Assembly: GCA_022730455.1 (NCBI GenBank)
Contig: DZDI01000001.1
Location: 4,829-68,828, forward strand
Length of the DNA: 64,000 nt
From: Phycisphaera mikurensis
GTDB lineage: Bacteria; Planctomycetota; Phycisphaerae; WQYP01
Direction: 5' to 3'
Shown here: positions 1 to 64,000 of the stretch, piece by piece
Numbering within the stretch: position 1 is the stretch's first letter
Layout of the letters: each line of letters opens with the position of its first letter
Translations under genes and position numbers: made by a program
The notes under the pieces: generated by a model
Database searches by the model: none
Told to the model about the DNA's origin: nothing
Seen by the model: the letters and a program-made list of their open reading frames with translations, nothing else

Positions 1-1
1 G

Positions 2-556
2 CCGATTTTAACTTCCGGCAGGTTGAGGAATTTATTTCGTGCCCGACAGTATCGTCCGCTGTTCATCATTGACGTGGCCGTGCCGCGCGACGTAGATGAG
101 GATGTTGGCAAACTGCCCAACACTTTCCTTTATAATGTGGACGATCTAAATCGCATATCCGCCAACACGCGGCTGCAGCGCGGCGGCGAGCTGGAAAAGA
201 GTCATGCAATTATCCAGCGTCACGTGGAGGAATTTAATGCGTGGCTTGGCGCCCGTAATTCCGGGCCAATCGTCAAAGCGCTATATCAGCAATGCCGTGA
301 TATCAGCGATCGTGAGTTGGCGGCAATGTTTGCCGAGCAACATGATTTAAGCGATGCGCAGCAGGAGGCTATAAAAAAATTCGCGCATCGCCTGGTGGGT
401 AAGATTCTGCATACGCCCGTGACGCAATTGGGCCAGCATTCCGTAGTTGATCGCCGGCTGCAGTTGGCTACGGCCGTGAAGGAATTGTTCCGCCTGACGG
501 ATGAGGCGGCCAAGGCGCCGGACAACCCGGAGCCCACCAACCGTGCTGATGCGTAG
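2..556 (+). CDS. hemA: Glutamyl-tRNA reductase, C-terminal part (gene starts left of window)
   Basis: ORF in frame from window edge; translation ...FIIDVAVPRDVDEDVGKLPNTFLYNVDDL... closely parallels the NADPH-binding and dimerisation C-terminus of E. coli HemA (VVDLAVPRDVEPEVGKL..YSVDDLQ), then ends at stop 554-556. Confidence 0.85.
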   Translation, partial: PILTSGRLRNLFRARQYRPLFIIDVAVPRDVDEDVGKLPNTFLYNVDDLNRISANTRLQRGGELEKSHAIIQRHVEEFNAWLGARNSGPIVKALYQQCRDISDRELAAMFAEQHDLSDAQQEAIKKFAHRLVGKILHTPVTQLGQHSVVDRRLQLATAVKELFRLTDEAAKAPDNPEPTNRADA

Positions 557-857
557 CGGTTGTCGATCAGGAACCGCTGGTTTTAGCACATGAGGGTGAA
601 ATTTCAGTCCATCCATCGGGCGGCATTGTCCGCAATGCTTTGACGCCGCCGCCCGAACCCGCATTTGCGGGTGAGAGCCGCCAACCTGCCATCGTGGTGA
701 AGAACGCCCGGTTTGTCACCGTCCGCGATAATCACATGGCCCATACCACGCGCTACGCCAATCCGGCGGTGGTCATTAAGTGACGACTTGCGCATAATGT
801 GGATGATATGGTGGCTGCAAGCGTTCCGCCGGATGGTAATGCACGGAGGATAAACGG

Positions 858-2711
858 ATGAAATGGCGACTGTTAGTCGGTTTGTTCGTAGCCACAATCC
901 TGACGGGGGCGGCAATGGCATCTGCGTGGCACCCCGCACCATGCCGATTAATGACTCGATGGGCACGCCAAGTGCGGCCCGACCGTGTTTGGACGCATTA
1001 TCCCCGGCCGCAGATGCGTCGGACTGTCTGGAAAAATCTCAATGGTTTGTGGCATTATTCCATCACGTCGCGCCACCAATCAGATGCGCCTAGACGCTGG
1101 GACGGTCAGATTCTTGTGCCGTTTTCCGTAGATTCGGCTCTCTCCGGCGTGGGTAAAGTCATGTTACCCAGTGATTGCATCTGGTACCACCGCCCGTTTT
1201 CCATTCCAGCGAGCTGGCATGGAAAACAGATTCTGCTGCACATTGAGGCCGCCAATTGGGAAACGTGGATATATGTCGATGGCCACCTCGCAGCGCGGCA
1301 CCGTGGGGGCTATTCACCCATTACGGTCAATATCACACGCGACTTGCGGACAGCGACACACCATCAACTTACCATTCGCGTCTGGGACCCGGCGGGCGAA
1401 CGCTTTGAACCTCGCGGAAAGCAGGTGTTACGTCCGTCGGGTATGTATTTCACCGAGTGCAGCGGCATCTGGGGCACGGTTTGGCTTGAACCCGTAGGCG
1501 CCGCGCACATTGCATCCTTGGTTATTGTGCCGCATCTGAGACGGAAATTATTCGCCCTTAAGGCCGTCACCGCCGGAGCCGGGGCGAAGGGGTTGACCAT
1601 CCGCGCCGTGCTCCTCGAAGGCAATAAAAAATTATCCATTCGTATGGGCCATCCCGGCCATTTCATCAATCTCGCCGTCGTACACCCGCATTTGTGGACC
1701 CCGCACTCCCCATTTCTCTACAACCTGGACGTAACGCTTTTGCACCAAGGTCACGTTGTTGACCGCGTGACAAGCTACGCAGGCATGCGTTCCATCACCA
1801 TCGGCCCCGGCGTTGGAGGACGCACTCAAATATTGCTCAATGGTAAACCTGTCTTTCAGCGCGGCCTTCTCTACCAAGGTTACTGGCCGGCCGGGCTTTA
1901 CACACCGCCGGGCGATCGTGCCATGGCGTGCGATATCAGCACAGCCAAACGCATGGGCTTTAATATGTTCCGTGTTCATCAAATTGTGGAACCACGGCGC
2001 TTTTATTATCTTGCGGACCGGCTGGGGTTATTAATCTGGCAGGATATGCCGGCGGCGTGGCCTCCGGGGAAGCGCGGTCTCACACACGCGCAAATCCGAA
2101 AGCGGATATTGGCCGGTGGTAACTGGGGTGCTATTGGCCCCATACCCGCGTATGAGCGGCGTGAATATCGCAGCGAACTTACTGCCATGATTAAGGAACT
2201 TCGCAACGATCCGTCCGTTGTCGTATGGACACCATTTAATGAAGGATGGGGTATCCATAATGTTCCCGGAATCGTTCATCTGATTCATCAGCTTGATCCC
2301 AGCCGCCTCATCGATGCCGACAGCGGTGTTAATGTCAATCCCATTTACAAAAACTATTACCAGATACCCGGCAACGTGGTGGATATCCACCATTATCCCG
2401 GGCCGCGCGCCATCGCCCCCTCTCGCACCCAAGCCGCATCGGCCGGAGAGTGCGGAGGTGTATGGTATCCCGTTGTGAAACATTATTGGCCGGATACCCC
2501 AATATCGCGGCCGCACAGTCGATCTGCTGCCCTCGCACGTTACCGCAAAGATTGGCGCGAGGCGTGGCAATTGCGGCAGCGCCTGGGTATTTCCGCCATT
2601 GTGTTTACTGAATTAATGGATCAGGAACAGGAGATCGGCGGCTTGCTGACCTACGACCGTGTACCGAAATTTTCCATCAGAACCATTCGGCACATCACGT
2701 TAAATCGGTAG
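858..2711 (+). CDS. Secreted glycoside hydrolase, family 2-like (clan GH-A)
   Basis: N-terminal signal peptide (MKWRLLVGLFVATILTGAAMASA); GH2 sugar-binding jelly-roll motifs (IWYHRPFSIPASWHGKQILLHIEAANWETWIYVDGHLAARHRGGYSPITVNIT); TIM-barrel region with RVHQIVEP..LADRLGLLIWQDMP and acid/base-like TPFNEGWG. Confidence 0.7.
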   Translation: MKWRLLVGLFVATILTGAAMASAWHPAPCRLMTRWARQVRPDRVWTHYPRPQMRRTVWKNLNGLWHYSITSRHQSDAPRRWDGQILVPFSVDSALSGVGKVMLPSDCIWYHRPFSIPASWHGKQILLHIEAANWETWIYVDGHLAARHRGGYSPITVNITRDLRTATHHQLTIRVWDPAGERFEPRGKQVLRPSGMYFTECSGIWGTVWLEPVGAAHIASLVIVPHLRRKLFALKAVTAGAGAKGLTIRAVLLEGNKKLSIRMGHPGHFINLAVVHPHLWTPHSPFLYNLDVTLLHQGHVVDRVTSYAGMRSITIGPGVGGRTQILLNGKPVFQRGLLYQGYWPAGLYTPPGDRAMACDISTAKRMGFNMFRVHQIVEPRRFYYLADRLGLLIWQDMPAAWPPGKRGLTHAQIRKRILAGGNWGAIGPIPAYERREYRSELTAMIKELRNDPSVVVWTPFNEGWGIHNVPGIVHLIHQLDPSRLIDADSGVNVNPIYKNYYQIPGNVVDIHHYPGPRAIAPSRTQAASAGECGGVWYPVVKHYWPDTPISRPHSRSAALARYRKDWREAWQLRQRLGISAIVFTELMDQEQEIGGLLTYDRVPKFSIRTIRHITLNR

Positions 2712-2797
2712 CACCTGACGCGGATCGTTCGGGCGCTGCCGCCACCATCGCACGCTCGGCGCGGCTCGCATCCACGCAAACGCCTCCGGCGGCAAAC

Positions 2798-3679
2798 TCA
2801 TCGTGCGGATCGTTTTAGGCGCTTAATCATCACGGTCCAACCGGCATTGCTCGGTGGCGGTGAAATATGAAATGAATGGTGCATGACTTTGTTGACGATG
2901 ATCTTGGAAAATACTGCTGTGGTGGGCGTACCGTCCGGATCAACCCGGCGGATTGAAATCGGCAATTGCAGTCGTGTGCTGATCACGAATGTCAACGAGT
3001 CAAAAGTAAAGGCCTTCGGGTTTTTCGGAATCAGTTTAATGGCAACGGTATGGCGGGGCTGATGCTTCATCTGCACGACCGTTATCTTGAATTCCCGCAG
3101 CACTGTCTCCGGCCTCTGACCAATGGGAATGGGTATCGGCCCCTCGCCCAGTTTAAGCGGATTAAAATGCGCACCCGGCGGGGCAACTTCTATCTTGCGG
3201 TAAATTTTGGCTGATCCATTGCGGTCGATGAGCCACCGTCCGTCAAAAATAATGTCATGATCGGCATGGTGCCGGGCAATGGCGCCATCCACCGCCAATA
3301 TGCTGAAGTGGATGTCAAAACGCGTTCGGCCATTTTTGGTACGCTGGTACCAAATGCGCCCCATATTGATATCCGTCTCACCCGACCGCAAATGATTCAC
3401 CGTGACCCGCACGTCCGCCTTGAAATTATGGAGGGTCTTACCGCGGTGGTACAGCATGGTCAGCAGACGCATCACTTGCGGGCTTACCGGCGCGGCCACC
3501 TTTTGTGCCATCGCGGGGCGGTGTGTCGTCACCGCCTGTACCGTCAATCCCGGGGTTGCGGCCATCGCAGCCAACGCCGCCACACTTGCTGCCGCCACGC
3601 GCATAGGGTTCAAGCCTTGCCAGCGGTGCCAGCCAGATATGGCGAATATCCAAGCTTTACTCACAAAGGTCTGAATCAT
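2798..3679 (-). CDS. Secreted hypothetical protein, possibly LolA-like lipoprotein-carrier fold (real start may be the internal M at 3604)
   Basis: 293-aa ORF with internal signal-peptide-like segment MRVAAASVAALAAMAATPGLTVQA; start codon overlaps the stop of the upstream HAD gene (ATGA coupling); no diagnostic catalytic motif. Confidence 0.4.
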   Translation of the reverse strand: MIQTFVSKAWIFAISGWHRWQGLNPMRVAAASVAALAAMAATPGLTVQAVTTHRPAMAQKVAAPVSPQVMRLLTMLYHRGKTLHNFKADVRVTVNHLRSGETDINMGRIWYQRTKNGRTRFDIHFSILAVDGAIARHHADHDIIFDGRWLIDRNGSAKIYRKIEVAPPGAHFNPLKLGEGPIPIPIGQRPETVLREFKITVVQMKHQPRHTVAIKLIPKNPKAFTFDSLTFVISTRLQLPISIRRVDPDGTPTTAVFSKIIVNKVMHHSFHISPPPSNAGWTVMIKRLKRSAR

Positions 3680-4305
3680 GATGCCCTCTTCACACGGACC
3701 GCATAACGGTCAGGTTCTTCCGCCAACGCCACCATATCTTCCAGCGACTGAATATGAAAATCCGCATCGGCGGCAAAATGAGGCGGTGGTGTGCCGGGTT
3801 CAAGCAGTAAAACGCAGCGCACGCCCGCCGCCTGCGCTGCTTGAATATCAAAAATATAATCCCCCACCATTAACACCCGGTGAAGTTCAACGCCTAGCCG
3901 CCGTGTAATCCGCCAAATGCTCTCCGGGTGTGGCTTCATCGGCAGATCATCGCGACTGGCGATATGGTCAAAATCCAGTGAATGGCGGCCCAGGATGGTT
4001 TCCACACTGCGGCGGCTGTTCCGCGACAGCAGTGCCGTGCGGATACCCAGCGACTGCAGGCGGTACAACGCTGGTTTGGCGCCAGCACGCAACTCCGAAG
4101 CCAGCGCCCCCTCATGTTCAAACTGATGCAGCGCGTCCCAGGCGGCGGCTTGCTTTTCGGGCGGCAATTCTGCGATCCACTCCAATACCGGCTCGCGCAG
4201 CTCAATGCCCAGCCGCTGGCGCAAGTCCTGAAAATTTAGTGCGTCAATGGTGAGGGTGCCATCCATATCAAAAATAATCAGGTCAAAATGACGTGGTCCA
4301 TTCAT
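3676..4305 (-). CDS. HAD-superfamily hydrolase (subfamily IA-like phosphatase)
   Basis: Motif I FDMDGTL close to the N-terminus (start chosen at MNGPRHFDLIIFDMDGTL), motif II/III residues (LLSRN.., MVGDYIFDIQAA) typical of haloacid dehalogenase-like phosphatases; listed ORF extends to 4371 but the canonical start is 4305. Confidence 0.7.
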   Translation of the reverse strand: MNGPRHFDLIIFDMDGTLTIDALNFQDLRQRLGIELREPVLEWIAELPPEKQAAAWDALHQFEHEGALASELRAGAKPALYRLQSLGIRTALLSRNSRRSVETILGRHSLDFDHIASRDDLPMKPHPESIWRITRRLGVELHRVLMVGDYIFDIQAAQAAGVRCVLLLEPGTPPPHFAADADFHIQSLEDMVALAEEPDRYAVRVKRAS

Positions 4306-4670
4306 ACTTCCGATTATAGTCCCAACCCCGTTTTCTTTGATGGTCAACCGCGCAATGATTGAGATATCCACATCGCGGCGATATCCTCGCTGTCAATCCT
4401 AATTTGTAGGTGTGACAGAGCACTGTCGCCTGCTGGTAAATAAATGGCTTGCATATCCGAGCACGGCTAATTACCATCTCTTGGTATGTTCGTGAGGCCA
4501 TCGGCCGCAGTGTTGCCGTCGTTTCACAATCGCTTCACTGAACTTATTGTGGTGTCGAGGTCTTTCATGGAGGAATCGCCTTGGCTCAGGCCAGTAACCA
4601 TCCCCGACTTCCGATGATTCCGTGGGGCGACGTGCGCCGCCGCCCGGAGGATCGAGGTTCCAACAGTGTC

Positions 4671-5072
4671 ATGGAGATACACTGTCCACTCTGTGGGCAG
4701 GTGCTTAAGGTACCATCCCGGGCCATTAACACACGATGCACCCATTGCCATAAACATCTTTATCTTGAAAATATCGTCATCGCCGACCTTTCGGGCCGGA
4801 CACGCATCAACACATGCGGCGATGTGGTGATCGAGGCTAATGGACGCTTTTCGGGTGAATTGCAGGCCAACTCGGTGCATGTGTCAGGACGAATGATTGG
4901 TTCCATGGTGGCTACGCAACGTGTAACGATTACACGCACCGGTAAATTTGCCGGTGTCATCGCCACCCGCGAACTGCAAATCGCCCCGGATGCGATCTTC
5001 CAAGGGGAGGCATTTGTACTTCACGAGGACGAATCCGTTACCCACGTGCAAGGCGATCCCATCGGGGCTTGA
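4671..5072 (+). CDS. Zinc-ribbon + bactofilin-like (polymer-forming cytoskeletal, DUF583-type beta-helix) protein
   Basis: CPLCGQ..CTHCHKH Cys4 ribbon followed by repetitive beta-helical segments (VVIEANGRFSGELQANSVHVSGRMIGSMVATQRVTITRTGKFAGVIATRELQIAPDAIFQGEAFVL) characteristic of the bactofilin/CcmA fold; ORF opens at 4581, likely start MEIHC at 4671. Confidence 0.5.
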   Translation: MEIHCPLCGQVLKVPSRAINTRCTHCHKHLYLENIVIADLSGRTRINTCGDVVIEANGRFSGELQANSVHVSGRMIGSMVATQRVTITRTGKFAGVIATRELQIAPDAIFQGEAFVLHEDESVTHVQGDPIGA

Positions 5073-5177
5073 AGTGGTTGTCCAAGATGACAGACCGCAT
5101 TTTAGCCCGCGCCTGCGGTTGGATATGAGGTTCCACCACGCAGTTGTTGATTGGGCAACCGCCACGAAGTGCCTGTT

Positions 5178-5492
5178 TTAATCGGTAATGTCGGCAAGAC
5201 GGCTGACACTTGTGACGTGGGACCTGTGAATCAGAACCCGGGCACGATTCGGACGGACTCCCAAATCCCGGGTTTGTAAAAGGTAAAAATCCTTGGTGCT
5301 GCGGCTATCGTTCATGTCGTGCACGTCGGCTTCGCAAAGCTCCAAAACGTGCGGGGTTATCCGCAACAGCTTCCCAACATAAATAAGGGGGCTGGCCGTA
5401 TCAAGCACCACAATTTCGCCGGATAATTCTTCTATCGGGTCGATTTTGGCCGATAAACCAAGATAGGATGACTCTGATGCTTGTTCATTCAT
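5178..5492 (-). CDS. Hypothetical small protein (104 aa)
   Basis: Intact ORF in an otherwise non-coding interval between two + strand genes; no recognisable motif. Confidence 0.3.
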   Translation of the reverse strand: MNEQASESSYLGLSAKIDPIEELSGEIVVLDTASPLIYVGKLLRITPHVLELCEADVHDMNDSRSTKDFYLLQTRDLGVRPNRARVLIHRSHVTSVSRLADITD

Positions 5493-5626
5493 TGATCGGT
5501 TCCTTGAGACTCACGCTGCGCAGGATTATAGTGCCATCTGTAGGGATCAGGGAGGCTTCAATACGTCGGGCTACCGATGTGCAATAATGTCAGGGCGGTC
5601 TCGGACTGCTGTTTAGGGGTAGAATT

Positions 5627-6679
5627 ATGGATCGATTGGTAGGCGGAAACAGACGGCCGGTGGCTATCAAAATGCTCATGCTTGGGTTTACCGTGGCGAT
5701 GGCTGCAGAAGTGATGTGGCCCGCAGCGGCTTCTGCGATGACCGTCGACCAGCACATCAGGATGCTGCAATCCGAGATTAGGCCGGGGCAAGCGGTGGGG
5801 CATGTAGCGCTGGCGCAATATCTTTACGACCATTACATGTATTCGCGGGCGTTGACCCAGGTCGATGCGGCACTGTCCATCAATCCCAACAATCAGAATG
5901 CCATTCTCCTCAAATCGCTGATAGCCGCGAAGATCAAAAATGGTGGTGAGGTGGGAAAAACGCAGGCAAAAAATCATTCAGGCAAGACGACCGGCGGCTT
6001 GTTGACCCCGGAAGATATCAACCGCATCCGGCTTGTGGAATGGTCCGTTTCAGAACAACATCCTATGCGCGGCGTGATTCTCAAGCGGATCAAAACCCTC
6101 CACGCATTCTGGAAGCAATGGATAGCGCCCAATCCGCTTTACCAGTCCCTGAATTTAACCGAAGTCAATTACAAGAATTTTTTGCGGCTGAATAATTTTG
6201 CCCGTCAGGCGTCGCTGATTATGCGCATCGGTGATCCAAAATTTACCAAAATGATCGTTGTGCGAAATAACCCGGACGCCATTCGGCTCTTTCGTACTAC
6301 CATTCAACCGTTTGTCCTGCAAAGCTGCAGCACCGTGGGTTGCCATCGTGGTCAGGACTTTCACGGGTTTAAATTGTTTGGTGCGAGGACTACCCCGAGC
6401 ATGGCGCAGACCTATACCAATTTTTATATCCTGTCAAAATATTCATATCGTGGCCGAAAACTTATTGACCGGCCCAATCCGTACAATTCATTACTGATTC
6501 AATATTTGATGCCGCACAAGATTGCTGCAGTGGTGCATCCCGGTAAAAAGCCTCTGATCTATCGCAGTTTTAATGAAAAATCGCTGCTATCGTGGATATC
6601 GTCCCTGGCATTTCCAACGCCATCCTATGGAATCAAGTACAAAATGCCGGTATCCAAACATACGCGTCAATCGCATTAG
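5627..6679 (+). CDS. Secreted hypothetical protein (350 aa)
   Basis: N-terminal hydrophobic signal-like region (VAIKMLMLGFTVAMAAEVMWPAAASA); Cys-containing segment CSTVGCHRGQDFHGF; no family assignable from sequence. Confidence 0.45.
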   Translation: MDRLVGGNRRPVAIKMLMLGFTVAMAAEVMWPAAASAMTVDQHIRMLQSEIRPGQAVGHVALAQYLYDHYMYSRALTQVDAALSINPNNQNAILLKSLIAAKIKNGGEVGKTQAKNHSGKTTGGLLTPEDINRIRLVEWSVSEQHPMRGVILKRIKTLHAFWKQWIAPNPLYQSLNLTEVNYKNFLRLNNFARQASLIMRIGDPKFTKMIVVRNNPDAIRLFRTTIQPFVLQSCSTVGCHRGQDFHGFKLFGARTTPSMAQTYTNFYILSKYSYRGRKLIDRPNPYNSLLIQYLMPHKIAAVVHPGKKPLIYRSFNEKSLLSWISSLAFPTPSYGIKYKMPVSKHTRQSH

Positions 6680-6912
6680 CGGTCCGCCCGCGGGCAGGCG
6701 ATGGCATCAGGCGTGCGCGATCGGTCTTTCAAGCCGTTGAACAGTTAACTCCGGATTTGTTATGCGGCGCTGCGTGCCGGTCGGCGAATTGCGGCGTTTG
6801 TCCCGCTGATACGCGCGTTCCGTTCGCGGGCTGTGCGTTATCTGGCACATACGCACATCTGGTGCACAGACCGGCTGATCCCGGTGGCGGTCCCGGCGGG
6901 AATTGACTGATT

Positions 6913-9756
6913 TCAGTGGCGCGCGGCATCAAGTTCCACAAGGCGATTGGTCCTGGGATTCCATCGCGCGAATACTTTGTCGCCAGTGTTAAAGGGTAAG
7001 GGACCAACCTTAAACCAGCTCTGATCGGGCCATACCTTTCCGACAGGGTCCCGCACATACGCTGGCTCACCCAGTGGCCTTGACGGCTGGCCTTCCAGTG
7101 TGACCAGCGGCAAAGTGTAAGGCGTTATGGGTGTCAAGTGAACGATAGACGCAGTTGCGGTGCCTCTACGAGCCAGAATATGTGTAGCCGAAGAATCCTG
7201 AATAATTAGTGTAAGGTCATCACCGGGCAGAATGTCGGCCAGCGAAGCGTCTCCTTCGGATTGGCCATTTTCCTCGATGGTGATCGGAGCCCGGAGGCCA
7301 ACCGGTATCGCTACTCCAGTGACTCCCAGATCGTATGGGTCAAGATAGAGTTGTTCGGCTGACACGCCACGGCACTCTCCAGTCTGTGTCCGGTTCTCTG
7401 GCTTCGGCAGCCACTCTTGAGATGGAGGGATTGCCGAATCTGTATGCCGGTGCAAGATTATTCGCGCAAGATTGTAGCATGTTCGGAACGAACCGGATGT
7501 AAACAGGCGCTTCGCCATATCCAATTGACGTCTCTCTTCCTCGCTGATAGCGTTGGGGTGAATCGATTCAACCAAAGTGAGGCTCCAAGCAGCGTCGGCA
7601 CGCCATCCCACGATGCTGGCTTCCGCCCTTAAACGGTCACCGCTGTAACTGCGATTGGAAGCTACGAGGGCTTCAAGATTTCCCGGCCATTCCTGTTCCA
7701 ACGCGACGCCGAACAGGGATACCCAGTCCGGCCAGCCGGAAGGGTGAAAATCAAATGCCACCCACATTTTACCGGAATTTTCAGCCATATCTCCTAGATC
7801 CAGTTGACGCGTGGCAATTCCGCTGTTAGACATCTGATCGACTTTTCGGAGATTTCCCCGACTGGTACCGGCGTACACGGTCAGATGACTGCTGGTGCTA
7901 TTCTGGCGAAAAACAAAAGCTCGCGCGGTATAAGAAAGAAGTATTTTGCCGAAAGTGTCCTTGCCCGTGAGATTGCGGCTTTCAAAACACATCAACAGAC
8001 GAGTGGACGTGTTTAACCGTGTGGAGAATAAATGTTTGCCGCCTTGGGGCCAGTCCTTCAGCACCAGTCCAGGCCCGGTTCTGAATGACACCGCATGTGC
8101 ATGGTGGTTGCGGCTGGTATTCCGAAAATCAAGACGAAAAATTGCCGGTCGCCAGATTTGGGGCCGAAATGCACCCCATCCGGATTTTAGCGAAGGAGCT
8201 ACGTGCTCCAGTTGTGATTCCGACGCGTTGAACAGCGTCAGATAGCTGCAGCCGCTGGCATACGCAGCGTGAACATCGCTCACGACGCTCGATGCCGGGC
8301 TTCCGCCGCATTCCCTATTGACACCAGCGGGAAGGCCGATTTCGCGGAATTGCTCCAGCAGTGCCATATCGCGGAAGATGTCCGCCCATTCGCCACCGAA
8401 TCGGCCATATTTCAGCACGCCAACTTTGGCCGCATCCATAAAGTTTTCAAATAAACCTGCAACGAGATTTATGAATGTATGTGTGTAGACTCGATCCACA
8501 AGTTGTGATCGCCCAAGCCCCTTGCGTATGGCCATGTTCATCCGACTGTTGTAGTACAACAGACTCTGCCGGAGGAAGCGCTTTGCTGCATGGCTTTCTC
8601 CTTGATCCGGATCTAGGTTCACGCCGACCGCCTTCGCCGCTGCCACCATGCTGGGATTAAAGTCCGCCTCGAGACCGGCTGGTGTTCTAGGATTGCCGGC
8701 GACCCAGTACGTTACCTCGTTATCTAATACAACGCTGAATATGCGATTGGCGTCAGCTTGAGGTAATTGCTGGAGCATGGCACCAAACTGCCAAAAGGCC
8801 CCCGATTTGAAGGCATTAAGCCGTTCGTTACGCACCGTAAGCCAAGGCGTGTTACTCCATATATTAGGCACCGAGAGTCCGTACAGCCTCTCTTTCGGCC
8901 AATAAGTCACCTGCTGATAAACAGGGTCGTGCCAACGCCCGCCCACGCCGTCAAATCCACCCGGCGTACCACCCCACCATGTAATGGCCTGTATCTCCAA
9001 TGGCATATCAAAGCGCTTCGACATCGCAATCGCCTGCTTCAGGTACGCAAGCTGACGAGCAGGCAGCCAATCGGCCACAGCCAATGTCGGGACACAATAG
9101 CCAAGCGTCAGATCCGCGAGCTTGGGGAAAAGATTTCTAATACTTGTAAATGTCTCCACGTCCAGATTCTCCATAGTTGGAGCTAAGATCATGGGCTGCA
9201 CCAGTTCTCTGCTCTTGGCAAATACTCCAATTTCCGAATATAAAATAACTTCGGAAAAATGGATTGGCTCCTCACACTTGTTGATAAGCGTTATGTACAA
9301 TTCGGTCGGGTTGGCCAACTTATCAGGGATATCAATAAAGGCAGTGGTGGGGCCGGCGCCATAAAATTGCCGGTTACGAAACGCAATGGCACGTCCATTG
9401 ACTTCCACCACGTAGGCGACACGGCCATCGCTCTGGGGCCGAAATTCCCGCAGCACTAGCGTCAGGGCCTTGGTAATACCACGGGTATTGAGCCGAAAGG
9501 CCAGCCCCACTCCGTCCATCGCAATACCGGGGCCGCGCATAGGAATCACGCGTTCGCCCATTTTCCAGCGGTAGTCATTGATGGGTGTTCCGCCGGTGAT
9601 ATGGCAGGATGGCCAATTACGATGGTCGCCCAAGTCAATTCGATCAACGATACCGGGCACCAGCATTGCCGGGGTATTCTCTTTTTCAGAACACCCTGCG
9701 GTGCCTTGCAGTACGGCTGCCACTGCGGTGGCCAGAAGGAAACGTCGGCGGCTCAT
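6913..9756 (-). CDS. Large secreted/lipoprotein-like hypothetical protein (947 aa), possible carbohydrate-active protein
   Basis: Long ORF (listed 6913..10017); start trimmed to MSRRRFLLATAVAAVLQGTAGCSEK (Tat/lipoprotein-like signal with Cys); sits between GH2 and GH92 genes; Trp/Gly-rich segments (WWGGTPGGFDGVGGRWHDP) but no family-diagnostic motif recognised. Confidence 0.5.
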   Translation of the reverse strand: MSRRRFLLATAVAAVLQGTAGCSEKENTPAMLVPGIVDRIDLGDHRNWPSCHITGGTPINDYRWKMGERVIPMRGPGIAMDGVGLAFRLNTRGITKALTLVLREFRPQSDGRVAYVVEVNGRAIAFRNRQFYGAGPTTAFIDIPDKLANPTELYITLINKCEEPIHFSEVILYSEIGVFAKSRELVQPMILAPTMENLDVETFTSIRNLFPKLADLTLGYCVPTLAVADWLPARQLAYLKQAIAMSKRFDMPLEIQAITWWGGTPGGFDGVGGRWHDPVYQQVTYWPKERLYGLSVPNIWSNTPWLTVRNERLNAFKSGAFWQFGAMLQQLPQADANRIFSVVLDNEVTYWVAGNPRTPAGLEADFNPSMVAAAKAVGVNLDPDQGESHAAKRFLRQSLLYYNSRMNMAIRKGLGRSQLVDRVYTHTFINLVAGLFENFMDAAKVGVLKYGRFGGEWADIFRDMALLEQFREIGLPAGVNRECGGSPASSVVSDVHAAYASGCSYLTLFNASESQLEHVAPSLKSGWGAFRPQIWRPAIFRLDFRNTSRNHHAHAVSFRTGPGLVLKDWPQGGKHLFSTRLNTSTRLLMCFESRNLTGKDTFGKILLSYTARAFVFRQNSTSSHLTVYAGTSRGNLRKVDQMSNSGIATRQLDLGDMAENSGKMWVAFDFHPSGWPDWVSLFGVALEQEWPGNLEALVASNRSYSGDRLRAEASIVGWRADAAWSLTLVESIHPNAISEEERRQLDMAKRLFTSGSFRTCYNLARIILHRHTDSAIPPSQEWLPKPENRTQTGECRGVSAEQLYLDPYDLGVTGVAIPVGLRAPITIEENGQSEGDASLADILPGDDLTLIIQDSSATHILARRGTATASIVHLTPITPYTLPLVTLEGQPSRPLGEPAYVRDPVGKVWPDQSWFKVGPLPFNTGDKVFARWNPRTNRLVELDAARH

Positions 9757-9932
9757 TCTGAGGTGCTGCGCAATTCGCCCATTCATAGCTGCTGGCATCA
9801 CCTCCGATGGTGTCGGCCTAGACCGCATATATACTTCCAGTTTGTTTGCAGACATGCGTGTCGACTCCACTGGCAAAAATCTACGTGAGTAATTGCATGT
9901 GTTCAGAGACGCCCATTCTGGCGTGCCGGTCG

Positions 9933-12317
9933 CTATCTGCCCGCAATCCGAATGCCGCCAGGGGCAACTGAACTGGTGGACATCGACCATGGGCGGGCAT
10001 CGTTTGCGGAACCCCATGCCTTATTAGGTTGTGGGCCTGCGCGCACATCCCAAACGCCGCCATTGGTAATAGTGGACTCCGACATCCAAGGCTTCGCAAG
10101 CTTCTTACCGTTGATGGCACACGATTGAATGTACACATTTTTACCGCCTGCACCAAGGGCGTTGATAACAAATCGTCGCCCCTTATAGGGCGCACGCGGA
10201 TGAATGATTATTTGCTTGAACCGCGGTGTGGAGATGACAAACTGCGGTCGCCCCGGAAATTCCGGGTAAAAGCCCAGTTGCGTTAACACATACCATGCGG
10301 ACATTTCGCCGCAATCATCATTTCCGCCACCCGCCAGACCGCCGGGAGTATCTGTAAACGCTTTATCCGCCACCTGCGCGACATATTTCTGCGCAAGCCA
10401 AGGGCGGCGCGCGTAGTCAAACTCCCAAGGAGCCTCTAGGTCAGGCTCATTGGCCGGGTCATAGTGATGCTCCATGAAATAGCGTAGACGCCGGGCGAAT
10501 GGTTTGTCTCCGCCCAGCAGCCCAATGAGACCTCGAACATCCTCTGGCACCAGCCACAGGTATTCCCACGCGGAGCCTTCACAATAAAAACTGAAGTCAT
10601 ATTGATCCCGACGTTTCTCGGTCAATTTACGCCAAGCACCCGTCGCCGTCTTTCCTTGCATAAACCCGGTGGCGGGATTGTAGAGCGTGCGGTAACCCAG
10701 CGCCCGCTGCGTAAGGTACGCGGCAAGGTTCGGTCGGTGAAATTCTTTGGCAAACTGTGCCAATGCGGCAAAGGCTATATCGTATTCCTCCGCGGTTGCG
10801 ACATTGGTATTCGCGGCTATCGCGGCACCGTGCTGCTCCCGCCAGACACCCTGGTATGGGCCAGGTGCCTGATTGTGCCAGCGCGAAGGTGTGGCGGAAC
10901 CAGCGTGCCACAGTGGACCCTGTCCTTGTCCCACGCACCAATCAGCCGGATTACGAACGATCGTTTGCCGCAGCATGGCTTTCCACGCGCTCTTGACATC
11001 GAAGTTATGAATGCCGGCGTTCCAGATGCTGATCAGGGCGATAGTCAGCGGATTGCCGTTCATCACACCGGTAGAGACGTTGGCCTCCGGCCAGCGATCA
11101 ATGAATCCCTGCTGTTTATACATTTCCACCAGCGATTGCGCCATGTCGGCGGCGCGCTGCGGTTCCAGAATGGCCAGCAATGGAATCTCGCTGCGGTAGA
11201 TGTCCCAACCCGAAAAATTGGCGTAGATGTGCCTATGACCGGTGGGTACATGATGAATTTTGTGGTCGAAGCCGATGTACTGCCCATCCGCATCATCGAA
11301 TATATTGGGCATGAGCAGGGCGTGATAAAGCGCGGTATAAAAAACTGTGCGATGCGTGAGCGATCCGCCCCGCACCTGAATAACACTTAATGCCCTGTTC
11401 CATTTATTCAACGCCGCATTACGGTAGCTGGAGAATTTCCAGCTCGGCATCTCCGCCCTGAGGTTGTCCAGCGCCCCATTCACGCTCACGTAGGATATGC
11501 CCACGCGTACCTTGATAGCCGTTGGCTTTGATTCCGCCGACCATGACACATACGCCCCGATATTGCCGTGCCTGCGACCTTCCGTGGTCGCAGAGGCATC
11601 ACGCGTAACGGCTTGGTTCCTCCAATATCCGTGCGTTTTGAAGGGGCGGCTGAACTGCATAGCAAAATAAACCGTGATCTTCTTCTTGACTCCGCAGAAG
11701 GCCTGCGATGTGACAAATCCCGCCAACGTCCGGTTGTCGACGATCCGCACCTGGCTGGCATAAGTCGGCGTGTTGGCCAGGCTGATGGGAACCAGGACGT
11801 TTCTCCGGGAACCTGCGGGAAATGTAAACCATACCATGCCGCAGCGTGCGGTTGCTGTAAGCTGGGCATTGATTCCCCACGGTTTCATCAATGCTTCGTA
11901 GTATCCGGGAATGGCCTGTTCATCCCGGTGGCTAATTGTAAAATTCCATTGCCGTTGCTGGATTCGCACCGGCCCGGTCGTGGCTGTAAATAGGACATCG
12001 CCGCTGTTTAGGGCACCCGTGCCGCTCATCATGGTCATCGCGAATCCACGATATACCTTTCGGTTATAATCATAGCCGCCTATGCTCAGTTTGGCCGCAA
12101 TGGGATTAACCGAAGCCATCCCGAACGGGACCACCGCGCCCGGATAAGTGTTGCCGCCGTCAGCCGTTCCAATGAAGGGATTCACCAGCACTGCCGGCCC
12201 GCGACTGGTCGCGGCCCGCAGATTTTGCGCGGGAAATAATAGTCCGGTACCGGCCATCACAATGGTGATGAAGATGTACGAAAAAAAACCAAGGCTTACC
12301 TTGGTGGATCGTTTCAT
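9933..12317 (-). CDS. Glycoside hydrolase family 92 (alpha-1,2-mannosidase-like), secreted
   Basis: Signal peptide then GH92 N-terminal signature VNPFIGTADGGNTYPGAVVPFGMASVNP; about 790 aa, the typical GH92 length; listed ORF to 12359, start chosen at MKRSTKV... (12317). Confidence 0.75.
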   Translation of the reverse strand: MKRSTKVSLGFFSYIFITIVMAGTGLLFPAQNLRAATSRGPAVLVNPFIGTADGGNTYPGAVVPFGMASVNPIAAKLSIGGYDYNRKVYRGFAMTMMSGTGALNSGDVLFTATTGPVRIQQRQWNFTISHRDEQAIPGYYEALMKPWGINAQLTATARCGMVWFTFPAGSRRNVLVPISLANTPTYASQVRIVDNRTLAGFVTSQAFCGVKKKITVYFAMQFSRPFKTHGYWRNQAVTRDASATTEGRRHGNIGAYVSWSAESKPTAIKVRVGISYVSVNGALDNLRAEMPSWKFSSYRNAALNKWNRALSVIQVRGGSLTHRTVFYTALYHALLMPNIFDDADGQYIGFDHKIHHVPTGHRHIYANFSGWDIYRSEIPLLAILEPQRAADMAQSLVEMYKQQGFIDRWPEANVSTGVMNGNPLTIALISIWNAGIHNFDVKSAWKAMLRQTIVRNPADWCVGQGQGPLWHAGSATPSRWHNQAPGPYQGVWREQHGAAIAANTNVATAEEYDIAFAALAQFAKEFHRPNLAAYLTQRALGYRTLYNPATGFMQGKTATGAWRKLTEKRRDQYDFSFYCEGSAWEYLWLVPEDVRGLIGLLGGDKPFARRLRYFMEHHYDPANEPDLEAPWEFDYARRPWLAQKYVAQVADKAFTDTPGGLAGGGNDDCGEMSAWYVLTQLGFYPEFPGRPQFVISTPRFKQIIIHPRAPYKGRRFVINALGAGGKNVYIQSCAINGKKLAKPWMSESTITNGGVWDVRAGPQPNKAWGSANDARPWSMSTSSVAPGGIRIAGR

Positions 12318-12330
12318 GCGGCTTATACCT

Positions 12331-13128
12331 TTAATGCTGTTGACCATACTCTTTCTCAAGGGACGCGTCTATCACCTTTATCCGCCTGGGGCTGAGAACG
12401 CCGTTGTAAATTTGAAGTTCGGCGATCTCGCCGCGAAAGAACTCCGCTGGTGTTGCACCGGGACCGGTGGCGGCTGCACCGATAAACCGCAGTGACCGCG
12501 TAAAGGGATCGTGCCCCAGGCACGTTCCATCCGGCCTACCATTGAGATAGAAGGTTCCGCAGCCGGTGTTGTTCGTTGCTACGGCGACCATCGTGAAAGC
12601 ATTGGCGGAAACGGAAGAATGTGATGTTCCAAACGCCGTTGTTGCAGTCCTAAGCAGAACCTGCTTGTCTTGCCCGTTGGTCATTACCTGCATCCGGTAC
12701 TCCAGACTTCCCGGGCCGCCTGCTACGATGGCCGCTGCCGTCCCGGGCTTGCGTCCGGCCGTATCGATAAAAGCCACCACGGTATAGCCTTGGCCGGGCG
12801 GTAAGCTTTTGGATAGTTTCAAGTACTCCCTTTTTCCGTCAAAACCGACTGCCGAGGAACCATTGGCCGTCGCCTTGGCCACTAGTGTGGGCGCAACCGC
12901 CCCTTTGGGTAGACTGGCGCCCCGGTGATCGCTGGATGCATTTTTCCAAGTGCCGGTTGCTGGATTGTAATTGGCAGCCTTATAGTCGGCTAAAAGCTGG
13001 TGGACGCCATGTACGGGTCGAAGCTTCGCCACTAGCGCTCCTGCGGTTATGGTTGTCACGGCAGTAACCGCGACAACCATAACACTGAGTTGGTTCAACA
13101 ATACGCTGCAATTTTTTGGTGCCGCCAT
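12331..13128 (-). CDS. Secreted LamG/concanavalin-A-like lectin domain protein (paralog of 14396..15235, no PEP-CTERM tail)
   Basis: Signal peptide; shares blocks with the downstream paralog (LLADYKAANYNPATGTW / FYLNGRPDG / EFFRGEIAELQIYNGVLS), typical of LamG-like jelly-roll (xxFxGxIxExxIYNxxLS C-terminal strand). Confidence 0.55.
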   Translation of the reverse strand: MAAPKNCSVLLNQLSVMVVAVTAVTTITAGALVAKLRPVHGVHQLLADYKAANYNPATGTWKNASSDHRGASLPKGAVAPTLVAKATANGSSAVGFDGKREYLKLSKSLPPGQGYTVVAFIDTAGRKPGTAAAIVAGGPGSLEYRMQVMTNGQDKQVLLRTATTAFGTSHSSVSANAFTMVAVATNNTGCGTFYLNGRPDGTCLGHDPFTRSLRFIGAAATGPGATPAEFFRGEIAELQIYNGVLSPRRIKVIDASLEKEYGQQH

Positions 13129-13276
13129 GGTTAACCGCCTTTGCGCTGACACGCTCTTGCGTGGTGCGGAGTCTCGCCGCCTGTTGTTGTGAATACCGCT
13201 AAAAAATATACGCCACCCGTGGCTTACCTATTGCAGGTGAGAAGTTTTACCACCAAGTGCACAGCCAGTGCGTTGG

Positions 13277-14266
13277 TTAACGTGCCAAGAAATAGGTATA
13301 GTAAGCCATACTCCCTGGTGAGGCGCTCCAATAGGCGTCGGGATCAGGAAGAACAGTTTCATTCGCTGTTTTCGGCACCGTGGCCACATGGCCATCAAGG
13401 AACGCGACGTTGATGTCTTTGAAGCCGTTATGCACCGCGTTGCCGATTTGTCCGAACTTGCCGCTTGCATCCGGGATATTAAGATTGGCCGGAAGAGGCC
13501 ATATCGTGGAGCAGAAATCTAAAGTCGACACCCCATCCTCCAGCAGCATTGTTCCCGATGGATCGGTCGCGGTTCCCATCCGCGGGCACTCGAAGGGCAC
13601 AGATGGATTACCCGGGATATTCCCCCAACCGTTGTTATAAGGAAAGTAATTAGGGTTGTCGTAGAACGAAGGCATATCTGCGTCAGTGAGCCCAAATATG
13701 GCTGATGTGGCGTCTCCAACAATACTCATGTTGAAACGGTAGTCGACGTATCCGAAGGCGTCGATTATGAATGGGTCATGCTGTGACATGTAGGTTGGTG
13801 CCCAGACATTCGACGATGGACATATAAACACGGCGGGGCTGGACAGGTAGCCTCGGGTGACAAGCACGCTCTGCCCACGGTTTGTGAACGATGCCCCCCA
13901 AGGCCAACCTACTACGCCCGGAGGATTGTTCGGTTCCTGTGGACTCCCGGCTACCACACCCTGATGGGTACCCCAGAGGTATTGGCCAATGCCGGGAGAA
14001 TTGGGGGTGTTGTATTCAAGTGCGCCAGCCACCGCTGAACCCGGAGCAAACCCCTCGTGCTCGTTGGACCACATGAGCGTGGCCAACGCAATTTGTCTTT
14101 CGTTGCTGGCGCAGGCGATGGTGTGTGCCAACTCCTTCGCCCGCGCCAACGCTGGCAGTAACAAGCCAATCAGCAAAGCGATAATCGCAATCACCACCAG
14201 CAATTCCACGAGGGTAAAACCGTGCAGGGATTTACGAGGTGAAAAGGCAAAGCATTTGGTATACAT
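13277..14266 (-). CDS. DUF1559 protein with prepilin-type N-terminal cleavage/methylation domain (type II secretion pseudopilin-like, Planctomycete-expanded family)
   Basis: N-terminus ...[34 protein letters not shown] (class III signal/pilin-like), C-terminal [12 protein letters not shown] matching the DUF1559 H-Xn-DG tail; listed ORF to 14356, start chosen at MYTKC. Confidence 0.75.
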
Positions 14267-14395
14267 AACGTTTCTCCACATCTTGGTCAAAAAGCCCAGC
14301 CAATAGAACAGCTCCCTGTCGCTGCCCCAATGCGGCACCGAAAGCGGCGGAAGCATCCATAAACATCTTGGATGCCCCGCGCCGCCAACATCCCG

Positions 14396-15235
14396 TTACG
14401 TGCTTTGGCGGGTGGCCCGTCTGCGGCTCACAAGCAATAGCCCCAATCCGCCCACCGCCAGCAAGCCCAGTGTCGCCGGTTCCGGCACCGGCGTAACATA
14501 TGAGTTAATAAATGCCTGATCCACCGATTGCACTTGTGTCGAGGTCAAAACACCGGAATAAATTTGCAGCTCCGCTATATTGCCGACAAAAAATTCATTG
14601 GGCGATGCCCCGCTACCCGTATCGCTGGCACCAATAAGATTGATTGGTGAGGTAAAAGCGCTGTTGCCGGTGGTCGTTCCGTCGGCGCTGCCATTCAAAT
14701 AAAACGTGGCCGCACCAAGGTTGTCAGTGGAGACTCCAACCATGCTGAATGCATTTGTCGGTACAGCCGTATTCGAGCTTCCAAAAGCGGTGGTGTCGGT
14801 ATTAAGCAGTACCTGAAAATTATTCCCGCCCGCCGTCTGAATGCGGTATTCCATTGCTCCTGGTGGGCCGCCCACCAACGCATAGTTGCTCCCCGTTGCC
14901 GTTGGCTCGGCGAATGCCAGAACCGTGTACCCACTCCCTTGTGCCAAACCATTGGCGATGGATAGCCATTCACTGCTCGCGCCAAAGTTGACAGCCGACG
15001 AGCCGTTGGGCGTAGCGTCAGCCATAAGCGTCGGCGCGGTAACCCCCGTACCAACGGTGGCAGTATTGCCATTGCCAGAAGAATCAGACCACACGCCTGT
15101 AACAGCGTTGTAGCCGGCTGCCTTATAATCCGCCAGCAATACGGGCGACGCCGACGCAGCGGCCCAGGAAGAAAGTCCTACCGTGGCGATTGTCGCTCCA
15201 ACCAGAATGTGAAGATTCCATTTTATTTTTGTCAT
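14396..15235 (-). CDS. LamG-like lectin domain protein with PEP-CTERM sorting signal
   Basis: Signal peptide, LamG-like core paralogous to 12331..13128, and C-terminal VPEPATLGLLAVGGLGLLLVSRRRA (PEP motif + TM helix + Arg cluster). Confidence 0.7.
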   Translation of the reverse strand: MTKIKWNLHILVGATIATVGLSSWAAASASPVLLADYKAAGYNAVTGVWSDSSGNGNTATVGTGVTAPTLMADATPNGSSAVNFGASSEWLSIANGLAQGSGYTVLAFAEPTATGSNYALVGGPPGAMEYRIQTAGGNNFQVLLNTDTTAFGSSNTAVPTNAFSMVGVSTDNLGAATFYLNGSADGTTTGNSAFTSPINLIGASDTGSGASPNEFFVGNIAELQIYSGVLTSTQVQSVDQAFINSYVTPVPEPATLGLLAVGGLGLLLVSRRRATRQST

Positions 15236-15590
15236 AACCAAAACTCCTACTTTAGTTTTTCCACAATTTGGAAAACCGAAAATGAACCGTCAACTGGACG
15301 GAAACAGATGTGAGCCTCAACTTGAGCCCACACATCTCTCAGCGAAGGACACCGAGGGAATATCCCGGCGCCCGAGGCTACCGAAAACAGTGCTTGTCGC
15401 TTATCACCTCCCTTTCACAATTTCATTGACCGCGCCACGCTGCCATTGCCTCTGTACGAAATTACATGAGACGAACACGCGAAAAGCGGGTGATCGGCAA
15501 CTGCGTGTAAGGCCCAAAATCAACATTTGTACAAGAGCCGATAGGCTCGATCTGGGATGGAGTGTAACACATGATTGATGCCGTGTCAAG

Positions 15591-15638
15591 GTAATTACAA
15601 AAAATCTTCAAAATTTCACATTTATAAAATGTAATTAC
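15591..15638. promoter_or_regulatory. AT-rich operator-like island: two copies of the palindrome (T)GTAATTAC(A) flanking the palindrome ACATTTATAAAATGT; candidate LacI-family operator(s)
   Basis: Seen directly: GTAATTACA at 15591-15599, ACATTTATAAAATGT at 15617-15631, TGTAATTAC at 15630-15638, in the divergent intergenic region between the PEP-CTERM/LamG operon (-) and the LacI gene (+); local AT content far above genome background. Confidence 0.4.
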
Positions 15639-15817
15639 TTAAATGCTTTTGCGTCGGGGGCGCTCGGTGTGCCTGGCAATTGAAAAATCACGGGGCATCC
15701 GCTCCATGACGCTGGCGACATTTGATCTCCTACCCGCTATTATCACAACGATGTATGGAGTCGTCGTGGAGAAATGTGGTGCCGCGCACCCCGGTCGTTA
15801 GTACAAAACCTGCCTCC

Positions 15818-16837
15818 ATGTTGGACGTGGCCAAGCGAGCTTCAGTTTCTGTGGCCACCGTCTGCCGGGTCCTTAATGGAACATCTTCGTCTGCGAAGGT
15901 GGACCAGCGGGTTCGCAGGGCGGTAAAAGAACTGGATTACAGGCATGTGGGACGCAGCAGGTCGCGTAAGGGGCAACCCGCCAGCCAGATGCCCTCCATC
16001 GCCGTCATGGTGTGGGGTAACTATGAATTCTATCCTGATGTCGGAATGGGCCGCATTTTACGCGGTGCCCTTCCGATCTTGGAACAGTCTGGGTACCAGG
16101 CGGTCGTGTGGCCCGCTAAGAACTGGGACGAGGTCATTGCAGATTATAAAAAAAGACGTATCTCCGGCGCAATTTTCTGGAACGCCGTTCCTTTGGAAAA
16201 AAACGTTGCGGAAAGACTTGCCGCAGAACTGGGTGAATTCCGTGCTGTGTGGGTGCTGACGCGCCTGGATGCAGCGGAGTTGCCGTGGGATCAGGTTCTC
16301 CCCGACGATGACCGCGTCGGCGTTCTGGCTGCGGGCTACCTGCTGCGGCATGGACACCGACGCGTTGGTTATGTGAATTGTGAAAATAGTAATCAAGAAT
16401 ACAATGACCGCGCAGTGGGCTTTACCCGTACCATCGTGGGCTCCGGTGGCCATGTTTCTTCCATCATCGATGGGCCGGAAGGAGGTCTGTTGGACCAGTC
16501 GTTATACCGCGAACGTTGGCAGAAGATTGTCAGCCGATTCATCGCGATGTCGCCGAGACCAACGGCCTTGTTTGTCCCCAACGATTACCACGCCATGATG
16601 CTGTATCAGGAATTGGTACGCTGTGGAATCGTTCCCAACCGGGATGTGACGTTGGTGTCGGCGAATAATGATTCGCATTATCTGGATATCCTTCCCCAGC
16701 GAATTGCAACCGTCGACGTCCGTTATGAAGTCATTGGGCACCTTGCTGCAGAGTGGCTGGTTCGCCGGTTGGGCGGAACTCAGACTCTGCCCCGAATTGT
16801 CAGCCTCGTCGATCCGGTCCTTGTGGCGAAGGAATAG
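15818..16837 (+). CDS. LacI-family transcriptional regulator
   Basis: N-terminal HTH MLDVAKRASVSVATVCRVLNG (LacI-type), followed by periplasmic-binding-protein-like sugar-binding fold; listed ORF opens with TTG at 15722, canonical ATG start at 15818. Confidence 0.75.
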   Translation: MLDVAKRASVSVATVCRVLNGTSSSAKVDQRVRRAVKELDYRHVGRSRSRKGQPASQMPSIAVMVWGNYEFYPDVGMGRILRGALPILEQSGYQAVVWPAKNWDEVIADYKKRRISGAIFWNAVPLEKNVAERLAAELGEFRAVWVLTRLDAAELPWDQVLPDDDRVGVLAAGYLLRHGHRRVGYVNCENSNQEYNDRAVGFTRTIVGSGGHVSSIIDGPEGGLLDQSLYRERWQKIVSRFIAMSPRPTALFVPNDYHAMMLYQELVRCGIVPNRDVTLVSANNDSHYLDILPQRIATVDVRYEVIGHLAAEWLVRRLGGTQTLPRIVSLVDPVLVAKE

Positions 16838-16902
16838 GAAATTGGCCGTAATCTAATAACGTGTTCTGCTTCCGTGGGAAATAGAGAAACGGCTTTACGG
16901 CG

Positions 16903-17841
16903 TTAGGTACGATGTGGCGCCGGGGGCTGCGCTGATTCATTTTTAGGACGGGTTTTCCAGCGGCGGTGAATCCACAGATATTGGCTCGGATCCTGCCTCA
17001 CAAATGCCTCAATCGCAGCCGTATAGCGCTCTGTAATATAGCGCAATTCGTCCGATTCGTTGGCCCAATCTTCCGGGTAAATGATGTCACTCACGCCGAC
17101 ATCAAATTCAAACCGATCACCCTTCCGCCGGGCATAACCAATAATGACGGGTATTTGATATTCAATCGCCAGCAGGCCGATGCTTTTATAGGTGCTTGCC
17201 AAACGACCGAAAAATGGCACAAAAAGCCCTTTCGGTCCGGCATTTTGATCGGCAATCAGCCCCAATACTCCCCCATTTTTAAGCACATCCTGTGCTGTGG
17301 TGGTCACACCGCGTTTGGATAAAATCACCTGCCCTTTCCGCTGCCGAACTCCCAATAACCACGCATCAATGTGCGGATTATCAATCGGTCGGGCCACGCT
17401 GTAAGTCTTAAACCCCAGCGTTGCCATAGTGTAGCCGAGAATTTCCCAATTACCGTAATGGCCGGTAAGCATGATCGCCCCGCGGTCACGCATGGCCAGT
17501 TCCAGCACATCACGCACGCTTGGCTCCAGATGTACATAGCGATGCCACCGCTGCAGATTTATCGTTCGAGTGGAAAACAGTACGTCGATGACCAGTTCAA
17601 AAAAATGCTCGATGGATTGCCGGGCGATGATGCGTAATTTGGCCGGCGGAATATCCGGGAAAGATCGGGTGAGATTCTCCATGGCCCGATCGCGATGCTT
17701 GCGGCTAATGAGCCACCAACCCGCGCCGGCGGCGCGAGCCGTTCTCAAATTGGCATTGACGGGGAAGAGTCCCAGCAGCATGGAAATGCTGCGGGCCAGT
17801 ACCGCTACCAGATAGTCTAAAAGGGGATGTTTCTTCTTCAT
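16903..17841 (-). CDS. lpxL: Lipid A biosynthesis (Kdo2-lipid IVA) late acyltransferase, LpxL/LpxM (HtrB/MsbB) family
   Basis: N-terminal membrane anchor, then LPLAT-type catalytic HX4E motif in LTGHYGNWEILG and the conserved central/C-terminal blocks of lauroyl/myristoyl acyltransferases. Confidence 0.6.
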   Translation of the reverse strand: MKKKHPLLDYLVAVLARSISMLLGLFPVNANLRTARAAGAGWWLISRKHRDRAMENLTRSFPDIPPAKLRIIARQSIEHFFELVIDVLFSTRTINLQRWHRYVHLEPSVRDVLELAMRDRGAIMLTGHYGNWEILGYTMATLGFKTYSVARPIDNPHIDAWLLGVRQRKGQVILSKRGVTTTAQDVLKNGGVLGLIADQNAGPKGLFVPFFGRLASTYKSIGLLAIEYQIPVIIGYARRKGDRFEFDVGVSDIIYPEDWANESDELRYITERYTAAIEAFVRQDPSQYLWIHRRWKTRPKNESAQPPAPHRT

Positions 17842-17931
17842 TCACCAAGCCAAAATATCGACTTCATATGTTATCCGGCAAGCCGTTACATGGCCATTGC
17901 CGTCGCTTGCATAAACCTTTAACTAGACCCA

Positions 17932-17969
17932 TTGACATTGGCACCCCAAATACCTAACATATACCTAAC
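17932..17969 (+). promoter_or_regulatory. sigma-70-like promoter of the imuA-imuB-dnaE2 cassette with overlapping tandem direct repeat ACCTAAC-N4-ACCTAAC (TAAC-N7-TAAC)
   Basis: TTGACA (17932-17937), 17-nt spacer, TAACAT (17955-17960); repeats ACCTAAC at 17952-17958 and 17963-17969; SD GGGAGG 17979-17984 precedes ATG 17992. Confidence 0.45.
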
Positions 17970-17991
17970 TTTTAAGTCGGGAGGCAGCCGT

Positions 17992-18777
17992 ATGAATCAC
18001 CCACTTCAATCGCTGATGGCGGACTTAAATCTGCGTCGTGCCGACGATATACACACGGAACGATCCACATCAGCCGCAACCATCCATGCGGCCGACCCCT
18101 TGGTTTGGATTGCGGGTGGCGGAGTTCATGAATTTTTCAGTCCGGATGCCCCAAGCACTCCAGATGCTTCAGTCGCACGGTCAGTCGGCTGGGACCCGCC
18201 GCTCACTTTTTTGGCGGCTCTGGCTTCCAAAACAGCCGCTGGCAGATATGTGCTGTGGGTTGGCCGCCGCTGTTGGCCCGCATGGTATTTCTGGCAGGCT
18301 GTCGGATGGGGCGATGATCATAATAATCTTTCCTGCACGGCAAAGAGTATTTATTTTGATCCGCTTTCTCAAGAGCAGTGGCTGGATGGAATCATACAAG
18401 CCGCCCGTTGTCCCGCTGTGGGTTTAATTGTGGCTTCTACCACTGATGACATCTCGTTAGCGGTGGGGCGGCGACTGCAACTTGCCGCCGAAGTGAGGCG
18501 GGCATGTATTTGTTTGGCCCGTCCGATGCGTCAATCCACTGCGCATTGCTGGGCGGTCGCCCGCTGGCATATTCGACCGCAACCGTCGGCCAGCGGCCAA
18601 CCACAGTGGAATATCCAACTGGCGACGGCGAAAACAAACGCTCGGTCAATCAATCAATGGACTGCATCATGGAATTATGAGGTGGCGCATGGAGCGGGTT
18701 ATATGCGTATATCTCCCGCAATGGGAGATCGAACTTGTGCGGCGCCAGACGCGTACAGCCCGGCGCAAGCCGGGTAA
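17992..18777 (+). CDS. imuA: ImuA-like protein (SulA/RecA-fold accessory of the ImuB-DnaE2 translesion cassette)
   Basis: Position immediately upstream of and overlapping imuB-dnaE2; size about 260 aa; start chosen at ATG 17992 with strong GGGAGG SD (listed ORF from 17932); weak sequence-level resemblance only. Confidence 0.5.
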   Translation: MNHPLQSLMADLNLRRADDIHTERSTSAATIHAADPLVWIAGGGVHEFFSPDAPSTPDASVARSVGWDPPLTFLAALASKTAAGRYVLWVGRRCWPAWYFWQAVGWGDDHNNLSCTAKSIYFDPLSQEQWLDGIIQAARCPAVGLIVASTTDDISLAVGRRLQLAAEVRRACICLARPMRQSTAHCWAVARWHIRPQPSASGQPQWNIQLATAKTNARSINQWTASWNYEVAHGAGYMRISPAMGDRTCAAPDAYSPAQAG

Positions 18778-20269
18778 ACGCCTTACCGTACAAGGGCTTC
18801 GTCTGCCGCCGCTGATTATCTCAGCGGAAGTTAGCCAATGCCAGTATGTGGCGCGTTGTTGCCCGTTGGCAGCAGCCAGCGGCGTATTACTGGCTATGAA
18901 TCTTGCGGAAGCCGCCGCCCTGTGTCCACAGGCACAAGTGCATCCCTGGCAGCCGGATGTCTACCAATCCGTCATGGCGAAACTGGCTCAATGGGCCGGT
19001 CGATTTTCTCCACGAGTGATGATCGATCCAACCCCGCATGAGGTGGATGGTGGTTTTTTATCCGCCTTGCATGGGTTGTTGATTGATGCATCGGGCACAG
19101 AACACCTGTACGGCGGCTGCCGCGTTTTGCTTGGCCGCATTCAGCAAGCCCTTCGTGAATTAGGGTTTTATTCGCGACTGGCCGCGGCACCTTCCATCGG
19201 CAGTGCATGGGCGTTGGCCCATTACGGTGCCGAGCCAATCGCTTCCATCGATGCGGCCCAACTGTCGCAATCACTGGCCCATTTACCCATTGCAGCGTTG
19301 CGGTTACCTCACGACATAATCCAGAATCTATCAGCCGTCGGTGTGGTGCAGATTCAGCATTTAATTCATATCCCGCGTGTCAGCCTGCTGGAACGTTTCG
19401 GCTCTCATCTGCTGCGACGTATGGATCAATCCCTTGGGCAGGTGTATGAGGATATAGAAGCCTTCACCATTCGTCCCGTGTTATCCGTTACGCAGCCGTT
19501 TGATGGACCGACCACTCAGCTTGAGGCGATTTTTGCTGCCACGGAACAGCTTGTGCATCAGCTTTCCGAACAATTAATTCGGCAGCAGAGGGGGGTGGAT
19601 GAACTGGAGGTGGTGCTTACACGTCCCTACCATGCACCGAACCGAAAGAAATTATCTTTTGGCTGCCACATCCATGATCCGCGTCGGATATGGGCAGTGC
19701 TTCGTCCCTGTCTGGAACGCATGCACCTTGGTGGTGGTGTTGAGGCGGTCACCTTGACCGCGGTGCGAACTGCTCTGGTCGCGCCGCAGCAGACCCAAAT
19801 AAGCCAGATGCATTCTTCATCCGATGACACCGACAATATCCGCGAATTTTTGGATGGGCTTATCAACCACTGGGGTGGGCAGCGCCTACGGATGTCGGCC
19901 CCGGAGGTATCGCATATCCCGGAATGTACCGGTCGCACAAAGCCCATCTCGAACTCTGCCCAATGTGATTTCACCCCGCCTCTGGCACCATGGCCGCCAT
20001 TGGACCGGCCATCCATTTTGCTCGACCAACCCGAGCCAACCCCATGTGTGGCGCTGCAGCCGGATTGCCCGCCGCATCGCCTCAATTGGCGGGGAGGCAA
20101 TTATGCCGTCATAAGCCGCGTTGGGCCCGAGCGTATCGTGACATATCGCACGTTGGCGCATCAGCAAACACGCGATTATTTCAAATTGCAGTTGGAGGAT
20201 GGCCGTTGGTTGTGGGTTTACCATGCCCTTGAGGATAACCGCTGGTTTGTACACGGATTATGGGGCTAA
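18677..20269 (+). CDS. imuB: ImuB, Y-family DNA polymerase-like (catalytically degenerate) protein
   Basis: N-terminus VICVYLPQWEIE.. (the UmuC/DinB palm start, catalytic Asp replaced), about 525 aa, directly followed by dnaE2. Confidence 0.7.
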   Translation: MRWRMERVICVYLPQWEIELVRRQTRTARRKPGKRLTVQGLRLPPLIISAEVSQCQYVARCCPLAAASGVLLAMNLAEAAALCPQAQVHPWQPDVYQSVMAKLAQWAGRFSPRVMIDPTPHEVDGGFLSALHGLLIDASGTEHLYGGCRVLLGRIQQALRELGFYSRLAAAPSIGSAWALAHYGAEPIASIDAAQLSQSLAHLPIAALRLPHDIIQNLSAVGVVQIQHLIHIPRVSLLERFGSHLLRRMDQSLGQVYEDIEAFTIRPVLSVTQPFDGPTTQLEAIFAATEQLVHQLSEQLIRQQRGVDELEVVLTRPYHAPNRKKLSFGCHIHDPRRIWAVLRPCLERMHLGGGVEAVTLTAVRTALVAPQQTQISQMHSSSDDTDNIREFLDGLINHWGGQRLRMSAPEVSHIPECTGRTKPISNSAQCDFTPPLAPWPPLDRPSILLDQPEPTPCVALQPDCPPHRLNWRGGNYAVISRVGPERIVTYRTLAHQQTRDYFKLQLEDGRWLWVYHALEDNRWFVHGLWG

Positions 20270-20275
20270 GCGTGT

Positions 20276-23200
20276 ATGCCGGAATTACCCATGCCGCGGT
20301 GCAAACCGCTTATTGAAACGCTCTCGGCGCGTCCGCCGACCGGTCCTTATGCGGAACTCCAGGTGTTGAGTAATTTTTCATTTTTACGCGGCGCCAGCCA
20401 TCCTGAGGAATTAATCCATCGCGCGGTGGAAGTTGGCCTGCACGCCATTGCGATCGCCGACATCAATACGCTGGCCGGCGTGGTGAGGGCTTACTGTGCA
20501 GCCCGAGAACTTCATATGCCGCTGGTGGTCGGTTCTCATCTGCAAATTCAGGCGTCCTCAGCATCGACCCGGCCGGATGCCCTGCGGACAGACGCTGAGT
20601 TGCCATTGATTTCTGTATTGGTTTACCCCACTTCACTTGCCAGTTACGCTGACTTATGCCAGTTGCTCACACGCGGAAAACGCCGCACTTCCAAAGGTAA
20701 ATGTTTTCTGACTCTCGATGATCTACTGGAATTCAGCAGCCAACTCCTGGCAATAGCCGTTCCTCCACCCATACCCGCCGAAGACTTTGTCAATGTGCTC
20801 CGCCAGCTCCGATCGGCTTTTGACAACGATCGACTTTCACTGGCGATGGCCCGTACCTACGGCCCGTACGACGCCTATCGGGAAGGTGTTATCAGACGGT
20901 GGGCCAATCAGATGCAGATACCCTTGGTGGCCGTTAATGATGTGCATTACCACTTGCCATACCGCCAGGCTCTGCAGGATGTGCTTACCTGCATCCGTCT
21001 GGGTGTGGTTCGTTCGCAGGCCGGGTTGCGTCTGGCCGCCAATGCGGAGCGATATATTAAAAAGCCATCGGAGATGCTCCGGCTTTTCGCCGATATGCCG
21101 CACGCTGTTTATCGCACGCTGGAGATCGCCGACCGGGCAGGGGCATTTTCTCTTGATCAAATAAAATATCAATATCCATCAGAGCTATGCCCTCCGGGCT
21201 GCACCATGATGAATCATTTAATTAGCCTTACCCGCCAAGGTGCGCAGCGGCGTTATCCGACCGGCGTGCCGGAAGATGTCAATCGGCGGTTGGAGCATGA
21301 ATTTGAACTCATTCATGATTTGAAGTACGCCGCCTATTTCCTCACGGTGGACGATATCGTCCGCTTTGCCCGATCACGGGGGATTTTATGCCAGGGAAGA
21401 GGGGCGGCGGCCAATTCCGCTGTGTGTTATTGTCTGGGTATTACCGCTGTGGATCCCGCCCGTATTGATCTGCTGGTGGAGCGTTTCATCAGTCGCCAGC
21501 GCAATGAACCGCCTGATATCGATATTGATTTTGAACACCAGCGGCGACAGGAAGTAATTGACTATTTGTATAAGAAGTATGGTCCAGATCGGGTTGCCCT
21601 GACGGCGGAAGTCATCACCTACCGCCGCCGCAGCGCCCTGCGAGATGTGGGTAAAGCCCTCGGGTTTTCGTTGGATACTGTCGGTCACCTCACCCGTGCC
21701 GCCGACTGGTGGGAAAAAAGAGTGATTGATCCTCAACCATTGCGTGACATCGGCCTCGATCCTGCCGACCCAGCCATGCAGGAACTCACAGCTCTGGCCA
21801 GGGAGATTCAGGGTTTTCCGCGACATCTGTCTCAGCATGTCGGCGGGTTTATCATCACCGCCGGACCATTGCATCATTGTGTTCCAATTGACAATACAGG
21901 CATGCCCGGCCGCACCATTATTGAATGGGACAAAGATGACATCGACGCCATGGGCATGTTGAAAGTGGACATTCTGGCTCTGGGTATGCTCAGCGCCATC
22001 CGTCGCGGAATTGATCTGGTCAACCAGGGATGCATCGCTGCCGGGCAGAAAGGAGATTTGCAACTTCATACCATCCCTGCCGAAGACCCGGCGGTTTACG
22101 ACATGCTGTGCCGGGCCGATTCCATTGGTATATTTCAGGTAGAGAGCCGCGCTCAAATGGCCATGCTGCCTCGCCTCAGGCCCCGCTGTTATTACGATCT
22201 GATCATTGAAGTGGCCATTGTGCGACCGGGGCCGATTGTCGGCGATATGGTGCATCCCTACCTGCGCCGACGCAATGGTGAAGAGCCTGTCGATTACCCC
22301 GACGATACCATTCGCCGGGTGCTGCAGCGCACGTTGGGAGTTCCGCTGTTTCAAGAGCAGGCCATGGCCCTGGTGATGGCCGCCGCGGGATTTACACCCG
22401 ATGAGGCGGATCAATTACGCCGCGCCATGGCCGCCTGGAAACGTCAGAAGCATTTAATAGAAGAATTACAGCAAAAAATTATATCGGGCATGGTTGTCCG
22501 CGGTTACACGCCGCAATATGCTCAGGCAGTATTCAATCAAATTCGCGGCTTTGGCGAATATGGTTTTCCTGAATCGCACGCTGCCAGTTTTGCTCTGCTG
22601 GTATATGTGTCCGCCTGGCTGAAGCATCATCACCCCGCCGCTTTTTGTGCTGCTTTGCTCAACAGTCAACCCATGGGGTTTTATCAGCCCGCCCAACTGC
22701 TACGCGATGCCGCCGCCCACCATGTCAATATACTGCCGGTGGACGTCAATCGCAGTCAATGGGAATCCACTATTGAATATTCGCACGGTTCGCTCCGGTT
22801 GGGTATGTCGATGGTGCATGGTGCATCGCAGATGGAATGTGAAACAATCGTCCAGAGTGTTCGTCGCCATGGCCCATTCCAAACTCTCTCGGCATTGTGG
22901 CGCATGACTCCCGGTATCCGCAGGGCGGCACTGCTGACATTGGCCCGTGCGGATGCCTTTAATTCCATGGGATTGAACCGCCAGACCGCTATCTGGGCTA
23001 TACAGAATATTCGCGATGCCCCCATGCCTTTATTTGCCGATTCTTCGCAACCGTCAGAGCACTGCACCTTGCCACCGTTGGCTCCCGATCAACTCGTTCT
23101 GCAGGATTACGCAGCCACGGGCTTTTCGCTTAAGGCCCATCCAATTTCATTTTTTCGGCCGGCGCTTAACCACCGTCATGTTGTCCCCATGACAGATATA

Positions 23201-23515
23201 CAGGATGAAGGTCGTTTTCCCCATGGCTCCCGTGTCACTGTCGCGGGAGTGGTATTGGTTCGGCAGCGGCCTGCCACCGCCAAGGGTATCACTTTTGTTA
23301 CTATTGAAGATGAAACGGGCGTCGCTAATCTGGTGATCAAACCAATCATCTACAAAAAATACCGCCGTGAACTGCGATTCGCACCGGCTGTTATTATCAA
23401 GGGTAAAATCGAACGTCGCGACGCAGTGGTGCATATCCTCGTTTATGCAGCGTACACTTTATCCCGTTTGGTTCCGCAGGCACAATTCATAAGCCAATCC
23501 CGTGATTTTCATTGA
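20276..23515 (+). CDS. dnaE2: Error-prone DNA polymerase III alpha-like, DnaE2 (ImuC)
   Basis: PHP domain start YAELQVLSNFSFLRGASHPEEL..GLHAIAIADINTLAGVV, Pol III alpha core motifs, 1079 aa, no tau/beta-binding C-terminal extension; genomic linkage with imuA/imuB. Confidence 0.85.
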   Translation: MPELPMPRCKPLIETLSARPPTGPYAELQVLSNFSFLRGASHPEELIHRAVEVGLHAIAIADINTLAGVVRAYCAARELHMPLVVGSHLQIQASSASTRPDALRTDAELPLISVLVYPTSLASYADLCQLLTRGKRRTSKGKCFLTLDDLLEFSSQLLAIAVPPPIPAEDFVNVLRQLRSAFDNDRLSLAMARTYGPYDAYREGVIRRWANQMQIPLVAVNDVHYHLPYRQALQDVLTCIRLGVVRSQAGLRLAANAERYIKKPSEMLRLFADMPHAVYRTLEIADRAGAFSLDQIKYQYPSELCPPGCTMMNHLISLTRQGAQRRYPTGVPEDVNRRLEHEFELIHDLKYAAYFLTVDDIVRFARSRGILCQGRGAAANSAVCYCLGITAVDPARIDLLVERFISRQRNEPPDIDIDFEHQRRQEVIDYLYKKYGPDRVALTAEVITYRRRSALRDVGKALGFSLDTVGHLTRAADWWEKRVIDPQPLRDIGLDPADPAMQELTALAREIQGFPRHLSQHVGGFIITAGPLHHCVPIDNTGMPGRTIIEWDKDDIDAMGMLKVDILALGMLSAIRRGIDLVNQGCIAAGQKGDLQLHTIPAEDPAVYDMLCRADSIGIFQVESRAQMAMLPRLRPRCYYDLIIEVAIVRPGPIVGDMVHPYLRRRNGEEPVDYPDDTIRRVLQRTLGVPLFQEQAMALVMAAAGFTPDEADQLRRAMAAWKRQKHLIEELQQKIISGMVVRGYTPQYAQAVFNQIRGFGEYGFPESHAASFALLVYVSAWLKHHHPAAFCAALLNSQPMGFYQPAQLLRDAAAHHVNILPVDVNRSQWESTIEYSHGSLRLGMSMVHGASQMECETIVQSVRRHGPFQTLSALWRMTPGIRRAALLTLARADAFNSMGLNRQTAIWAIQNIRDAPMPLFADSSQPSEHCTLPPLAPDQLVLQDYAATGFSLKAHPISFFRPALNHRHVVPMTDIQDEGRFPHGSRVTVAGVVLVRQRPATAKGITFVTIEDETGVANLVIKPIIYKKYRRELRFAPAVIIKGKIERRDAVVHILVYAAYTLSRLVPQAQFISQSRDFH

Positions 23516-23603
23516 AGCGGCAGCCCATGACAAATAAAAAGTTCCGCTCTTTTTGAAATATTCTGCATTTCATGGCAACATTAGGGTGTAGGAAGGTGGA
23601 CTT

Positions 23604-24416
23604 TTGCCCAGGATTGTCCGGATTATTAACGCACGTGGCGAGCCGCAATGGGGCCATCTGCTGGCTAATGGAATGGTTTCCTTGCTTGATGGTTCCATGG
23701 ATGCGGGCTTTACGCCCAACCGGCAGATGAAGGGAAACCCCCGATTTTTGGCACCCGTCCAGCCGCCCGCCATCATTTGCATTGGCCTTAATTATCGCGC
23801 TCACGCCGCGGAAAGCGGCGCCAAAGAGCCGCAGTTCCCGGTCGTGTTCTTCAAGAATCCTGCCGCCGTCGTTGGTCCCGACGAACCCATCCAACTGCCC
23901 ACGCACCTGGCCAGCAGTCAGGTGGATTATGAAGGTGAGTTGGCTTTGGTCATTGGCAAGCGATGTAAAAATGTATCACAGCAAGATGCCCTCCAATATG
24001 TACTCGGCTATACCATCGCTAATGATGTTTCCGCCCGTGATTGGCAAAAGCAATGGGGCGGGTCGCAATGGTGCCGAGCCAAATCATTCGATACCTTTTG
24101 CCCGGTCGGGCCTGCGGTAGTCACCAATGAGATGCGCCAATTTGACCCCATGAATCTTAAAATTTGCACGTTGGTCAACGGGCAAGTTATGCAGGAAAGT
24201 ACCTCGGCAGATATGATTTTCAGCATTCCGAAAATCATCGCGTTCCTATCCGGATCAACAACGCTTTTGCCGGGAACGTTAATCTTGACCGGCACCCCCG
24301 CCGGCGTCGGCATGGGTCGCAATCCGCCGCGATGGCTGCAAGTTGGGGATGTCGTTGAAATTGAAATTGAGGCGCTAGGACGCCTGCGCAATCCGGTGAT
24401 TGCAGAACCTCCATAA
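23604..24416 (+). CDS. Fumarylacetoacetate hydrolase (FAH) family protein (2-keto-4-pentenoate hydratase/OHED hydratase-like)
   Basis: FAH fold blocks: IICIGLNYRAHAAE, DYEGELALVIGK, ANDVSARDWQ, LPGTLILTGTPAGVG. Confidence 0.75.
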   Translation: MPRIVRIINARGEPQWGHLLANGMVSLLDGSMDAGFTPNRQMKGNPRFLAPVQPPAIICIGLNYRAHAAESGAKEPQFPVVFFKNPAAVVGPDEPIQLPTHLASSQVDYEGELALVIGKRCKNVSQQDALQYVLGYTIANDVSARDWQKQWGGSQWCRAKSFDTFCPVGPAVVTNEMRQFDPMNLKICTLVNGQVMQESTSADMIFSIPKIIAFLSGSTTLLPGTLILTGTPAGVGMGRNPPRWLQVGDVVEIEIEALGRLRNPVIAEPP

Positions 24417-24509
24417 GTGTTCCCCCACGAAGGGTTTTTTTGCCTCGCCCCTGCTATTACTTGGACAGACTCCATAGGGTAGAATGGCAGGCACAAGTGG
24501 TTTTTTCCA

Positions 24510-25679
24510 ATGATAGGAGTGTGGTTTATGTCCCGAAGTCAAACATCCATTAAAGCAATGTTGGCCACTGCTGTGATTACCACCGCATGTGCAATTGCTG
24601 GACCCGGTAGCATGAGTATTGCGAGTGCAAAGACGGCGTCATCTAAAAAGCCATCCATCAAACAGATAGAACAAAATGCTGAAGTGGTCGGCTACAAGTC
24701 GATGGCTGAAATCGCCAAGATACTCAAAGGCGCGTCGATGAGTGACGTCTTAAAGTCAAAAGACCTGCGCGCAAAATTCGGCAGCCAACTGATTCCCATT
24801 CTCGGCTCGGTCGTCAAAACCTTCGATACGTCAGTGGCAGAGCAGCCCTCGCTCATCCCATTTTTCACTGGAGCTCGCAACCATTACCTAGCTATCATGG
24901 CGGTTTTGGGAGATCAGGCGGCGCTGACCCGTCTTGGCGAACTGGCCAAAAGCTCTAACGCTTTTCAAAACCTTCTCGGTCGCATGTACATGCAGGAATT
25001 TCTGTGGCTTACCCATCAGAATGATGCCGCGGTGCAGCAGAAAGTTATTACGGAACTGCAGGCCATTGCCAGAAAACACCCGATGAATGAGGATATTTGT
25101 CAGTTATTAATGACTATCCGGCATATTGGCCCGGCCAATCATCAACTCGCGCACCAGGTCAGAGTAATTATCCTCAAGGACCTCCATAGTCCCTTTGCCC
25201 AGCAGTATCAGCAGCAAGTCGCGATGCAGACGGCGCAGTCCAGCCATCTTAATCACCACGTAGTCTTCAAAGGCACTCTTCTCAATAACGGTAAGCCCTT
25301 CAGCAGCACCTCGCTTAAGGGACGCGTGGTACTGGTTGATACGTGGGCCACCTGGTGTCCACCCTGTCGAGCCAGTATGCCGCATGTGGAGAAACTCTAT
25401 TCCCAGTTGCACAAAAAAGGTCTGGATGTGATCGGTGTATCATTGGATCAGAGTCCCAAAGCGCTTAAAAAGTTTCTGGCAGACCATAAAAAAATGGTTT
25501 GGCCGCAAATGTACGATGTGAACAAGCCTGGTAACATGGCAACGGCCAGAGCCTACGGGATAGCCGCCATTCCCACGCAGTTTATTCTGGATCGAAACGG
25601 TGTGCTGCGCTATGTCGTCGTAGGCTATAATCCCACGCAGATTACGGCCGACATCAAAAAACTATTGGCTGAACAGTAA
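24510..25679 (+). CDS. Secreted TlpA/ResA-like thiol:disulfide oxidoreductase with N-terminal alpha-helical extension
   Basis: Signal peptide; C-terminal thioredoxin fold with VVLVDTWATWCPPCRASMPHV (WCxxC), GLDVIGVSLD, AYGIAAIPTQFILD. Confidence 0.75.
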   Translation: MIGVWFMSRSQTSIKAMLATAVITTACAIAGPGSMSIASAKTASSKKPSIKQIEQNAEVVGYKSMAEIAKILKGASMSDVLKSKDLRAKFGSQLIPILGSVVKTFDTSVAEQPSLIPFFTGARNHYLAIMAVLGDQAALTRLGELAKSSNAFQNLLGRMYMQEFLWLTHQNDAAVQQKVITELQAIARKHPMNEDICQLLMTIRHIGPANHQLAHQVRVIILKDLHSPFAQQYQQQVAMQTAQSSHLNHHVVFKGTLLNNGKPFSSTSLKGRVVLVDTWATWCPPCRASMPHVEKLYSQLHKKGLDVIGVSLDQSPKALKKFLADHKKMVWPQMYDVNKPGNMATARAYGIAAIPTQFILDRNGVLRYVVVGYNPTQITADIKKLLAEQ

Positions 25680-25815
25680 AGTGTTCTGCTGAAATGGGCG
25701 TGGCACGGAACGCCATACCGGCCATATCGGCTGCCGTCCTGAACCGTGGCGTCGATGGCTGCCACTGAGGCAAATAATGGAGGCTTGGGCTGCCACGGGC
25801 GTGTTCCGGAAAGTG

Positions 25816-27252
25816 CTATTCAAGATGAAGCTTCGCACCGGGTGTGATGGTTGGTACACGGGAGTATTTATCGAACACATCCTCGGGATAGATGGCAAAT
25901 GATGCGCCTAATTCAATCATGGCGTCGGGGGTACCGTCTGCTCGACGCGGTATGGCAATGCCCGCTTCATCCAACCATTGGCAATTCCGGCGGGTGATGA
26001 TATCGGCTGCCGATGCAGGAGAATCCACACCCTCCGCATTTTTAATGGGGGCGAATTCGTCCAGCCTATCGGTCTCGTAAATGATGGAATTCTGCGCCAG
26101 TGGCAGTGCATCAAATACAAATGTCTCCATTTTCACGGCATTGGCTTTGGGCGGATTAGCCAATGCGCCGGTGTCCAGATCAATATGGGGCACTTTTTTT
26201 TCCGCCCGGTGGTAGGGCAGGGCAAAGCCATGGGCGTTAAGCTGTTCCACAAATGAACGGCTGATCACATGCAGAGCAATGCTGCCGGCCCTGAATTTCA
26301 ATAGGCCGCCAGGCTCTCGAGCCTCAGCGAGTTCTTCCGGCAGGTCGCTGTATTCAATTACTCTCACCTTCCCGTCGACAAGGCAGAAGTTGCCCAATTT
26401 TTCTTTTCCAAAAGCCTTGGGCAGCATCTTGCTTGACATATCCGCTGCATGCAGATCATGGAGGCCGATGAAAAGCGGATCGACGCATCGGACTATCGGG
26501 TTGTCTACCTGAAAGTAGCTTATTTGTGTAACCCCGCGTCGGCGCATATCCGACAGTGCACCGCTTTTTTGCAGAGCCAGCAACGATCCGCCATGCCCGT
26601 TAGGCGAAAGGGCCATGGAACTTGGGCTTTCAAGTAATACTTTTCCATCAAAGCCAATGGCGGGCAGCATGTCCTGGCTGAAGAACATCAGTTGCGATTC
26701 TGACATCGAAAAATAATGATTCTGCTTGAAAAAATCGACGGTCGCCGCGTGGTTGATTGCACTGGTCATGATGTAAAATGGGATGGTGGTGTGGTGGCGG
26801 GCTTCCATGGCCCGAATGTATTCAACAAAGCATTGGAAGAGCGGCTTTTTCCCGATCGGCGTGGCGGGAAAGGTACCTTTTGGCCCGGGCCATCCCAACC
26901 GCGTGCCCTGACCGCCCGCTACTACAAATGCCGCAATTTTCCCCTCACGCAGCAGCGTGATGCCGCGCCGCCGTGCCCGACTATAGAGATCGTGTGTGGC
27001 AGCGTCCGAAGGTGTATGCGGAAAATAAGGTGCTGGTTCAATCTTGTCCGGCAGGTTGAAAGGTTCAGGTTTGAGTACCACATCCCGAATGAGTTTTGTG
27101 ATTAACTCCCAGTCAACCGCGGCAACCTGTGCATCGAGATGCTGCTGATGGGTACAGGAAAGCGAAGCATAAAAATTGAAAATGTGCGATTGACCTGCGG
27201 CTGCCACCTGGTCCACCAGAACGGGATGTTGGGGGACAGAATCATGCATCAT
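25816..27252 (-). CDS. UDP-sugar pyrophosphorylase, UDPGP family (UAP1/UDP-N-acetylhexosamine pyrophosphorylase-like)
   Basis: Nucleotide-binding loop AFVVAGGQGTRLG, PKG, FQVDN.. blocks of PF01704-type uridylyltransferases; listed ORF to 27432 would overlap thrS, start chosen at MMHDS (27252). Confidence 0.65.
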   Translation of the reverse strand: MMHDSVPQHPVLVDQVAAAGQSHIFNFYASLSCTHQQHLDAQVAAVDWELITKLIRDVVLKPEPFNLPDKIEPAPYFPHTPSDAATHDLYSRARRRGITLLREGKIAAFVVAGGQGTRLGWPGPKGTFPATPIGKKPLFQCFVEYIRAMEARHHTTIPFYIMTSAINHAATVDFFKQNHYFSMSESQLMFFSQDMLPAIGFDGKVLLESPSSMALSPNGHGGSLLALQKSGALSDMRRRGVTQISYFQVDNPIVRCVDPLFIGLHDLHAADMSSKMLPKAFGKEKLGNFCLVDGKVRVIEYSDLPEELAEAREPGGLLKFRAGSIALHVISRSFVEQLNAHGFALPYHRAEKKVPHIDLDTGALANPPKANAVKMETFVFDALPLAQNSIIYETDRLDEFAPIKNAEGVDSPASAADIITRRNCQWLDEAGIAIPRRADGTPDAMIELGASFAIYPEDVFDKYSRVPTITPGAKLHLE

Positions 27253-27286
27253 GAATATGTTTCCAGTCTGATCATAGCTATCGTTG

Positions 27287-29278
27287 TTAAATCTTAACCA
27301 GCGATTCGACGCTACGCGAGGATATTTCCACCTGCAGGCGATGGATGAATTCATCCACCGCCATGGTGCCCAGATCCTGATCCTTCCGTGTCCGGACGGC
27401 GACGGTCTGACCTTCCTGTTCTTTGCCGCCAACCACCAGCATGTAGGGCGTTTTCAGTTCCCGGGCACGACGAATCTTGGCACCGATCTTATCACTTTCC
27501 GCGTCGAGATCGGCGCGAATACCTGCAGCACGCAGTTTGGCCAGTACGTTGTGGCCGTAATCCAGAAACTTTTCGCTGATAGTCAGCACCGTGGCCTGCG
27601 TGGGGGCCAGCCATGCAGGAAAAGCGCCGGCAAAATGCTCAATTAATATTCCGGTAAATCGCTCCATCGATCCGAAAGGTGCCCGATGAATCATCACCGG
27701 CCGGTGAGGCTGGTTATCGCTGCCGATGTATTCTAGCGCAAAGCGCTCCGGCAATACATAATCCAACTGCACCGTTCCAAGTTGCCATTGGCGGCCAATA
27801 ACGTCGCGCACCAGAAAATCCAGTTTGGGCCCATAGAATGCCGCCTCGCCTGGCGCCTCAACAGATTTAATACCCGATTGGGCCACAATCTTCCGCAATG
27901 TGTCTTCCGCGCGATCCCACAATTGCGGGTCACCTGCATATTTGTCTGACGCCGGATCACGCAAGCTCACCCGGCACTGATAATCTTTGAATCCCAGCGT
28001 TTGAAGCACCAGCAGCACCATTTCCAGCGTGCTGCTTAGTTCGTGCTCTACTTGCTCCGGTGTGCAGAACAAATGAGCATCGTCCTGCGTAAAGCCCCGC
28101 ACCCGCGTCATTCCCGAAAGTTCACCGGACTGTTCAAACCTATACACCGTGCCAAATTCCGCCAGGCGAATGGGCAGATCACGATAGCTGCGCGGATGGG
28201 CGGCGTAAATTTGAATATGATGCGGACAATTCATCGGTTTCAGCAGATATTCGCTCTGGTCGTCCGGATCGCGTTGTGACATCTTGATGGTGGGAAATTG
28301 CGATTCCTTATAATACGGATAGTGGCCGCTGGTTTTGTATAGATCAATATGGCCTATATGAGGCGTGTAAACCGTGCTGTAGCCCCGCTTCGATAATTCG
28401 TCACGCATGAATGTTTCAAGTTCCTGGCGAATGACGCCACCACGCGGCATCCAGAGAATCAGCCCACTGCCGACCAACGGAGAAATCGTGAACAATCCCA
28501 ATTGTTTGCCCAGAATGCGGTGATCCCGCCTTTTCGCTTCTTCCTGCTGATGGATGTGCTCATCAAGCTGGCTTTGCGTGAAAAATGCAATTCCGTAGAC
28601 ACGCTGTAATTGCTGTTTGCTGGCATCTCCGTGCCAATAGGCGCCGGCCACACTCGTAACCTTGAAGGCCCCGATACGACCCGTGGCGGGCAGGTGCGGC
28701 CCGCGGCATAAATCTTCCCAATTTTTATGCAGTGCGCCGGTCGCATAGAAACTGATCACGGCATGAGGATCTTGCTCGATGGCTCGCTGCGCATTATCCA
28801 ATTTATAAGGGTTACCTTGCTTTTGCAGTTCTGCCAAGGCCTCCTGTTGCCGCAATTCATACCGCGTAAACGGGCGATTGTCTTTTACAATCTCCGACAT
28901 TCGCTTTTCAATCCGGCCAAAATCGGCCTCGGTGATCGGCGTTGACAATTCCAAATCATAGTAAAAGCCGCCTTCCACCGGTGGGCCATAGGCAAGTTTT
29001 ACGTTCGGAAATAAATCGGTGATCGCCTCGGCCATCACATGTGCGGTGGAGTGTCGCAGCAGAAATACAGCATTGGAATCGTCGGCCTTAGCGGTGACGA
29101 TGGCAACTTTCGCGTCGGTTTTGACGGGGTAGTTTAAATCATGCAGTTCGCCATCTACAAGGATACCAATAGCATCGGCGGCCAAACGTTTGCCAATCGA
29201 TGCCGCGATTTCATCTCCCGTCACCACAGGTTGGTCATACGATCGGGTGTTGCCATCAGGTAAGGTAATTGTCAGCAT
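27287..29278 (-). CDS. thrS: Threonyl-tRNA synthetase
   Basis: TGS domain N-terminus (MLTITLPDGNTRSYDQPVVTGDEIAASIG), editing domain, class II core and anticodon-binding domain; 663 aa. Confidence 0.9.
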   Translation of the reverse strand: MLTITLPDGNTRSYDQPVVTGDEIAASIGKRLAADAIGILVDGELHDLNYPVKTDAKVAIVTAKADDSNAVFLLRHSTAHVMAEAITDLFPNVKLAYGPPVEGGFYYDLELSTPITEADFGRIEKRMSEIVKDNRPFTRYELRQQEALAELQKQGNPYKLDNAQRAIEQDPHAVISFYATGALHKNWEDLCRGPHLPATGRIGAFKVTSVAGAYWHGDASKQQLQRVYGIAFFTQSQLDEHIHQQEEAKRRDHRILGKQLGLFTISPLVGSGLILWMPRGGVIRQELETFMRDELSKRGYSTVYTPHIGHIDLYKTSGHYPYYKESQFPTIKMSQRDPDDQSEYLLKPMNCPHHIQIYAAHPRSYRDLPIRLAEFGTVYRFEQSGELSGMTRVRGFTQDDAHLFCTPEQVEHELSSTLEMVLLVLQTLGFKDYQCRVSLRDPASDKYAGDPQLWDRAEDTLRKIVAQSGIKSVEAPGEAAFYGPKLDFLVRDVIGRQWQLGTVQLDYVLPERFALEYIGSDNQPHRPVMIHRAPFGSMERFTGILIEHFAGAFPAWLAPTQATVLTISEKFLDYGHNVLAKLRAAGIRADLDAESDKIGAKIRRARELKTPYMLVVGGKEQEGQTVAVRTRKDQDLGTMAVDEFIHRLQVEISSRSVESLVKI

Positions 29279-29408
29279 GCCGTTCCCATACTAAAAGTTC
29301 TCAACGCCGTCGGGCCGTATGGTATGGTCGAAAACAGAAAGGGTGTCAAGGGCGGGTTAAGCGTCCGATTGTGCTTTCACTCAAGGCCGCCCCACGCCCA
29401 ATAATACC

Positions 29409-30380
29409 CTACTGCGTAGCCGAGTCCATCGGCACTTGAGGCTGCTGCGCACCGGCGTTCCTGCGGGTCATTCTGGCGTTTACCACGCCCCCGATGCCCG
29501 CCAGCGTCATCTCCACCACGATTTGAGCGACGCGCGGCATCGCTACAGCCACCACAATCAATTCCGGTGATCCGACAATGGGCGTAAGAAACAGAGCCTG
29601 AATCGCCTCGCGGACGCCTAACCCGCCGGGCAGCAGACTGAACATGCCTAAGCTGACCGACAAGGCAAACGTCCCGATCAAATCGGGATAGGCATGCAAC
29701 GAAATGGCGTGAATGCTATGTACGCTGGCCCAAAGCGCAAGCCCCCCAAAAAACCACACCGGCATGAACATCCCTACCGCCGAGAGCATGTGGCGGATGC
29801 GAAATTGTCTGCTGGGCGGAATCGGCCCCCGCTTCATCGATTTTAACGCCAAGTTGATCATAAAAAAGAATATTTTGGGGTGAAATACCGCCAGCAATGC
29901 TGCGATTGCTGCACCCACCAGAACCAGGTACAACGGATGATCGCGTGCATCGACCAATAGCGCAATGGCACCTACCAAAGCACCCGAGAGGGTATACATT
30001 GCATTTTCAAGGATCGTGGAGAGGACGCAAAGTTCGCGCGGCATGCCCGCCCGATGTGTCCGATCAATCCGCATTAAAACTAGGAATATTTTGCCCGGCG
30101 CATATTTACCGGCCTGGCTGAATGTATAGGCGCCCAGCAATGGAACTGTCGGTGACCGATCGCCCATCTGCCGTGCCAGCCACAGCCACGTGAGACTGTT
30201 GGTAATCATAATTCCGATAAATCCCAATGGAATTATCGGTATATATCGCCAATCAATATCGACCGGCTTCGATCCGACCTTGTGCCACGCGTCCAGAAGC
30301 TTGTCACCGACAAAGCCAAACACCAGCACCATCACCAGCAATTTGACGATGAAAATTAATCGGGCTTTGGTGAGTTTCAT
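29409..30380 (-). CDS. Integral membrane protein, lysylphosphatidylglycerol-synthase TM region/flippase-like (UPF0104) family
   Basis: Multiple predicted TM helices with the basic/aromatic N-terminal pattern of UPF0104 proteins; no MprF synthase domain. Confidence 0.5.
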   Translation of the reverse strand: MKLTKARLIFIVKLLVMVLVFGFVGDKLLDAWHKVGSKPVDIDWRYIPIIPLGFIGIMITNSLTWLWLARQMGDRSPTVPLLGAYTFSQAGKYAPGKIFLVLMRIDRTHRAGMPRELCVLSTILENAMYTLSGALVGAIALLVDARDHPLYLVLVGAAIAALLAVFHPKIFFFMINLALKSMKRGPIPPSRQFRIRHMLSAVGMFMPVWFFGGLALWASVHSIHAISLHAYPDLIGTFALSVSLGMFSLLPGGLGVREAIQALFLTPIVGSPELIVVAVAMPRVAQIVVEMTLAGIGGVVNARMTRRNAGAQQPQVPMDSATQ

Positions 30381-30742
30381 TCAACTCTTTTCATACAGTT
30401 ACAGTCAACTCCACGAATATTCATCAAGCCACTTGGGCATCATCTATCGGATATCGGTAAGGACTCGTCATCAGTATCACGTCGCCGTCCGCCTGCTACT
30501 ATTGTGCTCGAACCAGGGCTAATTGAAAACACCTTCGCGACAGGTTCGTCATCGGCAGGGTTATGCACCCGGCGACGGTGCGAACCCATGGACAGGCAAA
30601 CGGTCGCCCCGGCCAGTGATAGAAAGGTGATGGATCGCCGTTTTTCACCGATCCCCGAGTCTGTCCAAGTAATAACAGGGCTGCGATGTGCCGGAAACGC
30701 CCCGGATGCAAAGCGTCGGCCTGACGGCGCCTCGGGTTACGT

Positions 30743-31780
30743 GTGGGCCATGGTGTCCCAATGGCTCGCAGTTTTGTGCTCATGGCCGAATACTTCATCA
30801 CCCCAATCATCTCAATCCAAGTTATCCCACCTTGGCGCAGCGAAAATATCGTACAATACGGCCTGTATCGGGGCTTAGCGACAGGAGGTTGCGTGCTGGG
30901 GCTCGCAGGTTTCCATCCAGATTTAACACTTCTCATCGCCGCCGCCCTGGCGATTCCGGTCGGTGCCGTGTTGTGGCTTAACTCTGTCAAAGAAGCACCG
31001 ATCCTTATCACGTTGCTTCTCTCCGCCGTGGGATTTTTCTTGCCTTGGTTGCTGCCTTTGCATCACCTGAATTTCTTAACCCACGCCTCCATCGGACTGG
31101 GAGGCGTCGTACTTGGCATCATCCTCGGAACACTCTGCTTTCGCTTCTCGCAGGCAGTTTTACTGGCTCTGGTGGTCGGCGGAATCTTAGGCGGCGGCCT
31201 GGCCTATCATTATGGGGCATTTACAAAGCGGGCGAGGCCTGTTCCATCGCCGCAGAGCGTTGCAGTGCAGGTCGTGGCACGTGCATCCGCCAATCCGGCT
31301 AAGCAAGGGGTAACACCCGCAACTGGGCGTTCGATCGCGAGTCGCAAACTGAGAAGCGTATCATGGCAAACGATTCCTCAAACCGCACGAAAGATGTTTA
31401 GTGAGGGCTATTACCAAATCCGGTCAGCCTTGACGCGACTCTCCGCCAAGCAAGCCAGCGCCGTTTGGGCGCTCGTCGCGGCTACGGCACTGCTCACATT
31501 TTTGCTGGCACTTATCTTCCCACAGTTGGCGTCACTGGCGGGTGGGGTGTGGGCGGGATCACTGTTAATGATGACCGGGGCCTTGGTGCTGGTAGACTAC
31601 TGGCAGCCCGATCGGGTGGCACAGGCCTTTGCCACGGCGTGGCCGCAGGCGGCGTTCTTATTGTTGCTTGTGTTTGGCACCATTGTGCAGTCCCGTCATC
31701 TTTTTAAACACAGAGCGGCCACGAAAAGCGGTAAAGCCCATAGCGGAAAAAAATCAAAGGGCTCAGGTGAGAAAAAATGA
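30743..31780 (+). CDS. Hypothetical polytopic membrane protein (Ala/Gly/Leu-rich), Lys-rich C-terminus
   Basis: GTG-initiated ORF with several hydrophobic helices; antisense ORF 30499..31011 judged spurious; stop overlaps start of next gene (ATGA). Confidence 0.45.
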   Translation: MGHGVPMARSFVLMAEYFITPIISIQVIPPWRSENIVQYGLYRGLATGGCVLGLAGFHPDLTLLIAAALAIPVGAVLWLNSVKEAPILITLLLSAVGFFLPWLLPLHHLNFLTHASIGLGGVVLGIILGTLCFRFSQAVLLALVVGGILGGGLAYHYGAFTKRARPVPSPQSVAVQVVARASANPAKQGVTPATGRSIASRKLRSVSWQTIPQTARKMFSEGYYQIRSALTRLSAKQASAVWALVAATALLTFLLALIFPQLASLAGGVWAGSLLMMTGALVLVDYWQPDRVAQAFATAWPQAAFLLLLVFGTIVQSRHLFKHRAATKSGKAHSGKKSKGSGEKK

Positions 31781-32463
31781 TTCTGCATGTCGCTGCATCA
31801 ATGGCGGGTGGTGGAGAGATGCAGAACGTCGCTGCATCCATTAACGGTGTCAAAGGAACAATCCCGCCGGTTCTGATGCATATCACGTTGCCGGTGGGAT
31901 TGGTGCTGCTGATTGTCGGGCTAGTGATGATGATCGCCGCACCGCGCCACCATAAAGTCATTGTCGTACTCCTGTCCGCCGCCGTCGGCTGGTATGGGGC
32001 TTTATCGCTGGCTCACACCTCTCCCGCCACGGCCATTATTTACGCGGCCGTTGGTACGCTGGCGGGCCTGCTCCTGCTGGGAATCATGCGATTGGCGGTG
32101 GTATTGGCCTCGGCAACGGTTGGCGCCCTCGTTGGTTCTGCGGTCTGGAGCACTTTGCAGCGCCCACCAGATTTTTGGTGGATTGCCGCCGCTGCCGGTT
32201 TTATTGTCCTGGGCCTTACCGCCTCTCTGCTGTATGATCGTGCCATCATCTTGGTTTGCACCATGCTTGGAGCATGCAGCGCGGTTGTGGGTGCGGCAGT
32301 CATAATGGTACACAGCGGCTATGCCCCGCAGATACGGCAGATATGTGGTACCCAGGTGCAATGGCCATCGCGTCTGACGGTGGCTATTCTTGCCGTCACG
32401 CTGATAAGTCTGCTCCTGCAACTGCTGGATCGGCCAGCCAAAGACGATGGGAAAGGTACCTGA
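31777..32463 (+). CDS. Hypothetical polytopic membrane protein, translationally coupled to 30743..31780
   Basis: 228 aa, about 6 hydrophobic segments, start overlaps upstream stop by 4 nt. Confidence 0.45.
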   Translation: MILHVAASMAGGGEMQNVAASINGVKGTIPPVLMHITLPVGLVLLIVGLVMMIAAPRHHKVIVVLLSAAVGWYGALSLAHTSPATAIIYAAVGTLAGLLLLGIMRLAVVLASATVGALVGSAVWSTLQRPPDFWWIAAAAGFIVLGLTASLLYDRAIILVCTMLGACSAVVGAAVIMVHSGYAPQIRQICGTQVQWPSRLTVAILAVTLISLLLQLLDRPAKDDGKGT

Positions 32464-32472
32464 GCTGAATCA

Positions 32473-33357
32473 ATGAAAAATCAACACGGCCGAAACCTAA
32501 GCCTCCACATTGATACGCTCGGCGGTGATTTGCGCAGCGCGATCACCACGACGGCGGAGCTTGGCTTTGCAGGTGTGGCGGTTGGCATTGGTCATCCACA
32601 ATTCAGTTCGCCGGACTTCGGCACCACCGCCCGCAGGCATTGGATGAAAATATTGCAGTCGCATCATCTGACACTCACCGCCATTCGTGCAGGTGTCGGC
32701 GTGCTTGGATGCGCGGACTGGCGGCATGCCGAAATATTAATTCAGCAGGCTCACCGTGCCATTGATCTGGCGCGTGAATGCTGTGCCGGCGAGGTTCTCA
32801 TTTATATCGGCGAACCTCCCCCAAATCCCCCAATCCCGCCGGCCGCCGGTACGATGCTGGATGGGAACTTACATGGAGAGTCGAAGGGGCTCAAAGCCGC
32901 TGGTGAATCGACCGCTGATGCGCTACTCGATGAATTGCTCGCCGCCGGTGACCGGGCCAGTGTCAGGCTTGTCATCAGTTCCGGCCATGCGTCCTGGCTG
33001 AAGGCCAAGCTCAAACCGCATTACAGCCGGATGGTTGGCGCCGCACTGGATTCCTACCGGGTCTTAGCGGCTGGCCAGGCGCCGCCGGTGGCCGCTCAGG
33101 AACTTGCCGGAATGATTAATTCATGGGTGTGTGCCGATGCCGTGCGTAACGGCAGTATGACACAGAGTGTTTTGCTCGGTGCGGGCGCGGGCGATATGGT
33201 GGCGGTGGCAAGGACACTCGAAGAACAGTATTTTTCCGGACCGATTGTTGTCGATATTCGAGGCCTGGCGGACCCGGTGGCTGCCTCCAGGCATGCTGTG
33301 CAAAGCTTGGCGGAGCTTTTGTCGGCCGACCTGCCCACGCCGATGAGACGCGGATGA
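32473..33357 (+). CDS. Hypothetical protein, possibly sugar-phosphate isomerase/epimerase-like TIM barrel
   Basis: LGFAGVAVGIG.. and overall 290-aa length resemble xylose-isomerase-like TIM barrels; weak. Confidence 0.35.
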   Translation: MKNQHGRNLSLHIDTLGGDLRSAITTTAELGFAGVAVGIGHPQFSSPDFGTTARRHWMKILQSHHLTLTAIRAGVGVLGCADWRHAEILIQQAHRAIDLARECCAGEVLIYIGEPPPNPPIPPAAGTMLDGNLHGESKGLKAAGESTADALLDELLAAGDRASVRLVISSGHASWLKAKLKPHYSRMVGAALDSYRVLAAGQAPPVAAQELAGMINSWVCADAVRNGSMTQSVLLGAGAGDMVAVARTLEEQYFSGPIVVDIRGLADPVAASRHAVQSLAELLSADLPTPMRRG

Positions 33358-33409
33358 CTGGCGCGCGGTCTCAATGACAATAGAACGCGGTGTCAGGGGG
33401 TATTGCCTC

Positions 33410-34192
33410 ATGTCCAACACCCAGGGCTTGTTTCCAATTGTGCACCGATTGGCGCTTTCGCCGTCGACCCAACTACTTGCTGCCCAACGAGCCGCCGTAT
33501 TGATGGCCGATCAACATCCGCCGGATAGCGATTACTGCGAGGTATGGATCGCGGAAAGTCAGCTAAGCGGGCGCGGCCAACATCATCGCACGTTCGCCAG
33601 TCCCCTAGGGGGCTTTTATACCACGATTCTCATCGCTGCACCGCAGACGCTTCCTATGGATATCCTGCCGCTGGCGGTTGGATGGAAATGCGCCCAGTTA
33701 TTGGTAGCCGCCGGTTGCGTAGCAATTAATATTCGCTGGCCCAACGACCTGTGCATCGGGGATAAAAAAATTGGTGGTATTTTGTGCCAGTCCGTCGTTA
33801 GTGCCGGTCGGTGTTGCCTTCTGATAGGTGTAGGTATCAATACCAAGACTCGACTGGCCGATTTCCCCGTAAACCTTCAACCTTACATCGCGACGCTGGC
33901 AGATTCCGGCGTGCACGTGAATCATGCACTATTGCTGGATCAATTCATCGCAACTATGTTGGGCCTGCGCAATGCCGAAGAGGTCATGCGATGCGCGTCA
34001 CTCGCCGCCTCGCTGGATGTCACTAAGGGCCGAATCGTGTCTGCGATTGTCGATGGCGCTGCTATGGAGGGTGTATCGGAAGGTTGGGGGCCCGATGGTC
34101 ACCTGCGGATGCGCCAGTCAGGCGTTTTAAGGGAGCTGACTTCCGCGACTATCGTCAAAATCAACGGGCAAAGAATCCGGTTTGAGGATTGA
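33410..34192 (+). CDS. birA: Biotin--[acetyl-CoA-carboxylase] ligase (BPL/BirA catalytic domain, no HTH)
   Basis: GRGQHHRTFASPLGGFYTTIL (GRGRxGR.W.SP.G.LY motif), IRWPNDLCIGDKKIGGILCQ (KWPND..KI.GIL); listed ORF from 33374. Confidence 0.75.
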   Translation: MSNTQGLFPIVHRLALSPSTQLLAAQRAAVLMADQHPPDSDYCEVWIAESQLSGRGQHHRTFASPLGGFYTTILIAAPQTLPMDILPLAVGWKCAQLLVAAGCVAINIRWPNDLCIGDKKIGGILCQSVVSAGRCCLLIGVGINTKTRLADFPVNLQPYIATLADSGVHVNHALLLDQFIATMLGLRNAEEVMRCASLAASLDVTKGRIVSAIVDGAAMEGVSEGWGPDGHLRMRQSGVLRELTSATIVKINGQRIRFED

Positions 34193-34339
34193 CGGCATCC
34201 AAAATCTGGAAAGGCCCCGTGGCGCCTTAGCGGGCGATGGCACCATACGGCAACCATACGGATGGCGGCCTCAGAGCAGTTGACAACCAGGCCCTACGTT
34301 AATACCCTACAAATCTGATAGGCGTTACGGAGGTTTTCT

Positions 34340-35293
34340 ATGGCTAAGTTGTATTCCAGCATTACCGAGACCATCGGCAATACGCCGATGGTACGCATCA
34401 ATCGTCTGGTTCCGGCTGATCATGCTGCGGTATACGCAAAATGCGAATTTTTTAATCCGCTCGGCAGCGTCAAAGATCGTATCGGCATGGCTATGATTCA
34501 AGCCGCCGAGAAGCAGGGAGCGATCAAAAAGGACACCATCATTATGGAGGCGACGTCGGGCAACACGGGGATTGCTTTGGCGTTTGTCTGTGCCGCCAAA
34601 GGATACAAATTAAAATTATTCATGCCAGAAAGTATGTCTATCGAGCGGCGAAAATTATTGCGGATCATGGGGGCCCAACTGATGCTTACCCCCGCATCGG
34701 AGGGTATGCCCGGTGCGATTCGCCGTTGCAATGAAGCCGCCGCGGCCGACAAAAACGCCATCATTGCCAAGCAGTTCGAGAATCCGGCTAACGTTGAAAT
34801 TCACGCCCAAACCACGGCCGAAGAAATTTGGCGCGATACCGACGGGAAAATCGATTGCATCGTGTCGGCTGTGGGCACGGGTGGTACCATTTCCGGTGTG
34901 GCCAGCGTGCTGAAAAAACGGAATCCCAATTTCAAGGCCATTGCCGTCGAGCCATCAACATCACCCGTCATTACGCAATTTAAAGCCGGCCAGCCCCTTA
35001 AGCCCGGCCCGCACAAAATTCAGGGCGCAGGCGCAGGTTTCATTCCCGTCAACCTCTATACCGATCTGGTCGATGAAGTTATCCAAGTGACTAACGAGGA
35101 TGCCTTTGCTTGGGCCCGCCGGCTTGCGGCGCAAGAAGGCATATTGGCAGGCATAAGTTCCGGTGCAAATCTCTGCGCCGCAGCGCAGGTTGCCGCTAGA
35201 CCTGACATGAAGGGTAAAACCATCGTTACTATTATGTGTTCTACGGGAGAACGATATATCAGCACCGCCATGTATGATGGCTTGGACACATAA
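34340..35293 (+). CDS. cysK: Cysteine synthase (O-acetylserine sulfhydrylase), PLP-dependent
   Basis: [18 protein letters not shown] lysine motif [25 protein letters not shown] glycine-rich loop; 317 aa. Confidence 0.9.
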
Positions 35294-35383
35294 ACGCCGC
35301 CCTGCGCGTCCATCCATTGGTGTTGACCGCGTGTGTGGCCATCAACTGGTTGGTCGTGGCACTGGAGTCTGGAGCGCGTTCTG

Positions 35384-35935
35384 ATGGACATCTATCGTAC
35401 GGCGCGCGCCAGTGCTTCAGCCGACGCCCAGCCGCTCCTCGATCGGCTCGATCCGGTTGTAGCGGATTTTGTCGACGCCATTTCACCCGATGCCCTTGCC
35501 GTATGGGATATTCGTCAGCATGAAAATGCTCCCTGCTCGGTACATTTGTGTCTGTGCGACGATTGGTCGCATATCCACTGCGAATTTCGCCGCGATGAAT
35601 TGCCACCCCCATCGGATATTCATCTACTCATCGCCAGTAAATTGGCTGCATTTAAAGGTGTGCAACGCAGGATTTTATTTAAAGTATGCGATGGCACATT
35701 TGCGCATGATGATCTCACTCATCTGCGCCAGACGCTGAATATGATACCTAGCATCGCTTATCGTGGCCTCAAGGTGGAAAATCGCTGTGAATTTGTCCCC
35801 TGCAACGCCTACGTACCAGCCACCGCTTTTCATGTGACCGACTTCACGCTGGAAGTCGATGCCGCCGCCGGGGCGGATGTGGCCGACGCTCTGAAGTCTA
35901 ATGGATTTGAAATTCAATACCGCACCACTTTGTGA
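35384..35935 (+). CDS. Hypothetical protein
   Basis: ORF (listed from 35333) with likely start MDIYRTARAS; Cys/His-rich central part; no family recognised. Confidence 0.35.
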   Translation: MDIYRTARASASADAQPLLDRLDPVVADFVDAISPDALAVWDIRQHENAPCSVHLCLCDDWSHIHCEFRRDELPPPSDIHLLIASKLAAFKGVQRRILFKVCDGTFAHDDLTHLRQTLNMIPSIAYRGLKVENRCEFVPCNAYVPATAFHVTDFTLEVDAAAGADVADALKSNGFEIQYRTTL

Positions 35936-35971
35936 ATATGGTCGGTGTGACACGGGATTATCTGGTGGGGA

Positions 35972-36625
35972 ATGCGTTTGGATCAAAAAAGTCAAACACC
36001 TCCGAGAAGAGTCGAAGGGTTTCTGCCAGCTTTTTCAGTCACTCTTATTGCTTCATTCCTCTATGCCCTGCTACCGGCTCAAATTACACTCGGCCCACTT
36101 TGGGTTTTACCAGTGATAATGCCGCCGCTGCTGTTGACAGTCGCGCTGTTAAAAAAGTTCGGCAAACGCCTCGGCGCCCATTATCTGGGCCACGTCAGCA
36201 CTGCGATCATGACATGCTTCATTGCCTATTCGCTCATACTCCTTGTGGCGGATGTGTTTGGTGGCACCGGGCTTGCCTCCAGTATGCTTCGGGCATCAGG
36301 AATTCTATGGGTGATGAATATCATCGTCTTCGCGTCATGGTATTGGAGGCTGGATGCCGGCGGGCCGATGGCTCGGGCAGATCGTGGAAAACATGACGTC
36401 GGCTGCTTCCTGTTTCCGCAGATGACTTTGCGTTGGGCCGATGCAAAGCCATGGATTCCACATTTTATCGACTATCTGTTCGTTGCCTTCAACACCAGCA
36501 CGGCGTTCTCGCCTACCGATACGGCCATCCTTTCCCGCTGGGCCAAATTGCTGGTCATGGCACAATCCATCATCTCCTTGGGGTTGGTGGTTCTGGTGGT
36601 CAGCCGGGCGGTCAATATCATTTGA
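35972..36625 (+). CDS. Membrane protein, DUF1345-like
   Basis: 217 aa, 4-5 TM segments (LYALLPAQITLGPLWVLPVIMPPLLLTVALL..); pattern resembles DUF1345 family. Confidence 0.4.
   Translation: MRLDQKSQTPPRRVEGFLPAFSVTLIASFLYALLPAQITLGPLWVLPVIMPPLLLTVALLKKFGKRLGAHYLGHVSTAIMTCFIAYSLILLVADVFGGTGLASSMLRASGILWVMNIIVFASWYWRLDAGGPMARADRGKHDVGCFLFPQMTLRWADAKPWIPHFIDYLFVAFNTSTAFSPTDTAILSRWAKLLVMAQSIISLGLVVLVVSRAVNII
36262..36276 (+). promoter_or_regulatory. sigma-54 consensus -24/-12 element TGGCAC-N5-TTGC (inside DUF1345 coding sequence, 420 nt upstream of sigma-54 activator gene)
   Basis: Exact TGGCACcgggcTTGC at 36262-36276; the only full match noticed in the window. Confidence 0.2.
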
Positions 36626-36695
36626 CGGTGCCGCCTCTACTTCTTGCGACCGGAGATTGGCGGGATTGTCCGCTCACCGATATCTTTATAGCAGC

Positions 36696-38114
36696 ATGAG
36701 TAAAGAAACGATTCGTATTTTAGTTGTAGATGATGAAATCGAGCACGCCGATGCGCTGTGCGAAGCGGTTGTGCGCATGGGATTTGCCGTGCGTCAGGCC
36801 CACGGACTTTCCGAGGCCCAAAGACTTTTAGCCCAAGAACCATACGACTTGGTCATCACCGATCTGCGTATGGACGCGCCCGATGACGGCTTTGAACTCC
36901 TGGAAAGTGTCAAGCGGGCGAGCGCGGACGCCCAGGTGATTATGGTCACTGCGCATGGAGATGTGGCTGCGGCCGTTAGGGCGATGAAAGCCGGTGCGTT
37001 CGACTTTATTCAAAAACCTCTCGATTTGGATCTGATTCGCCAGCAAGTCCGGCGAGCTGTCGATCAGGTGCGGCTTACCCGGCAAAACGCTAACTACCGC
37101 CACGCACTCGACCAAAAATATGGCATGGATGGCATCATCGGGCAGTCCAGCCCGATGATGCGGGCGCTGCAACTCGTTCGGCAGATAGCCCCTACCGATA
37201 TCAGTGTGCTTATTGCGGGGGAGTCGGGCACTGGCAAAGAATTGATCGCCCGTGCACTGCATCAAAATTCGCATCGCGCTGGCGGTCGATTTGTTGCGCT
37301 CAATTGTGCGGGACTCAACGAGAGTACGCTCGAAGATGAACTCTTCGGGCATGTGCGTGGCGCCTTTACTGACGCCCGTACCGATCGGCAGGGGCGATTT
37401 GAATACGCCGACCACGGCACTCTTTTTCTTGACGAAATCGGTGACATGCCCATGGCCATGCAGGCAAAATTGCTGCGCGTGCTTCAAGACCGGCAAATCA
37501 CCCGTCTCGGTTCCAATGAACCGATCCAGGTCGATGTGCGCTTCGTCTCCGCCACCAACAAAAATCTGGAAGAAGCCATTGCCAAGCGAGAATTTCGTGA
37601 TGATCTCTATTTCCGCATCAAAGGTGCAGCTATCTCACTGGCTCCGCTGCGTCAACGCCGCGAAGATATTCCGTTGCTTATCAAACACTTGATGGAAAAA
37701 ATCGCTAAGCGCGAGGGTAAGCCTTTACAGCATCTTTCCAATGAAGCACGTGATCTCCTTGTCGCACATGACTGGCCCGGCAACGTGCGGCAACTGGAGA
37801 ATGTAATAGAGAGTATGACGGCGCTGAGCACCGGCAGCACCTTGACACTGGACGATATCCCCCCCGATATCCTCGGTCAGTTTTCCGTAAAAAGTGTCAC
37901 CAGCACTGCCCTGGCGCCCATCGATCGCAATGCTTCAACCCAGTCGCTGGCACTGCCGAACCTGGCCGGTGTCAGTCTGGCTGAACTGGAACGTGAGGCC
38001 ATTGAAAAAACGCTGCAATTGGTGCAGGGCAATCGCGAGCAAGCTGCCAAAATGCTGGGCATTGGCGAACGTACGCTGTATCGTAAAATAAAGGAATACG
38101 ACATTGTGGAATAG
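36696..38114 (+). CDS. Sigma-54-dependent Fis-family response regulator (receiver + AAA+ sigma-54 activation + Fis HTH), orphan (no adjacent kinase)
   Basis: ILVVDDE..D receiver; Walker A GESGTGKE, GAFTDA/ESELFGH region, Fis-type HTH at C-terminus; listed ORF 36441.., start MSKETIRILVVDD at 36696. Confidence 0.85.
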   Translation: MSKETIRILVVDDEIEHADALCEAVVRMGFAVRQAHGLSEAQRLLAQEPYDLVITDLRMDAPDDGFELLESVKRASADAQVIMVTAHGDVAAAVRAMKAGAFDFIQKPLDLDLIRQQVRRAVDQVRLTRQNANYRHALDQKYGMDGIIGQSSPMMRALQLVRQIAPTDISVLIAGESGTGKELIARALHQNSHRAGGRFVALNCAGLNESTLEDELFGHVRGAFTDARTDRQGRFEYADHGTLFLDEIGDMPMAMQAKLLRVLQDRQITRLGSNEPIQVDVRFVSATNKNLEEAIAKREFRDDLYFRIKGAAISLAPLRQRREDIPLLIKHLMEKIAKREGKPLQHLSNEARDLLVAHDWPGNVRQLENVIESMTALSTGSTLTLDDIPPDILGQFSVKSVTSTALAPIDRNASTQSLALPNLAGVSLAELEREAIEKTLQLVQGNREQAAKMLGIGERTLYRKIKEYDIVE

Positions 38115-38146
38115 AACATTACGCAGTCAGGATGGGGTAGTTGTAA

Positions 38147-38632
38147 ATGAATGATGTTCGTGTGGGGCTGGGTTATGACCTTCACCGGCTGGAAATGGGG
38201 CGACCGTTGGTGCTGGCCAATGTGCCGATTCCACATGGCAAAGGGGCGATTGGTCATTCCGACGCGGATGTGGTCATCCACGCCCTGATCGACGCCATCA
38301 CCGGTGCCGCCGGGATGCCGGATGTAGGTGAAATGTTTCCCAACTCCGATCCCAAGTTCAAAAATATCAATTCTGCTCGACTTATTGAAAAAGTAGTGGA
38401 ATATCTCGCTGCCTCTTCCTGGCGAATCGTCAATGTTGATATCGTTGTGATCATTCAGGAACCGCGGTTGTCACCGCATAAGCTCCTCATGCGATCCAGA
38501 CTCTCTGAACTGCTCGGTGTTTCTCTCGATCGCATCAATATCAAGGCCAAAACCAACGAGCATGTCGATGCGATTGGACAGGAATTGGCGGTCGCCTGTC
38601 ATTGTGTGGTCTTACTGGCTCACACATCATGA
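38147..38632 (+). CDS. ispF: 2-C-methyl-D-erythritol 2,4-cyclodiphosphate synthase
   Basis: RVGLGYDLHRL, GHSDADVVIHALIDAI.G (IspF zinc/His motif), 161 aa. Confidence 0.9.
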   Translation: MNDVRVGLGYDLHRLEMGRPLVLANVPIPHGKGAIGHSDADVVIHALIDAITGAAGMPDVGEMFPNSDPKFKNINSARLIEKVVEYLAASSWRIVNVDIVVIIQEPRLSPHKLLMRSRLSELLGVSLDRINIKAKTNEHVDAIGQELAVACHCVVLLAHTS

Positions 38633-38685
38633 CAATTTCGCCCGGCGCTACTCCATCAGTTCCCTCCCGTTCGCCCGCGAAGGTT

Positions 38686-39180
38686 ATGCGAGTACTGGGT
38701 GTGGACCCCGGTCTTCACCGGACCGGTTATGCCGTATTAGGAATGTCGCCACTGCCGATGCTCATCGAAGCGGGGGTCATTCGGATCGGATCAGCCGGCA
38801 CGTTGTCGGTCCGTCTGGCCGATCTGCATGTGCAAATTGACGCCATCATTGATGAATTTTCCATCAGCCATGTGGGTGTTGAGCAAATATATGCCCACTA
38901 TAGACATCCCCGCACCGCTATTCTTATGGGCCATGCCCGCGGTGTCATTCTGCTGGCGGCTGGCCAAAAGGGTGTGCCGGTGACGGACCTGCCTAGTACG
39001 CTGGTAAAAAAGAACTTCACCGGCAATGGCCACGCCACCAAAAGCCAAATGCAGCGTACGGCTGCCAGCCGCTTCAAACTCAGTAAGCCTCCTTCGCCCC
39101 CCGATGTCGCCGATGCCATGGCCATTGCCTATGTGCTCGCCACCCGGCTTATTATGCCATCGCGTGCCGCCAAACGCTGA
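38686..39180 (+). CDS. ruvC: Crossover junction endodeoxyribonuclease RuvC
   Basis: MRVLGVDPGLHRTGYAVL (catalytic Asp7), ..EQIY.., DAMAIAY; start chosen at MRVLG (listed ORF from 38602). Confidence 0.85.
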   Translation: MRVLGVDPGLHRTGYAVLGMSPLPMLIEAGVIRIGSAGTLSVRLADLHVQIDAIIDEFSISHVGVEQIYAHYRHPRTAILMGHARGVILLAAGQKGVPVTDLPSTLVKKNFTGNGHATKSQMQRTAASRFKLSKPPSPPDVADAMAIAYVLATRLIMPSRAAKR

Positions 39181-39267
39181 GTCATTACTCCGGTCGCCAT
39201 CCCCGTCGCCGATTGCCAGCATTTGCGTTAAGCTACCGCCGCTGGCTATTGCGCAGGGAACCGACTC

Positions 39268-40227
39268 ATGCGGCAGAAATTATTCGAATCCATCGGCGGC
39301 AATCGCAAAAAGCAAATTTCATTGGGCGCTATTATGCTCGCCATCTTGCTGCTGGCAGTTCCCCGCCTTTTGACCTTACCTGTGGCCGACAGCCGCACCC
39401 AAATTTATTTTAGCCATTCCATTACGGAAGCCAGCGAGGCCTATCTATCCTGCCGTCTTGTTATTGGAACGTTAGGGCTTGTGGAGCATTCACAAATCAG
39501 CCTTCGTCCCTTTGGCGTCGGCGTGCAGACGGAGCCGGGACAGATGCTCGACCCCGTCTATGACATGGCCGAGCGGGCATCCGATGTGCTGGTAACAGCC
39601 ATCGCGGCACTGACCATAGAAGAAATCGGCTATGAAATCACGAAAGCTTTTACTCCCTTCCTGCTTGCGATTCTCCTCGTTGCGGTTGCGGCGCTGGCCT
39701 ACTGCGGCTTCGGTCGCGAGGATTTAATATTTCGCCGCGTTGTCGGCCTTACCCTTATACTTATTTGCCTGCGCATTGCCCTGCCCGTTTCAGCCATGGT
39801 TAACCAGACCGTTCATCGATATTTTTTTGCCGCCCGCATCGCCAGCGCCCGAGAGAAAATTGATATATTTCCGCAACACGATATCGCGGCCGCCACCAGC
39901 CTCCGGCTGCCACCGATGGGGGCAAACCCCTTCTCCGATATCGACGGACCTCTGCAATTTGCTTTGCAAAAGGTATCAGCCATCAGCAGACTCATCGCCA
40001 CGGCGGTCAGCCATGCCGCGTCTCTGTCACAGTCATTTGTCAGTCTCTGTTCGCTTTATGCCGGTGAATTTGTCATACAGGTTTTGCTGTTGCCGCTGTT
40101 GACGTGGTGGGTTTTGGTACGCATCGCCAATGCTGTTTTTGATGCCAATTTGCCGTTGCTGATTCGCCATCGCCGCGCCGAGGCAAAAGTCGATTCTCCT
40201 CGCTTGGGCGGCACTGGCCCGCACTGA
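39268..40227 (+). CDS. Hypothetical membrane protein (319 aa)
   Basis: N-terminal TM helix and further hydrophobic segments; no motif recognised. Confidence 0.4.
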   Translation: MRQKLFESIGGNRKKQISLGAIMLAILLLAVPRLLTLPVADSRTQIYFSHSITEASEAYLSCRLVIGTLGLVEHSQISLRPFGVGVQTEPGQMLDPVYDMAERASDVLVTAIAALTIEEIGYEITKAFTPFLLAILLVAVAALAYCGFGREDLIFRRVVGLTLILICLRIALPVSAMVNQTVHRYFFAARIASAREKIDIFPQHDIAAATSLRLPPMGANPFSDIDGPLQFALQKVSAISRLIATAVSHAASLSQSFVSLCSLYAGEFVIQVLLLPLLTWWVLVRIANAVFDANLPLLIRHRRAEAKVDSPRLGGTGPH

Positions 40228-40339
40228 TTAACTTGCATATGCAGCACTGCACGCACCACATCGGGGCTGCACCTTACTGATATGGCCAGCGATTCATCTG
40301 CATTCTGAGCCTTGGGAGGTAGCCGACGCAGAAACAATA

Positions 40340-41474
40340 TTATTTTTGCTCCGCCGCCGCTAATTTTCTCTGCTGTGCCTGATGGCGCAATTGTGCATCG
40401 ACGAAACCCTGTATGTCGCCATCCAAAACCACTTCCGGCTGAAAGACCTCGTAGCCATTGCGATGATCTTTAACCCTGCGATCATCCAGCACGTAACTGC
40501 GAATCTGCGATCCAAACGCAATTTCGCCTTTTTCACCGTAAAGCTTGGCCAACTCCGCATCGCGTGCCGCTTCCTGCATGCGGCGTAATTTGGCTTTAAC
40601 CAAGTCCAGCGCCAGAGCGCGATTCTGCACCTGCGATCTTTCACTGGTACACACCACTTGGATGCCGGTTGGTTTGTGAGTTATCCGAATCGCCGAGGCG
40701 ACTTTATTGACATTCTGGCCGCCAGGTCCGCTGGCCCGGACAAATGCAATAATTTCGATATCATGTTCGGGTATGACCAGTTCGTCATCCGCCCCTTCAA
40801 AGACGGGTGTTACATCTACACTGGCAAAACTGGTGTGTCGCCGGGCGTTGGCATCATACGGGCTGATCCGCACCAAACGGTGCACGCCCACTTCACAATT
40901 CATCGTACCGGTGGCGTATGCCCCTTTTACCAACAGCGTGATTTTTCGGATTCCGGCCTGTTCGCCGTCCAGTCGATCCACTTCCGATACATCCCAACTG
41001 CGGCGCTCAAAATAGCGCATGTACATGCGAAACAGCATGTCGGCCCAGTCGCATGCTTCTGTTCCCCCTGCCCCCGCATGGATTTGCACGTAGCAATCCG
41101 AAGCATCATGCGGCCCTGAAAACAAGGCCTGCAATTCCAGTTGGGCAAATGCTTTTTCTTGGGCGGCGATTGTCTGATCTGCTTCTTCGATCAGCGCCGC
41201 ATCATTTCCGTCGCGGCCCAATTCCAGCATGACATGGACATCTTCCAACGCCCTCGCTACTGCATCAAATGGATCCAAAATAGCCTTAAGCCCCTTGAAT
41301 TCACGAATGGTTTTATTGGCCGAATCCTGGTTATTCCAAAAGTCCGACGCGCCCATTTTTTCTTCGAGAGTTTTGATTTTTATTTTTTTGCCATCGACGT
41401 CAAAGAGAGTCGCGGATGTTTTTCACCCGCGCCTCAAGATCGGCCAATATCACATCCAGATTTTCGCGTGGCAT
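40340..41474 (-). CDS. prfB: Peptide chain release factor 2, requires programmed +1 ribosomal frameshift at 41400
   Basis: Frame-0 leader MPRENLDVILADLEARVKNIRDSL ends at CTT TGA C (classic RF2 shifty stop); +1 frame continues DVDGKK...MGASDFW into the 338-aa ORF with RF2 SPY(F)-type motif and GGQ (GPGGQNVNK); strong SD GAAGGAGG before ATG 41474. Confidence 0.9.
41397..41405 (-). other. prfB: prfB programmed +1 frameshift site CUU UGA C
   Basis: Minus-strand sequence ...TCT CTT TGA CGT CGA TGG...; identical heptanucleotide context to E. coli prfB. Confidence 0.85.
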
Positions 41475-41722
41475 GGTACCACCTCCTTCAAGTAGGGAGT
41501 ATAGCACGTGCGGGCTAACAGAGGTTGGTTGGTCGCACAGTGCCGTGTTTAGCCACGAGTGTCCATACTTTCGCATCAATTCGCCAACGTTGCCGAGTTC
41601 GTGCTCGCCATAACCATTTGTTAAATCACCGGATATGATCTTGACAAGTTTGAGCCTCAACTATAGCCTACAAAGTTTCATGTACCGTATGGTGTTACGG
41701 CGTTATATTTCTGGAGACAGCC

Positions 41723-44539
41723 ATGAAATCCGTTTCCCGCCGTCGTTTTGTGCAAGCGGTTTCGGCCGCTGGCGCCGCGTTGGCTTTGCCAAACGCTTCA
41801 TCCACGGCAGTGGCCGCACCTCATCGCGTCCGGGTGCTGCACCGGAATGGAGCTGTGACGGCCAACATCCTGAATGATTCCGTGGCCGGTGCACTGGATA
41901 TTTCGTCCACCATGCCTATGGCATCCGGCGCGCCATTGGGTGGCATTGGCACAGGTTATATCGAATTACGCCCTGATGGGTGTTTTTATAAATGGTTGAT
42001 CTTCAATGCCGGTCAGTGGGCCGGTCAATTGCCCGCAAGTCAGTCCGGAGTAAATCCGAATTCCGGGCCGCAGAGTCTGCAGTTTTTAGTTTGGACAAAG
42101 GAACAGGGAAGCGATTCTCCAAAGTTTCGGCGACTGTACTTAAGGCCGCACGAAAATAATTTGCTTTCGGTGGCCTATTTGCAGGATGTCGAATCCATTG
42201 AATATGGCGCGTGGTTTCCCATGACAACTCTGCAATACCATGACTCTACTTTGCCGATCCGCGTCAGTGCCACGGCCTTTTCACCGTTTATGCCGGGCAA
42301 GGCCCGCGAATCTGCAACCCCCGGCTGCACCATGGTGTTCACCCTTGAAAACACCAGCCAAAATCCAGTAGAGGTATCCCTGCTTTCGCTGCTGGATAAT
42401 CCGCTGGCCTACGGGCACAAGCAGCGTCAACTCGTTAATAGGATCAGTCGTGATGGCGACACCTCGACGCTGGCGATGAACACCAAGGCTGATTCTCAGA
42501 ATAAAACCACACTTGGCAGCCTGTGTCTTTCTGTAACCGGTGGAACGCACAGTTGGATATCCGGTACGTTCGCACAATATGCCGGCACCACTGGATTATG
42601 CAACTGGCAAACACCCCGTCTCTTCTTCATGATGGTGGATGCTATGCAGAAGTTTTTCGCCATCGGAAAACTACCCAATACCAGTGCCAGCACGGATCCA
42701 TCGCAGACGTTCAGGCTGAATCCGTCGCAAATAGAGGCTTTGACGGCGGCGGAATCTCGACAATGGATTAAAACACTCTCTGGCGATGCTCTCTTGGACC
42801 GCGTGATAACCGGAGCTGCTGTTCACTCGCCCGGCCTGCTTGATTCGGACCAAGGTCGGAAGGAAATACTCAAAGAAGTCAGCCAGAACCTTTCGGCTGA
42901 TCTTGCAGGCCCGGATCGAGATCGTTCGACCTGGGGCACCGGGGCGCTGGCGTCCAGTGTTACCTTAGCACCCGGTGAGAAGAAAGAAATACGTTTTACA
43001 TTCAGTTGGTACTTTCCTCACCACTTCAGTAAGTGGGGGGAAGACATGGGCCATAACTACGCGAATTGGTTTTCCGATGCCACCGAAGTTAACGCGCATC
43101 TGGTCAAGCAATACCCTGTCCATCGCCGGGAGACCGAATTATTCGCCCGTACGTTGGCAGATACTTCGCTGGGCGATCCAATGGCCTTCTGCTGGTCGAG
43201 CCATTTGTGTACCGCCGTCACTAATACCTGGTGGATCAAGGATGGTAATTATGCAATTTGGGAAGGGCTTGGATGCTGCGGACTGAGCACTATGGATGTG
43301 GAATACAGTGCCAGTTTTTCCATCGCTGCGTTGTTTCCAGAATTAAAACTTCTGCAGATGCGGAAGATGATCAAATTCCAGAATGCCGAGGGCCAGGTAC
43401 CACACAATTACGATGGTGATTTTAGACACGTCGACAATGGCTGGCTCCGAGTGGATCTGAATCCTCTGTTTGTCATGATGGTATATCGCGACTATCTCTG
43501 GGCCAATGATAAATCGCAGTTGACTTACATGTGGCCCCATGTCGTCAAAGCCATGCGCTATACCGCATCCTTAGACACCAACGGAGATGGCCTGCCTGAT
43601 AAGGACACGAGTCTTCAGACATACGATGTGTGGCGCCTCCACGGCTCGCCATCATATGTCTGTTCTGTGTGGATCGGTGCGTTGCAATCGGCCATTGAAA
43701 TTGCCGATGCGCTGGGCCACACTCAGGAAGCGGCATCATGGAAGGCGACACTGGCAAAGGCATCGGCAAGTTTTAATCGCATGCTGTTCAATGGCGAATA
43801 TTTCAGCCTATGGGTGAAAGGTGCCCAGCGCGATGAGGTGTGCATGGCCGTGCAGACCAGTGGGCAGTGGTTTACCCATCTGATTGGACTGCCAACTGCC
43901 ATTTCCAACACATACCTGCAGTCAGCCATCAAAAGTATCTGGAAATACAATTTCAACTTTCAAACCGGCTTACGCAATGCCGCTGTACCCCATGGTAAAC
44001 GGAACCTGCTCGTTCTCGATAATTTACAGGCCGGTGCTGTGTGGTCCGGCGTTGAATATGACTTTGCCTCGTCCCTGATGGATCACGGACATTATTCTCT
44101 CGGGGCGGAGCTTGTCGCAGCGGTACATCAGCGGTATCTGCGAGCGGGAATGCCGTGGAACCACATCGAGTGCGGCGAACACTATTCACGTCCAATGAGC
44201 AGTTGGGCCACGCTTCTAGCGGCCACAGGTTTCAAACCCAACTGGCCGAAGGAAATGTTGACAATTGCTCCCAGCGTCCCGGGCGATTTTCATGCCCCGT
44301 GGGCGACCAAGGATGGTTACGGCCGATTAAGCCGATCCGGGAATGCCATAGCGCTGGAGTGCGTGTCGGGCCAAATCCATTTTCGAATACTGCGGACCAA
44401 TCATTCTACGATGCAGCTAAAAGCGACTTTGAATGGTAAGACCCTGCCGCAGGGCATGTCTCATGCGGAAGGTTTGACAGTTATTACGTTCGATCAGCCC
44501 GTCACAATAAAAGCTGGGCATACCCTGCAGCTTTCGTAA
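41723..44539 (+). CDS. Glycoside hydrolase family 116 (GBA2-type beta-glucosidase/glucosylceramidase-like), Tat-secreted
   Basis: Tat-like signal MKSVSRRRFVQAVSAAGAALALP; GH116 N-domain signature PLGGIGTGYIELRPDGCFYKWLIFNAG; about 940 aa with C-terminal (alpha/alpha)6 catalytic region. Confidence 0.7.
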   Translation: MKSVSRRRFVQAVSAAGAALALPNASSTAVAAPHRVRVLHRNGAVTANILNDSVAGALDISSTMPMASGAPLGGIGTGYIELRPDGCFYKWLIFNAGQWAGQLPASQSGVNPNSGPQSLQFLVWTKEQGSDSPKFRRLYLRPHENNLLSVAYLQDVESIEYGAWFPMTTLQYHDSTLPIRVSATAFSPFMPGKARESATPGCTMVFTLENTSQNPVEVSLLSLLDNPLAYGHKQRQLVNRISRDGDTSTLAMNTKADSQNKTTLGSLCLSVTGGTHSWISGTFAQYAGTTGLCNWQTPRLFFMMVDAMQKFFAIGKLPNTSASTDPSQTFRLNPSQIEALTAAESRQWIKTLSGDALLDRVITGAAVHSPGLLDSDQGRKEILKEVSQNLSADLAGPDRDRSTWGTGALASSVTLAPGEKKEIRFTFSWYFPHHFSKWGEDMGHNYANWFSDATEVNAHLVKQYPVHRRETELFARTLADTSLGDPMAFCWSSHLCTAVTNTWWIKDGNYAIWEGLGCCGLSTMDVEYSASFSIAALFPELKLLQMRKMIKFQNAEGQVPHNYDGDFRHVDNGWLRVDLNPLFVMMVYRDYLWANDKSQLTYMWPHVVKAMRYTASLDTNGDGLPDKDTSLQTYDVWRLHGSPSYVCSVWIGALQSAIEIADALGHTQEAASWKATLAKASASFNRMLFNGEYFSLWVKGAQRDEVCMAVQTSGQWFTHLIGLPTAISNTYLQSAIKSIWKYNFNFQTGLRNAAVPHGKRNLLVLDNLQAGAVWSGVEYDFASSLMDHGHYSLGAELVAAVHQRYLRAGMPWNHIECGEHYSRPMSSWATLLAATGFKPNWPKEMLTIAPSVPGDFHAPWATKDGYGRLSRSGNAIALECVSGQIHFRILRTNHSTMQLKATLNGKTLPQGMSHAEGLTVITFDQPVTIKAGHTLQLS

Positions 44540-44565
44540 ATTGGCGCGGTCATTTTTACATCGGA

Positions 44566-45384
44566 GTGGCTATGAAATCGCTGAAACCTGCCAATATCAC
44601 GAGGCGAGTTCAGCTTGCAGATATCAAGCCTGGCGACCGCTTGGGTCTTGAAGATAAGGATATCACCCACCAGCAAACTGAAGCCATTACACGCGAAATC
44701 GGCGACTTGCAGCAACAACTGTTTTCCGATTCAACGCAGGCGTTGCTGGTTATTTTACAGGGAATGGATACGGCAGGGAAAGATGGAACGATCCGTCGTG
44801 TTTTTGATCATATCAATCCGGCAGGAATGAGTGTCAGCAGTTTCAAGACCCCCGGTGGCGACGAAATATTGCACGACTTCCTCTGGCGGGTACACCAGCG
44901 CGTTCCCGCATTTGGACACATTGGTGTTTTCAATCGGTCGCATTATGAAGATGTCCTGATCGTAAGGGTGCACGCAGAATCGATGTTGCCTCCACATTGG
45001 CAACGCGAAAAAAATCTTTTCAAAAAGCGTTTCGATATGATCAACAGCTTTGAGCATATCCTGCACCAATCGCGCATAAAAATTGTCAAATTCTTTCTGC
45101 ATATTTCAAAGGACGAACAGTTGGCCCGGCTCAAGGCTCGAGAGAAGGACCTGAACAAAAACTGGAAACTCTCGGCATCGGATTTTGCAGAGCGAAAATT
45201 TTGGAACAAATATCAGTCGTGCTACGAAGATGTGATTTGCCATACATCGACGCCTAATGCGCCGTGGTATATCGTGCCATCGGATCACAAATGGGTGCGG
45301 GATCACTGTGTGGCCACCATTGTGCGCGATACACTGCTGGCTATGCATCCTCATCCACCGCGGGCCACAAAAAAACCGATCTGA
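44566..45384 (+). CDS. ppk2: Polyphosphate kinase 2 (PPK2, polyphosphate:nucleotide phosphotransferase)
   Basis: Walker A-like GMDTAGKDG, FNRSHYEDVL, lid region; 272 aa single PPK2 domain. Confidence 0.8.
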   Translation: MAMKSLKPANITRRVQLADIKPGDRLGLEDKDITHQQTEAITREIGDLQQQLFSDSTQALLVILQGMDTAGKDGTIRRVFDHINPAGMSVSSFKTPGGDEILHDFLWRVHQRVPAFGHIGVFNRSHYEDVLIVRVHAESMLPPHWQREKNLFKKRFDMINSFEHILHQSRIKIVKFFLHISKDEQLARLKAREKDLNKNWKLSASDFAERKFWNKYQSCYEDVICHTSTPNAPWYIVPSDHKWVRDHCVATIVRDTLLAMHPHPPRATKKPI

Positions 45385-45621
45385 GATGGCTTACCAAAAA
45401 TTCAGTTAAATCCTTGGTTTACGGCCTTCTTGGGTTGGCCGTCGGCTACCGTCTATCATTCCCAAACACTGCACCCCATCGGTGTGCTTCAAGCACCGCG
45501 AGATATGGGTACGGGCATCTCAAATTGATGGATTTCTCAGACTCTCTGTGCCCCGCATGCCGCCGTGCAGGTTCACCTGCGTGCATATACCGTAATAAAA
45601 TTGGGAGGTATACTGGAAACA

Positions 45622-46440
45622 ATGTTTGAGTTCATGAGTACTTTTGCAGATCGCTTGGGCGCCTACAACTGGTGGATCGTCTGCATTGAACTCCTGCTCA
45701 TCGGTGCCGTCGTCCACTCCGTACTCTATTTTTTACGCGATACGCGTGGTGCGCGTCTTATTCGCGGCACTATTTTGTTTTTGATTATCGCCTTTACGGT
45801 AATCTGGCTCAGCGGTAATAAGCTGATCCGCGTCGAGTTTTTATTTCAAAGGGTTCTGCTTTTCACCAGCTTGGCTATCGTTGTCGTCTTTCAGCCGGAG
45901 CTAAGGCGGGCACTGATGCGCCTGGGCGAAGCCAGATTATTCCGTGTAGGACAGAAAAAACCGTCCGATATGGTTGAGGCCCTAGTTAAAACGGCTGATT
46001 ATTGCTCACGCAATCGCATCGGAGTGTTAATCGCCATTGAACGGCAGGTTGGCTTGGCGGGCCTTGCAGAAAATGGAGCATCTCTCGATGCCGAGATTAC
46101 CAGTGAATTGCTCAATACCATTTTTTGGCCCGGATCAGCACTTCATGATATGGGCGTCGTCATTCGGCACGGGCGATTGGCGGCGGCGGGCGTGCAATTT
46201 CCCCTCGACGAGGGTGGTGACCTGCCGACCGAACTTGGCGCCCGTCATCGCGCCGCCCTAGGCCTGTCTCAGGATACCGATGCCCTCATCCTTGTGGTCA
46301 GTGAGGAGACGGGCATAATTAGTATTGCCCAGCGCGGGAAGCTGGATCGTGGGCTTTCGCTGGATGAACTTCGGCGGCGACTGCATCAAGACCTGGATAT
46401 TGGCTCTCAAGTCGCTCATGATGACTCTATTCTCGCGTAG
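45622..46440 (+). CDS. cdaA: Diadenylate cyclase CdaA (c-di-AMP synthase), 3 TM + DAC domain
   Basis: Three N-terminal TM helices, DAC motifs GVLIAIER, LHDMGVVIRHG, GARHRAALGLSQDTDALILVVSEETGIISIA; listed ORF opens with GTG 45565, ATG at 45622 preceded by GGGAGG. Confidence 0.85.
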   Translation: MFEFMSTFADRLGAYNWWIVCIELLLIGAVVHSVLYFLRDTRGARLIRGTILFLIIAFTVIWLSGNKLIRVEFLFQRVLLFTSLAIVVVFQPELRRALMRLGEARLFRVGQKKPSDMVEALVKTADYCSRNRIGVLIAIERQVGLAGLAENGASLDAEITSELLNTIFWPGSALHDMGVVIRHGRLAAAGVQFPLDEGGDLPTELGARHRAALGLSQDTDALILVVSEETGIISIAQRGKLDRGLSLDELRRRLHQDLDIGSQVAHDDSILA

Positions 46441-46449
46441 AGAGGAGAA

Positions 46450-47574
46450 ATGACCACGAAAAAAGCAGGCCCCAATCTTGCCGCCCATCTGAAAATATTG
46501 CCGCTGACGGTAATTCTTACCGTACTGCTTTGGCTTTATGCCGATGCCCACCTGACGGCGACCCAGCATGACGTGCCGGTGAAGGTAAGGTTCGCCGCAT
46601 CCAAAAACAATCATGCCATGACGGTAAGTCCAAGTTTGCCTCAGGACGGAGAATATGAGATAAGTATTTCCGGTCGCAAAAGCGGTGTAAGCCAGGTGGC
46701 TGACCAGCTTTTAGGCAGGGTCATGCTCACGGCGATTGACCGGCGCGATTTAACCAGCGAGTTTAATGGTGCCCATTTTCGCTATGGAAAGACATATACT
46801 TTCAGCACCAGCCAGTTGCTGAACGCATTGCCATATTTTAGAAGACACCACATCGCGGTCATCGCGGCGCAACCGCGTAAAACCAAACTGGTTTTTGACC
46901 GCCTCTTTCATATCCGTCGCCCGGTTCAATTTTCCGCGCTGATGGGTATTCACGCAGTTATAAAGCCCGCGACGGCGGTGGTAACCATCGCTGGCAGTAC
47001 GCTTAAGCGCATCGGCGGTGGGGAGGAAATTTCAGTTGAGGCCCAGCCGTTGCAAAGTCTTACAGGTCTGCCGCCTAGCTCAAAACAGCGTATAGAGGCC
47101 CAATTAATTGTTGACTATCCCGGAGCCGTCCGACATGCGGTAACAGTTAGTCCGGCCACGGTGGTGGTGAGTTTTGTCGCACCGCGTGGAAAACGCAAGG
47201 TTTTGCATGTGGGGGCCGTGCCCATATGGGTACAGGGGCCGCCAGACATTTTACGGCGCTATCGGATTGAAGTCCGGCCGGCGGTGGTCTCCGTCTCCGT
47301 CTTTGGCGGAGCCCGAACGATTCGTCGCCTTGAGGCCGATATCGTATTAGGATCTGTAGCGCCCATCAATAAACAAATCATCGGTTTCGTCAGTTTGCCG
47401 CCGTCGATCAAATCCACGGCTCGATGGCTTACCCACAGCGTACACTACTCTTTGCCCGAAGGCGTATCCATTGTCAAAAGTCCGCAGACCGTGAAAATTA
47501 AGATCAGTCGCCGCCCGGTTGCACCGCTTCCCGGTGCGGCGCCGGCCACTACTGCTCCAGTGGTGCGCCCATGA
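46450..47574 (+). CDS. cdaR: CdaR (YbbR-like domain regulator of CdaA)
   Basis: Immediately downstream of cdaA, N-terminal TM anchor, repeated YbbR-like beta domains, 374 aa. Confidence 0.65.
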   Translation: MTTKKAGPNLAAHLKILPLTVILTVLLWLYADAHLTATQHDVPVKVRFAASKNNHAMTVSPSLPQDGEYEISISGRKSGVSQVADQLLGRVMLTAIDRRDLTSEFNGAHFRYGKTYTFSTSQLLNALPYFRRHHIAVIAAQPRKTKLVFDRLFHIRRPVQFSALMGIHAVIKPATAVVTIAGSTLKRIGGGEEISVEAQPLQSLTGLPPSSKQRIEAQLIVDYPGAVRHAVTVSPATVVVSFVAPRGKRKVLHVGAVPIWVQGPPDILRRYRIEVRPAVVSVSVFGGARTIRRLEADIVLGSVAPINKQIIGFVSLPPSIKSTARWLTHSVHYSLPEGVSIVKSPQTVKIKISRRPVAPLPGAAPATTAPVVRP

Positions 47575-49112
47575 AAGGTGACCATCCACTCTTTGCCAAC
47601 CTGCCATCGTCTACGCCGGTACCGTCTCAATCATCCACTTTACCATTGTCAAAGAAGGCATCGGTCTTAGAGCCGACAGACGTGCCTCGGCGATCGGCTA
47701 CGATGACCGTATCTGAGGCGTGCGACCTGCTTGGTAATGTTATTGCCAACCTTACACCCTATCCCATCCAAATCCGTGGCGAAATAACCAATTGGAAAAT
47801 TGCTCGCAGCGGGCACGCCTACTTCTCCCTTCGCGATGATGAGGCCTCATTAGAGTGCATCATGTGGAGAGGCGAATTGGGCAAATTGACGTTCGCTCCC
47901 ATGGACGGAATGAAGATTGTCGCCAGCGGCCAGACGCGTTTTTACAAGCCGCGCGGACAGGTTAATTTTCATGCCGTCGGCATCTCACTCGAGGGGCGCG
48001 GAGAATTGGAGTTCCGCTACCGCGAGCTTTGCAACAGGCTCCTCGCTGAAGGTTTGTTTGCCGCCGGACGAAAAAAAAGTATCCCCCAATTTCCGATGCG
48101 CATCGGCTTGATTACCAGCAGTGTCGGCGACGCCCTGTTTGACGTTGTCACCACCGCACTGCGGCGTTTTCCGCCTCTGCAAATTATGTTTGCCCCGGCG
48201 CAGGTTCAAGGAGTTGATGCTGCCGCAGATATCTGCCGTGCTATCCATCTCATCAATGACAATATCGATACGCTGGGCCCGATAGACGCCATTTTATTGG
48301 TGCGTGGTGGGGGATCTCTGGAGGATTTGTGGGCATTCAATGATGAAACGCTCGCCCGCACCATCGCCGGAAGCCGCATCCCCATTGCTACCGGCATCGG
48401 CCATGAACCGGACCAGACCATTGCCGACTTGGTGGCTGATGTGGCGGGCCCCACGCCCACCGGTATCGCCCAGAAAACCGTGGGCGACATTACCGAAGTG
48501 GCTGAGAAATTAAATTATTGTGGCCAGCGAATGGCCGAGAAAACGATGCAATGCTTTGACGGCCGCAACCGCGATCTTGACGCTGCCGAAGAAAAAATGG
48601 AAGGGTATATTCTTCGCCGGATATCGGATATGCATCGTTTGCTGGACCGCCTGGGCCAGAAAATAAATTCCATTGAACCGTCGCGGCTTGCTGGTCAAAA
48701 GGCGATGGCCGTTGAAGCGATCCGAGAGCGACTTACGGACGCCATGCAGCGGCGTGTGGATGATTATCGGCCGCGGTTGGAGCAAATTAGAAATACAATC
48801 CATCATGCATCGCCAGCGATGTACGCGGCGCGACTATCCATGAAATTAGAGGTAGTCGCCCGTGATTTACCAGCGATTCTGCACGATCGCATTCGACAGA
48901 CGTCCGAGCTATGCCGTCATTTGGTACTGCGATTGAATGAATCGCACCCCGATAAAATTCTTCAGCGGGGTTTTTCCATCACAATGCTGGAGGATGGAAG
49001 CGTTCTTAAATCAGTCGTCGATGTGCTGCCCGGGTGTACACTGACCACTCGGCTGGCGGATGGGAGGTTGATAAGTGTGTTAAAGGCAATGGAACGGGGC
49101 GAACGGGTATGA
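47571..49112 (+). CDS. xseA: Exodeoxyribonuclease VII large subunit (alternative canonical start at 47700)
   Basis: OB-fold N-domain (IQIRGEITNWKIARSGHAYFSLRDD), catalytic core (LITSSVGDALFDV, LLVRGGGSLEDLWAFNDE, GIGHEPDQTIADLVADVAGPTP) and coiled-coil C-terminus; ORF start ATG overlaps cdaR stop (ATGA). Confidence 0.85.
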   Translation: MKGDHPLFANLPSSTPVPSQSSTLPLSKKASVLEPTDVPRRSATMTVSEACDLLGNVIANLTPYPIQIRGEITNWKIARSGHAYFSLRDDEASLECIMWRGELGKLTFAPMDGMKIVASGQTRFYKPRGQVNFHAVGISLEGRGELEFRYRELCNRLLAEGLFAAGRKKSIPQFPMRIGLITSSVGDALFDVVTTALRRFPPLQIMFAPAQVQGVDAAADICRAIHLINDNIDTLGPIDAILLVRGGGSLEDLWAFNDETLARTIAGSRIPIATGIGHEPDQTIADLVADVAGPTPTGIAQKTVGDITEVAEKLNYCGQRMAEKTMQCFDGRNRDLDAAEEKMEGYILRRISDMHRLLDRLGQKINSIEPSRLAGQKAMAVEAIRERLTDAMQRRVDDYRPRLEQIRNTIHHASPAMYAARLSMKLEVVARDLPAILHDRIRQTSELCRHLVLRLNESHPDKILQRGFSITMLEDGSVLKSVVDVLPGCTLTTRLADGRLISVLKAMERGERV

Positions 49113-49187
49113 TGGCGACGACTAAATGCCATCCGCGGGGGCGGCATCAGGTGTGGAGGTGCTTGTCACGAAAAACCACTGGAGAAT

Positions 49188-49448
49188 ATGATGGCCGAAA
49201 AGAAAAATGATGCTTTTAATCTCGAACGCACTTTGGATGAATTGGCGAAAATGACGGAGCAAATCAGTTCCGGTAAGGTGGGGTTGGAAGAGAGCCTGCA
49301 GCTTTATGAAAAAGGTATGCGTATGATTACACATTGCCGCACGTATCTGGATACCGCCGAATCTCGCATCAAAGTGATCGCACAAAATGCCGGCGGGCTG
49401 GATATCAAAGACGCCTCGGTGGGTGAACTCAAGGGCAGGCAATCCTGA
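49188..49448 (+). CDS. xseB: Exodeoxyribonuclease VII small subunit
   Basis: 86-aa helical protein with XseB pattern (LEESLQLYEKGMRMITHCRTYLDTAESRIKVI). Confidence 0.75.
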   Translation: MMAEKKNDAFNLERTLDELAKMTEQISSGKVGLEESLQLYEKGMRMITHCRTYLDTAESRIKVIAQNAGGLDIKDASVGELKGRQS

Positions 49449-49509
49449 TCGTTGTGGCTCAATCAAGGTGAAGTACATCCCATGGTGTGATGGAATTCCG
49501 GAGTGATCA

Positions 49510-50742
49510 ATGAACCAGAATCATCGCATGGACCACCAACCCATATCGGTTTGGGGAATGAATCTGGCCATTGGCTATCTCTTCGCTTTATCGATGGCGA
49601 TTCTTCTTGGCGCAATACTGTTGGGGCTCGCATTCTCCGCCGGAATCGTCAAGTCCATCGGAGACTTCGCTGATGGCAGTGTGGCTCTGGTGTTATGCCT
49701 GATAGCCGGCATTATTACCAGCGGCGTGGTTTTCAGTTTTGCGATGGCACTCACTGGAGTTAAATCGCAAGTGCTTCTGCTTTTGCACCTTACTAAGGCC
49801 GGCGATGGTGCTGACGTGCGCCTCGTATCGCTGGAGCAAGCCTTCCATGAACTGGGGGCAACCATAAAGAATATGCCATCGATGCCGCACGTGGCCGTGC
49901 AGCCGACGGTAGTTCATGATGCAGGTAAGGTCGCCAACCAAGGCGATCTGACTCAGTTATTGGCTGTGATGAATGACCTGCACGATACGCTGCTCATGGG
50001 AGAATCGGAAAAGGCCGCCGTCCTCAAACGTCGTATGGATCAGAAGCGTCGCATGCTGATGGAAAGATTCCGTCACCATCTTCGCCACGAAGAATGGAAG
50101 AATGCCCAAGCCATACTTCAGGATTTCAATCTCCTGCTTCCAGATGATCCGCAACAAAGAGAAATGAATGATGAATTAAGTTTTGCCCGCCAGCGCAAAA
50201 TTGATCTGGATCTCTCTGATGCGCAGGATCGCATTCGTGGCTGGATTAGCACCAACCGCTGGGAGATGGTTGAACCGCTGATTGCCAAACTGGAACTCCA
50301 ATATCCAGACGACACCGGCGTGGTGAATTACATTCAGCAGATACGGTACGAAATGCAGAGTTGGCATCAAGAGGTGCTGCAGAATCTGATTGGTCAACTC
50401 AAGGATGCGAGCGATCATCGCCAATGGCGGCGTGCGACATTGATCGCCCAGCAACTATTTGAAAAATACCCGGATGATAAATTAGTTGAAAAATTACGCA
50501 TGGAACTTCCTACGCTTCGCAAAAATGCCGACCTGCAGGAAGTAAAAGACCTCGAAACCCAATTCAAAGAATTACTCCAGCGTCGGCGATACGATGAAGC
50601 TTTTCCCATTGCGCAAAAAGTGATTGATGAGCATCCTGAAACGGCCGTCGCCACTGAACTCGTTAAAATGCTGCCCAAGCTGCAGGAATTGATGAAACAG
50701 GACAAACTGCGACGACAGGCTGAGCTTGGTCAACTGGGCTGA
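49510..50742 (+). CDS. Hypothetical membrane-anchored coiled-coil/TPR-like protein
   Basis: N-terminal 3 TM segments, then long alpha-helical region with recurring (Y/L)PDD motifs (LLLPDDPQQ, LQYPDDTGV, FEKYPDDKLV, DEHPETAV). Confidence 0.45.
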   Translation: MNQNHRMDHQPISVWGMNLAIGYLFALSMAILLGAILLGLAFSAGIVKSIGDFADGSVALVLCLIAGIITSGVVFSFAMALTGVKSQVLLLLHLTKAGDGADVRLVSLEQAFHELGATIKNMPSMPHVAVQPTVVHDAGKVANQGDLTQLLAVMNDLHDTLLMGESEKAAVLKRRMDQKRRMLMERFRHHLRHEEWKNAQAILQDFNLLLPDDPQQREMNDELSFARQRKIDLDLSDAQDRIRGWISTNRWEMVEPLIAKLELQYPDDTGVVNYIQQIRYEMQSWHQEVLQNLIGQLKDASDHRQWRRATLIAQQLFEKYPDDKLVEKLRMELPTLRKNADLQEVKDLETQFKELLQRRRYDEAFPIAQKVIDEHPETAVATELVKMLPKLQELMKQDKLRRQAELGQLG

Positions 50743-50800
50743 TTGCGTATCAACCACGTGATGATGTTGTTCCATGCGCCGTCAGCGCTCGTTGCACGGG

Positions 50801-53203
50801 TCATTGCAGAGGTGCGCGTCGCAATCGCAATGCATTGGTAATGACCGACACGGAACTAAAGCTCATGGCCGCCGCTGCAATCATGGGACTGAGCAAAATT
50901 CCGAAGAAGGGATATAAAACTCCCGCCGCAATGGGTACGCCGCACGCGTTATAAACAAATGCAAACACCAGATTCTGGCGTATATTACGCATGGTAGCCC
51001 GGCTGATTAATATGGCCTGAAGCACCTTGTGTAAATCTCCATGCAGCAGTGTCACACCGCTGCTGGAAATGGCTACGTCCGAACCGGATCCCATTGCGAT
51101 GCCAACATCTGCCGCGGCCAGCGCTGCCGCGTCATTAATACCATCGCCAATCATTGCGATCGTGAGGCCTTTTTCCCGTATCTGCTGGATATGTGCATGT
51201 TTGTCCGCTGGCAGCAGCTCGGCCTGGTATTGAGCTATCCCAACTTGTTCCGCCACATGTCTGGCGGTACCGGCGTTGTCGCCGGTCAGCATGATAACGT
51301 TTAACTTCAATTTTTTGAGTTCGCTTACGACCGCCGCAGCATCTTCGCGCAGAGGATCTGCCACACCAATTATCCCGCATATCTGTCCGTCTGTTGCCAG
51401 CAATATCACAGATTGACCATCTGTTTCGTACTTATCCAATTCCGCGCCCACCGGCGCGATATCCACATGGGCCTCATCCATCATGCGGCGATTACCCAAT
51501 AGCACTTTATGCCCCAATACCTCGCCACACACACCGCGACCGCTGACTGCCTGGAAATCCCGGCAATCGGGTATGACAAGGTGGCGACCATCGGCGGCCC
51601 GTAAAATGGCTGCCGCTAGAGGATGCTCACTGGCCTTCTCCATAGCCGCCGCCATAGCAAGCAGTTCAGATTCGCCATCGGCCTGAACCGACTTGGTGGA
51701 CACTACTTCGGGGCGGCCACGCGTCAATGTGCCCGTCTTATCCAACGCAATAGTGTCAACGCGGCTGAGCGCTTCGAGGGCCTCAGCATTGCGAATTAAA
51801 ATCCCATGACGGGCGGACCTGCCAATGCCGACCACAATCGACACCGGGGTGGCCAACCCCAGCGCACACGGACAGGCAATAAGCAATACCGCCACCGCGT
51901 TGACTAAGCCATAAACGGCGGCCGGACTTGGGCCCCATATCAGCCAAGCGATAAAGGTGACAATGGCAACCGTGACCACGGCTGGCACAAAAACTCCCGC
52001 TACTCGATCGGCCAATTTTTGCACCGGCGCGCGGCTTCGCTGCGCTTCACTGACCAAATTGATAATCTGAGAAAGTGTTGTTTCGGTCCCGACGCGCTCA
52101 GCCTTCATCACCAGCGCCCCATTGCCATTGATAGCACCGCCCGTCACCGTGGCGCCGATTCCTTTTACGACCGGTGTGGGTTCGCCGGTTAACATCGATT
52201 CATCTACGGTGCTGCGGCCGTCGATCACGACGCCATCCGCGGGTATTTTCTCTCCGGGCCGGACTCGCAGTAGATCACCCCGCGTCAGGGCATCAATGTG
52301 AACATCGGATTCTGATCCATCCGGGGCGACTCGGCGTGCGGTTTTGGGTGCCAGCAATAAGAGTTCACTCATCGCCGCACCGGTTTTTCTGCGAGCCCGC
52401 AGTTCCAGTACCTGTCCCAACAGTACCAATGCGGTGATTACCGCTGCCGCTTCGAAATAGATGTGCACAAGACCGCTGTGATTCTGAAAATGTTTTGGAA
52501 ACCAGCCCGGTGCCAGCATGCCAATCAGACTGTAGCTGTACGCCACGCCGACACCCATGGCAATTAATGTAAACATATTGAGATTCAATGTGCGTATGGA
52601 TCGCCAGCCGCGGACAAAAAATGGCCAACCAGCCCACCACACCACAGGCGTGGCCAGCAGGAACAGCAACCCCTGCAGCCACCGCGCTTGATTCAAATGG
52701 GCCACGTGGCCATCAGCCAGCATCGACAGGACCACAATCGGAATCGCCAATACCACTGAAACCACAAGTCTTCGCACCATATCGCGGTATTCAGAATCAT
52801 CCTGCTCGTCATCTGCAGATGGAGACATGGGTTCCAAGGCCATCCCGCATTTTGGGCATGGTCCGGGTGCGGTTGATTTAATTTCCAGATCCATCGGGCA
52901 GGTGTAATATTTGACGCGCGTGGCATCAGCAACATTGCCTTGTTGGGCGTGAAATCGTGCCTCTGATGCCGCCATACCGTGGCCAGCTAAGCTTGCGGTT
53001 GTGTCTTGATTCGATTTTTGAAGAAACGATCCCGGGTTTACCTTGAATTTCTCCAGACAGCTTTTGCCACAGAAATAGTAGGTGTGACCGTCGTATGAAT
53101 GGCTGCCCGCACATTTTTGCGGGTTTACCTTCATGCCACAAACCGGGTCAAGAGCCATATGAGCCTGTTCATGCTGGTCTCGATTCAACAGGTCAATTTT
53201 CAT
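50801..53203 (-). CDS. copA: Cu(I)/Ag(I)-translocating P1B-1-type ATPase with N-terminal TRASH/YHS and YTCPM-type metal-binding heads
   Basis: [18 protein letters not shown] (TRASH), [29 protein letters not shown]6 CPC ([12 protein letters not shown]), DKTGTLT, GDGINDAPAL, Cu-type TM7/8 residues (VYNACG..., [15 protein letters not shown]). Confidence 0.85.
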
Positions 53204-53266
53204 GGTGCAATATCCTGCCTTTCATTCGGTCACTTTACAACTTCAGATATGGGTTAGCAATTCCAT

Positions 53267-53494
53267 CTAAACGGTTCTAAATGGTGCAATCCGCGCTCGG
53301 GATAGAATGGGAAAAAAACCCGCCGGCACCCTCCGACCTCCCACACTTTTGGCGCGGACTTCGACCGACGCGTCCCTCATATCCAGGACGCTGACCTCGC
53401 CTGATGGGCGGAGCTCCTCGTTAATCAGTGCAATGGCGTCCGCACAGGCGGGATAGCCGGCGATGAATCCTTCGATCTTCCGTTTCGTGTTCAT
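53267..53494 (-). CDS. Small hypothetical protein (75 aa) in metal operon
   Basis: Starts (MNTKRK) directly after the stop of the Trx-MerC gene; Cys-containing (FIAGYPACADA); listed ORF extends to 53575. Confidence 0.3.
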   Translation of the reverse strand: MNTKRKIEGFIAGYPACADAIALINEELRPSGEVSVLDMRDASVEVRAKSVGGRRVPAGFFPILSRARIAPFRTV

Positions 53495-54240
53495 AGGGAC
53501 ACGCCTCCGCCGGGAGCACATGCAGAACAACTGCCGCCGCTCACGCCGGTCGTTTTCCGCGGCCAAGCGTTCCAAATGGATGCGACCACCAGCAGTACCA
53601 TCCCGCTACCGATCGTCGCATCCGACACCAAGATGAATTTGCCAACGAGCACAGCCGCCGCGGCGGCCAAGCCAAGTGCGCAGGGGGCATACCCTCGGCG
53701 CGACTTGGCACGGAATGCCAGCGCGCCGACCGCGACCAGCAGAAGCAGGACGGTCACCGGCAGCAGATAGTCCGTCTTCAACAGAAATCCAAGCCCCAAA
53801 GTGCTTAGCACCCCAGCGTAGACGGGCCAGCAGGCGGGACACACCCCAACCGGCAGCAGCGTCGCGCCGACCGCGGGCAGCACCACCAAGGAACTCAGCC
53901 CGCGAGGACTCAGCGCAGAGATGCCCGGCGACGCAGACGCCCCGGCGGCCTCAATAATGGCCTTCTCGATCATGTCGACACCCGGCATGTTCGCGCCGCT
54001 GAATGTCCGACAACCGAATCCATAACTGGCCTCGACGCGCTGCGCTGGATCGATGTCTTGTCCGTCGATCAGCACAGTCGGCGATCCGATGAACTTCATC
54101 GCGACCGGATCGTCGTCTTGTGTCAGCTTGACCTCCCGGATGTCCGCGATGACGCCAAGCCGACTGACGGTCTGCTTAACACGTTCAAGCGTGGGCCGGT
54201 GGTTGGGGCAGCCGTCGAAATAGAGCACTTCGATATTCAT
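53491..54240 (-). CDS. Fusion of N-terminal thioredoxin-like (FDGCPNH) domain and MerC-like heavy-metal transporter membrane domain
   Basis: N-term MNIEVLYFDGCPNHRPTL..; membrane part GVCPACWPVYAGVLSTLGLGFLL parallels MerC TM1 (GCAACFPALASFGAAIGLGFL) and ends in a Cys-rich cytoplasmic tail SCSACAPGG; start codon overlaps merR stop (ATGA). Confidence 0.5.
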   Translation of the reverse strand: MNIEVLYFDGCPNHRPTLERVKQTVSRLGVIADIREVKLTQDDDPVAMKFIGSPTVLIDGQDIDPAQRVEASYGFGCRTFSGANMPGVDMIEKAIIEAAGASASPGISALSPRGLSSLVVLPAVGATLLPVGVCPACWPVYAGVLSTLGLGFLLKTDYLLPVTVLLLLVAVGALAFRAKSRRGYAPCALGLAAAAAVLVGKFILVSDATIGSGMVLLVVASIWNAWPRKTTGVSGGSCSACAPGGGVSL

Positions 54241-54656
54241 GATGATTCTCCCTCATGGGATTCCAGGGCTTTGAGAATGGGACACTCCTCGGTGGGGCGG
54301 CCGCGTTTACAGTCGCGGGTCAATCCGGCAAGTGTGCGGCGCATCTTTCGGAGTTTGCGGATACGTTCATCGATGTCGCTGATTTTGGCCTCAGCCAGTT
54401 CAAACACCTCGTCGCATCGACTATCGGGTTCAAACCGCAAGTCAAGCAGCTCCCCGATCTCACGCAGGGTAAAGCCAAGTGCCTTCGCGTGACGGATGAA
54501 GCGGATGCGGTCTACCACCGTTGGTTCATACTGCCGATAACCGGATGCTCGTCGGGCAGGTTCTTTAATCAGTCCTTCTCGCTCATAGAAGCGTATGGTT
54601 TCCACACCGACGCCCGCCTGAGTTGCCACTTTTCCAATTGTAAACATCGCCATCAT
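54237..54656 (-). CDS. merR: MerR-family heavy-metal-responsive regulator with Hg/Pb/Cd-type Cys triad
   Basis: HTH (FTIGKVATQAGVGVETIRFYEREGL), coiled coil, Cys81/Cys116/Cys125 with spacings 35 and 9 as in Tn21/Tn501 MerR (C79/C114/C123) and PbrR/CadR; not CueR-like (C-x7-C) or ZntR-like (CC). Confidence 0.75.
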   Translation of the reverse strand: MMAMFTIGKVATQAGVGVETIRFYEREGLIKEPARRASGYRQYEPTVVDRIRFIRHAKALGFTLREIGELLDLRFEPDSRCDEVFELAEAKISDIDERIRKLRKMRRTLAGLTRDCKRGRPTEECPILKALESHEGESS

Positions 54657-54670
54657 CGTTCTCCGTCGTC

Positions 54671-54703
54671 ATTCTACACCCCGTACCATACTACGGAGTC
54701 AAG
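54671..54703 (-). promoter_or_regulatory. MerR-type promoter/operator: -35 TTGACT, 20-bp spacer containing dyad CCGTA-N6-TACGG, -10 TAGAAT
   Basis: Minus-strand reading TTGACTCCGTAGTATGGTACGGGGTGTAGAAT then GACGGAG SD and merR ATG; near-identical to Tn501 merOP TTGACTCCGTACATGAGTACGGAAGTAAGGT. Confidence 0.65.
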
Positions 54704-54811
54704 GTGTGTGGTTGAGAACTTTACGCGACGGGCCGCCCGTTGATGCCGGATTGGCATTGAGTACGACCTAATCATTGCACGCAAACTATGGGCAGATATG
54801 CCAGATGAACG

Positions 54812-55672
54812 TCACGGCACTGATGCCATTGACACCAGACCCGCGAAAGTGCCGAGCGGAATTTTACGATCGGTGATACCCTGCCGAACGGCCCGAGAGG
54901 TGGCACCCTGCCACTCTATTTCACGTTCGGCCACCAGCCGCGTTGAATTCGCAGGTAAACCCTCCGCTTGGCCGGGGTGGATCATGATTTCACCTTTGCC
55001 GGAAGGCAAGCGATCTAAAATCGCCAGCCAATGTTGTTCACTAAACGCACCCGTGGCCGCCAGACCATAGAACCAGTCGGTCGTTTGCAGACCCGCCCGC
55101 GCCAGCTTTTTAGCTAATTGGTACGCCAAAGTCACCAACAGTCGATATCCCAAGCCGCTTCGGATGATGCCCAGTCTTGTTTCGCGTGCACACCGAATAG
55201 CCGGTATGTTGTACTCTCTGGCCAGTTCAATCGCGATATCCTGCAGTACAGGCCAGTGGTGAATATGCTTATGGCTATCCAAGTGGGTGGGTTTAAGCCC
55301 CAATCCCATGGCGAATTCAATTTGAGCCCGCCACTCACACCGCGCCTCATTTCGCGCCTCTTTGCTAAATTGCAGTTTCCGAATAAGTTGCGGCACAGAC
55401 TGATCCAGTACAGATGGCAGGCCCATGCCGGACGGCTTGGCTAGGACCCGCACCATCTTTGACAGGGGGGTACCCTGGGTCAGGCAAAGATGGATACCCA
55501 CGCCGAGGTTCGGCACAGCGGCCGCCAGAGATGCAGCTCGTGCCGCGTCGGGCATGGTGCACATGAGCGTGGTGCTGGTTAATATTCCGCGGTGATGACA
55601 ATCGATGATGGCATCGGTGACGCCTGGCGAAAATCCAAAATCATCCGCATTAACAATTATTGATGTCGGCAC
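54812..55672 (-). CDS. YdjC/ChbG-family carbohydrate deacetylase
   Basis: N-terminus MPTSIIVNADDFGFSPGVTDAIIDCHHRGILTSTTLM (YdjC signature incl. catalytic Asp and His), 286 aa. Confidence 0.8.
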   Translation of the reverse strand: MPTSIIVNADDFGFSPGVTDAIIDCHHRGILTSTTLMCTMPDAARAASLAAAVPNLGVGIHLCLTQGTPLSKMVRVLAKPSGMGLPSVLDQSVPQLIRKLQFSKEARNEARCEWRAQIEFAMGLGLKPTHLDSHKHIHHWPVLQDIAIELAREYNIPAIRCARETRLGIIRSGLGYRLLVTLAYQLAKKLARAGLQTTDWFYGLAATGAFSEQHWLAILDRLPSGKGEIMIHPGQAEGLPANSTRLVAEREIEWQGATSRAVRQGITDRKIPLGTFAGLVSMASVP

Positions 55673-55693
55673 CTTTGTATTTTCGTGCCCTTT

Positions 55694-56386
55694 TCATCGT
55701 CCCGCAACCGGTCGGTATATTTCCACCATGAGTAACTTTCGTCCCCAATGCTGTGCCTGCCACAGTGTCGGTGAAAGCACATCCAATCGATATCCTTTGA
55801 TCGCGCCCCCGCGGTCTAACACCGGCACCGGCTGATCGCCATCATACCCCGGCACACGCACCATCATTCCCATCGGAATCAAACGCGTATCGGCAGCCAC
55901 CAGATGGCCATCATTTGTCTTGACGCTTTTGCCCGATGCCGTGGTTGTGCCCGGATAGGGCCAACAGCAGTATCGATCTGGTGCATAACTGGTGACGACC
56001 AGACGTAGGTGCTCCCAGGGCACAAAATAACGGCCGTGATACCAAAAACCTCGCTTGACCACGGGCGCAGGTACCGGAGGACTAAAAACTTGCCGACGTG
56101 GTGCTATTGGTGCTGCAGGCTCCCCCGGTTTACTCCGATCTGCGGCAACCTGCCCTTCAGACGGCTGGACGGTCTGACTGCCCACCGGTCTGAGCATCGA
56201 CTGTGGTGTGCCATGATTTGTTGGGCTGACGATCTCTGCGCTCGCTAAGAGACGCGGAATATGCCCCATGCGCCAAAACAAGCTCAATCCCAGAAATAAC
56301 AGAACAAGCAGCCCCATCAAGGCCCCAAGTTCCCATAATTCGCCACGGTTGAGATGCCGTGATCGCCGCATGTCGCAAATCTCCAA
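55694..56386 (-). CDS. Membrane-anchored 3D-domain protein (MltA-like/YabE-like cell-wall binding/lytic module)
   Basis: N-terminal TM anchor, Pro-rich linker, C-terminal 3D domain with the three Asp-containing blocks (YCCWPYPGTTTASGKSV..GHLVAADTRLIPMGMMVRVPGYDG..VLDRGGAIKGYRLDVL). Confidence 0.65.
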   Translation of the reverse strand: MEICDMRRSRHLNRGELWELGALMGLLVLLFLGLSLFWRMGHIPRLLASAEIVSPTNHGTPQSMLRPVGSQTVQPSEGQVAADRSKPGEPAAPIAPRRQVFSPPVPAPVVKRGFWYHGRYFVPWEHLRLVVTSYAPDRYCCWPYPGTTTASGKSVKTNDGHLVAADTRLIPMGMMVRVPGYDGDQPVPVLDRGGAIKGYRLDVLSPTLWQAQHWGRKLLMVEIYRPVAGR

Positions 56387-56781
56387 GAGACACTATTTGC
56401 GTCCGTGCGTCCATCAGCCGTCCATGGCAATGCCAATTCATGTTCTTCTCTATCAAAGGCTGAACACCACTTAAGTTCGATCCAGTTACCAAGACTCTGA
56501 GAAGTGTTCACCCACTTGCGAGTATTCTACCCGCCAGCCACGGTTAAAACAAAGCGAAACAAGGCCAGAAAACATGTTATAGGCCCCAACGATGGCGTAA
56601 ATCACCATTATGAGAATAACAACATCATAAACATGAATTATTTTGTCGTTATAGTTGTTATAAAATGCCGCCTCGGATGCTGCACTGCGACCTTTCTGCG
56701 TAATGGCGGTTTGCGTCAGAATGGTTGGTTGTGGCGAAGCGATGCTATGGCGCCACGCCTATTTGACAGAGCACTACTGCC

Positions 56782-57456
56782 TCACTCCATTTGAATTACC
56801 GGGTATAATCGGCGGAGTTTGATTCGGGCGTCGGCCGTTCGGAATTGCCAATTAACTTTTTTAGTGCGATTATTGCGGTCGGCATTCCAGATGGAGATTC
56901 TCGCACGTAAGGTACTTTCATCGGGGATGCGATCGGCCAAGCATTGCTTCTGCATGACGCTGAGTTCGCACTCAGCCATGTTGAGCCAACTGCCATGTTT
57001 GGGCGTATGAACCACTTCGATTTTCTGCATGATCCTTCGCGCTTCTTCCGGATCAAATGCCTCGTACAGGCTGCTCATACGGTGGGTATTGAGGTTGTCC
57101 ATCACCAGTGTAATGCTAGGAACCTGCGGGTAAAGCTCATCGACCAGCATTTTCATCTGGCCAGCAAAGTCGAGCTTGGTCCTACGCGGCGTGACCGTCA
57201 CGTGCCGCTGCCCAGCCAACGGTTCGCTCAGCATAAACAAATTCGCCGTACCATGGCGTACGTACTCGTAGTCGCAACGCTCCGGCTGACCGGGGGCGGC
57301 GGGGATCGGCGTGGTGATTTCCCCCACCAATTGCTTGCCCTGCTCATCGAAACATACCACGGGATACTGCGGATCATACGGACGCTTGTATACCTCCAGC
57401 ACATTTTCCATGGCGCAGACAAATTCCGCGTTCTGCCGCGGGGGAATGCACCACAT
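56782..57456 (-). CDS. IS630-family transposase OrfB (DDE_3 catalytic domain); probably expressed as OrfAB fusion by -1 frameshift
   Basis: DDE_3 blocks (VVCFDEQGKQL, ..VMDNLNTHR.., ..HTPKHGSWLNMAECE..); -1 frame opens right at the A7 run of orfA (L K K then N E I K P W Q Q K M W...). Confidence 0.7.
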   Translation of the reverse strand: MWCIPPRQNAEFVCAMENVLEVYKRPYDPQYPVVCFDEQGKQLVGEITTPIPAAPGQPERCDYEYVRHGTANLFMLSEPLAGQRHVTVTPRRTKLDFAGQMKMLVDELYPQVPSITLVMDNLNTHRMSSLYEAFDPEEARRIMQKIEVVHTPKHGSWLNMAECELSVMQKQCLADRIPDESTLRARISIWNADRNNRTKKVNWQFRTADARIKLRRLYPVIQME

Positions 57457-57473
57457 CTTCTGCTGCCAGGGCT

Positions 57474-57971
57474 TTATCTCGTTTTTTTAAGCACACGCAT
57501 CACCGTCTGCGGCGAACACCGCTCGACAATCTTCAAGGCCACGGCCCGATCGGCCAGTAATTCCAACGTCCAGCGCGCCCGGCCCTCTGGCTTGGGACCA
57601 CAAGCTAACGCGATGAGCTTGGCCTCCTTCTCGCCATCGAATATTTTCTCGATACTTGGACGCTTCTGCTTTTTGCGGTCCAAGGCCGCATCCAAGCCTT
57701 CCTCCACCAATCGCTGACGCAACAATTCAATGCTACGCACGCTCAGGTGGAAAGCTTGCGCCGCCGCCTCATCTTTCATCTTCGGACCCGCTGCTGATTC
57801 ATCCACCGCCAGCAGAATATTGGCGTGCCTGATACGATAAGCTGTGGATTTGCCGACCCGGACGAGTTGCTCCAACCGCACCCGTTCCGCAGCGTCCAGC
57901 CGCACGATATACTTCTTCATGTCGATCCTCCTTGATCGTGGGCGAAAGGCCCCACAGAGATATCGGCACAA
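57474..57971 (-). CDS. IS630-family transposase OrfA (helix-turn-helix DNA-binding part)
   Basis: 165 aa, basic HTH-rich; ends ...RVLKKTR* within slippery CTT AAA AAA ACG. Confidence 0.7.
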   Translation of the reverse strand: MCRYLCGAFRPRSRRIDMKKYIVRLDAAERVRLEQLVRVGKSTAYRIRHANILLAVDESAAGPKMKDEAAAQAFHLSVRSIELLRQRLVEEGLDAALDRKKQKRPSIEKIFDGEKEAKLIALACGPKPEGRARWTLELLADRAVALKIVERCSPQTVMRVLKKTR

Positions 57972-58201
57972 TCATCCGATTACCCGTAATTGTGTTAGGA
58001 ACGTACCACTAGGCGCGTGTGGATGGACTTTACCTCAGCGCGTCGGCCAGCGGTGCGTCACCTTTCAATTCGGTGCCTACGCAGGCACGCGGCAAGACTT
58101 TTGATAATCGCTTTTTATGTAAAAAGTCCGCCGATGCGTATGGGTTGCGTCGGCGGACTTTGGAGGGTTACGGTGACAAGTCTGTACCTGTGAAACGGCC
58201 G

Positions 58202-60313
58202 TTATTTCAAACTGGCCAGTACGGTTTCCTTCACATTGTTCGGTACCTGGGCGTAGCTGTGTGGCTCCATGGTGTAGCTTGCTCGGCCTTGGGTAAGTGA
58301 CCGTAGATCAGTGGCATATCCAAACATGCTTGCAAGTGGTACGGTCGCATCAATCACCTGAGCGATGCCGCGATTTTCCGTATTCTCAATCATGGCTCGA
58401 CGGCTGCTCAAATCGCCCTGCACCGGGCCTGCAAATTCAATCGGCGTCGTTACCTGCAATTTCATGATCGGTTCCAGTAAAACCGGCCCAGCTTTTTTAG
58501 ACGCCGATTGCATGGCCAGAATACCCGCCTGCTCAAAGGCAATCTGCGAGGAGTCCACATCATGGTAGCTTCCGTCAAACAGCGATACCTTCATGTTCAG
58601 CATCGGGAAACCACCCAATACGCCTGATTTGGCCGCCTGTCGAACGCCATGCTCCACCGATGGGATATATTCTCGCGGAATCGTCCCGCCCTTGATTTCA
58701 TTGACAAACAAAAGCGTATCTTCTGAATCGTCACCATCCACGGGCGTGTACGGTTCAAGTTTAATCCAGCAGTCACCATACTGGCCGCGTCCACCCGATT
58801 GCTTGACGTGTTTACCCTGTGCCTCGGCAAGCTTGGTAATGGTCTCTTTGTATGCCACTTTGGGCTTACCGACCATCACATCCACCTTCATATCGCGTTT
58901 GAGTTTGTTGGCAATAATTTCCAGATGCAATTCACCCATGCCATGGATAATCGTTTGCCCTGTTTCAGGGTCAAAATTACTCCGGAATGTCGGGTCTTCG
59001 CGCCGCAGCACAGTGAGCGCTTCACCCAGCTTGTTTTTATCATTGGCGCTCTTCGGCTCGATCGACATGCTGATGACCGGCTCAGGAAATTCCATTTTTT
59101 CCAAGATGACGGGATGATCCGGATCGCACACGGTATCGCCTGTAAGCCCGTATTTGAAACCAACAATGCCCACGATATCGCCTGCTTCAGCGAAATCGCG
59201 CTGGTGTCTTTCGGCGGCGTGCATTTCCCAGATACGTGATGCAATCTCACGTTTATCGCGTGTAGAATTAATAATTCGGGCACCCGATTCCAGCTTGCCC
59301 GAGTAAATTCGCAGATAGCTCAAATCTCCATGTTGATCGCTGACAATCTTGAACACAATTCCGCAGAATGGTTCGTTGTTGTCCGCAAGGCGAATTATTT
59401 CCTTGTTTTTGTCGCGCGGATCATGACCCACGATGGGCGGCTTATCCAGTGGGCTGGGCAGATAATATACCACTGCATTTAACAGCAGTTGTACGCCCTT
59501 ATATTTCAACGCCGATCCGCACAACACTGGATTGATTGCGATGGCGCACGTCCCCTTACGCAGTGCCGCCTTGATTTCATCATTGGTAATGGGTTGTTCT
59601 GATAAATATTTTTCCATCAAAGCGTCATCACATTCGGCCGCTTTTTCAATCATGTATGCCCGCGCCTGATCTGCCTTGGCGGTGTGATCGGCAGGAATCG
59701 GTATTTCGCCCCAGGTGCGGCCTTTGGTGTCTTCTTCCCAACTGTACGCTTTCATTTCCAGCAGATCGATGACACCGGCAAAACTTTCTGACGCACCTAT
59801 CGGTATCTGGATAGGCACGGGGTGCGCTCCAAGGCGATCTTTAATCGTCCGCACACAGAATTCAAAGTCCGCTCCCACCTTATCCATCTTATTGATAAAG
59901 CAAAGCCGGGGAACCTTGTATTTAGTTGCTTGCCGCCATACCGTTTCGGACTGGGCCTCCACACCCTCACGCCCGTCAAACACCGCCACCGCACCATCCA
60001 ATACGCGCAGCGAGCGTTCCACCTCAACGGTGAAATCCACGTGGCCGGGGGTGTCGATCAGGTTGATGATGTATTCTTCGCCATCTGGTTTACCAAACAG
60101 GCGCCAGGGGCAGGTAGTCGCAGCCGCGGTGATGGTGATGCCACGCTGCTGCTCTTCTTCCAAGTGGTCCATCACGGCTGTGCCTTCATGCACTTCACCA
60201 ATTTTGTGCGTCTTACCCGTGTAAAACAAAATGCGTTCCGAAACAGTTGTCTTGCCTGCGTCGATGTGGGCTGCGATGCCAATGTTCCGAAACCGCACTA
60301 GATCTCTAGACAT
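58202..60313 (-). CDS. fusA: Elongation factor G paralog (not in an str operon context)
   Basis: G1 [10 protein letters not shown]3 DTPGHVDF, G4 NKMD, domains II-V; 703 aa; no rpsL/rpsG upstream and no tuf downstream. Confidence 0.85.
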
Positions 60314-60777
60314 AAACTAAACCCTTTATATAACCTTATCCTGATCCGACTAGATGCCTTCAAAAGCATCCATTTCAATTCCGCATCTCAGCGGTAATTC
60401 ACTCCATCAACCAATAATCTGCGTGAGTGCTGGTTGGGTCTGTTTAACACCTGAACGCACCACAAGCTTACGTCGGTGACTGCCACGCGCCGGGCCGTCA
60501 CAGGCCGCCATGCGGTACTTTCTCACATCTACGAGCATTTTCACGTTGTCCCTGCTACACATTCGGCGTTTACGCCCGAGGTCACCGTTTGCCAGCCCGT
60601 TCCCAGCCGCATAAGTATAGCGGCTTTCAGGCTGTGTTGGCAATCGCACATCGGGCTCGGTGTTCAAGGTTCTCGGGCGCCGCGGCTTTTACGCGCATGC
60701 CACCAACCGGCCGCCGACCTATAAAACGCGATGCGCAAACAATCCTTGGGCCTCTGATGCAATAATGAAATTCCGGC

Positions 60778-60805
60778 TTGACTTTCACATTTGCTGACCT
60801 ATACT
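60778..60805 (+). promoter_or_regulatory. Strong sigma-70-like promoter TTGACT-16 nt-TATACT heading a ~260-nt leader before the PEP-CTERM gene
   Basis: TTGACT 60778-60783, TATACT 60800-60805; located in a 750-bp non-coding interval. Confidence 0.4.
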
Positions 60806-61088
60806 GAGCCGTAGAGAGCAGGATTGTGAAGCTTAGAGGGGTGTTCCCACCAAGCAAATACAGTCCACGAAGTTGTTTTTTATTATTTACCTGCGGTTCA
60901 GGTGATGGTGGATTGTCGGGCACCTGTTTGGTGTGCGACCCCGCCGGGCGGTGTTGAGCGCTGCATCCGCTTGGACAGACTCCCAGGAATTCAGCAGCCG
61001 AGTCTGTCAATATCGCGTTTCTGTTCACCCGCACCAGGCCGCCGCGTAAATTTGAAAACATTCATGCATGATGAATGGATCAAGAATC

Positions 61089-62159
61089 ATGTCGATGCAG
61101 ATGTTCAAGTCAAAAGTGTTTCGCCACCGCGCGGTTGCCGCTGCCTGCACAGCCGCCATGTTCGTTGCTGCCGGCGCTGCCACCGCTAATATTGTGCCTT
61201 CTCCTTTTAGCTTCAATTTGGTAGCTCTTGGCAATGTGGGCACGAGCGCAAGCCCAAAAACGGCCGACGTTCAAGGTACGGCTGCCATCGTCGGCAACCT
61301 CTATGGCAGCGGGTGGAGTGCAGGCGATAGCGGAACCCCAGACGGCTATTCGCTTTACGTTGGTGGATCGGCTAATTTCGCGGGCGGGTCCATTGGCACC
61401 GGTGGCATGCAGGTTGGTGGCGACCTTACTTTAAACAATTTTGGAACCAGCAGTGCCATCGTGTCTGGTGGCAGCCTTTATGGAACCAATAGCGGCACCC
61501 TTTCCGGCCAAGTGACCTTGGCCGGAACCAACCAGTCGCAACTGACTATAACAAAAGGTCACTTGAACCAAAATACGACATTCAATCCCGCGTTCAATCC
61601 AACATCTCTAGTGTCGTATTTTAACACACTTTCATCTCAATATGCCCACCTATCACCAACGGTGGTGCCGTCCAATGTGGTGAATCAATACAGTACGCTG
61701 ACAATTACTGCATCTTCGCCGGGGGTGCAGGTGGTAAGCTTGGAAAGTGGCGTATTTGGCGCTCAGACATCCGTAGATGTGAAGTTTTCGGGCGGTAGCA
61801 GTAAGACCAACTATCTTATCATTAACGTGCCGGACTCGTCCCTGAACCTCAATTATCTGACTTTCAATTTCAGCGGCATCTCCGCGTCGAACGTGCTCGT
61901 CAATGCATACGATCTTAATACGCTTAAGCTCTCGGATGGCGGAAATTACAACTTGCTCGCTCCACTGGCGAACACGGATTACACTCAGGGTGCCTTCAAT
62001 GGCAATCTGATTGTCGATAACCTCACGGGTGTGGGGGAGTCTGACCACGGCGATTTTTTCAATGCCCCGCCGATGGCGGTGCCGACCCCGGAACCCGGCG
62101 CAATTGGCTTGCTGGCCATTGGTGCGGTTGGTTTACTGATGCTGCGTAAACGGGCATAG
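61089..62159 (+). CDS. Secreted PEP-CTERM protein with Gly/Thr/Ser-rich beta-helix-like repeats
   Basis: Signal peptide (MSMQMFKSKVFRHRAVAAACTAAMFVAAGAATA), repetitive G/S/T-rich middle, C-terminal PTPEPGAIGLLAIGAVGLLMLRKRA; listed ORF from 61068. Confidence 0.7.
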   Translation: MSMQMFKSKVFRHRAVAAACTAAMFVAAGAATANIVPSPFSFNLVALGNVGTSASPKTADVQGTAAIVGNLYGSGWSAGDSGTPDGYSLYVGGSANFAGGSIGTGGMQVGGDLTLNNFGTSSAIVSGGSLYGTNSGTLSGQVTLAGTNQSQLTITKGHLNQNTTFNPAFNPTSLVSYFNTLSSQYAHLSPTVVPSNVVNQYSTLTITASSPGVQVVSLESGVFGAQTSVDVKFSGGSSKTNYLIINVPDSSLNLNYLTFNFSGISASNVLVNAYDLNTLKLSDGGNYNLLAPLANTDYTQGAFNGNLIVDNLTGVGESDHGDFFNAPPMAVPTPEPGAIGLLAIGAVGLLMLRKRA

Positions 62160-62426
62160 GGGGCACCCGGCTTCCAATTCTGGGGCCGATTTTCTACCAT
62201 GAACACGATTCATTTGCGAGCCGGTGGGTTTATCCCGCCGGTTCGCATTTGTAGCCCATAAATGCCATGGTCCCGCTCGCCCGGCCGGTCGACGACAGCC
62301 CATCGGTTCTATGCTGACCGGTCCGCGCAGGGGCCTGTCCTTGCCAGCATCTGCGATACGCTGTTATAAACATGACGTATGCGATTTTATTGGGCGGACA
62401 CGCAGTTGAAAAATAGCAGCTTACTC

Positions 62427-64000
62427 ATGTGGTTGGCAGTTGGCATTTTATCGTTGGTGGCTGCGGCGGCCAGTGAACGGGCGGCCGGTGCCGCAGCTTC
62501 GCTGCCGGTGGTGAACAACGCTGGCGAACTGTGCTTTAATCATCTTTCCGGATCCGCCATTGACCGGGAAGCCAAATCGCTGCTTTCAAAAATGACGCTG
62601 CGCGAAAAAATTAAAATGATGTCCTTCAAAGGCAGGCTGGATGTGCCCGGTATCAAGCGGCTGCACATCCCGTCGTTGGTTATGTCCGACGCGTCCGTAG
62701 GCGTACGCCGCTTCGGCACATCCATCGCCTATCCGGCATCCATTGCGCTGGCGGCAACATGGAATCGGCAACTTGCCTATCAGCAGGGGGTTGCCTTAGG
62801 TAAAGATTGCCGAGCCAGAGGAATTTACGTCATCTTTGGCCCGGGGGTCAATGTGCTTCGCGAGCCGCAGGATGGCCGCAATTTTGAATTTCTCGGCGAA
62901 GACCCGTACCTGACGTCATCCATCGCCGACCGGGACATTGAAGGCATTCAATCCCAGCGTGTTGCTGCGTGTGTAAAACATTTTGCGGGTAATGAACAGG
63001 AAACGCACCGTAAGCGGCTCAACTGCATCATCAGCAAGCGCGCTTTGGAGGAAATCTATCTACCGCCGTTCCGTTCGGCGGTTATACATGCTCATGTATG
63101 GACGATTATGGCAGCCTTCAATAAGGTCAATGGTGTCTTTTGTACGGCCAATCGGTGGCTGTTAACCACGATGCTCCGCAAGCACTGGCATTTCAAGGGC
63201 GTTGCCATGTCGGACTGGGATGCGACGCATTCCACTCTGGGTGCGCTTCTGGCCGGGCTGGATCTGGAAATGCACAGTCCTATTTATTACAACCCGCACA
63301 AAATTATTCCACTTTTAAAAGATGGCAAGATATCCATGGCGCAGTTAAATCGCCATACTTTGAGAATTTTGCGGATGATGATCGCGATGGATATGATCCG
63401 CCAGCCGCAGCTTGATAAATCTATTCCGCGCCTAGGCTTAAAACGTCTGGCTCTGGCGGAAAAAATTGAAGCACAGGGAGCGGTGCTGCTTAAAAATACC
63501 CACCACATCCTGCCGCTTAACCCTGCAGCACTGAAAACGGTTGTCGTGGTCGGCCCAATGGCTACACCGGCCGTGACCGGCGGGGGCGGCAGTTCGTATG
63601 TTCGACCGATTCAGAAACCGGTCAGCATGCTTGCCGCCGTCAAGCATGTTTTTGGCGGACACGCCCGTGTGATTGACATTCCATACCTCGGGCAGTCCTC
63701 GCATTGGTATAAGCAAAACCATTTTACATCACATGGCCGGCCTGGATTTACTGAAACGCTTAATTTGCTTACCTCATCCCACACGTCAAAGGTAGAGTCA
63801 TTCTGGCGGCATTACGCAGATCCACAGCCCATTGCCGAGGTGCAATGGACCGCAAATTTCACTCCACCTCAAACCGGCTGGTATCTGCTGAAATTTTTTT
63901 CCAATACAGATGGGCGCATACGGATTAATGGTAAATTAGTGGTTGACCAATGGCGTCCGGTTCCGCTGGTGCCGTATCTCAACGGCCTGTATTTCAAGGC
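62427..64000 (+). CDS. Glycoside hydrolase family 3 (beta-glucosidase-like) with PA14-like insert, 5' part (runs off window end; not in ORF track because no stop)
   Basis: Hand-translated open frame from ATG 62427 without stops to 64000: signal peptide MWLAVGILSLVAAAASERAAG, GH3 blocks KHFAGNEQE, catalytic-nucleophile region GVAMSDWDA, later WTANFTPPQTGWYLLKFFSNTDGRIRINGKLVVDQW (PA14-like). Confidence 0.75.
   Translation, partial: MWLAVGILSLVAAAASERAAGAAASLPVVNNAGELCFNHLSGSAIDREAKSLLSKMTLREKIKMMSFKGRLDVPGIKRLHIPSLVMSDASVGVRRFGTSIAYPASIALAATWNRQLAYQQGVALGKDCRARGIYVIFGPGVNVLREPQDGRNFEFLGEDPYLTSSIADRDIEGIQSQRVAACVKHFAGNEQETHRKRLNCIISKRALEEIYLPPFRSAVIHAHVWTIMAAFNKVNGVFCTANRWLLTTMLRKHWHFKGVAMSDWDATHSTLGALLAGLDLEMHSPIYYNPHKIIPLLKDGKISMAQLNRHTLRILRMMIAMDMIRQPQLDKSIPRLGLKRLALAEKIEAQGAVLLKNTHHILPLNPAALKTVVVVGPMATPAVTGGGGSSYVRPIQKPVSMLAAVKHVFGGHARVIDIPYLGQSSHWYKQNHFTSHGRPGFTETLNLLTSSHTSKVESFWRHYADPQPIAEVQWTANFTPPQTGWYLLKFFSNTDGRIRINGKLVVDQWRPVPLVPYLNGLYFK

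Follow-up and report, generated by a model that had tools for sequence, protein, structure and literature searches.

The window analysed is a 64-kb stretch of DNA. Its host is an uncultured planctomycete of the class Phycisphaerae. A unit in the window consists of a divergent LacI gene and five minus-strand genes at 6913-15235. From the LacI side, these encode a LamG protein with a PEP-CTERM signal (LamG2), a prepilin-like protein, a second LamG protein (LamG1), a GH92 glycoside hydrolase and an orphan protein. The features are:

15722..16837, plus strand: LacI-family transcription regulator, divergent from the operon (PF00356 41.4 bits, PF13377 72.1 bits)
15631..15638: operator-like palindrome GTAATTAC, distal box; relatives have it as the core of AATGTAATTACATT
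15591..15598: operator-like palindrome GTAATTAC, proximal box, immediately next to the operon's -35 hexamer
15561..15589, minus strand: sigma-70-type operon promoter (TTGACA, 17 nt, TG-extended TACACT)
15242..15554, minus strand: long 5' leader with structure, including a terminator-like hairpin (15301-15287) followed by a U-run
14396..15235, minus strand: LamG2, secreted Laminin_G_3 protein (ConA-like lectin fold) with a C-terminal PEP-CTERM signal (PF13385 E=4e-16)
13277..14266, minus strand: prepilin-like protein (N_methyl 29.7 bits, TIGR02532 24.7 bits)
12331..13152, minus strand: LamG1, paralog of LamG2 lacking the PEP-CTERM tail (PF13385 E=1.2e-14)
9933..12317, minus strand: secreted GH92 glycoside hydrolase (PF07971 E=6.8e-134, PF17678 E=1.1e-59)
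6913..9786, minus strand: orphan protein of about 950 amino acids (possible starts 9756, 9786 and 9855)
858-2711, plus strand: GH2-like gene, outside the unit (three GH2 Pfam domains, E~1e-9)

Operon, promoter and conservation

The sequence-only reading had six minus-strand genes in 6913..15235, contiguous with the GH2 gene. Five genes were counted, and 4.2 kb of unrelated genes lie between the GH2 gene and the unit. This interval (2712-6912) codes on both strands for a 293-aa hypothetical protein, a HAD hydrolase, a bactofilin, a 104-aa ORF and a 350-aa TPR-like protein. The GH2-like gene is real, its three domains being above the cut-off though weak, and is directly preceded by hemA. It is not a member of the unit: no syntenic relative carries this GH2 beside the operon. 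Operon structure was deduced from the common strand, the intergenic spacing of 13-176 nt and the single conserved promoter. Each of the five products has an export signal (Sec, Tat/lipobox, prepilin or PEP-CTERM). The sole prepilin gene and the sole PEP-CTERM gene of the window are both located in the operon. Neither pilus or type II secretion system (T2SS) machinery nor an exosortase was found within the 64 kb.

The LacI-adjoined five-gene operon of this member of Phycisphaerae is conserved. A lack of conserved synteny had been set beforehand as a refuting outcome; instead, the arrangement of LacI divergent from LamG-PEP-CTERM and prepilin is kept in the loci L003, L035-37 and L038. GH92 and the orphan come next wherever the contig extends. 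L003 has the whole five-gene unit and LacI, L035-37 have the unit without LamG1, and the contig of L038 ends inside the prepilin gene. Flanks of the unit differ where recorded (L003, L035). Orthologs of LamG2 at the same position are 57-74% identical (L003, L036, L038), those of GH92 80-88% (L003, L033-37). The LacI proteins adjoining the same operon in L003, L035/36 and L038 share 71-75% identical amino acids with the LacI of the window. Translation of the latter probably begins not at the listed TTG but further downstream, at 15755 or 15818.

The operon promoter matches 10 of 12 consensus positions, and both hexamers are kept in all four aligned loci. The palindromes noticed earlier at 15591..15638 proved to be the self-complementary octamer GTAATTAC in two copies, the only ones in 64 kb. 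This count alone is not significant (at least two copies in 7/100 shuffles); the boxes are significant because they are conserved across relatives. The core of the distal box is perfectly kept in the window, L003, L036 and L038, and a perfect 14-bp palindrome occupies its position in L003 and L036. At the proximal position, relatives have the variants TGAAATTA or TGTAATTA. Promoter and both boxes are conserved in four loci with proteins 57-88% identical. The boxes are located upstream of the -35 hexamer, not over the core promoter. They also lack the CG that many LacI-family sites have at their centre. The extent of the leader follows from the promoter position. Its part 15242-15400 has a minimum free energy of -55.9 kcal/mol (z=-2.98). 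The leader is partly conserved in L036 and L038 and matched no family in Rfam.

Exported proteins of the operon

The GH92 assignment was borne out by Pfam (E=7e-134) and TIGR01180 (517 bits, cut-off 250). GH92 family members are exo-alpha-mannosidases. The orphan, first read as a 947-aa ORF, is indeed without a match in both Pfam and NCBIfam, and no relatives were found at sequence level in Pfam, NCBIfam or the PDB. Its N-terminus has a twin-arginine signal and a lipobox-like TAGC. A confident structure model gives the domain order of a CBM-like beta-sandwich, a (beta/alpha)8 barrel, a beta-sandwich, a helical bundle and beta domains. In the barrel, an invariant Asn-Glu after strand 4 and a Glu at strand 7 form the signature of clan GH-A. 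Identity to retaining hydrolases of this clan (GH5, GH35, GH39, GH53, GH158, GH164 and others) is 5-12%. Unlike these, the orphan has a unique five-domain architecture and, at residues 261-305, a long and highly conserved stretch inserted in the barrel. The model makes the orphan a candidate for a new glycoside hydrolase family. Its remote relatives are extracellular proteins decorated with SLH, Big_2 or F5/8-C domains, one of them with a GH16-like tail. Homologs with about 40% identity occur in unrelated contexts or beside exosortase and glycosyltransferase genes.

The prepilin-like protein has a class III signal peptide with the cleavage motif G|FTLVE, followed by a long N-terminal helix. 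The Cys-containing globular domain ends in H-X11-DGH. Invariant residues are C53, C150, H280, N287, D292, G293 and H294. The protein belongs to a specific subfamily of roughly 30 proteins. Of the earlier label, a DUF1559 pilin-like protein, the prepilin N-terminus is true, but PF07596 reached only 15.1 bits (E=0.024) against a cut-off of 23.3. The NCBIfam H-X9-DG model gave no match at E<=0.01, and a profile-profile match to DUF1559 covered only the N-terminal 73 columns. Both share the prepilin N-terminus, a conserved Cys following helix 1, a CP motif in mid-protein and the C-terminal motif H...N..F.DGH. The H-X11-DG spacing and the own small subfamily set the protein apart from the DUF1559 (PF07596, SBP_bac_10)/H-X9-DG proteins of Planctomycetota and Verrucomicrobiota. 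It is only a divergent relative of them. Its globular domain gave no reliable model (pLDDT 59.8).

Both LamG proteins are Laminin_G_3 proteins and, as proposed, paralogs (50% identity). LamG2 ends in a canonical PEP motif, a hydrophobic helix and a basic tail (PF07589 24.4 bits, cut-off 20.7; TIGR02595 24.9 bits), and so do the partner proteins of other loci. LamG1 has a hydrophobic signal or anchor at the N-terminus. It is present in L003, and in L013 and L015 comparable LamG genes lacking the tail follow the prepilin. The conserved core is not a LamG-DUF1559-LamG sandwich: L035-37 have no LamG1, and elsewhere other PEP-CTERM proteins replace LamG.

The PEP-CTERM and prepilin gene pair

A PEP-CTERM beta-sandwich gene, or its decayed remnant, is located directly upstream of the prepilin in 9/9 assessable loci of the subfamily. 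Among distant prepilin-like genes, the same pairing occurred in one of about 14 (Fisher p=1.2e-5, a rough value because the lineages are not independent). In each of the ten loci with a contig long enough to show it, lectin-like genes or CAZymes follow the prepilin. The downstream sets are GH92 and the orphan; GH3-CBM6, GH20 and GH92 (L033); a GH2 beta-mannosidase and a sulfatase; GH4, GFO and a sugar-isomerase-like gene; LamG and a pectate-lyase-like gene; a tail-less LamG (L015); and two DUF4838/GH20b-like genes (L014). Most loci have an upstream regulator of the sugar type (LacI, AraC-PBP or GntR-PBP). Across the lineages, the prepilins are 33-75% identical. Cassettes were seen duplicated, decayed and hit by IS elements.

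The association of pilin-like, lectin-like and CAZyme genes suggested by the first reading held at every examined locus of this prepilin subfamily and was rare among a few distant prepilin-like genes sampled; the test covered this subfamily, not the expanded DUF1559 family. The pair of PEP-CTERM beta-sandwich protein and prepilin behaves as a portable module heading CAZyme operons of differing specificity in this lineage. The searchable literature yielded no report of a fixed pairing of this kind heading CAZyme operons.

Proposed glycan capture and alternative functions

A catabolic role of the operon is well supported. The mannoside substrate was assigned because of the GH92 family membership and the combination of GH3, GH20 and GH92 in L033. 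We consider it probable that the unit is a sugar-regulated catabolic operon for mannose-containing glycans of the N-glycan or mannan type, with proposed lectin-pilin steps. Via the GTAATTAC boxes, LacI would repress the operon, with release by a glycan-derived sugar. The LamG protein, sorted by an exosortase, would bind glycan on the cell envelope. GH92 would trim alpha-mannose residues, and the orphan may be a retaining hydrolase which cuts a beta-linked or backbone bond. The prepilin-like protein may be processed by a prepilin peptidase and join a type II secretion or type IV pilus-like fibre. This fibre could either present or retract lectin-bound glycan towards the periplasm, or pass co-encoded proteins to the secretion machinery. 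We infer the capture by lectin and pilin at the cell surface from the gene content. Points against the favoured reading are the LamG homolog with 42% identity that occurs apart from prepilin and CAZyme genes, the unrelated contexts of orphan homologs, the absence of pilus, T2SS and exosortase genes from the 64 kb, and the position of the operator-like boxes with their missing central CG.

An unlikely alternative is a cargo-specific T2SS pseudopilin, moving GH92, the orphan and LamG across the outer membrane. The prepilin would then neither bind nor import glycans, and its PEP-CTERM partner would merely be another exported cargo. The match of the prepilin N-terminus to GspG, GspH and ComGC models, the export of every operon product and the own diverged prepilin copy in each operon variant agree with it. 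T2SS genes are absent nearby, the strict pairing with the upstream gene is left unexplained, and known T2SS pseudopilins are encoded with their machinery, not one per substrate operon.

It is improbable that the prepilin-like protein itself binds oligosaccharides, envelope-anchored or assembled via its class III signal, and feeds an unlinked transporter. Sugar-binding proteins with a class III signal form the bindosome of Sulfolobus. Pfam names the related family SBP_bac_10, the large Cys-containing extracytoplasmic domain has its own conserved motifs, and the subfamily diversifies in step with the enzyme content of the operons. Against this, the precedent is archaeal, modelling of the protein gave no fold evidence, and none of the operons has a transporter gene.

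Likewise, we give little credence to a module that trims or anchors the cell's own exopolysaccharide, floc or surface glycan instead of acquiring nutrients. A link between PEP-CTERM/exosortase proteins and the formation of EPS and flocs is known, LamG2 has a weak, sub-threshold match to the floc protein PepA (27.8 bits, cut-off 80), and orphan homologs in L006 and L004 are located beside an exosortase and glycosyltransferase clusters. The regulators are of the catabolic sugar-sensor type, however, the enzymes form catabolism-typical exo-glycosidase sets (GH92, GH3, GH20, GH2, GH4, sulfatase), and glycosyltransferases are absent from the operon and its syntenic relatives. Very improbable is a coincidental neighbourhood, in which an autonomous pair such as an adhesin inserts upstream of operons without a functional tie: cassettes do duplicate, decay and take IS hits, and a distant LamG-PEP-CTERM homolog (42% identity, L039) has neither a prepilin neighbour nor CAZymes, but the gene order persists in all examined lineages despite the prepilin divergence, intergenic gaps are short and one conserved promoter precedes LamG2.

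The favoured reading, a catabolic operon with lectin-pilin capture, resembles known systems. Polysaccharide utilisation loci (PULs) of Bacteroidota combine SusC/SusD with surface glycan-binding proteins, glycoside hydrolases and a sensor; Bacteroides thetaiotaomicron has GH92-rich PULs for mannan and N-glycans. In both, a co-regulated operon brings together non-catalytic surface proteins with lectin or CBM folds, glycosidases that are secreted or lipoproteins, and its own sugar-responsive regulator. Like SusC/SusD, the PEP-CTERM/prepilin pair is non-enzymatic and marks loci of differing specificity. In contrast, a SusC-type TonB-dependent transporter and SusD are in none of these loci, proteins are anchored via PEP-CTERM/exosortase and a prepilin signal, not by lipoprotein export, and the regulators (LacI, AraC-PBP or GntR-PBP) and the phylum differ. 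Protein sorting by PEP-CTERM and exosortase was reportedly described by Haft et al. in 2006. The canonical sorting tails on LamG2 and the partner proteins agree with this system; classic PEP-CTERM proteins have an EPS or floc context, whereas here they are paired with a prepilin at the head of CAZyme operons.

Within the PVC superphylum, mucin uptake by Akkermansia requires pilus genes (PMC13174399). Its MUL2 locus (Amuc_1099-1102) encodes PilM and a type IV-like pilin with an archaeal-type pilin fold (PMC13174399). There too, pilus-type genes are needed for glycan acquisition and uptake. Unlike the unit described here, MUL2 includes assembly genes, occurs as one conserved locus with no glycoside hydrolases beside it, and has no PEP-CTERM partner.

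For Planctomycetes, pilin 'fishing rods' for polysaccharide uptake are already a published idea (PMC12078418): dedicated pilin-like proteins, forming fibres, are proposed to bind polysaccharide and pull it into the periplasm (Boedeker et al. 2017, via PMC12078418). The model was built on the cell biology of Planctopirus and Gemmata and, as summarised there, names no CAZyme-linked genes. As outlined there, the model would need pilin-like genes of the kind found here, which are linked to substrate operons and known from genomes only. The loci come from uncultured Phycisphaerae and add an obligatory PEP-CTERM lectin-like partner. They supply gene candidates for how these bacteria capture polysaccharides.

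Gene content and regulation of the operon

The locus is a real and conserved CAZyme gene cluster with two leads, a lectin–pilin module and an orphan enzyme family. An ORF listing combined with Pfam and NCBIfam scans found five minus-strand genes in the block, one fewer than the sequence-only reading had counted, with a divergent LacI gene.

Gene content of the window from the GH2-like gene to the LacI gene
858–2711, plus strand: GH2-like gene, three GH2 Pfam domains
2798–6679, both strands: unrelated stretch (293-aa hypothetical protein, HAD hydrolase, bactofilin with zinc ribbon, 104-aa ORF, 350-aa TPR-like protein)
6913–9756/9786, minus strand: orphan protein
9933–12317, minus strand: GH92
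12331–13152, minus strand: LamG1, the LamG protein without a PEP-CTERM tail
13277–14266, minus strand: prepilin-like protein
14396–15235, minus strand: LamG2, the LamG protein with PEP-CTERM tail, first gene of the operon
15722–16837, plus strand: LacI, divergent

The GH2 gene, earlier described as contiguous with the block, comes after hemA, and 4.2 kb of unrelated genes lie between it and the operon. It was excluded from the locus since its synteny with the operon is absent in relatives: it was never found beside the unit in related loci (L003 and L033–L038, from other genomes). Its sugar-binding, Ig-like and TIM-barrel domains all scored above the Pfam gathering score, weakly (36–37 bits), and no NCBIfam equivalog threshold was reached. 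The bactofilin between GH2 and operon (4581–5072, plus strand) carries an N-terminal zinc-ribbon-like CxxC...CxxC segment.

The sole prepilin gene and the sole PEP-CTERM gene of the 64-kb window are both in the operon, and no exosortase (EpsH/Xrt) is encoded within the window. The remainder consists for the most part of housekeeping genes. Among these, a GH116-family glycosidase (DUF608 and GH116 N-terminal domain) stands alone at 41723–44539 (plus strand). Three genes at 17932–23515 (plus strand), coding for a 281-aa ORF without Pfam match, an ImuB-like Y-family polymerase (IMS domain) and a DnaE2-type Pol III alpha, look like an ImuA'-ImuB-DnaE2 damage-inducible mutagenesis cassette. A protein at 61068–62159 (plus strand) has a putative ice-binding-like adhesive domain (pAdhesive_15, E=3e-25).

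The LacI protein combines a helix-turn-helix domain (PF00356, 41.4 bits) with a periplasmic-binding-protein-like sensor domain (PF13377, 72.1 bits). The operon promoter is sigma-70-like: TTGACA at 15589–15584, a 17-nt spacer and a TG-extended TACACT ending at 15561. The palindromes noted earlier at 15591..15638 are borne out as two GTAATTAC octamers at 15591–98 and 15631–38, the only two copies in the window. This count is not significant by itself, as 7 of 100 shuffled controls had two or more copies. In an alignment of the window with L003, L036 and L038, both promoter hexamers and both boxes are kept, and the sequence around them is not conserved. The proximal box directly adjoins the −35 hexamer; the distal one reads AATGTAATTACATT in L003 and L036, a palindrome without mismatch over 14 bp. 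The conserved boxes fit two putative operators for the neighbouring LacI protein. The 5' leader of about 310 nt is unusually structured at 15242–15400 on the minus strand (MFE −55.9 kcal/mol, z=−2.98). A terminator-like hairpin at 15301–15287 with a U-run precedes the start codon by about 45 nt, and its region is partly conserved in L036 and L038. An Rfam search of window positions 1–20000 found no family. The structured leader may be an attenuator.

The GH92 is full-length, with PF17678 at 202.6 bits, PF07971 at 447.7 bits and TIGR01180 at 517.2 bits (cut-off 249.6), and by family membership a putative Ca2+-dependent exo-alpha-mannosidase. Both LamG genes match PF13385 (Laminin_G_3) above the gathering score, with 55.1 and 60.0 bits against 27.6. 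Their predicted fold is that of ConA-like lectins, a family that makes them putative glycan binders. The LamG2 tail VPEPATLGLLAVGGLGLLLVSRRR has the C-terminal PEP motif, transmembrane helix and basic cluster, and scores 24.4 bits with PF07589 (cut-off 20.7) and 24.9 bits with TIGR02595 (cut-off 16).

The prepilin-like protein has a class III signal peptide, HG|FTLVE, with the G|F cleavage site, Glu at +5 and a hydrophobic helix. PF07963 (29.7 bits) and TIGR02532 (24.7 bits) were detected. The AlphaFold2 (AF2) model shows a helix at residues 20–69 and is of low confidence (pLDDT 59.8); the Foldseek match in the PDB is restricted to the N-terminal helix of gonococcal pilin (probability 0.44). 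The sequence-only reading had called the protein DUF1559 pilin-like. The prepilin part of this annotation stands. The DUF1559 label does not: PF07596 stayed below the gathering score (E=0.024, 15.1 against 23.3 bits), and NCBIfam including TIGR04294 (H-X9-DG) gave no match at E<=0.01. An hhalign comparison with an alignment of bona fide DUF1559 proteins covered columns 6–78 only, about the first 73 columns. Landmark residues are shared with DUF1559 proteins, and the C-terminal motif is H280-X11-D292-G293-H294 (H-X11-DGH) rather than H-X9-DG. By its sequence, the protein is a divergent DUF1559 relative, one of roughly 30 proteins in a separate subfamily.

The conserved unit and the PEP-CTERM–prepilin pair

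Contexts were compared for close homologs of the orphan and for close prepilin and LamG homologs. The expected synteny was found. L003, from a Phycisphaerae MAG, has a LacI gene divergent from LamG-PEP-CTERM, prepilin, LamG, GH92 and orphan; the proteins are 59–80% identical to those of the window, with completely different flanks. L035–37 have LacI ... LamG-PEP-CTERM, prepilin, GH92 and orphan. L038, the one locus from a metagenome scan with a LamG alignment, has LacI divergent from LamG-PEP-CTERM, followed by prepilin and the end of the contig. The proposed sandwich of two paralogous LamG genes around the pilin gene held in part. The two are paralogs (50% identical), and the LamG-DUF1559-LamG arrangement was rejected as the conserved core because L035–37 are without LamG1.

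L033/34 are variants. They begin with a PEP-CTERM protein of non-LamG type, which a prepilin-like gene and the remnant of a PEP-CTERM tail follow. After these come a prepilin with 71% identity, a degraded prepilin piece, GH3-CBM6, GH20 and a GH92 with 87% identity. The L033 remnants, a decayed PEP-CTERM tail at 9652–9867 and a decayed prepilin C-terminus at 11069–11587, lie on either side of an intact prepilin. In the 7008–8459 region of L035, the LamG-PEP-CTERM gene is truncated by an insertion sequence with a DDE transposase. The remnants and the insertion are signs of cassette turnover.

Subfamily prepilins of lower identity (33–57%) follow the same gene order logic with other components.

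Gene order around distant members of the prepilin subfamily
L009–11: AraC-PBP regulator, HpiC1-like PEP-CTERM, prepilin, 433-aa protein with PEP-like tail, GH2 beta-mannosidase, paralog, sulfatase
L012: PATR PEP-CTERM protein, prepilin, 522 aa, 253 aa, GH4, GFO oxidoreductase, sugar-isomerase-like
L013: GntR-PBP regulator ... HpiC1-like PEP-CTERM, prepilin, 516 aa, LamG, 332 aa, pectate-lyase-like
L014 (start cut by contig edge): prepilin, two DUF4838/GH20b-like proteins
L015: GntR-PBP regulator, HpiC1-like PEP-CTERM protein, prepilin, 548 aa, LamG

Across the loci of the prepilin subfamily, a PEP-CTERM beta-sandwich gene or its remnant is located immediately upstream of the prepilin in 9/9 assessable loci. 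Lectin-like genes or CAZymes follow downstream in all ten loci whose contig reaches past the prepilin. A 516–548-aa protein without Pfam match comes directly after the prepilin in L012 (3198–4766), L013 (10649–12199) and L015 (6782–8428). It is conserved across the GntR-type cassettes and L012, with 70% identity between the copies of L012 and L013, and may be a further component of the module.

Controls came from a search of GTDB genomes that used an alignment of the prepilin C-terminus, with 19 loci, mostly distant, among the matches listed. The widespread NV.F.DGH and C.SN..QI patterns dominated its results, and the loci serve as rough controls. A PEP-CTERM gene preceded the prepilin-like gene in one of about 14 distant cases (L029); 8 of the ~14 are true DUF1559. 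Few GH neighbours surrounded the distant genes among the 25 families listed. Fisher's exact test for PEP-CTERM pairing in the subfamily versus distant prepilin-like genes gave p=1.2e-5, which is indicative only: the lineages share ancestry, the control loci span different phyla and motif detection relied on regular expressions. An extension of the pattern to all DUF1559 genes was rejected on the rarity of PEP-CTERM neighbours at distant loci and the few GH neighbours among the families listed.

A 42%-identical LamG-PEP-CTERM homolog (L039) has neither prepilin nor CAZymes adjoining. It adjoins, at 2438–7917, a PSCyt/PSD/CBM60 protein and a DUF1552 (HXXSHH) protein, a widespread planctomycetal gene pair.

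The orphan protein

Only 24 word-index homologs of the orphan were present in 5.8 billion proteins. A 1034-aa reading of its ORF was dropped because it overlaps the GH92 gene by 85 nt and homologs begin near the RR motif. No sequence match was obtained in Pfam, NCBIfam or the PDB, and a PDB profile search was empty at E<=1. The AF2 model, based on 22 homologs, is confident (pLDDT 81.6, pTM 0.78).

Domains of the orphan in the AF2 model
Residues 35–175: beta-sandwich
Residues 189–530: eight-fold beta/alpha barrel
Residues 538–690: second beta-sandwich
Residues 706–770: helical bundle
Residues 789–944: beta domains

In the fold search, the sandwiches match CBMs and the best barrel superpositions are GH-A families; best Foldseek matches are multi-domain glycosidases, GH66, GH5 with CBM, and GH35. 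Barrel strands 4 and 7 span 339–345 and 478–482. Of the invariant residues, N346-E347 directly follow strand 4, H426 follows strand 5, and E482 ends strand 7. N346, E347 and E482 are invariant across 22 sequences, with identity down to 38%. In the predicted structure, they fit the signature of retaining clan GH-A enzymes, an Asn-Glu acid/base and a Glu nucleophile. Judged against Pfam, NCBIfam and PDB, the orphan is a candidate new GH family.

An exhaustive profile search found 220 clusters at E<=1e-3 and 121 at E<=1e-30; the family size of about 220 refers to clusters at 50% identity. The conserved core is the first sandwich and the barrel. Remote relatives, of 1000–2100 aa, carry SLH, Big_2 or F5/8-C domains and lack Pfam matches elsewhere. 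Within the family, conservation peaks at residues 261–305 (window ~8842–8976, minus strand), WWGGTP..DG.GGRW.D..YQQVTY...YGLSVPN.WSNTPWLT. This segment, inserted after barrel strand 3, has the lowest confidence in the model (pLDDT<50) and may be a substrate lid.

Homologs at about 40% identity are located in unrelated neighbourhoods. The L005 homolog has rhamnosidase, GH106 and GH5 neighbours; the L006 homolog has a GH16-like C-terminal extension and adjoins an exosortase and glycosyltransferases. These settings suggest varied substrate contexts across the family.

Proposed function

A sugar-regulated, exported glycan-catabolic operon is well supported. The GH92 points to alpha-mannosides as substrate. 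The GH3, GH20 and GH92 variant in L033 and the GH2 beta-mannosidase variant in L009 suggest N-glycan- or mannan-type substrates. The PEP-CTERM lectin-like protein would be the envelope component that binds glycan; the prepilin-like protein would join a T2SS/T4P-like fibre that aids glycan capture or import.

The prepilin-like protein may alternatively be a cargo-specific secretion pseudopilin or a bindosome-like binding protein, the module may act in EPS remodelling, or module and enzymes may be neighbours by co-location only. If the module were a secretion accessory or adhesin only, the finding would shrink to an ordinary LacI-regulated GH92 operon.

The capture function leads to a broader proposal, tentative and rather unlikely to hold in full: PEP-CTERM beta-sandwich and divergent prepilin-like proteins would form a dedicated modular glycan-capture/import device of Phycisphaerae, possibly of other PVC bacteria, alongside an orphan that founds a new GH family of clan GH-A. 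In this device, a lectin anchored by exosortase would act together with a pilin that is specific for the substrate and sits on a retractile fibre.

The locus works like a Bacteroidota-type PUL, but without an adjacent SusC/SusD; neither SusC (TonB-dependent transporter) nor SusD domains were found in it or in any related locus examined. It fits the planctomycetal 'fishing-rod' hypothesis, an idea of pilins still without genes tied to particular substrates (PMC12078418), and echoes the pilus-dependent mucin uptake of Akkermansia (PMC13174399). CAZyme clusters of Planctomycetota are functionally uncharacterised according to a 2024 survey (PMC11131199). In the literature searched outside subscription journals, no description of a PEP-CTERM/prepilin pair heading CAZyme operons was found.

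The locus bears on how polysaccharides enter Planctomycetota and their relatives in the absence of SusC/D-type systems. Substrate-specific operons could be recognised by a simple genomic marker, in which a sugar regulator precedes a PEP-CTERM beta-sandwich gene and a prepilin-like gene comes next, and the loci supply defined protein pairs for the study of glycan binding and fibre formation. Should the pair form the proposed device, it would be a functional counterpart of SusC/SusD that marks PUL-like operons, and would give the long-hypothesised planctomycetal 'fishing rods' a genetic identity. The orphan, of a Pfam-dark and structurally enzyme-like family, may represent a new GH family relevant to mannan or N-glycan turnover.

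Follow-up and report, generated by a model that had tools for sequence, protein, structure and literature searches.

The promoter of the imuA-imuB-dnaE2 mutagenesis cassette located in a 64,000-nucleotide stretch of DNA from Phycisphaera mikurensis (class Phycisphaerae; the whole stretch is referred to as the window) is overlapped by a direct repeat, CCTAAC-N5-CCTAAC, which very probably represents an SOS-type repressor operator of a Planctomycetota regulon for translesion synthesis and DNA repair. This site is exactly conserved in sequence, confined throughout the phylum to mutasome and repair promoters, and variable in register and orientation. The protein binding it would act as a repressor, presumably dimeric and responsive to DNA damage, for whose identity candidates of differing probability are considered here.

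The cassette had already been named in a sequence-only reading of the window, and profile matches as well as conserved gene order confirm this call. Its third gene, dnaE2 (imuC; 20276-23515, plus strand), encodes a second Pol III alpha homologue of the error-prone subfamily, scoring 1342.5 bits against NF004225 (cut-off 939) and displaying the complete Pfam domain set (PHP, DNA_pol3_alpha, finger, HHH_6 and OB). The preceding imuB gene (18677-20269, plus strand) codes for a Y-family polymerase homologue without catalytic carboxylates, recognized by the Pfam families IMS (43.9 bits) and IMS_C (23.6 bits), each above its cut-off. Its N-terminus reads VICVYLPQWEIEL where the catalytic DMD motif would stand, which is ImuB-type, and the D103-E104 pair of a manually entered E. 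coli DinB sequence aligns to D-G of ImuB. The first, imuA-like gene (17992-18777, plus strand, ATG at 17992) encodes a degenerate RecA-fold protein of 261 aa, which gave no match in a Pfam profile search and a weak one to the NCBIfam ImuA equivalog (22.3 bits, below the cut-off of 150). Its AlphaFold model, of moderate confidence (pLDDT 68, pTM 0.70), finds its best PDB matches in RecA, RadA and KaiC (probability 1.0, TM 0.45-0.51), and position and synteny agree with ImuA, the RecA-like first gene of the operon; the product could be an ImuA that has diverged or a protein of the ImuA' type. All three genes are co-directional and tightly packed as in an operon, with imuB starting about 100 nt before imuA ends (18677-18777) and a gap of 6 nt between imuB and dnaE2, and the order imuA followed by imuB-dnaE2 is unchanged in every orthologous contig.

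Scanning positions 17700-18100 for promoters returned a single sigma-70-like site with 10 of 12 consensus matches, the same TTGACA-17-TAACAT promoter that had been proposed earlier, with the -35 hexamer TTGACA at 17932-17937 and, 17 nt further on, the -10 hexamer TAACAT at 17955-17960 (both plus strand). The latter lies inside the operator core CCTAACATATACCTAAC (17953-17969, plus strand), a 17-mer with two CCTAAC half-sites 11 bp apart which is invariant in the orthologues; the ACCTAAC units reported over the -10 region were likewise recovered at 17952-17958 and 17963-17969, with ATAT between them. Situated 22 nt upstream of the imuA start, the core spans the -10 hexamer together with the inferred start of transcription, and a Shine-Dalgarno sequence GGAGG (17980-17984, plus strand; GG conserved in the orthologue alignment) stands 7 nt before the ATG. 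Based on flank frequencies, the operator extends to ATA-CCTAAC-ATATA-CCTAAC-TTT (17950-17972, plus strand; family preference ATA...WWA), and among 75 non-redundant sites from the scans described below, A/T enrichment around the core is limited to positions -3 to -1 and +1 to +3. Within the window alone, TAAC-N7-TAAC is not remarkable (2 matches vs 0.6 expected; 15 of 100 shuffles reach 2), and the significance of the repeat derives from its conservation and not from window statistics. Another invariant block, CGGaTAACAT on the minus strand (17868-17877, alignment columns A27-G36), was considered as a third operator unit and disfavoured: assigned by eye, it is probably the -10 (TAACAT) of a divergent lipid A acyltransferase promoter, TGGCCA-17-TAACAT; the block precedes the ATG at 17841 by 26 nt.

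Orthologues of imuA were fetched by protein identity and not by motif, giving six lineages with ImuA identities of 100, 72, 69, 62, 56 and 44%. The exact 17-mer is kept in all six, each time 15 nt past TTGACA. TTGACAT is invariant across the aligned promoters as well, and the flanks diverge around the 17-mer, the surrounding intergenic DNA averaging 71% column identity; judged from these alignments, conservation of the 17-mer at imuA promoters is not due to chance. When 185,579 species genomes (596 Gb) were scanned for the exact 17-mer, 72 loci were found, 42 of which, from 35 assemblies, are labelled Planctomycetota (taxon labels being those of the submitters of metagenome-assembled genomes), plus one unlabelled twin. 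About one Planctomycetota locus or fewer would be expected, chance giving approximately 2e-4 to 7e-4 matches per 6-Mb genome at 50-60% GC. With metagenome matches added, 98 high-GC sites were obtained (75 non-redundant), and the lineage carrying the site comprises at least two classes of Planctomycetota. As all collection scans used the exact 17-mer only, the resulting regulon list is biased towards the strongest sites. In all 75 of these the consensus half-site GTTAGG/CCTAAC is present and the spacer TATAT is conserved, and the 11-bp period of the direct repeat is found in this set just as in the window. Degenerate copies, GTTTGGTATGTGTTAGG (L221) and GTTTGGTAGATGTTCGG (L223), occupy the same position at the promoter of an ATPase-GNAT gene, where they are the only matches with up to four mismatches in the 12-kb loci and look functional.

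Sorted by locus, the 98 high-GC sites belong to dnaE2 operons (23), imuB (17), Y-family polymerase (16), imuA (15), ABC-ATPase/GNAT-like (12), sigma-70-family (9) and small HTH genes (7). Additionally, the site precedes HNH and MrfA-like helicase genes, a umuD-like gene with a Y-polymerase, a spore-photoproduct-lyase-like radical SAM gene with a DUF523-like gene (labelled by eye; no NCBIfam match) and, once, recA. Mutasome promoters bearing it are those of imuA, imuB-dnaE2 and imuB-C/Y-polymerase(-dnaE2). One and the same motif is therefore found on several repair and translesion promoters across many genomes, as in an SOS box, and the composition of the gene set agrees with the SOS cores published for other phyla, which include imuABC, dinB/umuDC, splB and recA (PMC4951493, PMC8565304). 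By this recurrence, the earlier suggestion of a lineage-wide regulatory site of a DNA-damage-type regulon holds on a wider scale than had been supposed.

The spacing between the -35 hexamer and the site varies with the gene family (0, 4-5, 9, 14-15, 19-22 or 24-26 nt), and either orientation relative to the gene is encountered, even among the Y-polymerases. Without exception, the site overlaps the -35/-10/+1 region or borders directly on it, as is typical of an SOS box; in the recA promoter of L143 it makes up exactly the 17-nt spacer of TTGACT...TATAAT. Occurrence in both orientations and six registers, combined with constant contact with the core promoter, argues that the repeat is the operator of a repressor and not an element of the promoter itself. 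According to the proposed model, a protein, probably a dimer, would bind both half-sites, which are spaced by one turn of the helix and exposed on one side of the DNA. As both the -10 hexamer and the start of transcription lie under the site in this promoter, the bound repressor would block RNA polymerase and silence imuA-imuB-dnaE2, while its loss, presumably after DNA damage, would free an otherwise strong sigma-70-type promoter. Two distant imuA-homologue loci carry a single TTACCCTAAC placed as -10, so part of the motif may have a promoter origin.

Regarding the binding protein, a canonical winged-helix LexA recognizing a novel box appears a plausible if somewhat doubtful candidate and an XRE-HTH protein with a LexA C-terminal domain (CTD) an improbable one, while the case for another protein falls just short of even. 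The first of these, itself a sub-case of the repressor-operator explanation, would imply that a Planctomycetota LexA reads GTTA half-sites, its direct-repeat SOS box being a relative of the GTTC-N7-GTTC box of alphaproteobacteria and acidobacteria. Here, the architectural likeness pointed out in the sequence-only reading, including the differing half-site, stands: the 4-nt direct repeat, the 7-nt gap and the 11-bp period are shared, while the other strand reads GTTA-N7-GTTA, as a comparison of Caulobacter boxes such as GTTCttgttatGTTC (PMC12700426) with GTTAggtatatGTTA illustrates. The alphaproteobacterial box also acts by repression on imuA-imuB-dnaE2 and other damage promoters, as proposed for the present site, half-sites reading GTTC and GTTT are found in the degenerate copies, the gene set resembles an SOS regulon, and Planctomycetes were reported to possess a LexA which does not use the E. 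coli box (PMC3108266). However, the Planctomycetota site differs from its alphaproteobacterial counterpart in its six-base half-site GTTAGG/CCTAAC, with A instead of C at position 4 (GTTC being found in a degenerate copy only), in its conserved TATAT spacer, in the phylum and in that no lexA autoregulation was seen. Canonical lexA genes were found neither next to any of about 100 sites nor in approximately 1.3 Mb of fetched DNA. Promoters of lexA, as a rule the most dependable place to find an SOS box, are missing among the matches, and the NCBI 'LexA family' proteins of Phycisphaerae are of the XRE-HTH type. The lexA/recA comparison suggested earlier gave a divided answer: the site is present at one of the three Planctomycetota recA loci seen (L143) and absent from the other two (L217, L218), and it is missing before the LexA-like XRE-S24 gene in all five cases, so that a classical lexA/recA core is not established.

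This XRE-HTH protein with a LexA-type S24 domain (about 220 aa), highly conserved and encoded outside the window, has itself a small chance of being the binder. It would then be the planctomycete counterpart of the Bacteroidetes non-canonical LexA, self-cleaving on RecA filaments and thereby derepressing the regulon. It combines a PF01381 HTH with an S24 domain whose Ala-Gly cleavage site and Ser/Lys dyad align with E. coli LexA, as in a non-canonical LexA regulator, and its family is large (767 matches), the best 120 of the 767 sharing 78-87% CTD identity and being labelled Phycisphaerae or Planctomycetota. In structural comparisons, the CTD resembles solved LexA proteins and the N-terminal domain the XRE, DdrO and 434 repressors. 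Moreover, in five of five independent loci with differing chromosomal neighbourhoods, the gene immediately precedes the ATPase-GNAT gene that bears the operator, and the Bacteroidetes precedent, with its box CTAA-N5-TTAG, shares the CTAA half-site (PMC8565304). Its own promoter, however, lacks the direct repeat in all five loci, with no match of up to four mismatches that would indicate autoregulation upstream of the gene in L122, L145, L163, L221 and L223. AT-rich palindromes are found there instead, namely GCAATAT-A-ATATTGC over the -10 in L221 and TATTG-N5-CAATA in L223. Of 14 ATPase-GNAT promoters, 10 have a palindrome of this word class on the -35, compared with none of 86 other regulon promoters, and XRE-type dimers normally read inverted repeats. 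This confinement to its own and the ATPase-GNAT promoters suggests the palindrome, and not the repeat, as the XRE-S24 site.

It is conceivable, albeit rather unlikely, that Planctomycetota possess a two-layer damage response instead of a single LexA circuit. In the first layer, the self-cleaving XRE-HTH/LexA-type chimera would repress itself and the adjacent ABC-ATPase/acetyltransferase-like gene via TATTG-N5-CAATA. In the second, another repressor, not homologous to LexA, would read CCTAAC-N5-CCTAAC and keep every mutagenic polymerase, the sigma factor and a number of repair genes repressed. As the sole promoter with both sites, that of the ATPase/acetyltransferase gene would integrate the two signals. 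If true, a major but little-studied phylum would have a DNA-damage regulon governed by a master regulator of a new kind.

Explanations without a repressor fare considerably worse. It is very unlikely that the repeat is a promoter element for an alternative sigma factor such as the sigma-70-family protein of the same gene set, although TAACAT within the repeat acts as -10 at imuA, the sigma-family gene bears the site in nine loci (alternative sigma factors being often autoregulated) and distant imuA loci show TTGAmC-17-TACCCTAAC with one copy. The motif's two orientations and six distances from an ordinary TTGACn -35 speak against this function, as do the separate good -10 often found outside the motif (TATAAT in L143, L162 and L191, TATAGT in ATPase-GNAT promoters) and the two identical half-sites 11 bp apart, which are unlike a -35/-10 layout. 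Hardly credible at all is the idea that the repeat is not a host regulatory site but belongs to a mobile element or serves recombination (transposase, integrase or iteron-type), travelling with horizontally transferred mutasome cassettes: the same 11-bp unit does form long tandem arrays in Bacteroidota multi-copy elements and IMG/VR contigs, and the imuB-dnaE2 variant adjoins a tRNA-Leu gene, beyond which L047 has an integrase and an excisionase-like gene, but Planctomycetota always carry exactly two units, on core promoters of at least ten unrelated gene families, chromosomal recA, sigma and helicase genes in differing neighbourhoods among them, with neither a partner end nor an array at these sites and no conserved gene adjoining the Bacteroidota arrays.

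Taken as a repressor operator, the site can be compared with SOS systems of other phyla. In Bacteroidetes, where canonical LexA is not evident, a non-canonical LexA (CI-like HTH plus S24), reported to be exclusive to that phylum, uses the boxes CTAA-N5-TTAG and GGA-N5-TCC to control dinB, umuDC, imuABC-dnaE2, splB and recA (PMC8565304). The Planctomycetota XRE-HTH/S24 protein resembles it in domain make-up, with intact cleavage site and dyad, and both regulons centre on translesion polymerases, with CTAA contained in the half-site. Yet, the Bacteroidetes boxes are palindromes located on the regulator's own gene, whereas the Planctomycetota repeat is direct and absent from the XRE-S24 promoter. 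For Verrucomicrobia, a neighbouring phylum of the PVC group, comparative genomics yielded the LexA box TGTTC-N4-GAACA and an SOS core including imuA-imuB-dnaE2 and splB (PMC4951493). This box is a palindrome of different sequence, located mainly at lexA (27) and recA (25) and rarely at imuA (3), the reverse of the Planctomycetota distribution.

No description of a Planctomycetota SOS box was found in the literature: none among the approximately 17 LexA-binding motifs described as of 2021 (PMC8565304) was found for this phylum, and the SOS response was stated as not documented in the PVC super-phylum in 2016 (PMC4951493). Hence, the site provides Planctomycetota with a concrete, testable candidate operator and a first regulon, comprising three mutasome layouts, a photoproduct-lyase-like enzyme, a helicase, a sigma factor and an ATPase/acetyltransferase. 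As strong sites are exact 17-mers, putative damage-inducible genes could be read directly from metagenome-assembled genomes. It also bears on the turnover of SOS boxes and regulators as a second case of a direct-repeat box, coexisting with a conserved XRE-HTH/LexA-CTD chimera which appears not to use it, in a regulon centred on mutagenesis genes and not on lexA and recA.

In Pseudomonas putida and Xanthomonas, LexA2 controls the lexA2-imuA-imuB-dnaE2 operon, with the regulator gene in first position. Such cassettes have in common with the present one a dedicated repressor site for mutagenesis genes apart from the main SOS box; unlike them, the cassette of the window encodes no regulator, and its site serves many other genes.

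The imuA promoter of the window consists of a -35 hexamer TTGACA (17932-17937) and, after a 17-nt spacer, a -10 hexamer TAACAT (17955-17960), both on the forward strand, and is the only match of a promoter scan within 17700-18100, agreeing with the consensus at 10 of 12 positions. It is overlapped on the same strand by the direct repeat ACCTAAC-ATAT-ACCTAAC (17952-17969), and promoter and repeat read as the sequence-only reading gave them; a Shine-Dalgarno sequence GGAGG (17980-17984) and the ATG of imuA (17992) follow, also on the forward strand. The 17-mer CCTAAC-N5-CCTAAC (17953-17969) covers both the -10 hexamer and an inferred transcription start about 24 nt before the ATG. By itself, the TAAC-N7-TAAC core is no statistical standout in the window (2 matches, 0.6 expected), and no second credible site was found there using either CCNAAC-N5-CCNAAC with one mismatch or the 18-mer with three.

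The three genes behind this promoter behave as the mutagenesis cassette they had been taken for, as judged by NCBIfam models, Pfam-type domains and fold. DnaE2 (20276-23515, forward strand) matches the NCBIfam model 'error-prone DNA polymerase' with 1342 bits at a cut-off of 939, and ImuB (18677-20269, forward) is a Y-family protein with IMS and IMS_C domains, which carries VICVYLPQWEIEL at its N-terminus where the catalytic Asp motif would stand and aligns Asp-Gly to the Asp-Glu pair of DinB. The ImuA-like protein (17992-18777, forward) scores low on the ImuA model (22 bits vs 150), and its structural model, folded with 13 homologues, is of RecA/RadA/KaiC type (pLDDT 68; Foldseek probability 1.0, TM about 0.5). 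The imuB gene starts about 100 nt within the 3' end of imuA in a different reading frame (18677-18777); public gene calls place this start later, at 18737, and thus miss the conserved N-terminus.

ImuA relatives are scarce, with 15 matches among 5.8 billion proteins. Contigs of the six closest ImuA lineages were fetched by protein identity (100, 72, 69, 62, 56 and 44%), hence the sample is unbiased as to the motif. All six carry an identical CCTAACATATACCTAAC 15 nt past an invariant TTGACA, and the remaining intergenic DNA drifts to a mean column identity of 71%. In two distant ImuA cassettes of about 27-32% identity (L219, 5965-6000; L220, 3888-3925), one TTACCCTAAC is placed as TTGAmC-17-TACCCT, the second copy is absent, and no lexA adjoins the ImuA homologue. 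The spacer of L220 also contains a GATCA-N4-TGATC inverted repeat.

Scanned for exact matches, a collection with one genome for each of 185,579 species (596 Gb) contained the 17-mer at 72 loci, 42 of them labelled Planctomycetota and originating from 35 assemblies, at an expectation of 2e-4 to 7e-4 per 6-Mb genome at 50-60% GC; two or three copies are present in several of the genomes. The labels, which are those given by the submitters of the metagenome-assembled genomes, comprise Phycisphaerae, Tepidisphaeraceae, Planctomycetales/Planctomycetaceae, Pirellulales and one Brocadiaceae, and one unlabelled contig shows the same context as the Planctomycetota-labelled loci. A corresponding metagenome scan gave at least 120 loci, and those listed fall cleanly into high-GC planctomycete-like contexts versus low-GC Bacteroidota repeats. 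Among the pooled high-GC sites (at least 98, of which at least 75 are non-redundant), the non-redundant ones show bias beyond the 17 fixed bases at three positions per side only, towards A/T, which defines the unit as ATA-CCTAAC, occurring twice at 11-bp spacing. As the collection scans were exact-match only, the regulon described here is skewed to the strongest sites.

The adjoining open reading frames were clustered and annotated, with counts referring to loci among the matches listed, some genome/metagenome duplicates included. Operons with dnaE2 (23 loci), imuB (17 loci, including an imuB-dnaE2 form without imuA), Y-family polymerases (16) and imuA (15) dominate, followed by an ABC-ATPase of about 500 aa with a GNAT-like C-terminus (ATPase-GNAT; 12), a sigma-70-family protein of 320-400 aa (9) and a small helix-turn-helix (HTH) protein (7). 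Further operator-bearing genes encode a spore-photoproduct-lyase-like radical SAM protein with a DUF523-like partner (labelled by eye, no NCBIfam match), an HNH protein, an MrfA/Hrq1-type helicase, an ECF-like sigma factor, a umuD-like protein followed by a Y-polymerase and, at the single locus L143, RecA, whose fragment has its nearest relatives in proteins labelled Planctomycetota. By gene content, the predicted regulon is SOS-type and weighted to translesion synthesis. Upstream of six of the 16 Y-polymerases stands a gene for an 82-aa protein bearing the ImuB-C-like motif RFRWxGR, a layout equal to the standalone ImuB-C/GeoPolY organization that PMC6511836 reports from Planctomycetes; loci L050, L162, L169, L170, L175 and L191 fit the 'GeoPolY-like' variant mutasome described there. 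Where imuB-dnaE2 occurs without imuA (L047, 41-7997; L016, L020, L080, L204), the operator is present and a tRNA-Leu always lies about 145 nt away, with a tyrosine integrase, an excisionase-like HTH protein and another XRE-S24 repressor (XRE-type HTH plus LexA-type S24 domain) on its far side in L047. This tRNA-linked pair may represent a mutasome that is mobile or carried on an island. In the sigma-70-family protein (L015, L017, L048, L068, L076, L085, L134, L136, L189), region 2 was detected, a region 4-like HTH was recognized by eye, and the C-terminal extension is long; its recurrent membership together with the TTGACn/operator layout implies a damage-induced secondary sigma factor.

An RNA-level signal was rejected because the site serves both orientations relative to the transcript, even inside the Y-polymerase family. 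A promoter element was assessed by orienting all sites by their gene and locating TTGACn for each. The gap between the -35 hexamer and the site takes six values across gene families: 0 nt at recA, 4-5 nt at Y-polymerase and small HTH genes, 9 nt at six sigma promoters (TTGACn), 14-15 nt at imuA (forward) and the photoproduct-lyase operon (reversed), 19-22 nt at imuB-first operons, ATPase-GNAT genes and some Y-polymerases, and 24-26 nt. Due to this variable gap, the -10 hexamer sometimes lies within the site (TAACAT, TATGTT, TAGGnT) and sometimes is a separate TATAAT or TATAGT just before it. At the recA promoter of L143 (1590-1625), an assembly of poor quality with several frameshifts in the recA reading frame, the arrangement TTGACT-[site]-TATAAT makes the site the entire 17-nt spacer. 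A fixed sequence sliding over ordinary sigma-70-type promoters points to a putative protein-binding operator, placed such that RNA polymerase would be excluded, and not to a promoter element.

As to the protein binding this operator, LexA is a candidate, with some evidence to the contrary. A tblastn search with E. coli LexA detected no canonical lexA in the window or about 1.3 Mb of fetched DNA; with E. coli RecA as a second query, the finds in the window and fetched loci were limited to XRE-S24 genes, a umuD-like gene (L057) and the frameshifted recA of L143. The comparison of lexA and recA upstream regions proposed in the sequence-only reading came out mixed, since the site is present at recA of L143, is absent upstream of recA in L217 and L218 (two Planctomycetota loci reached via the L143 RecA fragment), and never occurs in the XRE-S24 gene's own promoter among the loci examined. 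The XRE-S24 gene, encoded outside the window, precedes the ATPase-GNAT gene in L122, L145 (3597-6067) and L163, and the pair recurs in two more genomes, amid housekeeping genes unrelated between them, in L221 (6001-8322) and L223 (6001-8799). There, the ATPase-GNAT promoters carry the degenerate repeats GTTTGGTATGTGTTAGG and GTTTGGTAGATGTTCGG, the sole near-matches in 12 kb, which also show that half-site position 3 can vary. A search with the XRE-S24 C-terminal domain gave 767 matches; among the best 120 of these, at 78-87% identity, every protein is about 220 aa long, combines PF01381 with PF00717 and is of XRE-HTH type; where named, they are called 'LexA family transcriptional regulator' of Phycisphaerae or Planctomycetota. 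XRE-S24 followed by ATPase-GNAT forms a conserved two-gene Planctomycetota module, in which XRE-S24 keeps about 80% identity over more than 120 clusters. Starting at the hinge, this protein can be aligned to E. coli LexA such that Ala-Gly, Ser and Lys coincide; its C-terminal domain matches solved structures of LexA, its N-terminal domain those of XRE, DdrO and 434 proteins, and on TIGR00498 it scores 44 bits at a cut-off of 111.

XRE-S24 promoters instead carry AT-rich palindromic words, namely GCAATAT-A-ATATTGC over the -10 (L221) and TATTG-N5-CAATA (L223). Words of this palindrome class overlie the -35 in 10 of 14 ATPase-GNAT promoters and in 0 of 86 other regulon promoters. In the two-gene module, the ATPase-GNAT promoter combines TATTG-N5-CAATA at the -35 with the direct-repeat operator downstream of the -10. 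In the simplest reading, XRE-S24 would read the palindrome, controlling itself and its neighbour, and another protein would read the direct repeat. GCAATAT-N-ATATTGC was discarded as a general box, being unenriched in the window and exact only in L221 and L222, two contigs of one locus. Two DNA-binding proteins have the repeat at their own genes: the sigma-family protein, of a type that does not act as repressor, and the small HTH protein, encountered in Tepidisphaeraceae-like contigs only.

Among known SOS boxes, the architecture equals that of the alphaproteobacterial LexA box GTTC-N7-GTTC, with examples in Caulobacter (PMC12700426), although the half-site differs (GTTAGG vs GTTC), as had been noticed from the sequence. 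The nearest phylum whose box has been defined, Verrucomicrobia, has a palindrome instead, TGTTC-N4-GAACA, which occurs chiefly at the lexA and recA promoters (PMC4951493). Bacteroidetes possess a 'non-canonical LexA' with CI-like HTH and S24 domains, which binds the palindromes CTAA-N5-TTAG and GGA-N5-TCC, is autoregulated and was reported to be exclusive to that phylum (PMC8565304). Planctomycete LexA is said not to use the E. coli box (PMC3108266), and literature searches turned up no relevant paper on the motif or on an SOS box or LexA motif of Planctomycetes. The direct repeat is real and exactly conserved, and most likely an SOS-type operator, which would define a regulon of translesion and repair genes throughout Planctomycetota. 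It is broader than a single sequence could reveal, and its binder may be LexA or a non-LexA regulator, the two options originally offered.

Copies of the 17-mer in Bacteroidota and viral contigs are laid out differently. In a Chitinophagaceae metagenome-assembled genome (CAWFUV01; L040-L084), it lies inside 4-6 tandem 11-bp units resembling ATATACCTAAC, as it does in about 30 listed soil metagenome loci (e.g. L088, L104, L118-L121). A conserved flank 'cccattcccaatactggaac..agagttata' precedes the units, about 10 copies occur in one genome, and the arrangement resembles the terminus of a multi-copy element; neighbour clustering found no conserved gene beside the Bacteroidota arrays. Long perfect 11-bp arrays, holding 3-5 exact 17-mers in 22-bp steps, occur in predicted viral IMG/VR contigs (L207, L209, L210, L211, L215) as well as in L157, L032 and L033, with Prevotella/Bacteroidales contigs among the carriers. 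In Pedobacter (L051, 4330-4440), the gene for a 931-aa TonB-dependent receptor has seven 11-bp-phased TAAY units upstream of it, among them the exact 17-mer; weak tblastn matches to an S24-like gene near these copies were spurious, the downstream gene being the receptor. This layout is conserved between species (also L055, L078, L109, L135, L148, L199).

Finally, a block ATGTTAYCCG in the window (17866-17879) is invariant across all imuA orthologue loci. Its minus strand reads TAACAT 26 nt before the start codon of the divergent lipid A acyltransferase gene, of which it is probably the -10 hexamer; this acyltransferase neighbour clusters at 90% with a Phycisphaerae-labelled protein. The unusual hexamer TAACAT is hence common to the imuA promoter and the putative acyltransferase -10.

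Follow-up and report, generated by a model that had tools for sequence, protein, structure and literature searches.

The 64,000-nucleotide stretch of DNA analysed here (the window) probably carries, and we say so with moderate confidence from sequence comparison, one copy of a self-contained, mercury-type cassette for soft metals, whose third gene has decayed and which lies beside copA. The preliminary description of this DNA had presented four genes as one designed unit. Judged from the compared loci, the conserved unit is instead three genes, usually without an adjoining ATPase, encoding MerR, a DF::MerC-like fusion and a Cys-rich Trx_3 protein of ~89 aa; this cassette is widespread and apparently unstudied. 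The four minus-strand genes lie where they had been placed, and the locus comprises the following features:

54671-54702, minus strand: MerR-type promoter/operator, TTGACT and TAGAAT separated by a 20-nt spacer holding the dyad (T)CCGTA-N6-TACGG(G)
54237-54656, minus strand: merR, 139 aa, the operon's first gene, for a MerR-family metal-sensing activator
53491-54240, minus strand: DF::MerC-like fusion, 249 aa
53941-54240, minus strand: DF domain, fusion residues 1-100, a cytoplasmic thioredoxin-fold head (NF049942)
53494-53871, minus strand: MerC-like four-helix membrane domain, fusion residues 124-249 (Pfam MerC), with CPAC in TM1 (C134/C137) and a C-terminal CxxC (C238/C241)
53267-53494, minus strand: 75-aa ORF, a decayed Trx_3 gene
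53275-53522, minus strand: segment that the sister strain L100 (95% identical) lacks, as judged from blastn against the window and from its gene table
50801-53203, minus strand: copA, 800 aa, a P1B-1 (Cu+/Ag+-type) ATPase

An ATGA overlap couples merR to the fusion and recurs at the junction of the fusion with the 75-aa ORF, and 63 bp separate that ORF from copA; the coupling of the first two genes and the gap had both been reported correctly. A ydjC-like gene flanks the cassette on one side and the chromosomal Cu(I)-type copA on the other. GC content is 0.61-0.70 across the fusion and ~0.52 in the flanks, and an IS630-type element lies 2 kb away.

Domains and residues identify the regulator as a genuine activator of the MerR type; it has the Cys triad of divalent-metal sensors, and its promoter carries a dyad in a long spacer. 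The merR product matches the Pfam models MerR, MerR_1 and MerR-DNA-bind; the top NCBIfam model is TIGR02051 (MerR) at 134.3 bits, under the equivalog cutoff of 150.85, followed by ZntR (123/119 bits), CadR-PbrR (115.5) and CueR (112.6), none of which reaches its cutoff. Cys81, Cys116 and Cys125, proposed earlier as a divalent-metal triad, indeed align with C82, C117 and C126 of Tn21 MerR (39% identity) and are present in 48 of 48 cassette MerRs. The triad is not exclusive to Hg, because PbrR-type regulators have the same spacing (n, n+35, n+44). The promoter TTGACTCCGTAGTATGGTACGGGGTGTAGAAT (54702-54671, minus strand) is the sole match in the window even with two mismatches permitted, and its pattern found no match in 100 shuffles. 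It has the 20-nt spacer and CCGTA-N6-TACGG dyad noted before, that is, the over-long, dyad-bearing spacer of promoters served by Hg(II)-responsive MerR. The same layout occurs in 76 of 128 distinct merR-upstream regions under a strict pattern; the spacer is 20 nt in 75 of the 76 relatives scored, as in the window, and the operator arms co-vary across loci (CTCCGTA/TACGGAG, CCCTGAA/TTTAGGG, CCTATAC/GTATAGG). A 20-bp spacer and several of these operator variants look like PzntA- or PpbrA-type sites, which counts against a mercury role.

The thioredoxin-like::MerC-like fusion is genuine and translationally coupled to merR, and profile searches recover both halves. Residues 3-94 belong to NCBIfam NF049942, "DF family (seleno)protein" (a 96-position model; cutoff 70 bits), with a score of 94.7 bits; relatives of DF, going by that family name, include selenoproteins. 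Residues 124-224 match Pfam MerC (PF03203) weakly, at 26.5 bits (E 1e-5), narrowly under the gathering score of 27.6, and the same 26.5 bits against the NCBIfam MerC equivalog NF033784 (cutoff 140) place the protein outside that equivalog. All 23 of 23 aligned family members match Pfam MerC (best E 1.8e-9), and as a whole the fusion family is, by profile similarity, clearly homologous to MerC. The predicted helices span 135-225, and the protein has the four TM segments, the TM1 Cys pair and the cytoplasmic C-terminal Cys pair of MerC. Six Cys in the fusion are invariant or nearly so: C134/C137, invariant in a TM1 CPAC motif that aligns with Tn21 MerC GCAACFPALASFGAAIGLGFL; C238/C241, at least 90% conserved; and, in the DF head, Cys11 (in C-P-N) and Cys77 (in C-R), both invariant and accompanied by a GSPT cis-Pro-type motif. 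The "CPxH" motif previously ascribed to this head does not hold, since what is conserved is C-P-N plus the distal C-R and His14 is not. AlphaFold2 pLDDT is ~90 across the DF domain, and Foldseek hits were confined to generic thioredoxin and SelW/Rdx-like structures (best E 8e-3).

Relatives occur in 340 species-level genomes from many phyla, nearly all of them metagenome-assembled; clustering at 50% identity sorts those at E<=1e-30 into 354 clusters. The gene immediately upstream of the fusion is merR in 73 of 75 loci, the one immediately downstream is Trx_3 in 68 of 75, and the order merR, fusion, Trx_3 is repeated in metagenome loci. Intact Trx_3 proteins have CxxC pairs and a CC motif. By homology to them, the 75-aa ORF, described earlier as a small Cys-containing ORF, is a dead, truncated, pseudogene-like Trx_3 remnant at the junction with copA. 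Homology to the third gene of the cassette covers residues 1-58 of this ORF (53321-53494), its tail (53267-53320) is unrelated, and tblastn, in which the homology ends at residue 58, found the remainder of Trx_3 in no frame. Cys14, Cys17, Cys29 and Cys32, at least 96% conserved in 70 Trx_3 homologues, are Y, C, R and G in the window, so that three of the four are gone along with the C-terminal third. A weak Glutaredoxin hit (E 0.058) is the single Pfam match, and an NCBIfam scan, including the Thioredoxin_3/MTH895-ArsE-type families, returned none. The sister strain L100 has gone further: a deletion of ~248 bp, its junction ambiguous by 4 nt, has removed the entire Trx_3 remnant and also the final ~9 codons of the fusion, Cys241 among them.

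Horizontal acquisition followed by functionless decay in this genome would accommodate the GC excursion, the nearby IS630-type element, the dead third gene and the sister strain's loss of this gene and of one member of the C-terminal Cys pair, yet we regard it as very improbable. At least five independent assemblies carry both merR and the fusion in intact form, the promoter is intact, and dN/dS values against L100 (merR 0.14, fusion 0.33, copA 0.26) are for both cassette genes similar to that of the neighboring housekeeping genes (0.26); by this measure, merR and the fusion are still under purifying selection in this lineage. A different possibility, that the cassette serves as an accessory to resistance islands for Cd/Pb/Zn or Cu/Ag, its MerC-fold membrane protein and thiol proteins handling some other soft metal, deserves more weight but is still unlikely. 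The ZntR and CadR/PbrR models score nearly as high as MerR, with none at cutoff; the whole family shares the 20-bp spacer; and neighbors are often HME-RND pumps (RND pumps in 19 of 80 loci), OMP/MFP components, multicopper-oxidase-like genes (11 of 80), CDF transporters and Cu-type P1B pumps, with a stand-alone DF in one locus (L101) adjoining a multicopper oxidase and an ATPase. Against this, MerR is the top-scoring regulator model, and every identifiable DF fusion partner, like the tightest neighbors, is of the mer type (MerC, MerT-MerP, MerB, MerA). A three-Cys site without additional His or Cys ligands suits a sensor of Hg or Pb but not one of Zn, and Cys rather than Ser at the position equivalent to 81 speaks against sensing of Cu(I), Ag(I) or Au(I).

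copA itself is an ordinary CopA-type P1B-1 member, unusual only in its place behind a Cys-triad MerR promoter. Its product scores 600.5 bits against TIGR01511 (cutoff 397), bears N-terminal YHS/TRASH (residues 19-62) and HMBD (residues 99-125) heads, and has the Cu(I)-type signatures of P1B-1 pumps where they had been reported: CPC at 444 (TM4), YN at 751 (TM5) and MSFSS at 780 (TM6). DKTGT is at 488. A search of 50500-55000 gave no sigma-70-like promoter, and the single terminator-like hairpin before copA is no more stable than shuffled sequence; the sequence holds no block to read-through into copA. These results, together with the co-directional genes, the 4-nt overlaps, the 63-bp gap and the L100 deletion, which sets the fusion's stop 63 nt from copA, speak for a true four-gene MerR operon in which a redox-headed MerC-like permease and a YHS/HMBD P1B pump form an uptake-then-export or channelling module. 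So does recurrence. In ~9 independent loci a Cu-type pump with YHS/HMBD heads is found no more than ~3 kb from the cassette, and in three lineages it follows immediately downstream; the cassette-then-copA order is seen again in L045/L139 and in L176, with no intervening promoter or terminator; the pumps are nearly all of one repeatedly recruited subtype, CPC/YN/MxxSS with YHS and/or HMBD heads; and the pump-adjacent cassettes are only 36-53% identical to one another, indicating that the pairing arose repeatedly. We nevertheless doubt that such a module exists here. About nine in ten of the examined cassette loci, including those of the fusion's closest relatives (L005/L006/L016, 66% identity), have no ATPase alongside; where there is a pump, it may be downstream, upstream or convergent; and in the window the junction passes through a truncated gene. 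The Cys triad belongs to a divalent sensor and the pump motifs to Cu(I), and there is no obvious gain from a pump that re-exports metal to the periplasm straight after import. The earlier proposal of a permease feeding an efflux ATPase falters on the pump's varying position and orientation and on this mismatch of sensor and pump, even though the recurrent pairing counts for it. copA is outside the conserved cassette and its linkage is a secondary juxtaposition; given the recurrence of such pumps nearby, read-through co-expression with copA stays plausible.

The preliminary description was right that no mercuric reductase is present: none lies within the window, and the locus is not a canonical mer operon. 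Among the window's ORFs of at least 440 aa, ten were scanned together and XseA, EF-G and CopA were identified separately; none is a pyridine-nucleotide disulfide oxidoreductase (one 1034-aa ORF matched no Pfam family), and phmmer with MerA found no match over 44001-64000. A true merA is near the cassette in only 1 of 160 related loci. Links to mercury come from elsewhere in the family. The DF domain is also found fused to MerT-MerP and to MerB; one locus (L096) has the order merR, DF::MerTP, merA; in L103-105/L107, merR, DF and merC are split genes adjoining merB; and in L090 the cassette lies alongside merP, merC, merB and a merA without NmerA, with a stand-alone DF directly after merA. These fusions, and the position beside merA, support a mercury-type role.

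Under our favored reading of a mercury-type cassette, a MerR homodimer would sit on the dyad in the 20-bp spacer, and binding of a thiophilic divalent metal through Cys81', Cys116 and Cys125 would realign the -35 and -10 elements and turn on its own operon; homology and the conserved, co-varying operator suggest this step, and Hg(II) is the most likely metal. The MerC-like domain would carry the metal over the inner membrane on the TM1 CPAC pair, as the invariant Cys and the precedent of MerC suggest, and on the same grounds would pass it to cytoplasmic thiols, namely the fusion's C-terminal CxxC and Cys11/Cys77 of the DF head. In intact cassettes Trx_3 could be the next acceptor or a thiol-reducing partner, and the metal might then be buffered or given to MerA/MerB or a pump encoded elsewhere; if DF and Trx_3 are acceptors, they would fill the place of NmerA/MerA in classical mer operons. 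This hand-off or sequestration step is a guess, because an inducible importer without a reductase should sensitise cells, as is established for merT, merP and merC in the absence of merA. In the present lineage Trx_3 is dead, and transcription from the MerR promoter probably continues into copA. A bolder version, a MerA-less system for Hg or another soft metal in which thioredoxin-fold acceptors replace the reductase and which several lineages have wired to a YHS/HMBD pump for import, thiol relay and ATP-driven expulsion, is in our view a long shot.

Comparison with known systems brings out both likenesses and differences. Like the mer operons of Tn21 and Tn501, the cassette combines a MerR-family activator with the same three Cys, a dyad operator beginning TTGACTCCGTA within an over-long spacer (for Tn21, confirmed in R100 at 532-572) and a MerC-type four-helix protein with a TM1 CxxC and a C-terminal Cys pair. 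Unlike them, the window's cassette has no merA, merT, merP or merD; its MerC domain is distant (~26 bits), has an N-terminal thioredoxin-fold domain and is followed by a gene of the Cys-rich Trx_3 type; its spacer is 20 rather than 19 nt (Tn21); and its merR is co-directional and heads the operon instead of being divergent as in Tn501/Tn21, so that the likeness to Tn501 merOP drawn earlier does not extend to gene layout. In its proposed role DF would resemble NmerA and MerP, small thiol domains that take Hg(II) near the transporter or reductase, and the DF directly behind an NmerA-less merA in L090 fits this analogy; DF, however, has a thioredoxin fold in place of the ferredoxin-like HMA fold, and C11 and C77 are far apart instead of being held in a GMTCxxC loop. 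Pairs of ArsP with MTH895/ArsE offer another parallel, a small Trx_3-type gene directly behind the gene for a Cys-bearing membrane transporter, and L103 carries such an ArsP_1 and Thioredoxin_3 pair. Intact Trx_3 proteins match TIGR00412 (two copies scanned, 24.8 and 25.7 bits) and the MJ0307-family thioredoxin, but far under the family cutoffs (62 and 92.75), have a second CxxC and the CC motif, and are partnered with a MerC-like protein, not ArsP. ZntR, PbrR and CadR are close in HMM score to MerR, with the triad spacing of PbrR and the 20-bp spacer of PzntA as further likenesses. These regulators normally control P1B-2 pumps, whereas the target tightly coupled to MerR here is MerC-like, and the pump close by belongs to the P1B-1 type.

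For the window itself, the implication is the more modest one that the "operon" is a partly decayed cassette beside an ordinary copA. Mercury resistance is normally equated with MerA, and surveys of the mercury cycle count merA, merB and hgcAB. In hundreds of uncultured species from many phyla, this cassette brings together a MerC-type transporter and two thioredoxin-fold Cys proteins, with merA almost never adjoining. Should Hg(II) or organomercury prove to be what it handles, the cassette would constitute a reductase-independent mercury route that present gene surveys miss and would give the DF (seleno)protein family a function.

All four minus-strand ORFs are found at exactly the positions given in the preliminary description; together with their promoter and a nearby transposase they are as follows.

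54702-54671, minus strand: promoter TTGACT-ccgtagtatggtacggggtg-TAGAAT, 14 nt upstream of merR
54237-54656, minus strand: merR, ORF
53491-54240, minus strand: ORF of the 249-aa fusion (DF thioredoxin-fold head and MerC-like membrane domain)
53267-53494, minus strand: 75-aa ORF
50801-53203, minus strand: ORF of a P-type ATPase of 800 aa (copA)
56782-57456 and 57474-57971, minus strand: IS630-type transposase, split into an HTH ORF and a DDE_3 ORF, ~2.1 kb upstream of merR

The sequence also agrees with the coupling and control proposed for these genes: ATGA stop/start overlaps join merR to the fusion gene and the fusion gene to the 75-aa ORF, 63 bp separate the latter from the ATPase gene, and the promoter has a 20-nt spacer containing the dyad CCGTA-N6-TACGG. 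This promoter is the sole match across the 64 kb even at two mismatches, and shuffles gave none. Exact dyads of this form are expected by chance about 0.02 times per window; a second one (CCGTATGGTGTTACGG) at 41685-41700 (plus strand), 23 nt upstream of a GH116 gene (41723-44539) and outside any long-spacer promoter, may be due to chance. The cysteine triad reported for MerR is present (positions 81, 116 and 125) and equivalent to C82/C117/C126 of Tn21 MerR (39% identity), and the ATPase, described as a Cu(I)-type pump with a TRASH/YTCPM head, carries YHS and HMBD heads and the motifs CPC, DKTGT, YN and MSFSS and scores above the threshold of the Cu-type P1B model.

What is conserved across genomes is a cassette of three genes rather than four: merR, the fusion gene and a gene for a Cys-rich, Thioredoxin_3-type (Trx_3) protein of ~89 aa. 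A protein search returned ~45 full-length relatives of the fusion, an exhaustive profile search 354 clusters at 50% identity (E<=1e-30), and a scan in which each species was represented by one genome detected relatives in 340 genomes. The top 80 of these species loci come almost all from MAGs and span Planctomycetota, Gemmatimonadota, Acidobacteriota, Myxococcota, Alpha- and Gammaproteobacteria, and others; among the 75 of them with room, a same-strand merR lies directly upstream of the fusion in 73 and the Trx_3 gene directly downstream in 68. The same gene order is repeated in metagenome contigs and in the majority of another 80 loci that were seeded by the DF domain alone. The three cysteines are retained in 48/48 extracted cassette MerRs. 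When 128 distinct merR-upstream regions were scored with a strict pattern (TTGAy, spacer, TAnnnT around an inverted repeat), 76 matched, 75 of them with a 20-nt spacer, and the arms vary in a compensatory manner (CTCCGTA/TACGGAG, CCCTGAA/TTTAGGG, CCTATAC/GTATAGG); the conserved layout and the compensatory changes are good evidence that the promoter contains a functional operator.

Profile searches bear out the proposed thioredoxin-like::MerC-like fusion: the N-terminal part (residues 3-94) exceeds the cutoff of NCBIfam NF049942 ("DF family (seleno)protein"), and residues 124-224 resemble MerC with E 1e-5, just short of the Pfam threshold; MerC is matched by 23/23 aligned fusion homologues. In an AlphaFold model built from the fusion alignment, the thioredoxin-like head is predicted with confidence and is joined by a disordered linker to four helices. 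Against the PDB, Foldseek matched the head to generic thioredoxin and SelW/Rdx-like folds only and gave no match for the membrane domain, and the fusion profile found no meaningful relative among PDB sequences (best E 0.11, a poxvirus membrane protein). Six cysteines are invariant or nearly so in the alignment.

C11, fusion: in a C-P-N motif
C77, fusion: in C-R
C134 and C137, fusion: CPACWP in the first membrane helix
C238 and C241, fusion: C-terminal tail

The CPxH redox head once suggested for the protein was discarded, as conservation covers C-P-N only and His14 is variable. From the sequence, we infer by the positive-inside rule that head and tail are cytoplasmic, because of two charged loops, FRAKSRRGY joining helices 2 and 3 and WPRK after helix 4; the published MerC topology agrees with this placement. 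In two loci from other genomes (L044:7971-8738 and L049:7971-8738; L-numbers denote loci bearing the cassette or a DF domain), an in-frame stop separates the DF and MerC parts, and there, as in L103, the fusion is present as two adjacent genes.

The 75-aa Cys-containing ORF does abut the fusion gene as described, but it is a dead copy of the third cassette gene. Intact Trx_3 copies have CPAC, another CxxC and a CC motif, and cysteines at positions 14, 17, 29 and 32 are at least 96% conserved among 70 homologues; in the window these positions read Y, C, R and G, so that three of the four are lost. Homology to Trx_3 stops after residue 58 (…VPA), and a search of all frames did not recover the remainder. 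In L100, the locus of a sister strain whose DNA is 95% identical and whose flanks are as in the window, a deletion of ~248 bp takes out the remnant and the last nine codons of the fusion. A 10-nt direct repeat, ATGGTGCAAT, has one copy at the copA start codon (53202-53211) and the other 79 nt farther upstream (53281-53290), close to where the remnant ends. The merR and fusion genes are still under constraint, with dN/dS values of 0.14 and 0.33 versus 0.26 for copA and 0.26 for a ydjC-like neighbour. The GC content of the fusion gene (0.61-0.70 across 53350-54100, versus about 0.52 in its surroundings and about 0.50-0.55 in individual flanking genes) is consistent with a GC-richer donor, and the IS630-type element may be relevant to the arrival of the cassette; high GC and a nearby transposase fit horizontal acquisition. 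Around the cassette, a search for direct or inverted repeats marking an insertion found just short, chance-level ones. The window's EF-G groups with a protein of a Phycisphaerae MAG.

As a rule, copA is outside this unit. The closest relatives of the window fusion (L005, L006 and L016; 66% identity) have no ATPase nearby, and only 4 of the 80 species loci have a CopA-like gene within 8 kb (L045, L049, L078 and L085, adjacent to ~4.5 kb away), with another P1B type in one more. When the two locus sets are combined, a P1B-1 pump is found within about 3 kb of some nine cassettes: it follows the cassette on the same strand in the window, L045/L139 and L176, precedes it on the same strand in L158, L049, L157 and L085, and is convergent with it in L112 and L137. 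Nearly all these pumps share the CPC/YN/MxxSS motifs, and where the N-terminus is on the contig (L045/L139, L049, L078, L085 and L176) they have YHS and/or HMBD heads, as in the window. The fusions of pump-bearing loci are mutually just 36-53% identical and their nearest relatives lack a pump, so the pairing originated several times. The association is thus not random, although most cassettes have no pump; with RND-type metal pumps (19 of the 80 species loci), their OMP and MFP partners, and multicopper-oxidase-like genes (11 of the 80) as further recurrent neighbours, clustering within metal-resistance islands is the simplest reading of the pump neighbourhood. The proposal of a single four-gene MerR-controlled operon stands in part. 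No sigma-70-like promoter was found in 50500-55000, and a candidate terminator between Trx_3 and copA (hairpin and T7 at 53337-53322, inside the remnant) does not exceed shuffled sequence in stability (z +0.71) and was therefore discarded as evidence of separate copA transcription; in L045 and L176 the gap between cassette and pump likewise has neither promoter nor terminator. Nothing in the window would block read-through from the MerR promoter into copA, so that co-transcription is plausible, as a secondary arrangement. Just past the copA 3' end, a 410-aa ORF on the opposite strand (49510-50742, plus) has no Pfam match at E<=1e-5.

The reported absence of a mercuric reductase holds. Window ORFs of at least 440 aa were listed and ten were scanned, XseA, EF-G and CopA being identified separately; none of them encodes a flavoprotein disulfide reductase, an ORF of 1034 aa (6913-10017, minus strand) has no Pfam match at E<=1e-5, and phmmer with MerA queries gave no match within 44001-64000. 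Elsewhere in the window, a Y-family (IMS/ImuB-like) gene (18677-20269, plus) is directly followed by a DnaE2-like second DNA polymerase III alpha gene (20276-23515, plus), with an ORF (17932-18777) upstream; the pair looks like an imuB-dnaE2 mutagenesis pair. Among loci elsewhere, a frameshifted MerA from L096 gave ambiguous 116-161-bit matches as a probe and was superseded by Tn21 MerA, which found one clear MerA (L090, 542 bits) and two weak oxidoreductase matches (L039 and L055); L090 is the only one of 160 loci (6-10 kb flanks) with a clear merA near the cassette or DF gene. In this Gammaproteobacteria MAG (L090:1880-9628), the cassette is accompanied by merP and merB, by one more merC-like gene and one more merR, and by a merA that has no N-terminal HMA domain and is directly followed by a stand-alone DF gene.

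The DF domain behaves like a module shuffled among soft-metal loci. It is elsewhere fused to MerT-MerP and to MerB; L096 has the order merR, DF::MerTP, merA, and in L103-105 and L107 merR, DF and merC are separate genes adjoining merB. Other arrangements are merR, DF::HMA fusion, P-type ATPase (L184:4126-7687), merR, merT, merP, DF (L120, L153 and L155), and merR, DF, Trx_3 with no MerC-like domain detected (L125, L138 and L174). In the MerR family, Cys rather than Ser at the position equivalent to 81 marks divalent-metal sensors (CueR versus ZntR/MerR), which argues against Cu(I)/Ag(I) sensing here. Mercury is the most likely ligand, given the best-scoring regulator model (MerR), the MerC-type transporter and the mer-type company of the DF domain. 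Against certainty stand a MerR score below the equivalog cutoff, with the ZntR and CadR/PbrR models close, a cysteine spacing common to PbrR, a 20-bp spacer typical of PzntA, and the many cassettes in Cu/Zn-type islands.

We posit that the MerR-type switch responds to a thiophilic divalent metal, Hg(II) being the likeliest candidate, and that metal-bound MerR would induce the MerC-like importer, whose CPAC site in TM1 could pass the metal to the cytoplasmic DF head and the C-terminal Cys pair. In intact cassettes, the Cys-rich Trx_3 could be a further acceptor or a reductant keeping thiols available, and DF and Trx_3 would occupy the place of NmerA/MerA in classical operons. Gene content, conservation and the cysteine pattern are the observed basis from which we infer all transfer steps; the weak point is the benefit of an inducible importer without a reductase.

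The cassette shares regulator, operator logic and transporter fold with mer operons but is without the defining merA, and its MerR and MerC fall below their respective equivalog thresholds. Unlike in Tn21/Tn501, merR shares a transcript with the other genes and comes first in it, the promoter spacer measures 20 nt, the transporter carries a fused thioredoxin-fold domain and a Trx_3 partner follows it; the pairing of transporter and Trx_3 resembles that of ArsP permeases with MTH895/ArsE-type small thioredoxins. The DF family is known already as an NCBI-curated family name. Our literature search, which covered sources outside subscription journals, found no description of the DF::MerC fusion or the cassette, whether approached through the fusion itself, the DF selenoproteins, DUF2703, planctomycete MerC or merC loci that lack merA; both are apparently undescribed in the literature searched. 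The family behind the window copy is the more interesting lead than the window's own partly eroded example beside an ordinary copA.
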